From: Eledone cirrhosa
Taxonomy: Eukaryota
Length of the DNA stretch: 64,000 nucleotides
Assembly: GCA_964016885.1 (NCBI GenBank)
Contig: OZ024757.1
Coordinates: forward strand, 42,904,001 to 42,968,000
Direction: 5' to 3'
Numbering within the stretch: the stretch's first letter is position 1; each line of letters opens with the position of its first letter. The position numbers were made by a program, and so were the translations under genes. The notes beneath the pieces were generated by a model. It was not told where the DNA came from. It did no database searches and saw nothing but the letters and a program-made list of their open reading frames with translations. Positions 1 through 64,000 of the stretch are shown here, in pieces.

Positions 1-1597
1 CGGTCCGGCGGCCTTGGCGCATGCGCACTACGTTCCGGCGGCCTTGGCGCATGCGCACTACGTTCCGGTGGCCTTTGCGCATGCGCAGTACGGTCCAGCG
101 GCCTTGGCGCATGCGCACAACGGTACGGCGGCCTTGGCGCATGCGCACTACGGCCCGGTGGCCTTGACGCATGCGCAATACTGTCCAGTGGCCTTGGGGC
201 ATGCGCACTACAGTCCAGTGGCCTTGGCGCATGCGTAATAAGGTCCGGCGGCCATGGCGCATGCGCACTAAGGGCCAGCGGTCTTTGCGCATGCGCACAA
301 CGGTACGGCGGCCTTGGCGCATGCGCACTACGTTCTGGTGGCCTTGACGCATGCGCAGTACTGTCCAGTGGCCTTGGCGCATGCGCAGTAAGGTCCGGCG
401 GCCTTAGCGCATGCGCAGTACGTTCCGGCGGCCTTGGCGCATGCTCACTAAGATGGCCATCGTTCTTTGCGCATGCGCACAACGGTCCGGCGGCCTTGGT
501 GCATGCGCACTACGGTCCGGCAGCCTTGGCGCATGCGCACTACGGTCCGCTGGCTTTGGTGCATGCGCACTACGGTCTAGCAGCATTGGGGCATGCGCAC
601 TACAACCCGGCGGCCTTGGCGCATGCGCAGTACGGCCCGGCGACCTTGGCGCATGCGCACTACGGTCTGGCGGCCTTGGCGCACGCGCACTACGGTCCGG
701 CGGTCTTGGCGCATGCGCACTACGGTCCGGCGACCTTGCCGCATGCGCACTACGTTCCGGTGGCCTTGGCACATGCGCAGATGGACCGTAGTGCGCATGC
801 GCCAAGGCCACCGGACCGTACTGCACATGCGCCAAGGACGCCGGACCGTAGTGCGCATGCGCCAAAGCCACCGGACCGTAGTGCGCATGCGACAATGCCG
901 CAGTACCGTAGTGCGCATGCGCCAAGGCCACATGACCGTAGTGCGCATGCGCCAAGGCTGCCGGACCGTAGTGCGCATGCGCCAAGGCCGCCGGATCGTA
1001 GTGCGCATGCGCCAAAGCCGCCGAACCGTAGTGCGCATGCGCCAAGGCCGCCGGACCGTAGTGCGCATGCGCCAAGGCCGCCTGACTGTACTGCGCATGC
1101 GTCAAGGTCCCAGTACCGAACTGCGCATGCGCTAAGGCCGCCGGACCGTACTGCGTATGCGCCAAGGCCGCCGGACCGCAGTGCGCATGCGCCAGAGCCG
1201 CCGAACCGTAGTGCGCCTGCGTCAAGGTCGCCGGACCATACTGCGCATGTGCCAAGCCCGCCGGACCGTAGTGCGCATGCGCTAAGGCCGCCGAACCGTA
1301 CTGCGCATGCGCCAAAGCAGCTGCACCGTAGTGCGCATGCGCCAAGGCCACCGGACGGTACTGCGCATGCACCAAGACCGCCGGATCGTACTGCGCATGC
1401 CCCAAGGCCGTCGGACCGTAGTGCGCATGTGCCAAGGCCGCCAGACCGTAGTGCGCATGCTCCAAGGCCGCCGGATCTTACTGCGCATGCCCCAAGGCCG
1501 TCGGATGGTAGTGCGCATGTGCCAAGGCCGCCAGACCGTAGTGCGCATGCCCCAAGGCCGCCGAACCGTACTGCGCATGCGCCAAGGCCGCCGGATC

Positions 1598-1617
1598 TTT
1601 GTGCGCATGCGGTTCGG
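1598..1617. other. Recurrent R-to-F inversion junction J1 (TTTGTGCGCATGC|GGTTCGG), first of 20 copies
   Basis: The same junction or its reverse complement (CCGAACC|GCATGCGCACAAA) occurs at ~1611, 6371, 8399, 11627, 14110, 16282, 18037, 20730, 22902, 25325, 27707, 30549, 32721, 41088, 43594, 45766, 48272, 50414, 51866, with a variant (GGTACGG) at 60154. Dyad-to-dyad spacing across it is 23 bp instead of 30. Confidence 0.9.
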
Positions 1618-4177
1618 TGGCCTTGGCGCATGCGCACTACTGTCCGGCGACCTTCCCGCATGCGCACTACGTTCCGGCGGCCTTGGCGCATGCGCACTAC
1701 GTTCCGGTGGCCTTGGCGCATGCGCAGTACTGTCCAGTGGCCTTGGCGCATGCGCAGTAAGGTCCGGCAGCCTTAGCGCATGCGCACTACGGTACAGTGG
1801 CCTTATCGCATGCGCAGTAAGGTCCGGCGGCCATGGCGCATGCGCACTAAGGGCCAGCGGTCTTTGCGCATGCGCACAACGGTCCGGCGGCCTTCGCGCC
1901 TGCGCACTACGGTCCGGCGGCTTTGGTGCATGCGCACTACGTTCCGGTGGCCTTGGCGCATGCGCAGTACTGTCCAGTGGCCTTGGCGCATGCGCAGTAA
2001 GGTCCGGCAGCCTTAGCGCATGCGCAGTACGTTCCGGCGGCCTTGGCGCATGCGCACGAAGGGCCATCGTTCTTTGCGCATGCGCACAACGGTCCGGCGG
2101 CCTTGGTGCATGCGCACTACGGTCCGGCGGCCTTGGCGCATGCGCACTACGGTCCGGCGGCTTTGGTGCATGCGCACTACGGTCTAGCAGCATTGGGGCA
2201 TGCGCACTACAGCCCGGCGGCCTTGGCGCATGCGCAGTACGGCCCGGCGACCTTGGCGCATGCGCCCTACGGTCTGGCGGCCTTGGCGCACGCGCACTAC
2301 GGTCCGGCGGTCTTGGCGCATGCGCACTACGGTCCGGCGACCTTGCCGCATGCGCACTACGTTCCGGTGGCCTTGGCACATGCGCAGTACGGTCCGGTGG
2401 CTTTGGCGCATGCGCACTACGGTCTGGCAGACTTGGCGCATGCGCACTACGGTCCGATGGCCTTGGCGCATGCGCACTACGTCCTGCTGGCCTTGGCGCC
2501 TGCACAGTACAGTCCAGTGGCCTTGGCGCATGCGCAGTAAGGCCCGGCGGCCTTAGCGCATGCGCAGTAAGGTCCGGCGGCCATGGCGCATGCGCACTAA
2601 GGGCCAGCGGTCTTTGCGCATGCGCACAATGGTACGGCGGCCTTGGCGCATGCGCACTACGTTCCGATGGCCTTGACGCATGCGCAGTACTGTCCAGTGG
2701 CCTTGGCGCATGCGCAGTAAGGTCCGGCGGCCTTAGCGCATGCGCAGTACGTTCCGGCGGCCTTGGCGCATGTGCACTAAGGGCCATCGTTCTTTGCGCA
2801 TGCGCACAACGGTCCGGCGGCCTTGGTGCATGCGCACTACGGTCCGGCGGCCTTGGCGCATGCGCACTACGGTCCGGCGGCTTTGGTGCATGCGCACTAC
2901 GGTCTAGCAGCATTGGAGCATGCACACTACAGCCCGGCGGCCTTGGCGCATGCGCAGTACGGCCCGGCGACCTTGGCGCATGCGCACTACGGTCTGGCGG
3001 CCTTGGCGCACGCGCACTACGGTCCGGCGGTCTTGGCGCATGCGCACTACGGTCCGGCGGCCTTGCCGCATGCGCACTACGTTCCGGTGGCCTTGGCACA
3101 TGCGCAGTACGGTCCGGTGGCTTTGGCGCATGCGCACTACGGTCTGGCAGACTTGAAGCATGCGCACTACGGTCCGATGGCCTTGGCGCATGCGCACTAC
3201 GTCCTGGTGGCCTTGGCGCATGCGCAGTACAGTCCAGTGGCCTTGGCGCATGCGCAGTGAGGTCCGGCGGCCTTAGCGCATGCGCAGTAAGGTCCGGCGG
3301 CCATGGCGCATGCGCACTAAGGGTCAGCGGTCTTTGCGCATGCGCACAACGGTACGGCGGCCTTGGCGCATGCACACTACGGCCCGGCGGCCTTGGCGCC
3401 TGCACACTACGGTCCGGCGGCTTTGGTGCATGCGCACTACGGTCCGGCGGCGCGCACTACGTTCCGGTGGCCTTGGCGCATGCGCAGTACGCTCCAGTGG
3501 CCTTGGCGCATGCGCAGTAAGGTCCGACGGCTTTGGCGCATGCGCACTATGGTCTTTCAGTTTTGGCGCATGCGCACTACGGTCCGGCGGCCTTCGCGCA
3601 TGCGCACTACGTTCCGGCGGCCTTGGCGCATGCGCACTACGTTCCGGTGGCCTTTGCGCATGCGCAGTACGGTCCAGCGGCCTTGGCGCATGCGCACAAC
3701 GGTACGGCGGCCTTGGCGCATGCGCACTACGTTCCGGTGGCCTTGGCGCATGCGCAGTACTGTCCAGTGGCCTTGGCGCATGTGCAGTAATGTCCGGCGG
3801 CCTTAGCGCATGCGCAGTACGTTCCGACGGCCTTGGCGCATGCGCACTAAGGGCCATCGTTCTTTGCGCATGCGCACAACGGTCCGGCGGCCTTGGTGCA
3901 TGCGCACTACGGTCCGGCGGCCTTAGCGCATGCGCAGTTCGGTACTGCGACCTTGACGCATGCGCAGTACAGTCAGGTGGCCTTGGCGCATGCGCACAAC
4001 GGTCCGGCGCCCTTGGCGCATGCGCAGTATGGTCCGACGGCCTTGGCGCATGTGCACTATGTATCGGCGGCCTTGGCGCATGCGCACTACGGTTAGGCGG
4101 CTTTGGCGCATGCGCACTACGATCAGGCCGTCTCGGCGCGTGCGCAGTACGGTCTGGCGGTCTTGGCGCATGGGCAC

Positions 4178-4443
4178 GTCATCAAAAAGGACTAACATGG
4201 CCGAAATGTCATCATGTATGTCTGAAATTACAACAAAATGGCTAAGACGGCATAATAAATGACTAAAGTGACAATAAAATGCTAAAACCGTATCATAATT
4301 GACTAGAATGACTCTAACACGACTGAAACGTCTAAAATGACTATAAATGGCTCTAAAATGGTTAAACTGCATCATAAATTTCTAAAATAACTCAAAATGG
4401 CTAAATATGGCAACATAAAGGCTTAAAATGGCTAAAAAGTCAT
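4178..4443 (-). repeat. AT-rich island, 266-bp class (A-rich strand on +), at an F-to-R switch
   Basis: Abrupt drop in GC; degenerate AAATGGCTAA/AAATGACTAA units; near-exact reverse complement of 34738-35003. Confidence 0.92.
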
Positions 4444-7400
4444 CCGGACCGTACTGCACATGCTTCAAGGACTTCGGACCGTCGTGCGCATGCGCCAAGG
4501 CCTCCGAACCGTAGTGCGCATGCGCCAACGCCGCCGGACCGTAGTGCGCATGCGCCAAGGCCGCCGGACCGTAGTGCGCATGCGCCAAGGCCGCCAGACC
4601 GTAGTGCACATGCGCCAAGGCCGCCGGGCCGTACTGCGCATGCGCCAAGGCCGCCGGACCGTAGTGCGCATGCGCCAATGCTGCCAGACCGTAGTGCGCA
4701 TGCACCAAAGCTGCCGGACCGTAGTGCGCATGCGCCAAGGCCGCCGGACCGTTGTGCGCATGCGCCAAGGCCACTGGACCGTAGTGCGCACGCGCCAATG
4801 CCATCGGACCGTAGTGCGCATGCGCCAAGTCTGCCAGACCGTAGTGCGAATGCGCTAAAGCCACCGGACCGTACTGCGCATGTGCCAAGGCCACCGGAAC
4901 GTAGTGCGCATGCGGCAAGGTCGCCGGACCGTAGTGCGCATGCGCCAATGCTGCCAGACCGTAGTGCGCATGCGCCAAGGCCGCCGTGCCGTAGTGTGCA
5001 TGCGCCAAGGCCGCCGGACCGTTGTGCGCATGCGCAAAGACCGCTGGCCCTTAGTGCGCATGCACCAAGGCCGCCGGACCGTTGTGCGCATGCGCAAAGA
5101 ACAATGGCCCTTAGTGCGCATGCGCCAAGGCCGCCGTAACGTACTGCGCATGCGCTCAGGCCGCCGGACCTTACTGCGCATGCGCCAAGGCCACTGGACA
5201 GTACTGCGCATGCGTCAAGGCCACCGGAAAGTAGTGCGCATGCGCCAAGGCCGCCGTACCGTTGTGCGCATGCGCAAAGACCGCTGGCCCTTAGTGCGCA
5301 TGCGCCATGGCCGCCGGACCTTACTGCGCATGCGCCAAGGCCACTGGACTGTACTGCGCATGCGCCAAGGCCACCAGGACGTAGTGCGCATGCGCCAAGG
5401 CCATCGGACCGTAGTGCGCATGCGCCAAGTCTGCCAGACCGTAGTGCGCATGCGCCAAAGCCACCGGACCGTACTGCGCATGTGCCAAGGCCACCGGAAC
5501 GTAGTGCGCATGCGGCAAGGTCGCCGGACCGTAGTGCGCATGCGCCAAGACCGCCGGACTGTAGTGCGCGTGCGCCAAGGCCGCCAGACCGTAGTGCGCA
5601 TGCGCCAAGGTCGCCGGGCCGTACTGCGCATGCGCCAAGGCCGCCGGGCTTTAGTGCGTATGCCCCAATGCTGCTAGACCGTAGTGCGTATGCACCAAAG
5701 CCGCCGGACCGTAGTGCGCATGCGCCAAGGCCGCCGGACCGTAGTGCGCATGCACCAAGGCCGCCGGACCGTTGTGCGCATGCGCAAAGAACGATGGCCC
5801 TTAGTGCGCATGCGCCAAGGCCGCCGGAACGTACTGCGCATGCGCTAAGGCTGTCGGACCTTACTGCGCATGCGCCAAGGCCACTGGACAGTACTGCGCA
5901 TGCGCCAAGGCCACCGGAACGTAGTGCGCATGCGCCAAGGCCGCCGTACCGTTGTGCGCATGCGCCAAGGCCGCTGGACCGTACTGCGCATGCGCAAAGG
6001 CCACCGGAACGTAGTGTGCATGCGCCAAGGCCGCCGGAACGTAGTCCGCATGCGCGAAGGCCGCCGGACCGTAGTGCGCATGCGCCAAGACTGACAGACC
6101 ATAGTGCGCATGCACCAAAGCCGCCGGACCTTACTGCGCATGCGCCAAGGCCACTGGAGCGTACTGCGCATGCGCCAAGGCCACCGGAACGTAGTGCGCA
6201 TGCGCCAAGGCCGCCGCACCGTAGTGCGCATGCGCCAAGGCTGCCAGACCGTAGTGCGCATGCGCCAAAGCCGCCGGACCGTACTGCGCATGTGCCAAGG
6301 CCACCGGAACGTAGTGCGCATGCGGGGAGGTCGCCGGACCGTAGTGCGCATGCGCCAAGGCCGCCGAACCGCATGCGCACAAAGGTCCGGTGGCCTTGGC
6401 GCATGCGCAGTACGGTTCGGCCGCCTTGGCGCATGCGCACTACGGTCCGGCGGCCTTAGCGCATGCGCAGTTCGGTACTGGGACCTTGACGCATGCGCAG
6501 TACAGTCAGTCGGTCTTGGCGCATGCACACTACGGTCCGGCGGCCTTGGCGCATGCGCAGTACGGTTCGGCGGCTTTGGCGCATGCGCACTACGGTCCGG
6601 CGGCCTTGGCACATGCGCAGTACGGTCCGGCGGCCTTAACGCATGCGCAGTTCGGTACTGCGACCTTGACGCATGCGCAGTACAGTCAGGCGGCCTTGGC
6701 GCACGCGCAGTACGGTCCGGCGGCTTTAGCGCATGCGCAGTTCGGTACTGCGACCTTGACGCATGCGCAGTACAGTCAGGTGGCCTTGGCGCATGCGCAC
6801 TACGGTCCGGCGTCTTTGGCGCATGCGCACTACGGTCCGGCGGCCCTGGCGCATGCGCAGTATGGTCCGGCGGCCTTGGCGCATGCGCACTACGGTTCGG
6901 CGGCTCTGGCGCATGCGCACTACGGTCCGGCGGTCTTGGTGCATGCGCAGTACGGTACTGGGACCTTGATGCATGCGCAGTACAGTCAGGCGGCCTTGGC
7001 GCATGCGCACTACGGTCCGGCGGCCTTGGCGCATGCGCAGTACGGTCCGGCGGCCTTAGCGCATGCGCAGTTCGGTACTGCGACCTTGACGCATGCGCAG
7101 TACAGTCAGGTGGCCTTGGCGCATGCGCAGTACGGTCCGGCGGCCTTAGCGCATGCGCAGTTCGGTACTGCGACCTTGACGCATGCGCAGTACAGTCAGG
7201 CGGCCTTGGCACATGCGCACTACGGTCCGGCGGCCTTGGCGCATGCGCAGTATGGTCCGACGGCCTTGGCGCATGTGCACTATGTATCGGCGGCCTTGGC
7301 GCATGCGCACTACGGTTCGGCGGCTTTGGCGCATGCGCACTACGGTTCGGCGGCTTTGGCGCATGCGCACTACGATCCGGCGGCCTTGGCGCATGCGCAC

Positions 7401-7852
7401 TACGGTCCGGCGGACTTGGCGCATGCGCACTACGGTCATATGGCCTTGGCGCATGCGCACTACGGTACTGCGGCCTTGTCGCATGCGCAGTACGGTACTG
7501 CGGACTTGGCGCATGCGCAGTACGGTCAGGCGGCTTTGGCCCATGCGCACTACGGTCCGGCGGGCTTGGCGCATGCGCAGTATGGTCCGGCGACCTTGAC
7601 GCATGCGCACTACGGTTCGGCGGCTCTGGCGCATGCGCACTGCGGTCCGGCGGCCTTGGCGCATGCGCAGTACGGTCCGGCGGCCTTAGCGCATGCGCAG
7701 TTCGGTACTGGGACCTTGACGCATGCGCAGTACAGTCAGGCGGCCTTGGCGCATGCGCACTACGGTCCGGCGGCCTTGGCGCATGCGCACTACGGTCCGG
7801 CGGCTTTGGCACATGCGCAGTACGGTCCGGCGGCCTTAACGCATGCGCAGTT

Positions 7853-10800
7853 CGGACCGTAGTGCGCATGCGCCAAGGCCGCCGGACCGTAGTGCGCATG
7901 CACCAAGGCCGCCGGACCGTTGTGCGCATGCGCAAAGAACGATGGCCCTTAGTGCGCATGCGCCAAGGCCGCCGGAACGTACTGCGCATGCGCTAAGGCT
8001 GCCGGACCTTACTGCGCATGCGCCAAGGCCACTGGACAGTACTGCGCATGCGCCAAGGCCACCGGAACGTAGTGCGCATGCACCAAAGCCGCCGGACCGT
8101 AGTGCGCAGGCGCCAAGGCCGCCGGACCGTTGTGCGCATGCGCAAAGACCGCTGGCCCTTAGTGCGCATGCGCCATGGCCGCCGGACCTTACTGCGCATG
8201 CGATAAGGCCACTGGACCGTAGTGCGCATGCGCTAAGGCTGCCGGACCTTACTGCGCATGCGCCAAGGCCACTGGACAGTACTGCGCATGCGCCAAGGCC
8301 ACCGGAACGTAGTGCGCATGCGCCAAGGCCGCCGGAACGTAGTGCGCATGCGGGAAGGTCGCCGGACAGTAGTGCGCATGCGCCAAGGCCACCGAACCGC
8401 ATGCGCACAAAGATCCGGCGGCCTTGGCGCATGCGCAGTACGGTTCGGCGGCCTTGGCGCATGCGCACTACGGTCTGGCGGCCTTGGCACATGCGCACTA
8501 CCATCCGACGGCCTTGGGGCATGCGCAGTAAGATCCGGCGGCCTTGGAGCATGCGCACTACGGTCTGGCGGCTTTGGCACATGCGCACTACGGTCCGACG
8601 GCCTTGGGGCATGCGCAGTACGATCCGGCGGTCTTGGTGCATGCGCAGTACCGTCCGGTGGCCTTGGCGCATGCGCACTACGGTGCAGCTGCTTTGGCGC
8701 ATGCGCAGTACGGTTCGGCGGCCTTAGCGCATGCGCACTACGGTCCGGCGGGCTTGGCACATGCGCAGTATGGTCCGGCGACCTTGACGCAGGCGCACTA
8801 CGGTTCGGCGGCTCTGGCGCATGCGCACTGCGGTCCGGCGGCCTTGGCGCATGCGCAGTACGGTCCGGCGGCCTTAGCGCATGCGCAGTTCGGTACTGCG
8901 ACCTTGACGCATGCGCAGTACAGTCAGGCGGCCTTGGCACATGCGCACTACGGTCCGGCGGCCTTGGCGCATGCGCAGTATGGTCCGACGGCCTTGGCGC
9001 ATGTGCACTATGTATCGGCGGCCTTGGCGCATGCGCACTACGGTTCGGCGGCTTTGGCGCATGCGCACTACGATCCGGCGGCCTTGGCGCATGCGCACTA
9101 CGGTCATATGGCCTTGGCGCATGCGCACTACGGTACTGCGGCCTTGTCGCATGCGCAGTACGGTACTGCGGACTTGGCGCATGCGCAGTACGGTCAGGCG
9201 GCTTTGGCCCATGCGCACTACGGTCCGGCGGGCTTGGCGCATGCGCAGTATGGTCCGGCGACCTTGACGCATGCGCACTACGGTTCGGCGGCTCTGGCGC
9301 ATACGCACTGCGGTCCGGCGGCCTTGGCGCATGCGCAGTACGGTCCGGCGGCCTTAGCGCATGCGCAGTTCGGTACTGGGACCTTGACGCATGCGCAGTA
9401 CAGTCAGGCGGCCTTGGCGCATGCGCACTACGGTCCGGCGGCCTTGGCGCATGCGCAGTACGGTCCGGCGGCCTTAACGCATGCGCAGTTCGGTACTGCG
9501 ACCTTGACGCATGCGCAGTACAGTCAGGCGGCCTTGGCGCATGCGCATTACGATCCGGCGGCCTTAGCGCATGCGCAGTTAAGTACTGCGACCTTGACGC
9601 ATGCGCAGTACAGTCAGGTGGCCTTGGCGCATGCGCACTACGGGCCCGCGTCTTTGGCGCATGCGCACTACGGTCCGGCAGCCTTGGCGCATGCGCAGTA
9701 TGGTCCGGCGGCCTTGGCGCATGAGCACTACGGTTCGGCGGCTCTGGCGCATGCGCACTACGGTCCGGCGGTCTTGGTGCATGCGCAGTACGGTACTGGG
9801 ACTTTGATGCATGCGCAGTACAGTCAGGCGGCCTTGGCGCATGCGCACTACGGTCCGGCGGTCTTGGCGCATGCGCAGTACGGTGCGCAAAGAACGATGG
9901 CCCTTAGTGCGCATGCGCCAAGGCCGCCGGAACGTACTGCGCTAGCGCTAAGGCCGCCGGACCTTACTGCGCATGCGCCAAGGCCACTGGACAGTACTGC
10001 GCATGCGTCAAGGCCACCGGAACGTAGTGCGCATGCGCCAAGGTTGCCGTACCATTGTGCGCATGCGCAAAGACCGCTGGCCCTTAGTGCGCATGCGCCA
10101 TGGCCGCCGGACCTTACTGCGCATGCGCTAAGGCCACTGGGCCTTACTGCGCATGCGCCAAGGCCACTGGACTGTATTGTGCAGGCGCCAAGGCCAGCAG
10201 GACGTAGTGCGCATGCGCCAAGGCCATCGGACCGTAGTGCGCATGCGCCAAGTCTTCCAGACCGTAGTGCGCATGCGCCAAAGCCACCGGACCGTACTGC
10301 GCATGTGCCAAGGCCACCGGAACGTAGTGCGCATGCGGCAAGGTCGCCGGACCGTAGTGCGCATGCGCCAAGACCGCCGGACCGTGGTGCGCGTGCGCCA
10401 AGGCCGCCAGACCGTAGTGCGCATGCGCCAAGGTCGCCGGGCCGTACTGCGCATGCGCCAAGGCCGCCGGGCTGTAGTGCGCATGCCCCAATGCTGCTAG
10501 ACCGTAGTGCGCATGCACCAAAGCCGCCGGACCGTAGTGCGCATGCGCCAAGGCTGCCGGACCGTAGTGCGCATGCACCAAGGCCGCCGGACCGTTGTGC
10601 GCATGCGCCAGAGCCGCCGAACCGTAGTGCGCATGCGTCAAGGTCCCAGTACCGAACTGCGCATGCGCTAAGGCCGCCGGACCGTACTGCGCATGCGCCA
10701 AGGCCGCCGGACCGCAGTGCGCATGCGCCAGAGCCGCCGAACCGTAGTGCGCATGCGTCAAGGTCGCCGGACCATACTGCGCATGCGCCAAGCCCGCCGG

Positions 10801-12172
10801 ACCGTAGTGCGCATGGGCCAAAGCCGCCTGACCGTACTGCGCATGCGCCAAGTCCGCAGTACCGTACTGCGCATGCGACAAGGCCGCAGTACCGTAGTGC
10901 GCATGCGCCAAGGCCATATGACCGTAGTGCGCATGCGCCAAGGCCGCCGGATCGTAGTGCGCATGCGCCAAAGCCGCCGAACCGTAGTGCGCATGCGCCA
11001 AGGCCGCCGATACATAGTGCACATGCGCCAAGGCCGTCGGACCATACTGCGCATGCGCCAAGGCCGCCGGACCGTAGTGAGCATGTGCCAAGGCCGCCTG
11101 ACTGTACTGCGCATGCGTCAAGGTCGCAGTACCGAACTGCGCATGCGCTAAGGCCGCCGGACCGTACTGCGCATGCGCCAAGGCCGCCGGACCGCAGTGC
11201 GCATGCGCCAGAGCCGCCGAACCGTAGTGCGCCTGCGTCAAGGTCGCCGGACCATACTACGCATGTGCCAAGCCCGCCGGACCGTAGTGCGCATGCGCTA
11301 AGGCCGCCGAACCGTACTGCGCATGCGCCAAAGCAGCTGCACCGTAGTGCGCATGCGCCAAGGCCACCGGACGGTACTGCGCATGCACCAAGACCGCCGG
11401 ATCGTACTGCGCATGCCCCAAGGCCGTCGGACCGTAGTGCGCATGTGCCAAAGCCGCCAGACCGTAGTGCGCATGCTCCAAGGCCGCCGGATCTTACTGC
11501 GCATGCCCCAAGGCCGTCGGATGGTAGTGCGCTTGTGCCAAGGCCGCCAGACCGTAGTGCGCATGCGCCAAGGCCGCCGAACCGTACTGCGCATGCGCCA
11601 AGGCCGCCGGATCTTTGTGCGCATGCGGTTCGGTGGCCTTGGCGCATGCGCACTACTGTCCGGCGACCTTCCCGCATGCGCACTACGTTCCGGCGGCCTT
11701 GGCGCATGCGCACTACGTTCCGGTGGCCTTGGCGCATGCGCAGTACTGTCCAGTGGCCTTGGCGCATGCGCAGTAAGGTCCGGCAGCCTTAGCGCATGCG
11801 CACTACGGTCCAGTGGCCTTATCGCATGCGCAGTAAGGTCCGGCGGCCATGGCGCATGCGCACTAAGGGCCAGCGGTCTTTGCGCATGCGCACAACGGTC
11901 CGGCGGCCTTGGCGCCTGCGCACTACGGTCCGGCGGCTTTGGTGCATGCGCACTACGTTCCGGTGGCCTTGGCGCATGCGCAGTACTGTCCAGTGGCCTT
12001 GGCGCATGCGCAGTAAGGTCCGGCAGCCTTAGCGCATGCGCAGTACGTTCCGGCGGCCTTGGCGCATGCGCACTAAGGGCCATCGTTCTTTGCGCATGCG
12101 CACAACGGTCCGGCGGCCTTGGTGCATGCGCACTACGGTCCGGCGGCCTTGGCGCATGCGCACTACGGTCCG
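7853..12172. repeat. Inverted duplication: arms ~7853-9397 and ~10628-12172, spacer ~1.2 kb
   Basis: Variant monomer order is mirrored. ORF-track pairs 7993..8229(-)/11796..12032(+) and 8874..9332(-)/10693..11151(+) share coordinate sum 20025. J1 at 8399 mirrors J1 at 11627. Confidence 0.8.
9875..9900. other. Recurrent F-to-R inversion junction J2 (GCAGTACGG|TGCGCAAAGAACGATGG), first of 5 copies
   Basis: Present at ~9884, 42260 and 47268, and as reverse complement at ~29047 and 39181. Dyad-to-dyad spacing is 42 bp (60 minus an 18-bp deletion ending at the palindrome axis). Confidence 0.87.
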
Positions 12173-13340
12173 GCGGCTTTGGTGCATGCGCACTACGGTC
12201 TAGCAGCATTGGGGCATGCGCACTACAGCCCGGCGGCCTTGGCGCATGCGCAGTACGGCCCGGCGACCTTGGCGCATGCGCACTACGGTCTGGCGGCCTT
12301 GGCGCACGCGCACTACGGTCCGGCGGTCTTGGCGCATGCGCACTACGGTCCGGCGACCTTGCCGCATGCGCACTACGTTCCGGTGGCCTTGGCACATGCG
12401 CAGTACGGTCCGGTGGCTTTGGCGCATGCGCACTACGGTCTGGCAGACTTGGCGCATGCGCACTACGGTCCGATGGCCTTGGCGCATGCGCACTACGGTC
12501 CGGCGGCCTTGGCGCATGCGCACTACGTTCCGGTGGCCTTTGCGCATGCGCAGTACGGTCCAGTGGCCTTGGCGCATGCGCAGTAAGGTCCGGCGGCTTT
12601 GGCGCATGCGCACTATGGTCTGTCAGTCTTGGCGCATGCGCACTACGGTCCGGCGGCCTTGGCGCAGGCGCACTACGTTCCGGCGGCCTTGGCGCATGCG
12701 CACTACGTTCCGGTGGCCTTTGCGCATGCGCAGTACGGTCCAGCGGCCTTGGCGCATGCGCACAACGGTACGGCGGCCTTGGCGCATGCGCACTACGTTC
12801 CGGTGGCCTTGACGCATGCGCAGTACTGTCCAGTGGCCTTGGGGCATGCGCACTACAGTCCAGTGGCCTTGGCGCATGCGCAGTAAGGTCCGGCGGCCAT
12901 GGCGCATGCGCACTAAGGGCCAGCGGTCTTTGCGCATGCGCACAACGGTCCGGCGGCCTTGGCGCATGCGCACTACGTTCTGGTGGCCTTGACGCATGCG
13001 CAGTACTGTCCAGTGGCCTTGGCGCATGCGCAGTAAGGTCCGGCGGCCTTAGCGCATGCGCAGTACGTTCCGGCGGCCTTGGCGCATGCGCACTAAGGGC
13101 CATCGTTCTTTGCGCATGCGCACAACGGTCCGGCGGCCTTGGTGCATGCGCACTACGGTCCGGCAGCCTTGGCGCATGCGCACTACGGTCCGGTGGATTT
13201 GGTGCATGCGCACTACGGTCTAGCAGCATTGGGGCATGCGCACTACAGCCCAGCTGCCTTGGCGCATGCGCAGTACGGCCCGGCGACCTTGGCGCATGCG
13301 CACTACGGTCTGGCGGCCTTGGCGCATGCGCAGTACAGTC

Positions 13341-13572
13341 CATATTTAGCCATTTTGAGTTATTTTAGTAATTTATGATGCAGTTTAACCATTTTAGAGC
13401 CATTTATAGTCATTTTAGACGTTTCAGTCGTGTTAGAGTCATTCTAGTCAATTATGATACGGTTTTAGCATTTTATTGTCACTTTAGTCATTTATTATGC
13501 CGTCTTAGCCATTTTGTTGTAATTTCAGACATACATGATGACATTTCGGCCATGTTAGTCCTTTTTGATGAC
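13341..13572 (+). repeat. AT-rich island, 232-bp class, at an F-to-R switch
   Basis: CATATTTAGCCATTTTGAG...CTTTTTGATGAC; equals the 266-bp class minus its first 34 bp. Confidence 0.92.
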
Positions 13573-15388
13573 GTGCCCATGCGCCAAGACCGCCAGACCT
13601 TACTGCGCACGCGCCGAGACGGCGTGATCGTAGTGCGCATGCGCCAAAGCCGCCTAACCGTAGTGCGCATGCGCCAAGGCCGCCGATACATAGTGCACAT
13701 GCGCCAAGGCCGTCGGACTATACTGCGCATGTGCCAAGGGCGCCGGACCGTTGTGCGCATGCGCCAAGGCCGCTGGACCGTACTGCGCATGCGCAAAGGC
13801 CACCGGAACGTAGTGCGCATGCGCCAAGGCCGCCGGACCGTAGTGCGCATGCGCCAAGACTGACAGACCATAGTGCGCATGCGCCAAAGCCGCCGGACCT
13901 TACTGCGCATGCGCCAAGGCCACTGGAGCGTACTGCGCATGCGCCAAGGCCAGCGGAACGTAGTGCGCATGCGCCAAGGCCGCCGGACCGTAGTGCGCAT
14001 GCGCCAAGGCTGCCAGACCGTAGTGCGCATGCGCCAAAGCCGCCGGAACGTAGTGCGCATGCGGGAAGGTCGCCGGACCGTAGTGCGCATGCGCCAAGGC
14101 CGCCGAACCGCATGCGCACAAAGGTCCGGCGGCCTTGGCGCATGCGCAGTACGGTTCGGCGGCCTTGGCGCATGCGCACTACGGTCTGGCGGCCTTGGCA
14201 CATGCGCACTACGGTCCGACGGCCTTGGGGCATGCGCAGTAAGATCCGGCGGTCTTGGAGCATGCGCACTACGGTCTGGCGGCCTTGGCGCATGCGCACT
14301 ACGGTCTGGCAGCCTTGGCGCATGCGCACTACGGTCCGGCGCCCTTGGCGCATGCGCACTACTTTCCGGTGGCCTTGGCGCATGCGCAGTACGCTCCAGT
14401 GGCCTTGGCGCATGCGCAGTAAGGTCCGGCGGCTTTGGCGCATGCGCACTATGGTCTGTCAGTCTTGGCGCATGCGCACTACGGTCCGGCGGCCTTGGCG
14501 CATGCGCACTACGTTCCGGCGGCCTTGGCGCATGCGCACTACGTTCCGGTGGCCTTTGCGCATGCGCAGTACGGTCCAGCGGCCTTGGCGCATGCGCACA
14601 ACGGTACGGCGGCCTTGGCGCATGCGCACTACGGCCCGGTGGCCTTGACGCATGCGCAGTACTGTCCAGTGGCCTTGGGGCATGCGCACTACAGTCCAGT
14701 GGCCTTGGCGCATGCGCAGTAAGGTCCGGCGGCCATGGCGCATGCGCACTAAGGGCCAGCGGTCTTTGCGCATGCGCACAACGGTACGGCGGCCTTGGCG
14801 CATGCGCACTACGTTCTGGTGGCCTTGACGCATGCGCAGTACTGTCCAGTGGCCTTGGCGCATGCGCAGTAAGGTCCGGCGGCCTTAGCGCATGCGCAGT
14901 ACGTTCCGGCGGCCTTGGCGCATGCTCACTAAGATGTCCATCGTTCTTTGCGCATGCGCACAACGGTCCGGCGGCCTTGGTGCATGCGCACTACGGTCCG
15001 GCAGCCTTGGCGCATGCGCACTACGGTCCGGTGGCTTTGGTGCATGCGCACTACGGTCTAGCAGCATTGGGGCATGCGCACTACAGCCCGGCGGCCTTGG
15101 CGCATGCGCAGTACGGCCCGGCGACCTTGGCTCATGCGCACTACGGTCTGGCGGCCTTGGCGCACGCGCACTACGGTCCGGCGGTCTTGGCGCATGCGCA
15201 CTACGGTCCGGCGACCTTGCCGCATGCGCACTACGTTCCGGTGGCCTTGGCACATGCGCAGTACGGTTCGGTGGCTTTGGCGCATGCGCACTACGGTCTG
15301 GCAGACTTGGCGCATGCGCACTACGGTCCGATGGCCTTGGCGCATGCGCACTACGTCCTGGTGGACTTGGCGCATGCGCAGTACAGTC

Positions 15389-15443
15389 CATATTTAGCCA
15401 TTTTGAGTTATTTTAGTAATTTATGATGCAGTTTAACCATTTT
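15389..15443 (+). repeat. AT-rich island, 55-bp class, at an F-to-R switch
   Basis: CATATTTAGCCATTTTGAGTTATTTTAGTAATTTATGATGCAGTTTAACCATTTT; same left breakpoint as the 232-bp class. Confidence 0.92.
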
Positions 15444-18400
15444 CAAGGCCGCCGGACCGTACTGCGCATGCGCCAAGGCCACCTGACTGTACTGCGCATG
15501 CGTCAAGGTCGCAGTACCGAACTGCGCATGCGCTAAGGCCGCCGGACCGTACTGCGCATGCGCCAAGGCCGCCTGACTGTACTGCGCATGCGTCAAGGTC
15601 GCAGTACCGAACTACGCATGCGTTAAGGCCGCCGGACCGTACTGCGCATGTGCCAAGGCCGCCGGACCGTAGTGCGCATGCGCCAAAGCCGCCGAACCGT
15701 ACTGCGCATGCGCCAAGGCCGCCGGACCGTAGTGCGCATGCGCCAAGACCGACTGACTGTACTGCGCATGCGTCAAGGTCCCAGTACCGAACTGCGCATG
15801 CGCTAAGGCCGCCGGACCGTACTGCGCATGCGCCAAGGCCGCCGGACCGCAGTGCGCATGCGCCAGAGCCGCCGAACCGTAGTGCGCCTGCGTCAAGGTC
15901 GCCGGACCATACTGCGCATGCGCCAAGCCCTCCGGACCGTAGTGCGCATGCGCTAAGGCCGCCGAACCGTACTGCGCATGCGCCAAAGCAGCTGGACCGT
16001 AGTGCGCATGCGCCAAGGCCACGGGACGGTACTGCGCATGATCCAAGACCGCCGGATCGTACTGCGCATGCCCCAAGGCCGTCGGACAGTAGTGCGCATG
16101 TGCCAAGGCCGCCAGACCGTAGTGCGCATGCTCCAAGACCGCCGGATCTTACTGCGCATGCCCCAAGGCCGTCGGACCGTAGTGCGCATGTGCCAAGGCC
16201 GCCAGACCGTAGTGCGCATGCACCAAGGCCGCCGAACCGTACTGCGCATGCGCCAAGGCTGTCGGACCTTTGTGCGCATGCGGTTCGGCGGCCTTGGCGC
16301 ATGCGCACTACGGTCCGGCGACCTTCCCGCATGCGCACTACGTTCCGGTGGCCTTGGCACATGCGCAGTACGGTCCGGCGGCTTTGGCGCATGCGCACTA
16401 CGGTCTGGCAGCCTTGGCGCATGCGCACTACGGTCCGGCGGCCTTGGCGCATGCGCACTACGTTCCGGCGGCCTTGGCGCATGCGCAGTACGGTCCAGCG
16501 GCCTTGGCGCATGCGCACAAAGGTACGGCGGCCTTGGCGCATGCGCACTACGTTCCGGTGGCCTTGACGCATGCGCAGTACTGTCCAGTGGCCGTGGGGC
16601 ATGCGCACTACAGTCCAGTGGCCTTGGCGCATGCGCAGTAAGGTCCGGCGGCCTTAGCGCATGCGCAGTAAGGTCCGGCGGCCATGGCGCATGCGCACTA
16701 AGGGCCAGCGGTCTTTGCGCATGCGCACAACGGTACGGCGGCCTTGGCGCATGCGCACTACGTTCCGGTGGCCTTGACGCATGCGCAGTACTGTCCAGTG
16801 GCCTTGGCGCATGCGCAGTAAGGTCCGGCGGCCTTAGCGCATGCGCAGTACGTTCCGGCGGCCTTGGCGCATGCGCACTAAGGGCCATCGTTCTTTGCGC
16901 ATGCGCACAACGGTCCGGCGGCCTTGGTGCATGCGCACTACGGTCCGGCAGCCTTGGCGCATGCGCACTACGGTCCGGTGGATTTGGTGCATGCGCACTA
17001 CGGTCTAGCAGCATTGGGGCATGCGCACTACAGCCCAGCTGCCTTGGCGCATGCGCAGTACGGCCCGGCGACCTTGGCGCATGCGCACTACGGTCTGGCG
17101 GCCTTGGCGCACGCGCACTACGGTCCGGCGGTCTTGGCGCATGCGCACTATGGTCTGTCAGTCTTGGCGCATGCGCACTACGGTCCGGCGGCCTTGGCGC
17201 ATGCGCACTACGTTCCGGCGGCCTTGTCGCATGCGCACTACGTTCCGGTGGCCTTTGCGCATGCGCAGTACGGTCCAGCGGCCTTGGCGCATGCGCACAA
17301 CGGTACGGCGGCCTTGGCGCATGCGCACTACGGCCCGGTGGCCTTGACGCATGCGCAGTACTGTCCAGTGGCCTTGGCCATGGCCGCCGGACCGTAGTGC
17401 GCGTGCGCCAAGGCCGCCAGACCGTAGTGCGCATGCGCCAAGGTCGCCGGGCCGTACTGCGCATGCGCCAAGGCCGCCGGGCTGTAGTGCGCATGTGCCA
17501 AGGCCGCCTGACTGTACTGCGCATGCGTCAAGGTCGCAGTACCGAACTGCGCATGCGCTAAGGCCGCCGGACCGTACTGCGCATGCGCCAAGGCCGCCGG
17601 ACCGCAGTGCGCATGCGCCAGAGCCGCCGAACCGTAGTGCGCCTGCGTCAAGGTCGCCGGACCATACTGCGCATGTGCCAAGCCCGCCGGACCGTAGTGC
17701 GCATGCGCTAAGGCCGCCGAACCGTACTGCGCATGCGCCAAAGCAGCTGCACCGTAGTGCGCATGCGCCAAGGCCACCGGACGGTACTGCGCATGCACCA
17801 AGACCGCCGGATCGTACTGCGCATGCCCCAAGGCCGTCGGACCGTAGTGCGCATGTGCCAAAGCCGCCAGACCGTAGTGCGCATGCTCCAAGGCCGCCGG
17901 ATCTTACTGCGCATGCCCCAAGGCCGTCGGATGGTAGTGCGCATGTGCCAAGGCCGCCAGACCGTAGTGCGCATGCGCCAAGGCCGCCGAACCGTACTGC
18001 GCATGCGCCAAGGCCGCCGGATCTTTGTGCGCATGCGGTTCGGTGGCCTTGGCGCATGCGCACTACTGTCCGGCGACCTTCCCGCATGCGCACTACGTTC
18101 CGGCGGCCTTGGCGCATGCGCACTACGTTCCGGTGGCCTTGGCGCATGCGCAGTACTGTCCAGTGGCCTTGGCGCATGCGCAGTAAGGTCCGGCAGCCTT
18201 AGCGCATGCGCACTACGGTCCAGTGGCCTTATCGCATGCGCAGTAAGGTCCGGCGGCCATGGCGCATGCGCACTAAGGGCCAGCGGTCTTTGCGCATGCG
18301 CACAACGGTCCGGCGGCCTTGGCGCCTGCGCACTACGGTCCGGCGGCTTTGGTGCATGCGCACTACGTTCCGGTGGCCTTGGCGCATGCGCAGTACTGTC

Positions 18401-19960
18401 CAGTGGCCTTGGCGCATGCGCAGTAAGGTCCGGCAGCCTTAGCGCATGCGCAGTACGTTCCGGCGGCCTTGGCGCATGCGCACTAAGGGCCATCGTTCTT
18501 TGCGCATGCGCACAACGGTCCGGCGGCCTTGGTGCATGCGCACTACGGTCCGGCGGCCTTGGCGCATGCGCACTACGGTCCGGCGGCTTTGGTGCATGCG
18601 CACTACGGTCTAGCAGCATTGGGGCATGCGCACTACAGCCCGGCGGCCTTGGCGCATGCGCAGTACGGCCCGGCGACCTTGGCGCATGCGCACTACGGTC
18701 TGGCGGCCTTGGCGCACGCGCACTACGGTCCGGCGGTCTTGGCGCATGCGCACTACGGTCCGGCGACCTTGCCGCATGCGCACTACGTTCCGGTGGCCTT
18801 GGCACATGCGCAGTACGGTCCGGTGGCTTTGGCGCATGCGCACTACGGTCTGGCAGACTTGGCGCATGCGCACTACGGTCCGATGGCCTTGGCGCATGCG
18901 CACTACGGTCCGGCGGCCTTGGCGCATGCGCACTACGTTCCGGTGGCCTTTGCGCATGCGCAGTACGGTCCAGTGGCCTTGGCGCATGCGCAGTAAGGTC
19001 CGGCGGCTTTGGCGCATGCGCACTATGGTCTGTCAGTCTTGGCGCATGCGCACTACGGTCCGGCGGCCTTGGCGCAGGCGCACTACGTTCCGGCGGCCTT
19101 GGCGCATGCGCACTACGTTCCGGTGGCCTTTGCGCATGCGCAGTACGGTCCAGCGGCCTTGGCGCATGCGCACAACGGTACGGCGGCCTTGGCGCATGCG
19201 CACTACGTTCCGGTGGCCTTGACGCATGCGCAGTACTGTCCAGTGGCCTTGGGGCATGCGCACTACAGTCCAGTGGCCTTGGCGCATGCGCAGTAAGGTC
19301 CGGCGGCCATGGCGCATGCGCACTAAGGGCCAGCGGTCTTTGCGCATGCGCACAACGGTCCGGCGGCCTTGGCGCATGCGCACTACGTTCTGGTGGCCTT
19401 GACGCATGCGCAGTACTGTCCAGTGGCCTTGGCGCATGCGCAGTAAGGTCCGGCGGCCTTAGCGCATGCGCAGTACGTTCCGGCGGCCTTGGCGCATGCG
19501 CACTAAGGGCCATCGTTCTTTGCGCATGCGCACAACGGTCCGGCGGCCTTGGTGCATGCGCACTACGGTCCGGCAGCCTTGGCGCATGCGCACTACGGTC
19601 CGGTGGATTTGGTGCATGCGCACTACGGTCTAGCAGCATTGGGGCATGCGCACTACAGCCCAGCTGCCTTGGCGCATGCGCAGTACGGCCCGGCGACCTT
19701 GGCGCATGCGCACTACGGTCTGGCGGCCTTGGCGCACGCGCACTACGGTCCGGCGGTCTTGGCGCATGCGCACTACGGTCCGGCGACCTTGCCGCATGCG
19801 CACTACGTTCCGGTGGCCTTGGCACATGCGCAGTACGGTCCGGTGGCTTTGGCGCATGCGCACTACGGTCTGGCAGACTTGGCGCATGCGCACTACGGTC
19901 CGATGGCCTTGGCGCATGCGCACTACGTCCTGGTGGCCTTGGCGCATGCGCAGTACAGTC

Positions 19961-20192
19961 CATATTTAGCCATTTTGAGTTATTTTAGTAATTTATGATG
20001 CAGTTTAACCATTTTAGAGCCATTTATAGTCATTTTAGACGTTTCAGTCGTGTTAGAGTCATTCTAGTCAATTATGATACGGTTTTAGCATTTTATTGTC
20101 ACTTTAGTCATTTATTATGCCGTCTTAGCCATTTTGTTGTAATTTCAGACATACATGATGACATTTCGGCCATGTTAGTCCTTTTTGATGAC
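19961..20192 (+). repeat. AT-rich island, 232-bp class
   Basis: Copy of 13341-13572 at offset 6620. Confidence 0.92.
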
Positions 20193-22008
20193 GTGCCCAT
20201 GCGCCAAGACCGCCAGACCTTACTGCGCACGCGCCGAGACGGCGTGATCGTAGTGCGCATGCGCCAAAGCCGCCTAACCGTAGTGCGCATGCGCCAAGGC
20301 CGCCGATACATAGTGCACATGCGCCAAGGCCGTCGGACTATACTGCTCATGTGCCAAGGGCGCCGGACCGTTGTGCGCATGCGCCAAGGCCGCTGGACCG
20401 TACTGCGCATGCGCAAAGGCCACCGGAACGTAGTGCGCATGCGCCAAGGCCGCCGGACCGTAGTGCGCATGCGCCAAGACTGACAGACCATAGTGCGCAT
20501 GCGCCAAAGCCGCCGGACCTTACTGCGCATGCGCCAAGGCCACTGGAGCGTACTGCGCATGCGCCAAGGCCACCGGAACGTAGTGCGCATGCGCCAAGGC
20601 CGCCGGACCGTAGTGCGCATGCGCCAAGGCTGCCAGACCGTAGTGCGCATGCGCCAAAGCCGCCGGAACGTAGTGCGCATGCGGGAAGGTCGCCGGACCG
20701 TAGTGCGCATGCGCCAAGGCCGCCGAACCGCATGCGCACAAAGGTCCGGCGGCCTTGGCGCATGCGCAGTACGGTTCGGCGGCCTTGGCGCATGCGCACT
20801 ACGGTCTGGCGGCCTTGGCACATGCGCACTACGGTCCGACGGCCTTGGGGCATGCGCAGTAAGATCCGGCGGTCTTGGAGCATGCGCACTACGGTCTGGC
20901 GGCCTTGGCGCATGCGCACTACGGTCTGGCAGCCTTGGCGCATGCGCACTACGGTCCGGCGCCCTTGGCGCATGCGCACTACTTTCCGGTGGCCTTGGCG
21001 CATGCGCAGTACGCTCCAGTGGCCTTGGCGCATGCGCAGTAAGGTCCGGCGGCTTTGGCGCATGCGCACTATGGTCTGTCAGTCTTGGCGCATGCGCACT
21101 ACGGTCCGGCGGCCTTGGCGCATGCGCACTACGTTCCGGCGGCCTTGGCGCATGCGCACTACGTTCCGGTGGCCTTTGCGCATGCGCAGTACGGTCCAGC
21201 GGCCTTGGCGCATGCGCACAACGGTACGGCGGCCTTGGCGCATGCGCACTACGGCCCGGTGGCCTTGACGCATGCGCAGTACTGTCCAGTGGCCTTGGGG
21301 CATGCGCACTACAGTCCAGTGGCCTTGGCGCATGCGCAGTAAGGTCCGGCGGCCATGGCGCATGCGCACTAAGGGCCAGCGGTCTTTGCGCATGCGCACA
21401 ACGGTACGGCGGCCTTGGCGCATGCGCACTACGTTCTGGTGGCCTTGACGCATGCGCAGTACTGTCCAGTGGCCTTGGCGCATGCGCAGTAAGGTCCGGC
21501 GGCCTTAGCGCATGCGCAGTACGTTCCGGCGGCCTTGGCGCATGCTCACTAAGATGGCCATCGTTCTTTGCGCATGCGCACAACGGTCCGGCGGCCTTGG
21601 TGCATGCGCACTACGGTCCGGCAGCCTTGGCGCATGCGCACTACGGTCCGGTGGCTTTGGTGCATGCGCACTACGGTCTAGCAGCATTGGGGCATGCGCA
21701 CTACAGCCCGGCGGCCTTGGCGCATGCGCAGTACGGCCCGGCGACCTTGGCTCATGCGCACTACGGTCTGGCGGCCTTGGCGCACGCGCACTACGGTCCG
21801 GCGGTCTTGGCGCATGCGCACTACGGTCCGGCGACCTTGCCGCATGCGCACTACGTTCCGGTGGCCTTGGCACATGCGCAGTACGGTTCGGTGGCTTTGG
21901 CGCATGCGCACTACGGTCTGGCAGACTTGGCGCATGCGCACTACGGTCCGATGGCCTTGGCGCATGCGCACTACGTCCTGGTGGACTTGGCGCATGCGCA
22001 GTACAGTC

Positions 22009-22063
22009 CATATTTAGCCATTTTGAGTTATTTTAGTAATTTATGATGCAGTTTAACCATTTT
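22009..22063 (+). repeat. AT-rich island, 55-bp class
   Basis: Copy of 15389-15443. Confidence 0.92.
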
Positions 22064-22976
22064 CAAGGCCGCCGGACCGTACTGCGCATGCGCCAAGGCC
22101 ACCTGACTGTACTGCGCATGCGTCAAGGTCGCAGTACCGAACTGCGCATGCGCTAAGGCCGCCGGACCGTACTGCGCATGCGCCAAGGCCGCCTGACTGT
22201 ACTGCGCATGCGTCAAGGTCGCAGTACCGAACTACGCATGCGTTAAGGCCGCCGGACCGTACTGCGCATGTGCCAAGGCCGCCGGACCGTAGTGCGCATG
22301 CGCCAAAGCCGCCGAACCGTACTGCGCATGCGCCAAGGCCGCCGGACCGTAGTGCGCATGCGCCAAGACCGACTGACTGTACTGCGCATGCGTCAAGGTC
22401 CCAGTACCGAACTGCGCATGCGCTAAGGCCGCCGGACCGTACTGCGCATGCGCCAAGGCCGCCGGACCGCAGTGCGCATGCGCCAGAGCCGCCGAACCGT
22501 AGTGCGCCTGCGTCAAGGTCGCCGGACCATACTGCGCATGCGCCAAGCCCTCCGGACCGTAGTGCGCATGCGCTAAGGCCGCCGAACCGTACTGCGCATG
22601 CGCCAAAGCAGCTGGACCGTAGTGCGCATGCGCCAAGGCCACGGGACGGTACTGCGCATGATCCAAGACCGCCGGATCGTACTGCGCATGCCCCAAGGCC
22701 GTCGGACAGTAGTGCGCATGTGCCAAGGCCGCCAGACCGTAGTGCGCATGCTCCAAGACCGCCGGATCTTACTGCGCATGCCCCAAGGCCGTCGGACCGT
22801 AGTGCGCATGTGCCAAGGCCGCCAGACCGTAGTGCGCATGCGCCAAGGCCGCCGAACCGTACTGCGCATGCGCCAAGGCTGTCGGACCTTTGTGCGCATG
22901 CGGTTCGGCGGCCTTGGCGCATGCGCACTACGGTCAGGCGACCTTCCCGCATGCGCACTACGTTCCGGTGGCCTTG

Positions 22977-24176
22977 GCACATGCGCAGTACGGTCCGGCG
23001 GCTTTGGCGCATGCGCACTACGGTCTGGCAGCCTTGGCGCATGCGCACTACGGTCCGGCGGCCTTGGCGCATGCGCACTACGTTCCGGCGGCCTTGGCGC
23101 ATGCGCAGTACGGTCAAGCGGCCTTGGCGCATGCGCACAAAGGTACGGCGGCCTTGGCGCATGCGCACTACGTTCCGGTGGCCTTGACGCATGCGCAGTA
23201 CTGTCCAGTGGCCGTGGGGCATGCGCACTACAGTCCAGTGGCCTTGGCGCATGCGCAGTAAGGTCCGGCGGCCTTAGCGCATGCGCAGTAAGGTCCGGCG
23301 GCCATGGCGCATGCGCACTAAGGGCCAGCGGTCTTTGCGCATGCGCACAACGGTACGGCGGCCTTGGCGCATGCGCACTACGTTCCGGTGGCCTTGACGC
23401 ATGCGCAGTACTGTCCAGTGGCCTTGGCGCATGCGCAGTAAGGTCCGGCGGCCTTAGCGCATGCGCAGTACGTTCCGGCGGCCTTGGCGCATGCGCACTA
23501 AGGGCCATCGTTCTTTGCGCATGCGCACAACGGTCCGGCGGCCTTGGTGCATGCGCACTACGGTCCGGCAGCCTTGGCACATGCGCAGTACGGTCCGGCG
23601 GCTTTGGCGCATGCGCACTACGGTCTGGCAGCCTTGGCGCATGCGCACTACGGTCCGGCGGCCTTGGCGCATGCGCACTACGTTCCGGCGGCCTTGGCGC
23701 ATGCGCAGTACGGTCCAGCGGCCTTGGCGCATGCGCACAAAGGTACGGCGGCCTTGGCGCATGCGCACTACGTTCCGGTGGCCTTGACGCATGCGCAGTA
23801 CTGTCCAGTGGCCGTGGGGCATGCGCACTACAGTCCAGTGGCCTTGGCGCATGCGCAGTAAGGTCCGGCGGCCTTAGCGCATGCGCAGTAAGGTCCGGCG
23901 GCCATGGCGCATGCGCACTAAGGGCCAGCGGTCTTTGCGCATGCGCACAACGGTACGGCGGCCTTGGCGCATGCGCACTACGTTCCGGTGGCCTTGACGC
24001 ATGCGCAGTACTGTCCAGTGGCCTTGGCGCATGCGCAGTAAGGTCCGGCGGCCTTAGCGCATGCGCAGTACGTTCCGGCGGCCTTGGCGCATGTGCACTA
24101 AGGGCCATCGTTCTTTGCGCATGCGCACAACGGTCCGGCGGCCTTGGTGCATGCGCACTACGGTCCGGCAGCCTTG
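22977..24176 (+). repeat. 600-bp (20-monomer) tandem duplication
   Basis: Sequence lines starting at 22981 and 23581 are near-identical for 600 bp, including rare variants CACAAAGGTAC and GCCGTGGGGC. Confidence 0.85.
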
Positions 24177-24555
24177 GCGCATGCGCACTACGGTCCGGTG
24201 GATTTGGTGCATGCGCACTACGGTCTAGCAGCATTGGGGCATGCGCACTACAGCCCAGCTGCCTTGGCGCATGCGCAGTACGGCCCGGCGACCTTGGCGC
24301 ATGCGCACTACGGTCTGGCGGCCTTGGCGCACGCGCACTACGGTCCGGCGGTCTTGGCGCATGCGCACTACGGTCCGGCGACCTTGCCGCATGCGCACTA
24401 CGTTCCGGTGGCCTTGGCACATGCGCAGTACGGTCCGGTGGCTTTGGCGCATGCGCACTACGGTCTGGCAGACTTGGCGCATGCGCACTACGGTCCAATG
24501 GCCTTGGCGCATGCGCACTACGTCCTGGTGGCCTTGGCGCATGCGCAGTACAGTC

Positions 24556-24787
24556 CATATTTAGCCATTTTGAGTTATTTTAGTAATTTATGATGCAGTT
24601 TAACCATTTTAGAGCCATTTATAGTCATTTTAGACGTTTCAGTCGTGTTAGAGTCATTCTAGTCAATTATGATACGGTTTTAGCATTTTATTGTCACTTT
24701 AGTCATTTATTATGCCGTCTTAGCCATTTTGTTGTAATTTCAGACATACATGATGACATTTCGGCCATGTTAGTCCTTTTTGATGAC
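24556..24787 (+). repeat. AT-rich island, 232-bp class
   Basis: Copy of 19961-20192 at offset 4595. Confidence 0.92.
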
Positions 24788-26603
24788 GTGCCCATGCGCC
24801 AAGACCGCCAGACCTTACTGCGCACGCGCCGAGACGGCGTGATCGTAGTGCGCATGCGCCAAAGCCGCCTAACCGTAGTGCGCATGCGCCAAGGCCGCCG
24901 ATACATAGTGCACATGCGCCAAGGCCGTCGGACTATACTGCGCATGCGCCAAGGGCGCCGGACCGTTGTGCGCATGCGCCAAGGCCGCTGGACCGTACTG
25001 CGCATGCGCAAAGGCCACCGGAACGTAGTGCGCATGCGCCAAGGCCGCCGGACCGTAGTGCGCATGCGCCAAGACTGACAGACCATAGTGCGCATGCGCC
25101 AAAGCCGCCGGACCTTACTGCGCATGCGCCAAGGCCACTGGAGCGTACTGCGCATGCGCCAAGGCCACCGGAACGTAGTGCGCATGCGCCAAGGCCGCCG
25201 GACCGTAGTGCGCATGCGCCAAGGCTGCCAGACCGTAGTGCGCATGCGCCAAAGCCGCCGGAACGTAGTGCGCATGCGGGAAGGTCGCCGGACCGTAGTG
25301 CGCATGCGCCAAGGCCGCCGAACCGCATGCGCACAAAGGTCCGGCGGCCTTGGCGCATGCGCAGTACGGTTCGGCGGCCTTGGCGCATGCGCACTACGGT
25401 CTGGCGGCCTTGGCACATGCGCACTACGGTCCGACGGCCTTGGGGCATGCGCAGTAAGATCCGGCGGTCTTGGAGCATGCGCACTACGGTCTGGCGGCCT
25501 TGGCGCATGCGCACTACGGTCTGGCAGCCTTGGCGCATGCGCACTACGGTCCGGCGCCCTTGGCGCATGCGCACTACTTTCCGGTGGCCTTGGCGCATGC
25601 GCAGTACGCTCCAGTGGCCTTGGCGCATGCGCAGTAAGGTCCGGCGGCTTTGGCGCATGCGCACTATGGTCTGTCAGTCTTGGCGCATGCGCACTACGGT
25701 CCGGCGGCCTTGGCGCATGCGCACTACGTTCCGGCGGCCTTGTCGCATGCGCACTACGTTCCGGTGGCCTTTGCGCATGCGCAGTACGGTCCAGCGGCCT
25801 TGGCGCATGCGCACAACGGTACGGCGGCCTTGGCGCATGCGCACTACGGCCCGGTGGCCTTGACGCATGCGCAGTACTGTCCAGTGGCCTTGGGGCATGC
25901 GCACTACAGTCCAGTGGCCTTGGCGCATGCGCAGTAAGGTCCGGCGGCCATGGCGCATGCGCACTAAGGGCCAGCGGTCTTTGCGCATGCGCACAACGGT
26001 ACGGCGGCCTTGGCGCATGCGCACTACGTTCTGGTGGCCTTGACGCATGCGCAGTACTGTCCAGTGGCCTTGGCGCATGCGCAGTAAGGTCCGGCGGCCT
26101 TAGCGCATGCGCAGTACGTTCCGGCGGCCTTGGCGCATGCTCACTAAGATGGCCATCGTTCTTTGCGCATGCGCACAACGGTCCGGCGGCCTTGGTGCAT
26201 GCGCACTACGGTCCGGCAGCCTTGGCGCATGCGCACTACGGTCCGGTGGCTTTGGTGCATGCGCACTACGGTCTAGCAGCATTGGGGCATGCGCACTACA
26301 GCCCGGCGGCCTTGGCGCATGCGCAGTACGGCCCGGCGACCTTGGCGCATGCGCACTACGGTCTGGCGGCCTTGGCGCACGCGCACTACGGTCCGGCGGT
26401 CTTGGCGCATGCGCACTACGGTCCGGCGACCTTGCCGCATGCGCACTACGTTCCGGTGGCCTTGGCACATGCGCAGTACGGTTCGGTGGCTTTGGCGCAT
26501 GCGCACTACGGTCTGGCAGACTTGGCGCATGCGCACTACGGTCCGATGGCCTTGGCGCATGCGCACTACGTCCTGGTGGACTTGGCGCATGCGCAGTACA
26601 GTC

Positions 26604-26658
26604 CATATTTAGCCATTTTGAGTTATTTTAGTAATTTATGATGCAGTTTAACCATTTT
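26604..26658 (+). repeat. AT-rich island, 55-bp class
   Basis: Copy of 22009-22063 at offset 4595. Confidence 0.92.
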
Positions 26659-29600
26659 CAAGGCCGCCGGACCGTACTGCGCATGCGCCAAGGCCACCTG
26701 ACTGTACTGCGCATGCATCAAGGTCCCAGTACCGAACTGCGCATGCACCAAGACCGCCGGACCGTAGTGCGCATGCGCCAGAGCCGCCGAACCGTAGTGC
26801 GCATGCGCCAAGGCCGCCGGACCATACTGCGCATGCGCCAGGGCCGCCGGACCGTAGTGCGCATGCGCCAAAGACGCCGGACCGTAGTGCGCATGCGCCA
26901 AGGCCACCTGACTGTACTGCGCATGCGTCAAGGTCGCAGTACCGAACTGCGCATGCGCTAAGGCCGCCGGACCGTACTGCGCATGCGCCAAGGCCGCCTG
27001 ACTGTACTGCGCATGCGTCAAGGTCGCAGTACCGAACTACGCATGCGTTAAGGCCGCCGGACCGTACTGCGCATGTGCCAAGGCCGCCGGACCGTAGTGC
27101 GCATGCGCCAAAGCCGCCGAACCGTACTGCGCATGCGCCAAGGCCGCCGGACCGTAGTGCGCATGCGCCAAGACCGACTGACTGTACTGCGCATGCGTCA
27201 AGGTCCCAGTACCGAACTGCGCATGCGCTAAGGCCGCCGGACCGTACTGCGCATGCGCCAAGGCCGCCGGGCCGCAGTGCGCATGCGCCAGAGCCGCCGA
27301 ACCGTAGTGCGCCTGCGTCAAGGTCGCCGGACCATACTGCGCATGCGCCAAGCCCTCCGGACCGTAGTGCGCATGCGCTAAGGCCGCCGAACCGTACTGC
27401 GCATGCGCCAAAGCAGCTGGACCGTAGTGCGCATGCGCCAAGGCCACGGGACGGTACTGCGCATGATCCAAGACCGCCGGATCGTACTGCGCATGCCCCA
27501 AGGCCGTCGGACAGTAGTGCGCATGTGCCAAGGCCGCCAGACCGTAGTGCGCATGCTCCAAGACCGCCGGATCTTACTGCGCATGCCCCAAGGCCGTCGG
27601 ACCGTAGTGCGCATGTGCCAAGGCCGCCAGACCGTAGTGCGCATGCGCCAAGGCCGCCGAACCGTACTGCGCATGCGCCAAGGCTGCCGGACCTTTGTGC
27701 GCATGCGGTTCGGCGGCCTTGGCGCATGCGCACTACGGTCCGGCGACCTTCCCGCATGCGCACTACGTTCCGGTGGCCTTGGCACATGCGCAGTACGGTC
27801 CGGCGGCTTTGGCGCATGCGCACTACGGTCTGGCAGCCTTGGCGCATGCGCACTACGGTCCGGCGGCCTTGGCGCATGCGCACTACGTTCCGGCGGCCTT
27901 GGCGCATGCGCAGTACGGTCCGGCGGCCTTGGCGCATGCGCACAAAGGTACGGCGGCCTTGGCGCATGCGCACTACGTTCCGGTGGCCTTGACGCATGCG
28001 CAGTACTGTCCAGTGGCCGTGGGGCATGCGCACTACAGTCCAGTGGCCTTGGCGCATGCGCAGTAAGGTCCGGCGGCCTTAGCGCATGCGCAGTAAGGTC
28101 CGGCGGCCATGGCGCATGCGCACTAAGGGCCAGCGGTCTTTGCGCATGCGCACAACGGTACGGCGGCCTTGGCGCATGCGCACTACGTTCCGGTGGCCTT
28201 GACGCATGCGCAGTACTGTCCAGTGGCCTTGGCGCATGCGCAGTAAGGTCCGGCGGCCTTAGCGCATGCGCAGTACGTTCCGGCGGCCTTGGCGCATGCG
28301 CACTAAGGGCCATCGTTCTTTGCGCATGCGCACAACGGTCCGGCGGCCTTGGTGCATGCGCACTACGGTCCGGCAGCCTTGGCGCATGCGCACTACGGTC
28401 CGGCGGCTTTGGTGCATGCGCACTACGGTCTAGCAGCATTGGGGCATGCGCACTACAGCCCGGCGGCCTTGGCGCATGCGCAGTACGGCCCGGCGACCTT
28501 GGCGCATGCGCACTACGGTCTGGCGGCCTTGGCGCACGCGCACCACGGTCCGGCGGTCTTGGCGCATGCGCACTACGGTCCGGCAACCTTGCCGCATGCG
28601 CACTACGTTCCGGTGGCCTTGGCACATGCGCAGTACGGTCCGGTGGCTTTGGCGCATGCGCACTACGGTCTGGCAGACTTGGCGCATGCGCACTACGGTC
28701 CGATGGCCTTGGCGCATGCGCACTACGTCCTGCTGGCCTTGGCGCCTGCACAATACAGTCCAGTGGCCTTGGCGCATGCGCAGTAAGGCCCGGCGGCCTT
28801 AGCGCATGCGCAGTAAGGTCCGGCGGCCATGGCGCATGCGCACTAAGGGCCAGCGGTCTTTGCGCATGCGCACAATGGTACGGCAACCTTGGCGCATGCG
28901 CACTACGTTCCGGTGGCCTTGACGCATGCGCAGTACTGTCCAGTGGCCTTGGCGCATGCGCAGTAAGGTCCGGCGGCCTTAGCGCATGCGCAGTACGTTC
29001 CGGCGGCCTTGGCGCATGCGCACTAAGGGCCATCGTTCTTTACGCACCGTACTGCGCATGCGCCAAGGCCGCCGGACCGTAGTGCGCATGCGCCAAGGCC
29101 GCCTGACTGTACTGCGCATGCATCAAAGTCCCAGTACCGTACTGCGCATGCACCAAGACCGCCGGACCGTAGTGCGCATGCGCCAGAGCCGCCGAACCGT
29201 AGTGCGCATGCGCCAAGGCCGCCGGACCATACTGCGCATGCGCCAAGGCCGCCGGACCGTAGTGCGCATGCGCCAAAGACGCGGGCCCGTAGTGCGCATG
29301 CGCCAAGGCCACCTGACTGTACTGCGCATGCGTCAAGGTCGCAGTACTTAACTGCGCATGCGCTAAGGCCGCCGGATCGTAATGCGCATGCGCCAAGGCC
29401 GCCTGACTGTACTGCGCATGCGTCAAGGTCGCAGTACCGAACTGCGCATGCCTTAAGGCCGCCGGACCGTACTGCGCATGCGCCAAGGCCGCCGGACCGT
29501 AGTGCGCATGCGCCAAGGCCGCCTGACTGTACTGCGCATGCGTCAAGGTCCCAGTACCGAACTGCGCATGCGCTAAGGCCGCCGGACCGTACTGCGCATG

Positions 29601-31827
29601 CGCCAAGGCCGCCGGACCGCAGTGCGCATGCGCCAGAGCCGCCGAACCGTAGTGCGCATGCGTCAAGGTCGCCGGACCATACTGCGCATGCGCCAAGCCC
29701 GCCGGACCGTAGTGCGCATGGGCCAAAGCCGCCTGACCGTACTGCGCATGCGCCAAGTCCGCAGTACCGTACTGCGCATGCACCAAGACCGCCGGACCGT
29801 AGTGCGCATGCGCCAGAGCCGCCGAACCGTAGTGCGCATGCGCCAAGGCCGCCGGAACGTACTGCGCATGCGCTAAGGCCGCCGGACCTTACTGCGCATG
29901 CGCCAAGGCCACTGGACAGTACTGCGCATGCGTCAAGGCCACCAGAACGTAGTGCGCATGCGCCAAGGCCGCCGTACCGTTGTGCGCATGCGCAAAGACC
30001 GCTGGCCCTTAGTGCGCATGCGCCATGGCCGCCGGACCTTACTGCGCATGCGCCAAGGCCACCGGACTGTAGTGCGCATGCCCCAAGGCCACTGGACAGT
30101 ACTGCGCATGCGTCAAGGCCACCGGAACGTAGTGCGCATGCGCCAAGGCCGCCGTACCGTTGTGCGCATGCGCCAAGGCCGCTGGACCGTACTGCGCATG
30201 CGCAAAGGCCACCGGAACGTAGTGCGCATGCGCCAAGGCCGCCGGAACGTAGTGCGCATGCGCCAAGGCCGCCGGACCGTAGTGCGCATGCGCCAAGACT
30301 GACAGACCATAGTGCGCATGCGCCAAAGCCGCCGGACCTTACTGCGCATGCGCCAAGGCCACTGGAGCGTACTGCGCATGCGCCAAGGCCACCGGAACGT
30401 AGTGCGCATGCGCCAAGGCCGCCGGACCGTAGTGCGCATGCGCCAAGGCTGCCAGACCGTAGTGCGCATGCGCCAAAGCCGCCGGAACGTAGTGCGCATG
30501 CGGGAAGGTCGCCGGACCGTAGTGCGCATGCGCCAAGGCCGCCGAACCGCATGCGCACAAAGGTCCGGCGGCCTTGGCGCATGCGCAGTACGGTTCGGCG
30601 GCCTTGGCGCATGCGCACTACGGTCTGGCGGCCTTGGCACATGCGCACTACGGTCCGACGGCCTTGGGGCATGCGCAGTAAGATCCGGCGGTCTTGGAGC
30701 ATGCGCACTACGGTCTGGCGGCCTTGGCGCATGCGCACTACGGTCTGGCAGCCTTGGCGCATGCGCACTACGGTCCGGCGCCCTTGGCGCATGCGCACTA
30801 CTTTCCGGTGGCCTTGGCGCATGCGCAGTACGCTCCAGTGGCCTTGGCGCATGCGCAGTAAGGTCCGGCGGCTTTGGCGCATGCGCACTATGGTCTGTCA
30901 GTCTTGGCGCATGCGCACTACGGTCCGGCGGCCTTGGCGCATGCGCACTACGTTCCGGCGGCCTTGGCGCATGCGCACTACGTTCCGGTGGCCTTTGCGC
31001 ATGCGCAGTACGGTCCAGCGGCCTTGGCGCATGCGCACAACGGTACGGCGGCCTTGGCGCATGCGCACTACGGCCCGGTGGCCTTGACGCATGCGCAGTA
31101 CTGTCCAGTGGCCTTGGGGCATGCGCACTACAGTCCAGTGGCCTTGGCGCATGCGCAGTAAGGTCCGGCGGCCATGGCGCATGCGCACTAAGGGCCAGCG
31201 GTCTTTGCGCATGCGCACAACGGTACGGCGGCCTTGGCGCATGCGCACTACGTTCTGGTGGCCTTGACGCATGCGCAGTACTGTCCAGTGGCCTTGGCGC
31301 ATGCGCAGTAAGGTCCGGCGGCCTTAGCGCATGCGCAGTACGTTCCGGCGGCCTTGGCGCATGCTCACTAAGATGGCCATCGTTCTTTGCGCATGCGCAC
31401 AACGGTCCGGCGGCCTTGGTGCATGCGCACTACGGTCCGGCAGCCTTGGCGCATGCGCACTACGGTCCGGTGGCTTTGGTGCATGCGCACTACGGTCTAG
31501 CAGCATTGGGGCATGCGCACTACAGCCCGGCGGCCTTGGCGCATGCGCAGTACGGCCCGGCGACCTTGGCGCATGCGCACTACGGTCTGGCGGCCTTGGC
31601 GCACGCGCACTACGGTCCGGCGGTCTTGGCGCATGCGCACTACGGTCCGGCGACCTTGCCGCATGCGCACTACGTTCCGGTGGCCTTGGCACAGGCGCAG
31701 TACGGTTCGGTGGCTTTGGCGCATGCGCACTACGGTCTGGCAGACTTGGCGCATGCGCACTACGGTCCGATGGCCTTGGCGCATGCGCACTACGTCCTGG
31801 TGGACTTGGCGCATGCGCAGTACAGTC

Positions 31828-31882
31828 CATATTTAGCCATTTTGAGTTATTTTAGTAATTTATGATGCAGTTTAACCATTTT
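31828..31882 (+). repeat. AT-rich island, 55-bp class
   Basis: Copy of 15389-15443. Confidence 0.92.
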
Positions 31883-34737
31883 CAAGGCCGCCGGACCGTA
31901 CTGCGCATGCGCCAAGGCCACCTGACTGTACTGCGCATGCGTCAAGGTCGCAGTACCGAACTGCGCATGCGCTAAGGCCGCCGGACCGTACTGCGCATGC
32001 GCCAAGGCCGCCTGACTGTACTGCGCATGCGTCAAGGTCGCAGTACCGAACTACGCATGCGTTAAGGCCGCCGGACCGTACTGCGCATGTGCCAAGGCCG
32101 CCGGACCGTAGTGCGCATGCGCCAAAGCCGCCGAACCGTACTGCGCATGCGCCAAGGCCGCCGGACCGTAGTGCGCATGCGCCAAGACCGACTGACTGTA
32201 CTGCGCATGCGTCAAGGTCCCAGTACCGGACTGCGCATGCGCTAAGGCCGCCGGACCGTACTGCGCATGCGCCAAGGCCGCCGGACCGCAGTGCGCATGC
32301 GCCAGAGCCGCCGAACCGTAGTGCGCCTGCGTCAAGGTCGCCGGACCATACTGCGCATGCGCCAAGCCCTCCGGACCGTAGTGCGCATGCGCTAAGGCCG
32401 CCGAACCGTACTGCGCATGCGCCAAAGCAGCTGGACCGTAGTGCGCATGCGCCAAGGCCACGGGACGGTACTGCGCATGATCCAAGACCGCCGGATCGTA
32501 CTGCGCATGCCCCAAGGCCGTCGGACAGTAGTGCGCATGTGCCAAGGCCGCCAGACCGTAGTGCGCATGCTCCAAGACCGCCGGATCTTACTGCGCATGC
32601 CCCAAGGCCGTCGGACCGTAGTGCGCATGTGCCAAGGCCGCCAGACCGTAGTGCGCATGCGCCAAGGCCGCCGAACCGTACTGCGCATGCGCCAAGGCTG
32701 CCGGACCTTTGTGCGCATGCGGTTCGGCGGCCTTGGCGCATGCGCACTACGGTCCGGCGACCTTCCCGCATGCGCACTACATTCCGGTGGCCTTGGCACA
32801 TGCGCAGTACGGTCCGGCGGCTTTGGCGCATGCGCACTACGGTCTGGCAGCCTTGGCGCATGCGCACTACGGTCCGGCGGCCTTGGCGCATGCGCACTAC
32901 GTTCCGGCGGCCTTGGCGCATGCGCAGTACGGTCCAGCGGCCTTGGCGCATGCGCACAAAGGTACGGCGGCCTTGGCGCATGCGCACTACGTTCCGGTGG
33001 CCTTGACGCATGCGCAGTACTGTCCAGTGGCCGTGGGGCATGCGCACTACAGTCCAGTGGCCTTGGCGCATGCGCAGTAAGGTCCGGCGGCCTTAGCGCA
33101 TGCGCAGTAAGGTCCGGCGGCCATGGCGCATGCGCACTAAGGGCCAGCGGTCTTTGCGCATGCGCACAACGGTACGGCGGCCTTGGCGCATGCGCACTAC
33201 GTTCCGGTGGCCTTGACGCATGCGCAGTACTGTCCAGTGGCCTTGGCGCATGCGCAGTAAGGTCCGGCGGCCTTAGCGCATGCGCAGTACGTTCCGGCGG
33301 CCTTGGCGCATGCGCACTAAGGGCCATCGTTCTTTGCGCATGCGCACAACGGTCCGGCGGCCTTGGTGCATGCGCACTACGGTCCGGCAGCCTTGGCGCA
33401 TGCGCACTACGGTCCGGCGACTTTGGTGCATGCGCACTACGGTCTAGCAGCATTGGGGCATGCGCACTACAGCCCGGCGGCCTTGGCGCATGCGCAGTAC
33501 GGCCCGGCGACCTTGGCGCATGCGCACTACGGTCTGGCGGCCTTGGCGCACGCGCACCACGGTCCGGCGGTCTTGGCGCATGCGCACTACGGTCCGGCGA
33601 CCTTGCCGCATGCGCACTACGTTCCGGTGGCCTTGGCACATGCGCAGTACGGTCCGGTGGCTTTGGCGCATGCGCACTACGGTCTGGCAGACTTGGCGCA
33701 TGCGCACTACGGTCCGATGGCCTTGGCGCATGCGCACTACGTCCTGGTGGCCTTGGCGCATGCGCAGTACAGTCCAGTGGCCTTGGCGCATGCGCAGTAA
33801 GGTCCGGCGGCCTTAGCGCATGCGCAGTAAGGTCCGGCGGCCATGGCGCATGCGCACTAAGGGCCAGCGGTCTTTGCGCATGCGCACAACGGTACGGCGG
33901 CCTTGGCGCATGCGCACTACTTTCCGGTGGCCTTGACGCATGCGCAGTACTGTCTTGTGGCCTTGGCGCATGCGCAGTAAGGTCCGGCGGCCTGAGCGCA
34001 TGCGCAGTACGTTCCGGCGGCCTTGGCGCATGCGCACTAAGGACCATTGTTCTTTGCGCATGCGCACAACGGTCCGGCGGCCTTGGTGCATGCGCACTAA
34101 GGGCCAGCGGTCTTTGCGCATGCGCACAACGGTCCGGCGGCCTTGGCGCATGCACACTACGGCACGGCGGCCTTGGCGCATGCGCACTACGGTCTGGCAG
34201 CATTGGCGCATGCACACTACGCTCCGGCGGTCTTGGCGCATGCGCACTACGGTCCGGCGACCTTGCCGCATGCGCACTACGTTCCGGTGGCCTTGGCACA
34301 TGCGCAGTACGGTCCGGTGGCTTTAGCGCATTCGTACTACGGTCTGGCAGACTTGGCGCATGCGCACTACGGTCCGATGGCATTGGCGCGTGCGCACTAC
34401 GGTCCAGTGGCCTTGGCGCATGCGCACAACGGTCCGGCGGCCTTGGCGCATGCGCACTACGGTCCGGCAGCTTTGGTGCATGCGCACTACGGTCTGGCAG
34501 CATTGGCGCATGCGCACTACGGTCCGGCGGCCTTGGCGCATGCGCAGTACGGCCCGGCGGCCTTGGCGCATGTGCACTACGGTCTGGCGGCCTTCGCGCA
34601 TGCGCACTACGGTCCGGCGGCCTTGGCGCATGCGCACTACGGTCCGGCGGCGTTGGCGCATGCGCACTACGGTTCGGAGGCCTTGGCGCATGCGCACGAC
34701 GGTCCGAAGTCCTTGACGCATGTGCAGTACGGTCCGG

Positions 34738-35003
34738 ATGACTTTTTAGCCATTTTAAGCCTTTATGTTGCCATATTTAGCCATTTTGAGTTATTTTAGA
34801 AATTTATGATGCAGTTTAACCATTTTAGAGCCATTTATAGTCATTTTAGACGTTTCAGTCGTGTTAGAGTCATTCTAGTCAATTATGATACGGTTTTAGC
34901 ATTTTATTGTCACTTTAGGCATTTATTATGCCGTCTTAGCCATTTTGTTGTAATTTCAGACATACATGATGACATTTCGGCCATGTTAGTCCTTTTTGAT
35001 GAC
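34738..35003 (+). repeat. AT-rich island, 266-bp class
   Basis: ATGACTTTTTAGCCATTTTAAGCC...CTTTTTGATGAC at an F-to-R switch. Confidence 0.92.
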
Positions 35004-36967
35004 GTGCCCATGCGCCAAGACCGCCAGACCGTACTGCGCACGCGCCGAGACGGCCTGATCGTAGTGCGCATGCGCCAAAGCCGCCTAACCGTAGTGCGCA
35101 TGCGCCAAGGCCGCCGATACATAGTGCACATGCGCCAAGGCCGTCGGACCATACTGCGCATGCGCCAAGGGCGCCGGACCGTTGTGCGCATGCGCCAAGG
35201 CCACCTGACTGTACTGCGCATGCGTCAAGGTCGCAGTACCGAACTGCGCATGCGCTAAGGCCGCCGGACCGTAGTGCGCATGCACCAAGGCCGCCGGACC
35301 GTTGTGCGCATGCGCAAAGAACGATGGCCCTTAGTGCGCATGCGCCAAGGCCGTCGGAACGTACTGCGCATGCGCTAAGGCCGCCGGACCTTACTGCGCA
35401 TGCGCCAAGGCCACTGGACAGTACTGCGCATGCGCCAAGGCCACCGGAACGTAGTGCGCATGCGCCAAGGCCGCCGGAACGTAGTGCGCATGCGCGAAGG
35501 CCGCCGGACCGTAGTGCGCATGCGCCAACACTGACAGACCATAGTGCGCATGCGCCAAAGCCGCCGGACCTTACTGCGCATGCGCCAAGGCCACTGGAGC
35601 GTACTGCGCATGCGCCAAGGCCACCGGAACGTAGTGCGCGCCGCCGGACCGTAGTGCGCATGCGCCAATGCTGCCAGACCGTAGTGCGCATGCACCAAAG
35701 CCGCCGGACCGTAGTGTGCAGGCGCCAAGGCCGCCGGGCCGTAGTGTGCATGCGCCAAGGCCGCCGGACCGTTGTGCGCATGCGCACTACGGTCTGGCGG
35801 CCTTGGCGCACGCGCACCACGGTCCGGCGGTCTTGGCGCATGCGCACTACGTTCCGGCGGCCTTGGCGCATGCGCAGTACGGTCCAGCGGCCTTGGCGCA
35901 TGCGCACAAAGGTACGGCGGCCTTGGCGCATGCGCACTACGTTCCGGTGGCCTTGACGCATGCGCAGTACTGTCCAGTGGCCGTGGGGCATGCGCACTAC
36001 AGTCCAGTGGCCTTGGCGCATGCGCACTAAGGGCCAGCGGTCTTTGCGCATGCGCACAACGGTACGGCGGCCTTGGCGCATGCGCACTACGTTCCGGTGG
36101 CCTTGACGCATGCGCAGTACTGTCCAGTGGCCTTGGCGCATGCGCAGTAAGGTCCGGCGGCCTTAGCGCATGCGCAGTACGTTCCGGCGGCCTTGGCGCA
36201 TGCGCACTAAGGGCCATCGTTCTTTGCGCATGCGCACAACGGTCCGGCGGCCTTGGTGCATGCGCACTACGGTCCGGCAGCCTTGGCGCATGCGCACTAC
36301 GGTCCGGCGGCTTTGGTGCATGCGCACTACGGTCTAGCAGCATTGGGGCATGCGCACTACAGCCCGGCGGCCTTGGCGCATGCGCAGTACGGCCCGGCGA
36401 CCTTGGCGCATGCGCACTACGGTCTGGCGGCCTTGGCGCACGCGCACCACGGTCCGGCGGTCTTGGCGCATGCGCACTACGGTCCGGCGACCTTGCCGCA
36501 TGCGCACTACGTTCCGGTGGCCTTGGCACATGCGCAGTACGGTCCGGTGGCTTTAGCGCATTCGTACTACGGTCTGGCAGACTTGGCGCATGCGCACTAC
36601 GGTCCGATGGCATTGGCGCGTGCGCACTACGGTCCAGTGGCCTTGGCGCATGCGCACAACGGTCCGGCGGCCTTGGCGCATGCGCACTACGGTCCGGCAG
36701 CTTTGGTGCATGCGCACTACGGTCTGGCAGCATTGGCGCATGCGCACTACGGTCCGGCGGCCTTGGCGCATGCGCAGTACGGCCCGGCGGCCTTGGCGCA
36801 TGTGCACTACGGTCTGGCGGCCTTCGCGCATGCGCACTACGGTCCGGCGGCCTTGGCGCATGCGCACTACGGTCCGGCGGCGTTGGCGCATGCGCACTAC
36901 GGTTCGGAGGCCTTGGCGCATGCGCACGACGGTCCGAAGTCCTTGACGCATGTGCAGTACGGTCCGG

Positions 36968-37233
36968 ATGACTTTTTAGCCATTTTAAGCCTTTATGTTG
37001 CCATATTTAGCCATTTTGAGTTATTTTAGAAATTTATGATGCAGTTTAACCATTTTAGAGCCATTTATAGTCATTTTAGACGTTTCAGTCGTGTTAGAGT
37101 CATTCTAGTCAATTATGATACGGTTTTAGCATTTTATTGTCACTTTAGGCATTTATTATGCCGTCTTAGCCATTTTGTTGTAATTTCAGACATACATGAT
37201 GACATTTCGGCCATGTTAGTCCTTTTTGATGAC
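36968..37233 (+). repeat. AT-rich island, 266-bp class
   Basis: Copy of 34738-35003. Confidence 0.92.
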
Positions 37234-40200
37234 GTGCCCATGCGCCAAGACCGCCAGACCGTACTGCGCACGCGCCGAGACGGCCTGATCGTAGTGCGCA
37301 TGCGCCAAAGCCGCCTAACCGTAGTGCGCATGCGCCAAGGCCGCCGATACATAGTGCACATGCGCCAAGGCCGTCGGACCATACTGCGCATGCGCCAAGG
37401 GCGCCGGACCGTTGTGCGCATGCGCCAAGGCCACCTGACTGTACTGCGCATGCGTCAAGGTCGCAGTACCGAACTGCGCATGCGCTAAGGCCGCCGGACC
37501 GTAGTGCGCATGCACCAAGGCCGCCGGACCGTTGTGCGCATGCGCAAAGAACGATGGCCCTTAGTGCGCATGCGCCAAGGCCGTCGGAACGTACTGCGCA
37601 TGCGCTAAGGCCGCCGGACCTTACTGCGCATGCGCCAAGGCCACTGGACAGTACTGCGCATGCGCCAAGGCCACCGGAACGTAGTGCGCATGCGCCAAGG
37701 CCGCCAGAACGTAGTGCGCATGCGCGAAGGCCGCCGGACCGTAGTGCGCATGCGCCAACACTGACAGACCATAGTGCGCATGCGCCAAAGCCGCCGGACC
37801 TTACTGCGCATGCGCCAAGGCCACTGGAGCGTACTGCGCATGCGCCAAGGCCACCGGAACGTAGTGCGCGCCGCCGGACCGTAGTGCGCATGCGCCAATG
37901 CTGCCAGACCGTAGTGCGCATGCACCAAAGCCGCCGGACCGTAGTGTGCAGGCGCCAAGGCCGCCGGGCCGTAGTGTGCATGCGCCAAGGCCGCCGGACC
38001 GTTGTGCGCATGCGCACTACGGTCTGGCGGCCTTGGCGCACGCGCACCACGGTCCGGCGGTCTTGGCGCATGCGCACTACGTTCCGGCGGCCTTGGCGCA
38101 TGCGCAGTACGGTCCAGCGGCCTTGGCGCATGCGCACAAAGGTACGGCGGCCTTGGCGCATGCGCACTACGTTCCGGTGGCCTTGACGCATGCGCAGTAC
38201 TGTCCAGTGGCCGTGGGGCATGCGCACTACAGTCCAGTGGCCTTGGCGCATGCGCACTAAGGGCCAGCGGTCTTTGCGCATGCGCACAACGGTACGGCGG
38301 CCTTGGCGCATGCGCACTACGTTCCGGTGGCCTTGACGCATGCGCAGTACTGTCCAGTGGCCTTGGCGCATGCGCAGTAAGGTCCGGCGGCCTTAGCGCA
38401 TGCGCAGTACGTTCCGGCGGCCTTGGCGCATGCGCACTAAGGGCCATCGTTCTTTGCGCATGCGCACAACGGTCCGGCGGCCTTGGTGCATGCGCACTAC
38501 GGTCCGGCAGCCTTGGCGCATGCGCACTACGGTCCGGCGGCTTTGGTGCATGCGCACTACGGTCTAGCAGCATTGGGGCATGCGCACTACAGCCCGGCGG
38601 CCTTGGCGCATGCGCAGTACGGCCCGGCGACCTTGGCGCATGCGCACTACGGTCTGGCGGCCTTGGCGCACGCGCACCACGGTCCGGCGGTCTTGGCGCA
38701 TGCGCACTACGGTCCGGCGACCTTGCCGCATGCGCACTACGTTCCGGTGGCCTTGGCACATGCGCAGTACGGTCCGGTGGCTTTGGCGCATGCGCACTAC
38801 GGTCTGGCAGACTTGGCGCATGCGCACTACGGTCCGATGGCCTTGGCGCATGCGCACTACGTCCTGCTGGCCTTGGCGCCTGCACAATACAGTCCAGTGG
38901 CCTTGGCGCATGCGCAGTAAGGCCCGGCGGCCTTAGCGCATGCGCAGTAAGGTCCGGCGGCCATGGCGCATGCGCACTAAGGGCCAGCGGTCTTTGCGCA
39001 TGCGCACAATGGTACGGCAACCTTGGCGCATGCGCACTACGTTCCGGTGGCCTTGACGCATGCGCAGTACTGTCCAGTGGCCTTGGCGCATGCGCAGTAA
39101 GGTCCGGCGGCCTTAGCGCATGCGCAGTACGTTCCGGCGGCCTTGGCGCATGCGCACTAAGGGCCATCGTTCTTTGCGCACCGTACTGCGCATGCGCCAA
39201 GGCCGCCGGACCGTAGTGCGCATGCGCCAAGGCCGCCTGACTGTACTGCGCATGCATCAAAGTCCCAGTACCGTACTGCGCATGCACCAAGACCGCCGGA
39301 CCGTAGTGCGCATGCGCCAGAGCCGCCGAACCGTAGTGCGCATGCGCCAAGGCCGCCGGACCATACTGCGCATGCGCCAAGGCTGCCGGACCGTAGTGCG
39401 CATGCGCCAAAGACGCGGGCCCGTAGTGCGCATGCGCCAAGGCCACCTGACTGTACTGCGCATGCGTCAAGGTCGCAGTACTTAACTGCGCATGCGCTAA
39501 GGCCGCCGGATCGTAATGCGCATGCGCCAAGGCCGCCTGACTGTACTGCGCATGCGTCAAGGTCGCAGTACCGAACTGCGCATGCGTTAAGGCCGCCGGA
39601 CCGTACTGCGCATGCGCCAAGGCCGCCGGACCGTAGTGCGCATGCGCCAAGGCCGCCTGACTGTACTGCGCATGCGTCAAGGTCCCAGTACCGAACTGCG
39701 CATGCGCTAAGGCCGCCGGACCGTACTGCGCATGCGCCAAGGCCGCCGGACCGCAGTGCGCATGCGCCAGAGCCGCCGAACCGTAATGCGCATGCGGCAA
39801 GGTCGCCGGACCATACTGCGCATGCGCCAAGCCCGCCGGACCGTAGTGCGCATGGGCCAAAGCCGCCTGACCGTACTGCGCATGCGCCAAGTCCGCAGTA
39901 CCGTACTGCGCATGCGACAAGGCCGCAGTACCGTAGTGCGCATGCGCCAGGGCCATATGACCGTAGTGCGCATGCGCCAAGACCGCCGGACCGTAGTGCG
40001 CATGCGCCAAGACCGCCGGACCGTAGTGCGCGTGCGCCAAGGCCGCCAGACCGTAGTGCGCATGCGCCAAGGTCGCCGGGCCGTACTGCGCATGCGCCAA
40101 GGCCGCCGGGCTGTAGTGCGCATGCCCCAATGCTGCTAGACCGTAGTGCGCATGCACCAAAGCCACCGGACCGTAGTGCGCATGCGCCAAGGCTGCCGGA

Positions 40201-43200
40201 CCGTAGTGCGCATGCACCAAGGCCGCCGGACCGTTGTGCGCATGCGCAAAGAACGATGGCCATCTTAGTGAGCATGCGCCAAGGCCGCCGGTACGTACTG
40301 CGCATGCGCTAAGGCCGCCGGACCTTACTGCGCATGCGCCAAGGCCACTGGACAGTACTGCGCATGCGTCAAGGCCACCAGAACGTAGTGCGCATGCGCC
40401 AAGGCCGCCGTACCGTTGTGCGCATGCGCAAAGACCGCTGGCCCTTAGTGCGCATGCGCCATGGCCGCCGGACCTTACTGCGCATGCGCCAAGGCCACTG
40501 GACTGTAGTGCGCATGCCCCAAGGCCACTGGACAGTACTGCGCATGCGTCAAGGCCACCGGGCCGTAGTGCGCATGCGCCAAGGCCGCCGTACCGTTGTG
40601 CGCATGCGCCAAGGCCGCTGGACCGTACTGCGCATGCGCAAAGGCCACCGGAACGTAGTGCGCATGCGCCAAGGCCGCCGGAACGTAGTGCGCATGCGCC
40701 AAGGCCGCCGGACCGTAGTGCGCATGCGCCAAGACTGACAGACCATAGTGCGCATGCGCCAAAGCCGCCGGACCTTACTGCGCATGCGCCAAGGCCACTG
40801 GAGCGTACTGCGCATGCGCCAAGGCCACCGGAAAGTAGTGCGCATGCGCCAAGGGCGCCGGACCGTAGTGCGCATGCGCCAAGGCTGCCAGACCGTAGTG
40901 CGCATGCGCCAAGGCCGCCAGACCGTAGTGCGCATGCTCCAAGACCGCCGGATCTTACTGCGCATGCCCCAAGGCCGTCGGACCGTAGTGCGCATGTGCC
41001 AAGGCCGCCAGACCGTAGTGCGCATGCGCCAAGGCCGCCGAACCGTACTGCGCATGCGCCAAGGCCGCCGGACCTTTGTGCGCATGCGGTTCGGCGGCCT
41101 TGGCGCATGCGCACTACGGTCCGGCGACCTTCCCGCATGCGCACTACGTTCCGGCGGCTTTGGCGCATGCGCACTACGGTCTGGCAGCCTTGGCGCATGC
41201 GCACTACGGTCCGGCGGCCTTGGCGCATGCGCACTACGTTCCGGTGGCTCTGGCGCATGCGCACTACGGTTCGGCGGCTCTGGCGCATGCGCACTACGGT
41301 CCGGCGGTCTTGGTGCATGCGCAGTACGGTACTGCGGACTTGGCGCATGCGCAGTACGGTCAGGCGGCTTTGGCCCATGCGCAGTACTGTCCAGTGGCCT
41401 TGGCGCATGCGCAGTAAGGTCCGGCGGCCTTAGCGCATGCGCAGTACGTTCCGGCGGCCTTGGCGCATGCGCACTACGGTTCGGCGGCTCTGGCGCATGC
41501 GCACTACGGTCCGGCGGTCTTGGTGCATGCGCAGTACGGTACTGCGGACTTGGCGCATGCGCAGTACGGTCAGGCGGCTTTGGCCCATGCGCACTACGGT
41601 CCGGCGGGCTTGGCGCATGCGCAGTATGGTCCGGCGACCTTGACGCATGCGCACTACGGTTCGGCGGCTCTGGCGCATGCGCACTGCGGTCCGGCGGCCT
41701 TGGCGCATGCGCAGTACGGTCCGGCGGCCTTAGCGCATGCGCAGTTCGGTACTGGGACCTTGACGCATGCGCAGTACAGTCAGGCGGCCTTGGCGCATGC
41801 GCACTACGGTCCGGCGGCCTTGGCGCATGCGCAGTACGGTCCGGCGGCCTTAACGCATGCGCAGTTCGGTACTGCGACCTTGACGCATGCGCAGTACAGT
41901 CAGGCGGCCTTGGCGCATGCGCATTACGATCCGGCGGCCTTAGCGCATGCGCAGTTAAGTACTGCGACCTTGACGCATGCGCAGTACAGTCAGGTGGCCT
42001 TGGCGCATGCGCACTACGGGCCCGCGTCTTTGGCGCATGCGCACTACGGTCCGGCGGCCTTGGCGCATGCGCAGTATGGTCCGGCGGCCTTGGCGCATGC
42101 GCACTACGGTTCGGCGGCTCTGGCGCATGCGCACTACGGTCCGGCGGTCTTGGTGCATGCGCAGTACGGTACTGGGACTTTGATGCATGCGCAGTACAGT
42201 CAGGCGGCCTTGGCGCATGCGCACTACGGTCCGGCGGCCTTGGCGCATGCGCAGTACGGTGCGCAAAGAACGATGGCCCTTAGTGCGCATGCGCCAAGGC
42301 CGCCGGAACGTACTGCGCATGCGCTAAGGCCGCCGGACCTTACTGCGCATGCGCCAAGGCCACTGGACAGTACTACGCATGCGTCAAGGCCACCGGAACG
42401 TAGTGCGCATGCGCCAAGGTTGCCGTACCATTGTGCGCATGCGCAAAGACCGCTGGCCCTTAGTGCGCATGCGCCATGGCCGCCGGACCTTACTGCGCAT
42501 GCGCTAAGACCGCCGGGCCTTACTGCGCATGCGCCAAGGCCACTGGACTGTATTGTGCAGGCGCCAAGGCCAGCAGGACGTAGTGCGCATGCGCCAAGGC
42601 CATCGGACCGTAGTGCGCATGCGCCAAGTCTGCCAGACCGTAGTGCGCATGCGCCAAAGCCACCGGACCGTACTGCGCATGTGCCAAGGCCACCGGAACG
42701 TAGTGCGCATGCGGCAAGGTCGCCGGACCGTAGTGCGCATGCGCCAAGACCGCCGGACCGTGGTGCGCCAAGGCCGCCAGACCGTAGTGCGCATGCGCCA
42801 AGGTCGCCGGGCCGTACTGCGCATGCGCCAAGGCCGCCGGGCTGTAGTGCGCATGCCCCAATGCTGCTAGACCGTAGTGCGCATGCACCAAAGCCGCCGG
42901 ACCGTAGTGCGCATGCGCCAAGGCTGCCGGACCGTAGTGCGCATGCACCAAGGCCGCCGGACCGTTGTGCGCATGCGCAAAGAACGATGGCCCTTAGTGC
43001 GCATGCGCCAAGGCCGCCGGAACGTACTGCGCATGCGCTAAGGCCGCCGGACCTTACTGCGCATGCGCCAAGGCCACTGGACAGTACTGCGCATGCGTCA
43101 AGGCCACCGGAACGTAGTGCGCATGCGCCAAGGCCGCCGTACCGTTGTGCGCATGCGCAAAGACCGCTGGCCCTTAGTGCGCATGCGCCATGGCCGCCGG

Positions 43201-44431
43201 ACCTTACTGCGCATGCGCTAAGGCCGCCGGACCTTACTGCGCATGCGCCAAGGCCACTGGACTGTAGTGCGCATGCCCCACGGCCACTGGACAGTACTGC
43301 GCATGCGTCAAGGCCACCGGAACGTAGTGCGCATGCGCCAAGGCCGCCGTACCTTTGTGCGCATGCGCCAAGGCCGCTGGACCGTACTGCGCATGCGCCA
43401 AGGCCGCCGGAACGTAGTGCGCATGCGCCAAGGCCGCCGGACCGTAGTGCGCATGCGCCAAGGCTGCCAGACCGTAGTGCGCATGCGCCAAAGCCGCCGG
43501 ACCGTACTGCGCATGTGCCAAGGCCACCGGAACGTAGTGCGCATGCGGGAAGGTCGCCGGACCGTAGTGCGCATGCGCCAAGGCCGCCGAACCGCATGCG
43601 CACAAAGGTCCGGCAGCCTTGGCGCATGCGCAGTACGGTTCGGCGGCCTTGGCGCATGCGCACTACGGTCTGGCGGCCTTGGCACATGCGCACTACGGTC
43701 CGACGGCCTTGGGGCATGCGCAGTAAGATCCGGCGGTCTTGGAGCATGCGCACTACGGTCTGGCGGCCTTGGCACATGCGCACTACTGTCCGACGGCCTT
43801 GGGGCATGCGCAGTACGATCCGGCGGTCTTGGATCATGCGCAGTACCGTCCCGTGGCCTTGGCGCATGCGCACTACGGTCCAGCTGCTTTGGCGCATGCG
43901 CAGTACGGTTCGGCGGCCTTAGCGCATGCGCACTACGGTCCGGAGGGCTTGGCGCATGCGCAGTATGGTCCGGCGACCTTGACGCAGGCGCACTACGGTT
44001 CGGCGGCTCTGGCGCATGCGCACTGCGGTCCGGCGGCCTTGGCGCATGCGCAGTACGGTCCGGCGGCCTTAGCGCATGCGCAGTTCGGTACTGGGACCTT
44101 GACGCATGCGCAGTACAGTCAGTCGGTCTTGGCGCATGCGCACTATGGTCCGGCGGCCTTGGCGCATGCGCAGTACGGTTCGGCGGCTTTGGCGCATGCG
44201 CACTACGGTCCGGCGGCCTTGGCACATGCGCAGTACGGTCCGGCGGCCTTAACGCATGCGTAGTTCGGTACTGCGACCTTGACGCATGCGCAGTACAGTC
44301 AGGCGGCCTTGGCGCATGCGCAGTACGGTCCGGCGGCCTTAGCGCATGCGCAGTTCGGTACTGCGACCTTGACGCATGCGCAGTACAGTCAGGTGGCCTT
44401 GGCGCATGCGCAGTACGGTCCGGCGGCCTTG

Positions 44432-44486
44432 AAAATGGTTAAACTGCATCATAAATTACTAAAATAACTCAAAATGGCTAAATATG
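44432..44486 (-). repeat. AT-rich island, 55-bp class (reverse complement)
   Basis: AAAATGGTTAAACTGCATCATAAATTACTAAAATAACTCAAAATGGCTAAATATG; still at an F-to-R switch. Confidence 0.92.
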
Positions 44487-47400
44487 GACTGTACTGCGCA
44501 TGCGCCAAGTCCACCAGGACGTAGTGCGCATGCGCCAAGGCCATCGGACCGTAGTGCGCATGCGCCAAGTCTGCCAGACCGTAGTGCGCATGCGCCAAAG
44601 CCACCGAACCGTACTGCGCATGTGCCAAGGCCACCGGAACGTAGTGCGCATGCGGCAAGGTCGCCGGACCGTAGTGCGCATGCGCCAAGACCGACGGACC
44701 GTAGTGCGCGTGCGCCAAGGCCGCCAGACCGTAGTGCGCATGCGCCAAGGTCGCCGGGCCGTACTGCGCATGCGCCAAGGCCGCCGGGCTGTAGTGCGCA
44801 TGCCCCAATGCTGCTAGACCGTAGTGCGCATGCACCAAAGCCACCGGACCGTAGTGCGCATGCGCCAAGGCTGCCGGACCGTAGTGCGCATGCACCAAGG
44901 CCGCCGGACCGTTGTGCGCATGCGCAAAGAACGATGGCCATCTTAGTGAGCATGCGCCAAGGCCGCCGGAACGTACTGCGCATGCGCTAAGGCCGCCGGA
45001 CCTTACTGCGCATGCGCCAAGGCCACTGGACAGTACTGCGCATGCGTCAAGGCCACCAGAACGTAGTGCGCATGCGCCAAGGCCGCCGTACCGTTGTGCG
45101 CATGCGCAAAGACCGCTGGCCCTTAGTGCGCATGCGCCATGGCCGCCGGACCTTACTGCGCATGCGCCAAGGCCACTGGACTGTCGTGCGCATGCCCCAA
45201 GGCCACTGGACAGTACTGCGCATGCGTCAAGGCCACCGGGCCGTAGTGCGCATGCGCCAAGGCCGCCGTACCGTTGTGCGCATGCGCCAAGGCCGCTGGA
45301 CCGTACTGCGCATGCGCAAAGGCCACCGGAACGTAGTGCGCATGCGCCAAGGCCGCCGGAACGTAGTGCGCATGCGCCAAGGCCGCCGGACCGTAGTGCG
45401 CATGCGCCAAGACTGACAGACCATAGTGCGCATGCGCCAAAGCCGCCGGACCTTACTGCGCATGCGCCAAGGCCACTGGAGCGTACTGCGCATGCGCCAA
45501 GGCCACCGGAAAGTAGTGCGCATGCGCCAAGGGCGCCGGACCGTAGTGCGCATGCGCCAAGGCTGCCAGACCGTAGTGCGCATGCGCCAAGGCCGCCAGA
45601 CCGTAGTGCGCATGCTCCAAGACCGCCGGATCCTACTGCGCATGCCCCAAGGCCGTCGGACCGTAGTGCGCATGTGCCAAGGCCGCCAGACCGTAGTGCG
45701 CATGCGCCAAGGCCGCCGAACCGTACTGCGCATGCGCCAAGGCCGCCGGACCTTTGTGCGCATGCGGTTCGGCGGCCTTGGCGCATGCGCACTACGGTCC
45801 GGCGAGCTTCCCGCATGCGCACTACGTTCCGGCGGCTTTGGCGCATGCGCCCTACGGTCTGGCAGCCTTGGCGCATGCGCACTACGGTCCGGCGGCCTTG
45901 GCGCATGCGCACTACGTTCCGGTGGCCTTGGCGCATGCGCAGTACGCTCCAGTGGCCTTGGCGCATGCGCAGTAAGGTCCGGCGGCTTTGGCGCATGCGT
46001 ACTATGGTCTGTCAGTCTTGGCGCATGCGCACTACGGTCCGGCGGCCTTGGCGCATGCGCACTACGTTCCGGCGGCCTTGGCGCATGCGCACTACGTTCC
46101 GGTGGCCTTTGCGCATGCGCAGTACGGTCCAGCGGCCTTGGCGCATGCGCACAACGGTACGGCGGCCTTGGCGCATGCGCACTACGTTCCGGTGGCCTTG
46201 ACGCATGCGCAGTACTGTCCAGTGGCCTTGGGGCATGCGCACTACAGTCCGGTGGCCTTGGCGCATGCGCAGTAAGGTCCGGCGGCCATGGCGCATGCGC
46301 ACTAAGGGCCAGCGGTCTTTGCGCATGCGCACAACGGTACAGCGGCCTTGGCGCATGCGCACTACGTTCTGGTGGCCTTGACGCATGCGCAGTACTGTCC
46401 AGTGGCCTTGGCGCATGCGCAGTAAGGTCCGGCGGCCTTAGCGCATGCGCAGTACGTTCCGGCGGCCTTGGCGCATGCGCACTACGGTTCGGCGGCTCTG
46501 GCGCATGCGCACTACGGTCCGGCGGTCTTGGTGCATGCGCAGTAAGGTACTGCGGACTTGGCGCATGCGCAGTACGGTCAGGCGGCTTTGGCCCATGCGC
46601 ACTACGGTCCGGCGGGCTTGGCGCATGCGCAGTATGGTCCGGCGACCTTGACGCATGCGCACTACGGTTCGGCGGCTCTGGCGCATGCGCACTGCGGTCC
46701 GGCGGCCTTGGCGCATGCGCAGTACGGTCCGGCGGCCTTAGCGCATGCGCAGTTCGGTACTGGGACCTTGACGCATGCGCAGTACAGTCAGGCGGCCTTG
46801 GCGCATGCGCACTACGGTCCGGCGGCCTTGGCGCATGCGCAGTACGGTCCGGCGGCCTTAACGCATGCGCAGTTCGGTACTGCGACCTTGACGCATGCGC
46901 AGTACAGTCAGGCGGCCTTGGCGCATGCGCATTACGATCCGGCGGCCTTAGCGCATGCGCAGTTAAGTACTGCGACCTTGACGCATGCGCAGTACAGTCA
47001 GGTGGCCTTGGCGCATGCGCACTACGGGCCCGCGTCTTTGGCGCATGCGCACTACGGTCCGGCGGCCTTGGCGCATGCGCAGTATGGTCCGGCGGCCTTG
47101 GCGCATGCGCACTACGGTTCGGCGGCTCTGGCGCATGCGCACTACGGTCCGGCGGTCTTGGTGCATGCGCAGTACGGTACTGGGACTTTGATGCATGCGC
47201 AGTACAGTCAGGCGGCCTTGGCGCATGCGCACTACGGTCCGGCGGCCTTGGCGCATGCGCAGTACGGTGCGCAAAGAACGATGGCCCTTAGTGCGCATGC
47301 GCCAAGGCCGCCGGAACGTACTGCGCATGCGCTAAGGCCGCCGGACCTTACTGCGCATGCGCCAAGGCCACTGGACAGTACTGCGCATGCGTCAAGGCCA

Positions 47401-49079
47401 CCGGAACGTAGTGCGCATGCGCCAAGGTTGCCGTACCATTGTGCGCATGCGCAAAGACCGCTGGCCCTTAGTGCGCATGCGCCATGGCCGCCAGACCTTA
47501 CTGCGCATGCGCTAAGGCCGCCGGGCCTTACTGCGCATGCGCCAAGGCCACTGGACTGTATTGTACAGGCGCCAAGGCCAGCAGGACGTAGTGCGCATGC
47601 GCCAAGGCCATCGGACCGTAGTGCGCATGCGCCAAAGCCACCGGACCGTACTGCGCATGTGCCAAGGCCACCGGAACGTAGTGCGCATGCGGCAAGGTCG
47701 CCGGACCGTAGTGCGCATGCGCCAAGACCGCCGGACCGTGGTGCGCCAAGGCCGCCAGACCGTAGTGCGCATGCGCCAAGGTCGCCGGGCCGTACTGCGC
47801 ATGCGCCAAGGCCGCCGGGCTGTAGTGCGCATGCCCCAATGCTGCTAGACCGTAGTGCGCATGCACCAAAGCCGCCGGACCGTAGTGCGCATGCGCCAAG
47901 GCTGCCGGACCGTAGTGCGCATGCACCAAGGCCGCCGGACCGTTGTGCGCATGCGCAAAGAACGATGGCCCTTAGTGCGCATGCGCCAAGGCCGCCGGAA
48001 CGTACTGCGCATGCGCTAAGGCCGCCGGACCTTACTGCGCATGCGCCAAGGCCACTGGACAGTACTGCGCATGCGCCAAGGCCGCCGGAACGTAGTGCGC
48101 ATGCGCCAAGGCCGCCGGACCGTAGTGCGCATGCGCCAAGGCTGCCAGACCGTAGTGCGCATGCGCCAAAGCCGCCGGACCGTACTGCGCATGTGCCAAG
48201 GCCACCGGAACGTAGTGCGCATGCGGGAAGGTCGCCGGACCGTAGTGCGCATGCGCCAAGGCCGCCGAACCGCATGCGCACAAAGGTCCGGCAGCCTTGG
48301 CGCATGCGCAGTACGGTTCGGCGGCCTTGGCGCATGCGCACTACGGTCTGGCGGCCTTGGCACATGCGCACTACGGTCCGACGGCCTTGGGGCATGCGCA
48401 GTAAGATCCGGCGGTCTTGGAGCATGCGCACTACTGTCCGACGGCCTTGGGGCATGCGCAGTACGATCCGGCGGTCTTGGATCATGCGCAGTACCGTCCC
48501 GTGGCCTTGGCGCATGCGCACTACGGTCCAGCTGCTTTGGCGCATGCGCAGTACGGTTCGGCGGCCTTAGCGCATGCGCACTACGGTCCGGAGGGCTTGG
48601 CGCATGCGCAGTATGGTCCGGCGACCTTGACGCAGGCGCACTACGGTTCGGCGGCTCTGGCGCATGCGCACTGCGGTCCGGCGGCCTTGGCGCATGTGCA
48701 GTACGGTCCGGCGGCCTTAGCGCATGCGCAGTTCGGTACTGGGACCTTGACGCATGCGCAGTACAGTCAGTCGGTCTTGGCGCATGCGCACTATGGTCCG
48801 GCGGCCTTGGCGCATGCGCAGTACGGTTCGGCGGCTTTGGCGCATGCGCACTACGGTCCGGCGGCCTTGGCACATGCGCAGTACGGTCCGGCGGCCTTAA
48901 CGCATGCGTAGTTCGGTACTGCGACCTTGACGCATGCGCAGTACAGTCAGGCGGCCTTGGCGCATGCGCAGTACGGTCCGGCGGCCTTAGCGCATGCGCA
49001 GTTCGGTACTGCGACCTTGACGCATGCGCAGTACAGTCAGGTGGCCTTGGCGCATGCGCAGTACGGTCCGGCGGCCTTG

Positions 49080-49134
49080 AAAATGGTTAAACTGCATCAT
49101 AAATTACTAAAATAACTCAAAATGGCTAAATATG
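49080..49134 (-). repeat. AT-rich island, 55-bp class (reverse complement)
   Basis: Copy of 44432-44486. Confidence 0.92.
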
Positions 49135-52100
49135 GACTGTACTGCGCATGCGCCAAGTCCACCAGGACGTAGTGCGCATGCGCCAAGGCCATCGGACCGT
49201 AGTGCGCATGCGCCAAGTCTGCCAGACCGTAGTGCGCATGCGCCAAAGCCACCGGACCGTACTGCGCATGTGCCAAGGCCACCGGAACGTAGTGCGCATG
49301 CGGCAAGGTCGCCGGACCGTAGTGCGCATGCGCCAAGACCGCCGGACCGTAGTGCGCGTGCGCCAAGGCCGCCAGACCGTAGTGCGCATGCGCCAAGGTC
49401 GCCGGGCCGTACTGCGCATGCGCCAAGGCCGCCGGGCTGTAGTGCGCATGCCCCAATGCTGCTAGACCGTAGTGCGCATGCACCAAAGCCACCGGACCGT
49501 AGTGCGCATGCGCCAAGGCTGCCGGACCGTAGTGCGCATGCACCAAGGCCGCCGGACCGTTGTGCGCATGCGCAAAGAACGATGGCCATCTTAGTGAGCA
49601 TGCGCCAAGGCCGCCGGAACGTACTGCGCATGCGCTAAGGCCGCCGGACCTTACTGCGCATGCGCCAAGGCCACTGGACAGTACTGCGCATGCGTCAAGG
49701 CCACCAGAACGTAGTGCGCATGCGCCAAGGCCGCCGTACCGTTGTGCGCATGCGCAAATACCGCTGGCCCTTAGTGCGCATGCGCCATGGCCGCCGGACC
49801 TTACTGCGCATGCGCCAAGGCCACTGGACTGTAGTGCGCATGCCCCAAGGCCACTGGACAGTACTGCGCATGCGTCAAGGCCACCGGGCCGTAGTGCCCA
49901 TGCGCCAAGGCCGCCGTACCGTTGTGCGCATGCGCCAAGGCCGCTGGACCGTACTGCGCATGCGCAAAGGCCACCGGAACGTAGTGCGCATGCGCCAAGG
50001 CCGCCGGAACGTAGTGCGCATGCGCCAAGGCCGCCGGACCGTAGTGCGCATGCGCCAAGACTGACAGACCATAGTGCGCATGCGCCAAAGCCGCCAGACC
50101 TTACTGCGCATGCGCCAAGGCCACTGGAGCGTACTGCGCATGCGCCAAGGCCACCGGAAAGTAGTGCGCATGCGCCAAGGGCGCCGGACCGTAGTGCGCA
50201 TGCGCCAAGGCTGCCAGACCGTAGTGCGCATGCGCCAAGGCCGCCAGACCGTAGTGCGCATGCTCCAAGACCGCCGGATCTTACTGCGCATGCCCCAAGG
50301 CCGTCGGACCGTAGTGCGCATGTGCCAAGGCCGCCAGACCGTAGTGCTCATGCGCCAAGGCCGCCGAACCGTACTGCGCATGCGCCAAGGCCGCCGGACC
50401 TTTGTGCGCATGCGGTTCGGCGGCCTTGGCGCATGCGCACTACGGTCCGGCGACCTTCCCGCATGCGCACTACGTTCCGGCGGCTTTGGCGCATGCGCAC
50501 TACGGTCTGGCAGCCTTGGCGCATGCGCACTACGGTCCGGCGGCCTTGGCGCATGCGCACTACGTTCCGGTGGCCTTGGCGCATGCGCAGTACGCTCCAG
50601 TGACCTTACTGCGCATGCGCCAAGGCCACTGGACAGTACTGCGCATGCGTCAAGGCCACCGGAACGTAGTGCGCATGCGCCAAGGTTGCCGTACCATTGT
50701 GCGCATGCGCAAAGACCGCTGGCCCTTAGTGCGCATGCGCCATGGCCGCCGGACCTTACTGCGCATGCGCTAAGGCCGCCGGGCCTTACTGCGCATGCGC
50801 CAAGGCCACTGGACTGTATTGTGCAGGCGCCAAGGCCAGCAGGACGTAGTGCGCATGCGCCAAGGCCATCGGACCGTAGTGCGCATGCGCCAAGTCTGCC
50901 AGACCGTAGTGCGCATGCGCCAAAGCCACCGGACCGTACTGCGCATGTGCCAAGGCCACCGGAACGTAGTGCGCATGCGGCAAGGTCGCCGGACCGTAGT
51001 GCGCATGCGCCAAGACCGCCGGACCGTGGTGCGCGTGCGCCAAGGCCGCCAGACCGTAGTGCGCATGCGCCAAGGTCGCCGGGCCGTACTGCGCATGCGC
51101 CAAGGCCGCCGGGCTGTAGTGCGCATGCCCCAATGCTGCTAGACCGTAGTGCGCATGCACCAAAGCCGCCGGACCGTAGTGCGCATGCGCCAAGGCTGCC
51201 GGACCGTAGTGCGCATGCACCAAGGCCGCCGGACCGTTGTGCGCATGCGCAAAGAACGATGGCCCTTAGTGCGCATGCGCCAAGGCCGCCGGAACGTACT
51301 GCGCATGCGCTAAGGCCGCCGGACCTTACTGCGCATGCGCCAAGGCCACTGGACAGTACTGCGCATGCGTCAAGGCCACCGGAACGTAGTGCGCATGCGC
51401 CAAGGCCGCCGTACCGTTGTGCGCATGCGCAAAGACCGCTGGCCCTTAGTGCGCATGCGCCATGGCCGCCGGACCTTACTGCGCATGCGCTAAGGCCGCC
51501 GGACCTTACTGCGCATGCGCCAAGGCCACTGGACTGTAGTGCGCATGCCCCACGGCCACTGGACAGTACTGCGCATGCGTCAAGGCCACCGGAACGTAGT
51601 GCGCATGCGCCAAGGCCGCCGTACCTTTGTGCGCATGCGCCAAGGCCGCTGGACCGTACTGCGCATGCGCCAAGGCCGCCGGAACGTAGTGCGCATGCGC
51701 CAAGGCCGCCGGACCGTAGTGCGCATGCGCCAAGGCTGCCAGACCGTAGTGCGCATGCGCCAAAGCCGCCGGACCGTACTGCGCATGTGCCAAGGCCACC
51801 GGAACGTAGTGCGCATGCGGGAAGGTCGCCGGACCGTAGTGCGCATGCGCCAAGGCCGCCGAACCGCATGCGCACAAAGGTCCGGCAGCCTTGGCGCATG
51901 CGCAGTACGGTTCGGCGGCCTTGGCACATGCGCACTACGGTCCGACGGCCTTGGGGCATGCGCAGTAAGATCCGGCGGTCTTGGAGCATGCGCACTACGG
52001 TCTGGCGGCCTTGGCACATGCGCACTACTGTCCGACGGCCTTGGGGCATGCGCAGTACGATCCGGCGGTCTTGGATCATGCGCAGTACCGTCCCGTGGCC

Positions 52101-52673
52101 TTGGCGCATGCGCACTACGGTCCAGCTGCTTTGGCGCATGCGCAGTACGGTTCGGCGGCCTTAGCGCATGCGCACTACGGTCCGGAGGGCTTGGCGCATG
52201 CGCAGTATGGTCCGGCGACCTTGACGCAGGCGCACTACGGTTCGGCGGCTCTGGCGCATGCGCACTGCGGTCCGGCGGCCTTGGCGCATGTGCAGTACGG
52301 TCCGGCGGCCTTAGCGCATGCGCAGTTCGGTACTGGGACCTTGACGCATGCGCAGTACAGTCAGTCGGTCTTGGCGCATGCGCACTATGGTCCGGCGGCC
52401 TTGGCGCATGCGCAGTACGGTTCGGCGGCTTTGGCGCATGCGCACTACGGTCCGGCGGCCTTGGCACATGCGCAGTACGGTCCGGCGGCCTTAACGCATG
52501 CGTAGTTCGGTACTGCGACCTTGACGCATGCGCAGTACAGTCAGGCGGCCTTGGCGCATGCGCAGTACGGTCCGGCGGCCTTAGCGCATGCGCAGTTCGG
52601 TACTGCGACCTTGACGCATGCGCAGTACAGTCAGGTGGCCTTGGCGCATGCGCAGTACGGTCCGGCGGCCTTG

Positions 52674-52728
52674 AAAATGGTTAAACTGCATCATAAATTA
52701 CTAAAATAACTCAAAATGGCTAAATATG
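52674..52728 (-). repeat. AT-rich island, 55-bp class (reverse complement)
   Basis: Copy of 49080-49134 at offset 3594. Confidence 0.92.
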
Positions 52729-55570
52729 GACTGTACTGCGCATGCGCCAAGTCCACCAGGACGTAGTGCGCATGCGCCAAGGCCATCGGACCGTAGTGCG
52801 CATGCGCCAAGTCTGCCAGACCGTAGTGCGCATGCGCCAAAGCCACCGGACCGTACTGCGCATGTGCCAAGGCCACCGGAACGTAGTGCGCATGCGGCAA
52901 GGTCGCCGGACCGTAGTGCGCATGCGCCAAGACCGCCGGACCGTAGTGCGCGTGCGCCAAGGCCGCCAGACCGTAGTGCGCATGCGCCAAGGTCGCCGGG
53001 CCGTACTGCGCATGCGCCAAGGCCGCCGGGCTGTAGTGCGCATGCCCCAATGCTGCTAGACCGTAGTGCGCATGCACCAAAGCCACCGGACCGTAGTGCG
53101 CATGCGCCAAGGCTGCCGGACCGTAGTGCGCATGCACCAAGGCCGCCGGACCGTTGTGCGCATGCGCAAAGAACGATGGCCATCTTAGTGAGCATGCGCC
53201 AAGGCCGCCGGAACGTACTGCGCATGCGCTAAGGCCGCCGGACCTTACTGCGCATGCGCCAAGGCCACTGGACAGTACTGCGCATGCGTCAAGGCCACCA
53301 GAACGTAGTGCGCATGCGCCAAGGCCGCCGTACCGTTGTGCGCATGCGCAAATACCGCTGGCCCTTAGTGCGCATGCGCCATGGCCGCCGGACCTTACTG
53401 CGCATGCGCCAAGGCCACTGGACTGTAGTGCGCATGCCCCAAGGCCACTGGACAGTACTGCGCATGCGCAAAGGCCACCGGAACGTAGTGCGCATGCGCC
53501 AAGGCCGCCGGAACGTAGTGCGCATGCGCCAAGGCCGCCGGACCGTAGTGCGCATGCGCCAAGACTGACAGACCATAGTGCGCATGCGCCAAAGCCGCCA
53601 GACCTTACTGCGCATGCGCCAAGGCCACTGGAGCGTACTGCGCATGCGCCAAGGCCACCGGAAAGTAGTGCGCATGCGCCAAGGGCGCCGGACCGTAGTG
53701 CGCATGCGCCAAGGCTGCCAGACCGTAGTGCGCATGCGCCAAGGCCGCCAGACCGTAGTGCGCATGCTCCAAGACCGCCGGATCTTACTGCGCATGCCCC
53801 AAGGCCGTCGGACCGTAGTGCGCATGTGCCAAGGCCGCCAGACCGTAGTGCGCATGCGCCAAGACCGACTGACTGTACTGCGCATGTGTCATCGTCGCAG
53901 TACCGCACTGCGCATGCGGTAAGGCCGCCGGACCGTACTGCGCATGCGCCAAGGCCGCCGGACCGTAGTGCGCAGGCGCCAAGGCCGCCGGACCGTAGTG
54001 CGCATGCACCAAGGCCGCCTGAGTGTACTGCGCATGCATCAAGGTCCCAGTACCGTACTGCGCATGCGCAAAGGCCGCCGGACAGTAGTGCGCATGCGCC
54101 AGAGCCGCCGAACCGTAGTGCGCATGCGCCAAGGCCGTCGGACCGTAGTGCGCATGGGCCAAAGCCGCCCGACCGTACTGCGCATGCGCTAAGTCCGTAG
54201 TACCGTACTGCGCATGCTACAAGGCCGCAGTACCGTACTGCGCATGCGACAAGGCCGCAGTACCGTAGTGCGCATGCGCCAAGGCCACCGGACCGTAGTG
54301 CGCATGAGCCAAGGCCGCCGGACCGTACTGCGCATGCGCCAAGCCCGCCGGACCGTAGTGCGCATGCGCCAAGGCCGCCTGACTGTACTGCGCATGCGCC
54401 AAGGCCGCCTGACTGTACTGCGCATGCGTCAAGGTCCCAGTACCGAACTGCGCATGCGCTAAGGCCACCGGACCGTACTGCGCATGCGCCAAGGCCGCCG
54501 GACCGTAGTGCGCATGCGCCAGAGCCGCCGAACCCTGGTGTGCATGCGCCAAGGCCGCCGGACCATACTGCACATGCGCCAAAGCCACCTGACTGTACTG
54601 CGCATGTGCCAAGGCCGCCTGACTGTACTGCGCATGCGACAAGGCCGCCAGACCGTAGTGCGCATGCGCCAAGGCCACCTAACTGTACTGCGCATGCGTC
54701 AAGGTCGCAGTACCGAACTGCGCATGCGCCAAGGCCGCCGGACCGTACTGCGCATGCGCCAAGGCCGCCGGACCGTAGTGCGCATGCGCCAAAGCCGCCG
54801 AACCGTAGTGCGCATGCGCCAAGGCCGCCGGACCATACTGCGCACGCATGCGCGCGGCCGCAGGACCGTAGTGCGCATGCGCCAAGGCCGCCTGGTTGTA
54901 CTGCGCATGCGCCAAGGCCGCCGGACCGTAGTGCGCATGCGCCAAGGCCGCCTGACTGTACTGCGCATGCGTCAAGGCCGCAGTACCGAACTGCGTATGG
55001 GCTAAGGCCGCCGGACCGTACTGCGCATGCGCCAAGGCCGCCGGACCGTAGTGCGCATGCGCCAAGGCCGCCGGACCGTAGTGCGCCTGCGCCAAGGCCG
55101 CCTAACTGTACTGCGCATGCGTTAAATCGCAGTACCGAACTGCGCATGCGCCAAGGCCGCCGGACCGTACTGCGAATGCGCCAAGGCCGCCGGACCGTAG
55201 TGCGCATGCGCCAAAGCCGCCGAACCGTAGTGCGCATGCGCCAAGGCCGCCGGACCATACTGCGCACGCATGCGCCGCGGCCGCAGGACCGTAGTGCGCA
55301 TGCGCCAAGGCCGCCTGGTTGTACTGCGCATGCGCCAAGGCCGCCGGACCGTAGTGCGCATGCGCCAAGGCCGCCTGACTGTACTGCGCATGCGTCAAGG
55401 CCGCAGTACCGAACTGCGTATGGGCTAAGGCCGCCGGACCGTACTGCGCATGCGCCAAGGCCGCCGGACCGTAGTGCGCATGCGCCAAGGCCGCCGGACC
55501 ATACTGCGCATGCGCCAAGGCCGCCAGACCGTAGTGCGCATGCGCCAAGGCCGCCTAACTGTACTGCGCA

Positions 55571-55600
55571 TGCGCACTACGGTCCGGCGGCCTTGGCGCA
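55571..55600 (+). other. Single inverted 30-bp monomer bounded by two palindrome axes inside an R block
   Basis: ...GTACTGCGCA|TGCGCACTACGGTCCGGCGGCCTTGGCGCA|TGCGCTAAGGCC...; no bases gained or lost. Confidence 0.9.
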
Positions 55601-57438
55601 TGCGCTAAGGCCGCCGGACCGTACTGCGCATGCGCCAATGCCGCCGGACCGTAGTGCGCATGCGCCAAAGCCGCCGGACCGTAGTGCGCATGCGCCAAGG
55701 CCGCCTGGTTGTACTGCGCATGCGCCAAGGCCGCCGGATCGTAGTGCGCATGCGCCAAGGCCGCCTGACTGCACTGCGCATGCGTCAAGGCCGCAGTACC
55801 GAACTGCGTATGGGCTAAGGCCGCCGGACCGTACTGCGCATGCGCCAAGGCCGCCGGACCGTAGTGCGCATGCGTCAAGGTCGCAGTACCGAACTGCGCA
55901 TGCGCTAAGGCCGCCGGACCGTACTGCGCATGCGCCAAGGCCGCCGGACCGTAGTGCGCATGTGCCAAAGCCGCCGAACCGTAGTGCGCATGCGCCAAGG
56001 CCGCCTAACTGTACTGCGCATGCGTCAAGGTCGCAGTACCGAACTGCGCATGCGCCAAGGCCGCCGGACCGTACTGCGAATGCGCCAAAGCCGCCGAACC
56101 GTAGTGCGCATGCGCCAAGGCCGCCGGACCATACTGCGCACGCATGCCGCGGTCGCAGGACCGTAGTGCGCATGCGCCAAGGCCGCCTGGTTGTACTGCG
56201 CATGCGCCAAGGCCGCCGGACCGTAGTGCGCATGCGCCAAGGCCGCCTGACTGTACTGCGCATGCGTCAAGGCCGCAGTACCGAACTGCGTATGGGCTAA
56301 GGCCGCCGGACCGTACTGCGCATGCGCCAAGGCCGCCGGACCATACTGCGCATGCGCCAAGGCCGCCGGACCGTAGTGCGCATGCGCCAAGGCCGCCTAA
56401 CTGTACTGCGCATGCGTCAAGGTCGCAGTACCGAACTGCGCATGCGCTAAGGCCGCCGGACCGTACTGCGCATGCGCCAAGGCCGCGGGACCGTAGTGCG
56501 CATGCGCCAAAGCCGCCGGACCGTAGTGCGCATGCGCCAAGGCCGCCGGATCGTAGTGCGCATGCGCCAAGGCCGCCTGACTGTACTGCGCATGCGTCAA
56601 GGCCGCAGTACCGAACTGCGTATGGGCTAAGGCCGCCGGACCGTACTGCGCATGCGCCAAGACCGCCGGACCGTAGTGCGCATGCGTCAAGGTCGCAGTA
56701 CCGAACTGCGCTTGCGCTAAGGCCGCCGGACCGTACTGCGCATGCGCCAAGGCCGCCGGACCGTAGTGCTCATGCGCCAAAGCCGCCGAACCGTAGTGCG
56801 CATGCGCCAAGGCCGCCGGACCAGAGTGCGCATGCGCCAAGGCCGCCGGACCGTAGTGCGCATGCGCCAAGGCCGCCGGACCGTAGTGCGCATGCGCCAA
56901 GGCCGCCTGACCGTAGTGCGCATGCGTCAAGGCCGCAGTACCGAACTGCGTATGGGCTAAGGCCGCCGGACCGTACTGCGCATGCGCCAAGGCCGCCGGA
57001 CCGTACTGCGCATGCGCCAAGGCCGCCGGACCATACTGCGCATGCGCCAAGGCCGCCGTACAGCGCACTACGGTCTGGCATCATTGGCGCATGCGCACTA
57101 CGGCCCGGCGGCCTTGGCGCATGCGCAGTACGGCCCGGCAACCTTGGCGTATGCGCACTACGGTCTGTCGGCCTTGGCGCATGCGCACTACTGTCCGGCG
57201 GCCTTGGCGCATGCGCAGTACGGTCCAGCGGCCTTGACGCATGCGCACTACGGTTCGGCGGCCTTGGCGCATGCGTACAACGGTCCGGCGGCCTTGGCGC
57301 ATGCGCACTACGGTCTGGCAGCATTGGCGCATGCGCACTACGGTCCGCCGTCCTTGGCGCATGCGCACTACGGTCCGCCGTCCTTGGCGCATGCGCACTA
57401 CGGTCCGACGTCCTTGGCGCATGTGCAGTACGGTCCGG

Positions 57439-58017
57439 ATGACTTTTTAGCCATTTTAAGCCTTTATGTTGCCATATTTAGCCATTTTTGAGTCATTTTA
57501 GTAATTTATGATGCAGTTTTTACCATTTTAGAGCCATTTATAGTCATTTTAGACGTTTCAGTCGTGTTAGAGTCATTCTAGTCAATTATGATACGGTTTT
57601 AGCATTTTAGTCGTTGATGATGACGTTTTAGTCATTTATGATGCAGATTCAGCCATTCTGTTGTAATATGGCAACATAAATGATTAAATGGCCCTAAAAT
57701 GGCTAAAACAGCATCATATTTGACAAAAGTGACTCGTAAATGAGTAAAACGGTATCATAAATGACTAAAATAACTCTAGAAAGGCTACTACAGCATCATA
57801 AATGATTAAAATGACTCTAAAACGACTAAAACGTCTAAAATGACAAAAATGGCTTTAATATAGCTTAAACTGCATCTTAAATGACTAAAACTACTAAAAT
57901 GACTCCGAAATGGCTAAAATGACACTAAAGTGGCTAAAACGGACTGTTAAATTGCTAAATTGTCTCTAAAATGGCTAAAACGTCTTCATAAATAAATAAA
58001 ATGGCTAAAACGTGGGT
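57439..58017. repeat. Long AT-rich island (579 bp), internally an imperfect inverted repeat of degenerate ~10-bp units
   Basis: T-rich left arm and A-rich right arm switch near 57663. 57543-57577 matches the reverse complement of 57810-57844 at 33/35; 57463-57478 is the exact reverse complement of 57665-57680. Confidence 0.9.
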
Positions 58018-61000
58018 GCCGGACCGTAGTGCGCATGCGCCAAGGCCGCCGGACCGTAATGCGCATGCGCCAAGGCCGCCGGATCGTAGTGCGCATGCGC
58101 CAAGGCCGACTGACTGTACTGCGCATGTGTCATCGTCGCAGTACCGAACTGCGCATGCGGTAAGGCCGCCGGACCGTACTGCGCATGCGCCAAGGCCGCC
58201 GGACCGTAGTGCGCAGGCGCCAAGGCCGCCGGACCGTAGTGCGCATGCACCAAGGCCGCCTGAGTGTACTGCGCATGCATCAAGGTCCCAGTACCGTACT
58301 GCGCAAAGGCCGCCGGACAGTAGTGCGCATGCGCCAGAGCCGCCGAACCGTAGTGCGCATGCGCCAAGGCCGCCCGACCGTAGTGCGCATGGGCCAAAGC
58401 CGCCCGACCGTACTGCGCATGCGCTAAGTCCGTAGTACCGTACTGCGCATGCTACAAGGCCGCAGTACCGTACTGCGCATGCGACAAGGCCGCAGTACCG
58501 TAGTGCGCATGCGCCAAGGCCACCGGACCGTAGTGCGCATGAGCCAAGGCCGCCGGACCGTACTGCGCATGCGCCAAGCCCGCCGGACCGTAGTGCGCAT
58601 GCGCCAGAGCCGCCGAACCGTGGTGCACATGCGCCAAGCCCGCCGGACCGTAGTGCGCATGCGCCAAGCCCGCCGGACCGTAGTGCGCATGCGCCAAGGC
58701 CGCCTGACTGTACTGCGCATGCGTCAAGGTCCCAGTACCGAACTGCTCATGCGCTAAGGCCACCGGACCGTACTGCGCATGCGCCAAGGCCGCCGGACCT
58801 TAGTGCGCATGCGCCAGAGCCGCCGAACCGTGGTGTGCATGCGCCAAGGCCGCCGGACCATACTGCGCATGCGCCAAAGCCGCCTGACTGTACTGCGCAT
58901 GCGCCAAGGCCGCCTGACTGTACTGCGCATGCGACAAGGCCGCCGGACCGTTGTGCGCATGCGCCAAGGCCACCTAAATGTACTGCGCATGGTCGCAGTA
59001 CCGAACTGCGCATGCGCCAAGGCCGCCGGACCGTACTGCGAATGCGCCAAGGCCGCCGGACCGTAGTGCGCATGCGCCAAAGCCGCCGAACCGTGGTGCA
59101 CATGCGCCAAGCCCGTCGGACCGTAGTGCGCATGCGCCAAGCCCGCCGGACCGTAGTGCGCATGCGCCAAGGCCGCCTGACTGTACTGCGCATGCGTCAA
59201 GGTCCCAGTACCGAACTGCGCATGCGCTAAGGCCACGGGACCGTACTGCGCATGCGCCAAGGCCGCCGGACCGTTGTGCGCATGCGCCAGAGCCGCCGAA
59301 CCGTGGTGTGCATGCGCCAAGGCCACCGGACCATACTGCGCATGCGCCAAAGCCGCCTGACTGTACTGCGCATGCGCCAAGGCCGCCTGACTGTACTGCG
59401 CATGCGACAAGGCCGCCGGACCGTAGTGCGCATGCGCCCAAGCCGCCGGACCATACTGCGCATGCGCCAAGGCCGCCGGACCGTAGTGCGCATGCGTCAA
59501 GGCCGCAGTACCGAACTGCGCATGCGCTAAGGCCGCAGTACCGAACTGCGCATGCGCTAAGGCCGCAGTACCGAACTGCGCATGCGCCAAGGCCGCCGGA
59601 CCGTACTGCGCATGCGCCAAGGACGCCGGACCGTAGTGCGCAGGCGCCAAAGACGCCGGACCGTAGTGCGCATGCGCCAAAGACGCCGAACAGTCGTGCC
59701 CATGCGCCAAGACCGCCGGACCGTACTGCGCATGCGCCAAGGCCGCTGAACCGTACTGCGCATGCCCCAAAGCCGCCGACCCGTAGTGCGCATGCACCAA
59801 GGCCACCGGACCGTACTGCGCATGCTCCAAGACCGTCGGACCGTAGTGCGCATGCCCCAAGGCCGTCGGACCGTAGTGCGCATGCGCCAATGCCGCCAGA
59901 CCGTAGTGCGCATACGCCAAGGCCGCCGAACCGTACTGCGCATGCGCCAAGGCCGCCGAACCGCACTGCGCATGCGCCAAGGCCGCCGAACCGTACTGCG
60001 CATGCGCCAAGGCCGCCGAACCGTACTGCGCATGCGCCAAAGCCGCTGGACCGTAGTGCGCATGCGCCAAGGCCACTGGACCGTACTGCGCATGTACCAA
60101 GGCCGCCGTCGTAGTGCGCATGCGCCAATGCCGCCGGACCTTTGTGCGCATGCGGTACGGTGGCCTTGGCGCATGCGCACTAAGGTCTAACGGCCTTGGC
60201 GCATGCGCACTACGGTTCGGCGGCTTTGACGCACACGGACTACGTTCCGTCAGATTTGGCGCACGCACACTACGGTCCGGCGGTCTTGGCGCATGCGCAC
60301 TACGGTCCGGCGACCACGCCGCATGCGCACTACGTTCCGGTGGCCTTGGCACATGCGCAGTACCGTCCGGCGGCTTTTGCGCATGCGCACTACGGTCTGG
60401 CAGCCTTGGCGCATGCGCACTACGGTCCAGCGGCCTTGGCGCATGCGCACTACGTTCCGGTGGCCTTGGCGCATGCGCAGTACGGTCCAGTGGCCTTGGC
60501 GCATGCGTAGTAAGGTCCGGCGCCCTTAGCGCATGCGCAGTACGGTCCGGCAGCCTTGGCGCATGCGCACTAAGGGCCAGCGGTCTTTGCGCATGCGCAC
60601 AACGGTCCGGTGGCCTTGGCGCATGCGCACTACGGTCCGGCGGCCTTGGCGCATGCGCACTAAGGTCCGGCGGCTTTGGTGCATGCGCACTACGGTCTGG
60701 CATCATTGGCGCATGCGCACTACGGTCCGGCGGCCTTGGCGCATGCGCAGTACGGCTGGCAACCTTGGCGTATGCGCACTACGGTCTGTCGGCCTTGGCG
60801 CATGCGCACTACTGTCCGGCGGCCTTGGCGTATGCGCAGTACGGTCCAGCGGCCTTGGCGCATGCGCACTACGGTTCGGCGGCCTTGGCGCATGCGCACT
60901 ACGGTTCGGCGGCCTTGGCGCATGCGTACAACGGTCCGGCGGCCTTGGCGCATGCGCACTACGGTCTGGCAGCATTTGCGCATGCGCACTAAGGTCCGGC

Positions 61001-61089
61001 GGCCTTGGCGCATGCGCACTACGGTCCGACGTCCTTGGCGCATGCGCACTACGGTCCGACGTCCTTGGCGCATGTGCAGTACGGTCCGG
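57439..61089. mobile_element. Possible foldback-like ancestral unit (AT island + R array + J1 + F array, ~3.65 kb), non-autonomous; speculative
   Basis: Modular inverted arrays of short tandem repeats resemble foldback-type elements, and the unit repeats at offset 3651. No transposase, defined terminus or target-site duplication is seen. Confidence 0.25.
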
Positions 61090-61690
61090 ATGACTTTTTG
61101 GCCATTTTAAGCCTTTATGTTGCCATATTTAGCCATTTTTGAGTCATTTTAGTAATTTATGATGCAGTTTTTACCATTTTAGAGCCATTTATAGTCATTT
61201 TAGACGTTTCAGTCGTGTTAGAGTCATTCTAGTCAATTATGATACGGTTTTAGCATTTTAGTCGTTGATGATGACGTTTTAGTCATTTATGATGCAGTTT
61301 CAGCCATTCTGTTGTAATATGGCAACATAAATGATTAAATGGCCCTAAAATGGCTAAAACAGCATCATATTTGACAAAAATGACTCGTAAATGAGTAAAA
61401 CGGTATCGTAAATGACTAAAATAACTCTAGAAAGGCTACTACAACATCATAAATGATTAAAATGACTCTAAAACGACTAAAACGTCTAAAATGACAAAAA
61501 TGGCTTTAATATAGCTTAAACTGCATCTTAAATGACTAAAACTACTAAGATGACTCCGAAATGGCTAAAAAAAACATCATAAATGGCTAAAATGACACTA
61601 AAGTGGCTAAAACGGACTGTTAAATTGCTAAATTGTCTCTAAAATGGCTAAAACGTCTTCATAAATAAATAAAATGGCTAAAACGTGGGT
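61090..61690. repeat. Long AT-rich island (601 bp), second copy
   Basis: Near-identical to 57439-58017 with 22 extra bp near 61571-61592, lying between two AAATGGCTAAAA direct repeats. Confidence 0.9.
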
Positions 61691-64000
61691 GCCGGACCGT
61701 AGTGCGCATGCGCCAAGGCCGCCGGACCGTAATGCGCATGCGCCAAGGCCGCCGGACCGTAGTGCGCATGCGCCAAGACCGACTGACTGTACTGCGCATG
61801 TGTCATCGTCGCAGTACCGCACTGCGCATGCGGTAAGGCCGCCGGACCGTACTGCGCATGCGCCAAGGCCGCCGGACCGTAGTGCGCAGGCGCCAAGGCC
61901 GCCAGACCGTAGTGCGCATGCACCAAGGCCGCCTGAGTGTACTGCGCATGCATCAAGGTCCCAGTACCGCACTGCGCATGCGCAAAGGCCGCCGGACAGT
62001 AGTGCGCATGCGCCAGAGCCGCCGAACCGTAGTGCGCATGCGCCAAGGCCGCCGGACCGTAGTGCGCATGGGCCAAAGCCGCCCGACCGTACTGCGCATG
62101 CGCTAAGTCCGTAGTACCGTACTGCGCATGCTACAAGGCCGCAGTACCGTACTGCGCATGCGACAAGGCCGCAGTACCGTAGTGCGCATGCGCCAAGGCC
62201 ACCGGACCGTAGTGCGCATGAGCCAAGGCCGCCGGACCGTACTGCGCATGCGCCAAGCCCGCCGGACCGTAGTGCGCATGCGCCAGAGCCGCCGAACCGT
62301 GTTGCACATGCGCCAAGCCCGCCGGACCGTAGTGCGCATGCGCCAAGGCCGCCGGACCATACACCGCATGCGCCAAGGCCGCCGGACCATACTCCGCATG
62401 CGCCAAGGCCGCCGGACCGTTGTGCGCATGCGCCAAGGCCGCCTGACGACTGCGCATGCGTCAAGGTCGCAATACCGAACTGCGCATGCGCTAAGGCCGG
62501 CGGACCGTAGTGCGCATTCGCCAAGGCCGCCGGACCGTAGTGCGCATTCGCCAAGGCCGCCGGACCGTAGTGCGCATGCGCCAAGGCCGCCGGACCGTAG
62601 TGCGCATGCGCCAAGGCCGCCTAACTGTACTGCGCATGCGTCAAGGTCGCAGTACCGAACTGCGCATGCGCTAAGGCCGCCGGACCGTACTGCGCATGCG
62701 CCAAGGCCGCCGGACCGTAGTGCGCATGCGCCAAAGCCGCCGAACCGTAGTGCGCATGCGCCAAGGTCGCCGGACCTGACTGCGCATGCGCCGCGGCCGC
62801 CGGACCGTACTGCGCATGCCCCAAGGCCGTCTGGTTGTACTGCGCATGCCCCAAGGCTGCCTGGTTGTACTGCTAATGCCCCAAGGCCGCCCGACCGTAG
62901 TGCGCATGCGACAAGGCCGCCTGACCGTAGTGCGCATGCGCCAAGGCCGCCGGACCGTAGTGCGCATGCGTCAAGGTCGCAGTACCGAACTGCGCATGCG
63001 CTAAGGCCGCCGGACCGAACTGCGTATGGGCTAAGGCCGCCGGACCGTACTGCGCATGCGCCAAAGCCGCCGGACCGTAGTGCGCATGCGTCAAGGTCGC
63101 AGTACCGAACTGCGCATGCGCTAAGGCCGCCGGACCGTACTGCGCATGCGCCAAGGCCGCCGGACCGTACTGCGCATACCCCAAGGCCGCCTGGTTGTAC
63201 TGCGCATGCCCCAAGGCCGCCCGACCGTAGTGCGCATGCGCCAAAGCCGCCGAACCGTAGTGCGCATGCGCCAAGGCCGCCTAACTGTACTGCGCATGCG
63301 TCAAGGTCGCAGTACCGAACTGCGCATGCGCCAAGGCCGCCGGACCGTACTGCGAATGCGCCAAGGCCGCCGGACCGTAGTGCGCATGCGCCAAAGCCGC
63401 CGAACCGTAGTGCGCATGCGCCAAGGCCGCCGGACCATACTGCGCACGCATGCGCCGCGGCCGCAGGACCGTAGTGCGCATGCGCCAAGGCCGCCTGGTT
63501 GTACTGCGCATGCGCCAAGGCCGCCGGACCGTAGTGCGCATGCGCCAAGGCCGCCTGACTGTACTGCGCATGCGTCAAGGCCGCAGTACCGAACTGCGTA
63601 TGGGCTAAGGCCGCCGGACCGTACTGCGCATGCGCCAAGGCCGCCGGACCGTAGTGCGCATGCGCCAAGGCCGCCGGACCATACTGCGCATGCGCCAAGG
63701 CCGCCGGACCGTAGTGCGCATGCGCCAAGGCCGCCTAACTGTACTGCGCATGCGTCAAGGTCGCAGTACCGTACTGCGCATGCGCCAAGGCCGCCGAACC
63801 GTACTGCGCATGCGCCAAGGCCGCCGAACCGTACTGCGCATGCGCCAAGGCCGCCGAACCGTACTGCGCATGCGCCAAAGCCGCCGAACCGTAGTGCGCA
63901 TGCGCCAAAGCCGCTGGACCGTAGTGCGCATGCGCCAAGGCCACTGGACCGTACTGCGCATGTACCAAGGCCGCCGTCGTAGTGCGCATGCGCCAAGGCC

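What the first reader, a model, noticed from the sequence alone, without database searches (positions are those of the whole stretch)
1..64000. Self-inverting satellite: ~49 strand switches in 64 kb with a strict two-class junction pattern
Seen: the 30-bp array flips orientation about every 1.3 kb on average. R-to-F switches are nearly all one junction (J1, 20 of 24). F-to-R switches are AT-rich islands (15 of 25), junction J2 (5) or one-offs (5). Known: most satellites run head-to-tail over long distances; frequent inversions are reported in some arrays (e.g. Tribolium beetle satellites) but are uncommon. Inference: the amplified unit is not the 30-mer but a kilobase-scale foldback module (island - R array - J1 - F array) that is copied, truncated and re-inverted, producing a chain of macro-palindromes able to form hairpins or cruciforms. 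This is the best candidate here for an undescribed system.
Basis: partly seen in the sequence, partly recalled or inferred. Interest (0 to 1): 0.85.

Follow-up and report, generated by a model that had tools for sequence, protein, structure and literature searches.

The report
Two-satellite array of amplified fold-backs
This is part of a single 668-kb repeat block in which a 30-base repeat flips direction about every 1.5 kb at a handful of shared junctions, most likely because two old fold-back accidents were copied and re-inverted many times; a similar layout was described in flour beetles, and nothing yet shows that it has a function.

Summary
The window lies inside one gap-free 668-kb array ending 567 kb from a TTAGGG telomere. 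The array has 438 switches; 148 of the 219 of one polarity are J1, found in both orientations. The islands are nested deletions of a ~1.47-kb fold-back of a dispersed AT-rich minisatellite, intact only at the older array ends. Junctions occur in short-read data from other samples. The arms are not true mirrors (81% identity, background 79%). Best reading: two founding fold-backs, then tandem duplication and short inverted copying. Inversion cannot change a junction's polarity, so the two-class pattern follows from descent. It works like the Tribolium macro-dyad satellites (PMC13081366, PMC12581902) but sits at one locus and is denser, so it is not an undescribed system. The monomer core is the NRF1 consensus, and the array holds 12,725 of 24,766 genomic copies. 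Look-ups in the scan's notes returned no report of this architecture.

The parts
1..64000 (.). Interior of a 668,178-bp single-locus array (G000:C18:42,695,929-43,364,106) of a 30-bp GC-rich monomer on alternating strands. 19,713 full monomers, mean pairwise identity 0.83, each with a palindromic GCGCATGCGC core (1,302 perfect cores in the window).
1598..1617 (+). Junction J1, first copy. It reads as a strand switch at the palindromic core plus a 7-bp loss, leaving a ~13-nt loop. Same orientation also at 11627, 16282, 18037, 22902, 27707, 32721, 41088, 45766, 50414 and 60154 (11 copies).
14103..14122 (-). Junction J1 in the opposite orientation; also at 6371, 8399, 20730, 25325, 30549, 43594, 48272 and 51866 (9 copies). 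Bridged by a short-read contig of run X1.
34738..35003 (+). 266-bp AT island = positions 1-267 of the full 1,469-bp island (97%). Also at 36968-37233, and inverted at 4178-4443. Both borders are seen in raw reads of another sample (X9); one border in a contig under another species label (X4).
13342..13572 (+). 231-bp AT island = positions 36-267 of the full island; also at 19962-20192 and 24557-24787.
15390..15443 (+). 54-bp AT island = positions 36-90 of the full island. Also at 22010, 26605 and 31829, and inverted at 44432, 49080 and 52674.
57439..58017 (+). 579-bp AT island (positions 1-218 and 806-1026 of the full island, two-armed). The related 601-bp island is at 61090-61690.
29030..29060 (.). 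Junction J2, a direct switch without an island; also at 9883, 39179, 42259 and 47267. 24 copies in the array, 12 in each orientation.
55576..55595 (.). 20-bp micro-inversion between two adjacent palindromic cores (seamless switch out and back); about a dozen copies in the array.
28822..33419 (+). 4,598-bp block (J2, arm, J1, arm, 54-bp island, arm, J1) whose near-identical inverted copy lies at 42895-47492.
1..12252 (+). Right part of a 16,770-bp direct tandem duplication (offset 20,542).

Best explanation
The window is the interior of a single 668-kb array in which a 30-bp satellite alternates strand at a few shared junctions, most likely because an ancestral ~3-kb module with two fold-backs (one in an AT-rich minisatellite, one at J1 in the 30-mer) was amplified and re-inverted by homologous copying. 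Step 1 (inferred): each repeat folded back once by a template switch at its own short dyads, giving [AT arm, centre, inverted AT arm][F arm, J1, R arm]. This module survives at both array ends (shown). Step 2 (shown as duplications; mechanism inferred as unequal exchange or rolling-circle copying): modules were duplicated in tandem, in blocks up to 61 kb. Step 3 (products shown): rare deletions cut the 1.47-kb island to 601/579, 266, 231 and 54 bp, or gave island-free joints such as J2, and each new junction was amplified in turn. Step 4 (products shown; mechanism inferred): blocks of one or two modules (under 9 kb) were copied in inverted orientation by strand switching between oppositely oriented arms, which makes no new junction. 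A junction keeps its polarity class when reverse-complemented, so the two-class pattern follows from descent and needs no site-specific enzyme or selection.
For: All island classes tested align to one 1,469-bp island as nested pieces at 87-99% identity. Islands over 1.1 kb lie only within ~22 kb of the left end and ~9 kb of the right end. These ends have 28-62% unique 60-mers against mostly 0-6% inside, so the ends are old and the interior young. The full islands share one centre, a short inverted repeat with a spacer. J1 copies share flanks whose conservation decays from 0.97/0.96 at the junction to 0.75/0.81 at 270 bp; the innermost bins are partly set by the motif used for selection. Six identical 240-bp J1 haplotypes (47 copies) occur in both orientations. 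A tree of 79 J1 rows needs 16 orientation changes, at least 10 forced by well-supported branches. 540 of 580 ends of long inverted blocks lie inside arms, and for 491 of 580 the spanning 60-mer exists elsewhere, so no new junction was made. The AT repeat folds back elsewhere too: 7 of 14 dispersed loci have abutting switches (24 in 117 kb), and one locus 0.8 Mb away has 16 switches with repeated junctions. Precedents: inversion junctions at pre-existing 2-14-bp interrupted inverted repeats and inverted dimeric circles (ODIRA, PMC10766183, passages); frequent inversion and deletion in rolling-circle amplicons (PMC3147054 abstract; PMC6007334 passages); template switches inside inverted repeats (PMC11293582 abstract).
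Against: Simple in-place flips with a surviving parent were not found: 0 of 695 inverted pairs and 0 of 1,488 under relaxed settings, with 62 matching on one side only. The same test recovered 8 of 8 planted flips. So step 4 is not plain local inversion, or the parents were overwritten. The two arms of the AT island are only ~68-75% alike and its two borders with the 30-mer differ, so the module is not a simple mirror dimer and its origin is not resolved. The 579/601-island domain shows almost no re-inversion (all 32 islands of 472-602 bp in one orientation), which is unexplained. The founding events cannot be observed, and flank recombination makes the J1 tree approximate.
Confidence: 0.68

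Rival explanations
1. The dyad layout, or the NRF1-type core, is kept by selection: the array is a functional landmark (the C18 centromere, a hairpin scaffold, or a binding platform for the NRF1/EWG/P3A2 homologue), as proposed for Tribolium macro-dyads.
For: J1-centred strands fold about twice as stably as pure arm. Core G/C positions vary at 0.077 against 0.178 for other G/C positions among 1,457 distinct monomers (P=4e-4, positions not independent). Core CpGs are hit at 0.14-0.21 against 0.31-0.37 outside. GCGCATGCGC is the NRF1 consensus (PMC10810270, passages), the array holds 12,725 of 24,766 genomic copies, and the genome has an NRF1-domain gene. Junctions are shared with other samples and with a run under another species label.
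Against: The array is at one locus only (22,458 of 22,477 two-core matches), unlike a general centromeric repeat. Interior islands of 54-266 bp have lost the dyad. There is no mirror identity or length symmetry. The most variable positions sit in CC/GG runs, so sequence-context mutation could explain the core. The right half of the core (positions 18-19) varies nearly as much as the spacer.
Confidence: 0.13
2. The founding fold-backs are scars of RNA-mediated insertion (Penelope-like or LINE twin priming) of the AT minisatellite, not replication template switches. Later amplification is as in the best explanation.
For: Dispersed AT-repeat loci often carry a short inverted end. A 170-bp piece of the 30-mer, 98.8% identical to the array, sits on C6 in a TA tract at the end of an inverted LINE-like insertion. 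Unchecked scan notes report Penelope-type inverted ends in this genome.
Against: No Rfam family in 30 kb covering both array ends. No poly(A) or (GAT)n tail seen by eye at the AT-repeat ends shown. Switch points fall at short dyads of the repeat itself. Target-site duplications were not tested systematically.
Confidence: 0.12
3. The module is a tandemly amplified foldback DNA transposon (Tetris, Rehavkus or FB type) whose long inverted termini are made of tandem repeats.
For: Foldback elements carry satellites in inverted termini and can seed arrays of up to 80 kb (PMC12581902, passages). The terminal islands at the two array ends are inverted relative to each other.
Against: There are no dispersed composite copies: 1,276 of 1,277 exact monomer matches are in this array, and the other is a 170-bp orphan. 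The 14 dispersed AT loci lack the 30-mer. The left end abuts a 41-bp satellite and the right end fades into diverged AT repeat.
Confidence: 0.05
4. Assembly or library artefact (fold-back chimeras).
For: No raw long reads could be examined, so long-range order and copy number are unverified. Run X1 may be the assembly's own sample.
Against: There are few junction types in many diverged copies, nested deletions and an age gradient. J1 is bridged by an X1 contig (35 and 43 bases on either side, depth 135). Arm-to-island joints appear as loose ends in 85 and 32 raw reads of sample S6. Both borders of the 266-bp island are covered at about 370-390 and 690 depth in raw reads of sample S7, and one by a 331-bp contig of organism B.
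Confidence: 0.02

Closest known systems
Tribolium freemani TfSat01/TfSat03 and T. madens TmSat1/TmSat2 macro-dyad symmetries (PMC12581902: passages and section 6 read; PMC13081366: passages read)
   Same: Two intermingled repeats. The major one forms oppositely oriented subarrays with conserved inversion sites; the minor one forms a fold-back cassette with a conserved centre; the transition zones are conserved.
   Different: One locus here, against putative (peri)centromeres of nearly all chromosomes. Arms have a median of 1.1 kb, against TfSat01 arrays with a median of 11.8 kb and dyads up to 75 kb. The monomer is 30 bp and GC-rich. The minor cassette is eroded to 54-601-bp fragments inside the array. 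No arm-length symmetry. The host is a 3-Gb genome with TTAGGG telomeres. PMC13081366 states that such symmetries were documented only in Tribolium.
Inverted amplicons: ODIRA (PMC10766183, passages), double rolling-circle amplicons (PMC3147054 abstract; PMC6007334 passages), DUP-TRP/INV-DUP (PMC11293582 abstract)
   Same: Junctions at short interrupted inverted repeats, two fixed junction types in alternation, and later inversions and deletions by homologous exchange between repeats.
   Different: Those are selected or disease amplicons of unique DNA with near-perfect mirror arms. Here the arms are satellite at ~81% identity, shared among samples, and no replication origin or circle has been shown.
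Cichlid centromeres with inverted 'centroids' (PMC13652916, abstract only)
   Same: Satellite blocks in alternating orientation, separated by a second, non-satellite element.
   Different: Four blocks and two ~15-kb elements per centromere, against 438 switches here. Centromere status is untested here.
Human subtelomeric 29-bp TERRA-promoter repeats bound by NRF1 (PMC6600276, passages)
   Same: A short CpG-rich tandem repeat near a chromosome end with NRF1 sites in every unit.
   Different: Those lie next to the telomere and act as promoters. This array is 668 kb long, ends 567 kb from the telomere and alternates strand; binding and transcription are untested.
Foldback transposons Rehavkus and Tetris (as described in PMC12581902, passages)
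   Same: Tandem repeats arranged in long inverted arms.
   Different: No dispersed composite copies here; target-site duplications and a transposase were not tested.

Membership tests
Tribolium-type macro-dyad satellite region | Two different repeats alternating in intermingled arrays | tested here: met
   30-bp GC satellite and AT minisatellite islands; 163 islands between arms
Tribolium-type macro-dyad satellite region | Major satellite in inverted subarrays with conserved inversion sites | tested here: met
   J1 at 148 of 219 switches of its class
Tribolium-type macro-dyad satellite region | Minor repeat forms a dyad cassette with a conserved centre and conserved transitions | tested here: inconclusive
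   Met for the full-length terminal islands; interior islands of 54-266 bp are single-arm fragments
Tribolium-type macro-dyad satellite region | Tendency to symmetry of the two arms | tested here: not met
   Arm lengths uncorrelated (rho 0.03, n=147; 25 of 147 within about 20%); no mirror identity. Median arm lengths are similar (1,210 and 1,150).
Tribolium-type macro-dyad satellite region | Present on (nearly) all chromosomes | tested here: not met
   22,458 of 22,477 two-core matches and 122 of 122 J1 matches at one locus
Tribolium-type macro-dyad satellite region | Putative (peri)centromeric position | not testable with these tools
   No CENP-A, methylation or FISH data; the array ends 567 kb from the telomere of a 43.9-Mb contig
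ODIRA-type inverted amplicon | Junctions at short interrupted inverted repeats within ~100 bp | tested here: met
   The island centre has a 5-bp inverted repeat with an 8-nt spacer; J1 folds with a ~13-nt loop
ODIRA-type inverted amplicon | Mirror-identical arms around the junction | tested here: not met
   0 of 135 J1 sites reach 0.95 mirror identity; one young fold-back with 726-bp arms and a 26-bp gap exists near C18:42.809 Mb
ODIRA-type inverted amplicon | Replication origin inside the unit; extrachromosomal inverted dimer | not testable with these tools
   no data
Foldback DNA transposon (Rehavkus/Tetris/FB) | Dispersed copies of the composite element | tested here: not met
Foldback DNA transposon (Rehavkus/Tetris/FB) | Terminal inverted repeats with a target-site duplication; cognate transposase | not tested
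   Ends inspected by eye only; no transposase search was run
NRF1-bound tandem repeat | NRF1 consensus in the unit and an NRF1 gene in the genome | tested here: met
NRF1-bound tandem repeat | Binding in vivo; unmethylated sites | not testable with these tools
   no ChIP or methylation data; CpG o/e 1.20 in the array

The most novel reading that the evidence does not exclude
The array is a convergent, non-insect case of a macro-dyad satellite that is kept for what it does: a chromosome-specific landmark (centromere or nuclear anchor) built from hairpin-prone inverted arms, whose monomer is an NRF1/EWG site. It would hold about half of the genome's perfect sites in 0.02% of the DNA and could titrate or cluster that factor.
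Probability: 0.13. Interest if true: 0.8.

Novelty: new variant of a known kind. Interest (0 to 1): 0.45.

Why it matters
The Tribolium papers read conserved inversion sites as a hint of centromeric function, while allowing that they may only reflect how the repeats spread. Here the same layout is assembled end to end at one locus in an unrelated animal, and its history can be read: old ends with the intact module, nested deletions and repeated re-inversion. That shows that conserved junctions and a two-class pattern can arise by descent alone, and it gives a null model against which functional claims can be tested. It is also a natural record of inverted homologous copying at kilobase scale. 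If NRF1 binds the array, it would be a large satellite sink for a conserved transcription factor.

Tried and rejected
True mirror palindromes: rejected. In-place flips with a surviving parent: not found, 0 of 695 and 0 of 1,488 pairs; the pairs are not independent, and the positive control recovered 8 of 8. A single global inversion as the source of both J1 orientations: rejected by the tree (16 changes). Recent long inversions: none over 8.6 kb. Other arrays of the 30-mer: none. RNA genes or ribozymes at the array ends: 0 Rfam hits in 30 kb. Expression: no RNA holder listed, which says nothing either way. Runs X5 and X6 hold only monomer-like pieces and no junction. J1 itself was not shown bridged in X4, X6 or X8; only X1, possibly the source sample, bridges it. 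The ungapped pairwise identities and clusters printed were out of register between orientations and are not used; they were redone. The tree used an alignment and stands. The BLAST-based age profile timed out and was replaced by 60-mer counts. Island orientation labels printed are unreliable for two-armed islands; orientations are taken. Flank ORFs look like LINE fragments and low-complexity DNA by recalled motifs; they were not scanned against families. Paper searches for a prior description of this repeat or of such arrays in cephalopods listed none, but subscription journals, Dfam and Repbase were not available. Supplements were not read. The host taxon was not tested.
Full report
Observation. 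The window is almost wholly a 30-bp, 67% GC satellite. A Viterbi annotation with forward, reverse and background states gives 49 switches. The 25 R>F switches are 15 islands, 5 J2 and 5 others. This matches the finding exactly.

Extent. The window is G000:C18:42,904,001-42,968,000 in a 3.0-Gb assembly. I fetched 854 kb around it. The array runs from 42,695,929 to 43,364,106 (668 kb) without N and ends 567 kb from a TTAGGG tract at the contig end. It holds 1,276 of 1,277 exact 27-mer matches, all 122 exact J1 matches and 22,458 of 22,477 two-core matches in the genome, so it is a single-locus satellite. The flanking repeats look octopus-like from recall and from an unchecked scan note; I did not test the taxon.

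Junction census. The array has 438 switches, one per 1.53 kb, with a median arm of 1.1 kb. All 219 F>R switches are direct; 160 of 219 R>F switches carry an island. J1 accounts for 148 of 219 (86 in one orientation, 62 in the other) and J2 for 24 (12 and 12). The rest fall into a few amplified classes and about ten singletons. Seamless switches at the palindromic core account for 18 F>R and 14 R>F, most of them a 20-bp micro-inversion. An F>R junction stays F>R when reverse-complemented, so homologous duplication or inversion cannot move a junction between classes. Whatever junction founded each class stays in it. This is a logical consequence of the geometry, and it explains the two-class pattern without a dedicated mechanism.

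Islands. Every island class tested is a piece of one 1,469-bp island: 266 bp = positions 1-267, 231 = 36-267, 54 = 36-90, 579 = 1-218 plus 806-1026, and 601 = 1-218 plus 806-1117. The 17-bp and 269-bp classes gave no hit at the threshold used. The full island is itself a fold-back of an irregular ~10-bp-unit AT minisatellite, with arms ~68-75% alike and one shared centre. Islands over 1.1 kb occur only at the two array ends, in opposite orientation. The ends have 28-62% unique 60-mers against mostly 0-6% in the interior. The ancestral module is thus a ~3-kb double fold-back, preserved in old terminal layers, and the window shows its young derivatives.

The AT repeat elsewhere. A 32-base motif matches 1,048 places on at least nine contigs. 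Of 14 loci fetched, 7 have abutting strand switches, 24 in 117 kb, often at short dyads of the repeat. One locus at C18:41.88 Mb has 16 switches with repeated junction sequences, a small independent version of the same process. The 41-bp satellite directly left of the array has 177 marker copies on one strand and none inverted, so inversion is not a property of every local repeat.

How the array grew. Exact 100-mer chains give direct duplications of up to 60.8 kb and inverted copies of up to 4.8 kb. Allowing indels, these become 62 kb and 8.6 kb. Six identical 240-bp J1 haplotypes occur in both orientations. The J1 tree needs 16 orientation changes, at least 10 forced by strong branches, against 26 for shuffled labels, so re-inversion was recurrent. 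Inverted blocks end inside arms (540 of 580), mostly at sequence found elsewhere (491 of 580). They are not simple in-place flips next to a surviving parent: 0 of 1,488 pairs match on both flanks and 62 on one, while 8 of 8 planted flips were recovered. Out-and-back template switching or conversion from an inverted donor fits best; this is inferred. One domain (472-602-bp islands) has hardly re-inverted, which I cannot explain.

Palindromes and hairpins. Across 135 J1 sites, mirror-register identity is 0.806, shifted registers give 0.806-0.815, random arms 0.788, and none reaches 0.95. Arm lengths are uncorrelated. Only one young near-perfect fold-back (726-bp arms, 26-bp gap) exists in the array. 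Single strands across J1 are still predicted to fold strongly (-144 against -78 kcal/mol for 25 300-mers each), with a ~13-nt loop in the example shown. Hairpins on exposed single strands are plausible. Long cruciforms from duplex DNA are doubtful, because extrusion generally needs a near-perfect centre (recalled knowledge).

Reality. One run search listed six holders in three studies, none on record as RNA. J1 is bridged by an X1 contig, which may be from the source sample. Arm-to-island joints appear in raw reads of another sample (85 and 32 reads). Both borders of the 266-bp island are covered by hundreds of raw reads of a third sample, and the derived border by a 331-bp contig with 2 differences under another species label. 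The junctions are real and shared; long-range order was not checked with long reads.

Monomer. The core GCGCATGCGC is the consensus of NRF1, whose homologues include Drosophila EWG and sea-urchin P3A2 (PMC10810270, passages). The array has 12,725 perfect copies of 24,766 in the genome, and an NRF1-domain gene lies on C15. Core G/C positions vary less than other G/C positions among 1,457 distinct monomers (0.077 against 0.178). Protein binding could explain this, but so could context-dependent mutation, since the variable positions lie in CC/GG runs. Human 29-bp subtelomeric repeats are a precedent for NRF1-bound tandem repeats (PMC6600276, passages).

Comparison. In T. freemani, major-satellite arrays with inverted subarrays alternate with ~4-kb dyad cassettes of a minor satellite that have a 97%-conserved centre (PMC12581902, section 6 and passages). 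[quoted passage not shown] This array works like those, but it fails two membership features (all chromosomes, arm symmetry) and is several times denser. Cichlid centromeres have four alternating blocks (PMC13652916, abstract). Mechanistic precedents are ODIRA and rolling-circle amplicons. Six literature searches listed no description of this repeat; the library is partial and repeat databases were not available.

Verdict. The feature is real and unusual, and descent from two fold-backs explains it best (0.68). It is a new variant of a known architecture, not a new system. Function is untested; the NRF1-site load and the centromere question are the open upside. Interest 0.45.

Noticed in passing
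G000:C6:31,463,598-31,465,290 (L091): A 170-bp piece of the 30-mer (98.8% to the array) precedes an inverted duplicate of a LINE-like 3' end. Of 55 mismatches between the two arms, 51 fit A-to-G on the + strand of either arm (34 G/A, 17 T/C; 1 each in the opposite direction). This looks like an A-to-I hyper-edited hairpin RNA that was reverse-transcribed into a TA tract, or RNA-read polishing of the assembly. The satellite piece itself is not edited. One paper search gave no close precedent.
   Followed up: partly
G000:C18:41,881,500-41,911,200 (L096-L099): A 29-kb array of the AT minisatellite alone, with 16 strand switches and repeated junction sequences: a small independent version of the same process.
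   Followed up: partly
G000:C20:36,788,500-36,796,000 (L101): A third, AT-rich satellite changes orientation across a fold-back insert of the AT minisatellite, and also once without an insert.
   Followed up: partly
G000:C18:42,685,749-42,694,558 (L013-L014): An 8.8-kb head-to-tail 41-bp satellite abuts the left end of the array; 177 markers on one strand and none inverted.
   Followed up: partly
G000:C18:43,144,436-43,277,477: A 61-kb near-exact direct duplication (offset 72,213), and a second ~52-kb one at offset ~145 kb. These are very young duplications or assembly haplotype duplication; not checked with reads.
   Followed up: no
G000:C18:42,808,806-42,810,283: The only near-perfect local palindrome in the array: 726-bp arms with a 26-bp gap, a young fold-back.
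   Followed up: partly
G000:C13:36,894,510-36,894,570 (L093): The AT-repeat insert ends in a 20-bp perfect inverted duplication, like a templated repair scar.
   Followed up: no
G000:C15:1,724,281-1,726,713 (L112, L113): Five exon-sized matches to the NRF1 DNA-binding domain (PF10491), all over the family cut-off.
   Followed up: no

Follow-up and report, generated by a model that had tools for sequence, protein, structure and literature searches.

What turns a single unit of a satellite round while its neighbours on either side keep their direction? We address this question for one 30-bp unit in Eledone cirrhosa, within a window of 64,000 nucleotides (contig OZ024757.1 of GCA_964016885.1, positions 42,904,001 to 42,968,000), by which we mean the whole stretch of DNA analysed. 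The window is satellite throughout and lacks coding context.

1..64000, no strand assigned: host array, a 30-bp GC-rich satellite whose unit consists of a 20-bp spacer and a palindromic core

In these 64 kb we detected 1989 monomers, arranged in 50 blocks of alternating orientation with 49 junctions, the median block measuring about 1.2 kb. Forward-to-reverse switches belong in 20 of 24 cases to a single 43-bp class (0–4 mismatches to the first of them; 11 in one orientation and 9 in the other). Nested pieces of an AT-rich repeat, about 41 bp long, are present at 15 of the 25 switches from reverse to forward. The array resembles the macro-dyad symmetries of Tribolium satellites (PMC13081366; see also PMC12581902), which have alternating subarrays, few and highly conserved types of inversion site, and a minor satellite embedded at transitions; it differs in its 30-bp GC-rich unit, its short blocks and its 49 switches per 64 kb. 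Organisation of the Tribolium type further implies megabase (peri)centromeric extent on all chromosomes, whereas the comparison here covers 64 kb. Such symmetries are stated to be documented only in Tribolium (PMC13081366). A literature search found neither this satellite nor a reversed replacement unit inside any satellite described; the ‘single inverted monomer’ in excerpts of PMC3018141 is a 2.4-kb unit lying 210 kb outside its array. The alternating-orientation array is, to us, more interesting than the flip that it surrounds.

The unit under study and its neighbours comprise the following features.

55546..55565, plus strand: left neighbour spacer, a rare type that sets the higher-order context and has 7 exact copies; differs from the reversed unit at 4 positions
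55566..55575, no strand assigned: left core, a perfect 10-bp palindrome and putative first switch point, with 9-bp microhomology; its probable pre-event form is an imperfect variant ending in T
55576..55595, minus strand: reverse-oriented 20-bp spacer; read on the other strand, it is identical to the spacer type found most often (114 of 1989 monomers)
55596..55605, no strand assigned: right core, a perfect palindrome and putative return switch point, with 10-bp microhomology
55606..55625, plus strand: right neighbour spacer, with 58 copies, 55 of them after a type-8-like monomer; differs from the reversed unit at 2 positions

Both cores flanking the reversed spacer read GCGCATGCGC. The surrounding run, from 52748 to 57037 (4.3 kb), otherwise has one orientation and keeps its 30-bp register. 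When few-monomer inversions were counted over this window, the reversed unit proved to be the only block of three or fewer monomers among the 50, the next smallest holding 7; a second single- or few-monomer reversal was sought in the 64 kb and none was found. Each of the two 50-bp junction strings occurs once in the window with both strands scanned, and an 8-mer scan for sub-monomer inversions raised 242 flags, those listed holding only 8–9-bp variant or core-edge matches and no reversed unit. The evidence thus concerns one event only, within the window.

A preliminary description had read this locus as one monomer flipped exactly between two dyad axes. A single reverse-oriented spacer is indeed present in a one-orientation run, but ‘flipped’ does not describe it, the spacer type differing from that of its slot. 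Both breakpoints fall within cores, but not demonstrably at the axis: the switch points may lie anywhere in 9 bp on the left, a figure that assumes an ancestral core ending in T, and anywhere in 10 bp on the right. Preservation of the 30-bp phase, likewise observed, adds no separate evidence because it follows from both ends lying in cores. Under uniform breakpoints, two ends in register within cores have P ~1.5e-4, a post hoc value for a site selected for this property. The suggestion that the palindromic core guided the event gains weight from a comparison of the consensus unit with its reverse complement, in which the core alone gives a match of more than 6 bp, and the same match supports template switching as a candidate.

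What the slot held before can be read from its paralogs, the two nearest of which are given here; the ancestral state is drawn from such paralogs rather than from an outgroup.

56408..56447, plus strand: closest unrearranged paralog of the slot, with 3 mismatches in 180 flank bases; it holds a type-8 monomer, the probable ancestral state
62632..62671, plus strand: second paralog of the slot, with 6 mismatches in 180; ancestral monomer as in 56408..56447

The slot differs from its nearest paralog at 19 of 40 positions, against 3 of 180 in the flanks, and the flanks hold the higher-order order for 90 bp on each side, collinear with one paralog. Wherever the left and right neighbours enclose a monomer (60 contexts), that monomer carries the type-8 motif and differs from the reversed spacer by at least 4 mismatches; the script called 59 of these type-8-like, the 60th being type-8 with a 1-bp deletion, and the copies are related rather than independent. 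The end of the left spacer is followed by an imperfect core in all 7 other copies. If the paralog’s monomer is inverted in place, 6 mismatches persist whichever of the 11 cut positions is chosen. Turned back to the normal orientation, the unit has 5 or more differences from each of the 55 paralogs with up to 8 flank mismatches. Because the paralogs of the slot hold another type and inversion of the paralog leaves these 6 mismatches, the reversed unit is, as far as paralogs preserve the earlier state, a replacement of another monomer type and not an in-place flip.

The preliminary description’s inversion of the resident monomer between adjacent cores accordingly fails, with 6 mismatches at every cut. 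An in-place microinversion (type 1-3-2-4) could be rescued by supposing that the commonest type had come to occupy the slot before the inversion, and precedents exist: such events make up 45% of human–chimp switch events in excerpts of PMC5453318, those of PMC8755829 document cases of 17–33 nt between inverted repeats, and inverted repeats are present here at both edges (cores at 55566 and 55596). The cases in PMC8755829 are also alike in size (20–30 nt) and in having edge inverted repeats of at least 8 nt, but there the resident sequence itself has been reverse-complemented, which is not the case here. The prior swap, moreover, is a kind of change seen in none of the 60 contexts and in none of the 1443 slots with a close paralog (1606 tested) by the measure of differing by at least 5 from all their paralogs, which makes this route very improbable. 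A correction of an old quasi-palindrome as the origin of the type-8 spacer was at chance level (2 of 123 pairs against 2.0 expected), and by the same count template-switch footprints are no commoner among monomer variants than chance predicts.

Action of a site-specific recombinase or nuclease on the dyad axis, also raised in the preliminary description, would account for both ends lying in identical palindromic 10-mers. A conservative recombinase would, however, return the resident unit, and the reversed unit is of another type; a 30-bp loop is far below the persistence length of DNA and too small to synapse (excerpts of PMC8755829); and the all-satellite window offers no coding context. Although 1215 of 1891 cores are perfect, no more than 4 of the 49 junctions run from core to core, and recurrent use of the site is absent, with one event among 1989 monomers. 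We regard this explanation as exceedingly improbable.

If a replacement, from where was the new unit copied? Three candidate donors lie close by.

55446..55485, plus strand: candidate donor four units upstream (120 bp), forming a perfect 40-bp inverted repeat (40/40) with 55566–55605, 80 nt apart
55506..55545, plus strand: candidate donor two units upstream, 39/40, 20 nt apart; its mismatch at 55526 is absent from both nearest paralogs
55626..55665, plus strand: candidate donor two units downstream, 39/40, 20 nt apart; its mismatch at 55639 makes the spacer unique in the window

Within 110 nt, the slot has five partners in 40-bp inverted repeats, one without mismatch and four with a single mismatch, among the latter the copies of the reversed unit 60 bp away on either side. 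Since the nearest donors each carry one mismatch, either the donor lay at least 120 bp off or two later substitutions hit them. Such units are common locally (18 of 141 monomers), which weakens the reverse-complement match to nearby sequence as evidence. The adjacent units were rejected as donors, with 4 (left) and 2 (right) mismatches to the reversed unit, and a fold-back at one core’s own axis was rejected by the same differences. The event made a new inverted repeat, the donor staying in place.

The reversed unit belongs, on this comparison of sequences, probably to the wide class of copy-and-replace events through core microhomology at a fork or break. Within that class, we lean slightly towards an inverted copy of the commonest monomer made by a short-range template switch at a fork via two cores. 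The product is best read as a four-point template switch of type 3-2-1-4/1-4-3-2, primed by microhomology, with the cores as 9- and 10-bp landing pads. A polymerase would stall once 9 bases of the left core had been made, and its 3′ end would pair with another core, either within its own strand or in the opposing template, any core being able to pair with any other because each is self-complementary. One spacer and the next core would then be copied backwards (21–40 nt), which would also correct the left core to a perfect palindrome, before the strand re-annealed to the original template at its next core, leaving the length unchanged. A mirror path starting from the right-hand side would yield an identical product. 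As the donor is not the adjacent unit, the primer would have been core-to-core pairing rather than a hairpin at a single core’s axis. For a nascent strand that stops at base 9 within the left core, an equilibrium model of an arbitrary fragment gives P 0.82 that the last base pairs with an earlier core, the farther core being chosen. The zero net length change fits an in-register return.

Such events are known from humans and apes (excerpts of PMC5453318 and PMC7954356, with Ripley’s quasi-palindrome model as cited there). In those excerpts, as here, a nearby reverse-complement copy replaces resident sequence, a new inverted repeat is made and an imperfect palindrome is perfected; the making perfect of an imperfect repeat is a known signature (excerpts of PMC8755829). 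Types 3-2-1-4/1-4-3-2 account for 31% of human–chimp events in the excerpts of PMC5453318. The published events lie in unmasked, mostly unique human or ape sequence and are rarely length-neutral (5.5%), with a median copied length of 12 nt (excerpts of PMC7954356), which the copied length here exceeds. Here, by contrast, the setting is a satellite with the same 10-bp landing pad in every unit, the exchange takes in a full unit without loss of register, and more than one donor would fit.

A fork switch and snap-back break repair (SD-MMEJ, with templated inverted insertion) give an identical sequence product. The snap-back model in excerpts of PMC5728401 has a matching geometry, in which a primer repeat starts a templated inverted insertion and a microhomology closes it, and the repeats around the insert are present here as 9-bp and 10-bp core matches. 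Donors with one mismatch lie 20 nt away. It would directly explain the loss of the resident monomer, and repair via the nearest cores would also give zero net length. That process, though, needs a double-strand break and takes donors within about 30 bp, the excerpts scoring repeats up to 30 bp from the join and finding stems longer than 4 bp not used more; here the exact donor lies 80 nt from the left core with stems of 9–10 bp, and no extra monomers were deleted. Snap-back repair is on these grounds rather unlikely.

A long-range switch from a distant donor, or a remnant of two larger core-to-core inversions trimmed by unequal exchange, must also be weighed. The exact 40-mer has 43 forward and 31 other reverse copies in the window, the array is heavily shuffled, and a core-to-core block junction is known.

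35776..35785, no strand assigned: in-register core-to-core orientation junction, the sole other such junction; opens a long reverse block
38006..38015, no strand assigned: duplicate of the 35776 junction

A remnant, however, would reproduce only by coincidence two flanks collinear with one paralog across the slot, and the window holds no reverse-to-forward core junction besides the flip. We hold these origins to be decidedly improbable.

The same junctions bear on the preliminary description’s proposal that the core is the inversion site, which does not generalise to the array. Core-to-core junctions number 4 of 49 overall and 2 of 47 without the flip’s own, and those two are one duplicated event. 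Among independent junction classes other than the flip, 1 of 8 is core-to-core (P = 0.09) and 5 of 8 have one end in a core (P = 0.49), core involvement thus being at chance level. These classes were set by eye: the script’s 11 clusters had joined 768 with 7838 and 55565 with 35775/38005, which were separated by eye, and its automated microhomology calls are noisy, the 12 and 45 bp called at the flip being upper bounds with noise from unrelated variants.

Could the reversed unit be an artefact of assembly, polishing or library, such as an amplification chimera or a polishing error that put the consensus unit of a reverse block into a forward slot? In favour of this, the unit has the exact consensus sequence and is unique in the window; neither junction is crossed by any read or contig piece among those listed. 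Five runs, three from one sample, covered part of 55300–58100 in shares of 0.05–0.53; X1 and X2, whose shares are small, carry no weight as evidence. For runs X3–X6, which may not derive from the assembled individual, the 24 of 206 pieces listed over 55546–55625 include no junction-spanning piece, the longest being 40 bases (core–spacer–core). This shows nothing, because contigs drop rare variants. Contigs of X3, X4 and X5 carry the end of the left spacer continuing into an imperfect core. X5 has a low summed depth over the right spacer (22.1), which may stem from a junction contig or from an ordinary but rare variant; in X6 the depth over the left spacer is zero, and the 14 reads that change strand are what ordinary reverse blocks would give. 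Against an artefact, which we judge quite unlikely, two in-register strand switches 30 bp apart would have had to survive consensus, and the higher-order order of the flanks is intact for 90 bp on each side.

The event is probably a single instance of a known mutation class, with an ordinary mechanism and unusually clean as an example. A bolder reading, which we consider speculative and improbable, is that a self-complementary core in every unit pre-wires the satellite for strand switching: any core could prime on any other, so the array would keep spawning reversed units, which would seed the alternating two-satellite macro-dyad architecture. In that reading, the 35776 junction would be an amplified reversal and this flip a newborn. 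Before a ‘flipped monomer’ of a satellite is named an inversion, it should be compared with its paralogs. If real, the reversed unit would be a rare satellite unit whose ancestral state is readable from higher-order order, allowing the mechanism of a primary orientation change to be distinguished as copy-and-replace rather than flip. The predicted fold with the reversed unit reaches −76 to −81 kcal/mol, compared with −50 to −51 for the paralogs, and the −81.4 outlier among 160-mers is the stretch containing the flip; where folding was weak, the event, if real, would thus have created the window’s strongest predicted hairpin, a possible seed of further rearrangement.

The whole window is a GC-rich tandem repeat whose 30-bp unit combines a 10-bp palindromic core, GCGCATGCGC, with a variable 20-bp spacer, the spacer types following a fixed higher-order sequence. 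In these 64 kb, to which all counts of monomers, blocks and junctions refer, a script detected 1989 spacers (1007 R, 982 F) in 50 blocks of alternating orientation, separated by 49 junctions; of the 1891 cores in phase, 1215 match the palindrome exactly. The core equals the NRF1 binding motif as given in the accessible part of PMC11053113, and the array has more than 1200 perfect copies of this putative binding site. One unit runs against its surroundings:

55576-55595, F: reversed spacer, single, between two perfect cores
55566-55575 and 55596-55605: the perfect cores beside it, 10-bp palindromes
52748 to 57037, R: run enclosing the reversed spacer

The lone F monomer in a long R block noted in the preliminary description is thus present in the assembled sequence, as the sole block of three or fewer monomers among the 50 (the next smallest has 7), and both 50-mers at its junctions occur once in the window. 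The cores matter for this pattern, and two in-register core joins would have a probability of about 1.5e-4 under uniform breakpoints, a post hoc value. Both breakpoints do lie in cores, but the exact dyad axis is not singled out, since the switch points may fall anywhere within 9 bp at the left and 10 bp at the right. The 30-bp phase is preserved as described, which follows from the in-register core joins and adds no evidence. Overall, the observation is partly confirmed and its interpretation partly supported.

The resident monomer had been thought to have flipped in place; the displaced unit argues otherwise. In all seven other copies, the end of the left neighbour's spacer leads into an imperfect core whose last base is T and then into a spacer of type 8, the type expected here from the higher-order sequence. 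The middle unit between such left and right neighbours carries the type-8 motif in 60 of 60 contexts (related copies, not 60 independent trials), with at least 4 mismatches to the reversed spacer. Type 8 also fills the slot in its closest unrearranged paralog, 56408, whose flanks differ at 3 of 180 bases, and in the second closest, 62632; in contigs of runs X3, X4 and X5, from one sample, the left spacer likewise runs on into type 8. When the closest paralog's unit is inverted, the result still differs from the observed sequence by 6 bases, whichever of the 11 cut positions is used. The reversed spacer is the exact reverse complement of the commonest spacer type (114/1989), and turned back it differs by at least 5 bases from every one of 55 paralogs within 8 flank mismatches. 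Among 1606 slots examined for a prior same-orientation type swap, 1443 had a close paralog; none of these stood 5 or more bases from all its paralogs, and one did so by 4. Such a prior swap was thus seen in 0/1443 slots, and inversion of the resident unit is unlikely.

Type-8-like spacers (for example 54220-54249) carry two linked substitutions that complete an 8-bp perfect inverted repeat with the next core across a loop of 1 nt; an old quasi-palindrome correction fits this appearance but was rejected, its frequency across variants being not above chance. The cores of paralogs at 54840, 55262, 56136 and 63442 are lengthened to 13, 14, 12 and 14 bp by a small internal duplication, not the same in each copy, which may reflect slippage or local consensus error.

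Candidate donors of the reversed copy lie close by:

55446-55485: perfect inverted repeat of the 40-base core-spacer-core, 80 nt away, 40/40
units at 55506, 55626, 55656 and 55716: inverted repeats of core-spacer-core, 39/40

The adjoining units differ from the reversed spacer by 4 and 2 bases, so two different cores paired; a single core folding back at its own axis is excluded as primer. Two places to either side, units carry one substitution each (55526, 55639), missing from both nearest paralogs and each interrupting an otherwise perfect 40-bp hairpin; these could reflect chance, error-prone synthesis or later decay. Given their absence from the nearest paralogs, either nearest candidate is a possible donor before later change, and the donor may have been one of these two. 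A distant donor within the array is less likely but may also have served, the exact 40-mer core-spacer-core occurring in 43 R and 32 F copies in the window, the reversed unit included.

In this event, the inserted unit is unlike the displaced one and matches its neighbours, both ends lie in cores, the left core is now perfect and the net length change is zero. The core is the sole R-versus-F match longer than 6 bp in the consensus unit. A polymerase would have switched from the left core to pairing with a different core, copied a single unit in reverse and returned at the next core, a mirror path from the right being the alternative order. In the four-point model, the product corresponds to type 3-2-1-4/1-4-3-2 (PMC5453318, available portion); template switching at cores, as first proposed, is retained as a candidate, but not the 1-3-2-4 spacer inversion drawn with it. 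In the sections available of PMC8755829, template switching is known to make imperfect repeats perfect, and it is argued that a recombinase could not physically invert loops below 33 bp. Microinversion and a recombinase inversion system were each rejected by their defining tests. Great-ape template switches copy a median of 12 nt, with 5.5% of them length-neutral, according to the accessible text of PMC7954356; by comparison the copied length here is longish, and the event's neutrality is most readily explained by landing pads lying 30 bp apart. Snap-back end joining would yield an identical product (PMC5728401, in part), the sequence being alike for both. By its testable features, the event behaves as, and would be classed as, a short-range template-switch mutation.

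A predicted consequence is a stronger fold around the site than in the paralogs: -76.0 kcal/mol for the 160 bases around the reversed unit, against -50.1 and -50.8. Among 1608 160-mers (mean -44.3, sd 5.9), 55446-55605 has the lowest predicted value, -81.4, the next being -62.4.

Part of the region is present in five sequencing-run rows. On 55546-55625, among the 24 of 206 pieces listed, no piece exceeds the 40-base core-spacer-core and none crosses either junction; contig pieces omit rare variants, and the sampled individual is possibly not the assembled one. We consider an artefact quite improbable. In run X6, 38 reduced-representation reads start at 55569, the core's fourth base. This is presumably the start expected for a library enzyme cutting inside the core, and libraries so cut would sample this satellite heavily.

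The preliminary description also took the core to be the array's inversion site, which mostly does not hold. The junctions sort into a few classes, the final ones set by eye:

Class 1, R-to-F, 20 copies: core end joined to mid-spacer
Class 2, 5 copies: spacer joined to the core's axis
Class 3, 15 junctions: AT-rich insert carried
Class 4, 2 copies, 35776 and 38006: core-to-core
Single cases, 5: 768, 7838, 17376, 50608 and 57037
Remaining two: both ends of the reversed-unit event

In-register core-to-core junctions number just 4/49. With the AT-rich group and the reversed-unit event omitted, they make up one of eight independent classes (P=0.094); one end lies in a core in 5/8 (P=0.49) and both ends in 2/8 (P=0.22). 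With eight classes giving little power, a modest core bias may exist. A few old junctions, amplified, account for most orientation changes, and more reversals between present R and F blocks would require no new one. By eye, the F-to-R junction at 50601-50620, bordering a short reverse block of 7 monomers, seems to rely on spacer-spacer similarity of about 7 bp, not on a core.

Blocks have a median length of 1220 bp. Of 24 R-to-F switches, 20 share a single conserved 43-bp junction, found 11 times in one orientation and 9 in the other. At 15 of 25 F-to-R switches there are nested pieces of a second, AT-rich repeat with a unit of about 41 bp; these measure about 54, 230, 265 and 580-600 bp, and the long form is in turn a diverged inverted dyad:

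57447-58010 and 61098-61683: long pieces
near 4166, 13322, 15370, 19942, 21990, 24537 and 26585: shorter nested pieces
near 31809, 34746, 36976, 44432, 49080 and 52674: further shorter nested pieces

In the literature searched, which lacked most subscription papers, no description turned up of this satellite or of a comparable replacement within any satellite. Macro-dyad satellites of Tribolium likewise have conserved inversion sites and a minor satellite embedded in them, and the available part of PMC13081366 states this organisation to be documented in that genus only. That palindromic cores form a built-in generator of both reversed units and macro-dyad arrays seems doubtful. The array's likeness to the Tribolium macro-dyads, which the reversed unit does not establish, is a more interesting lead than the reversed unit.
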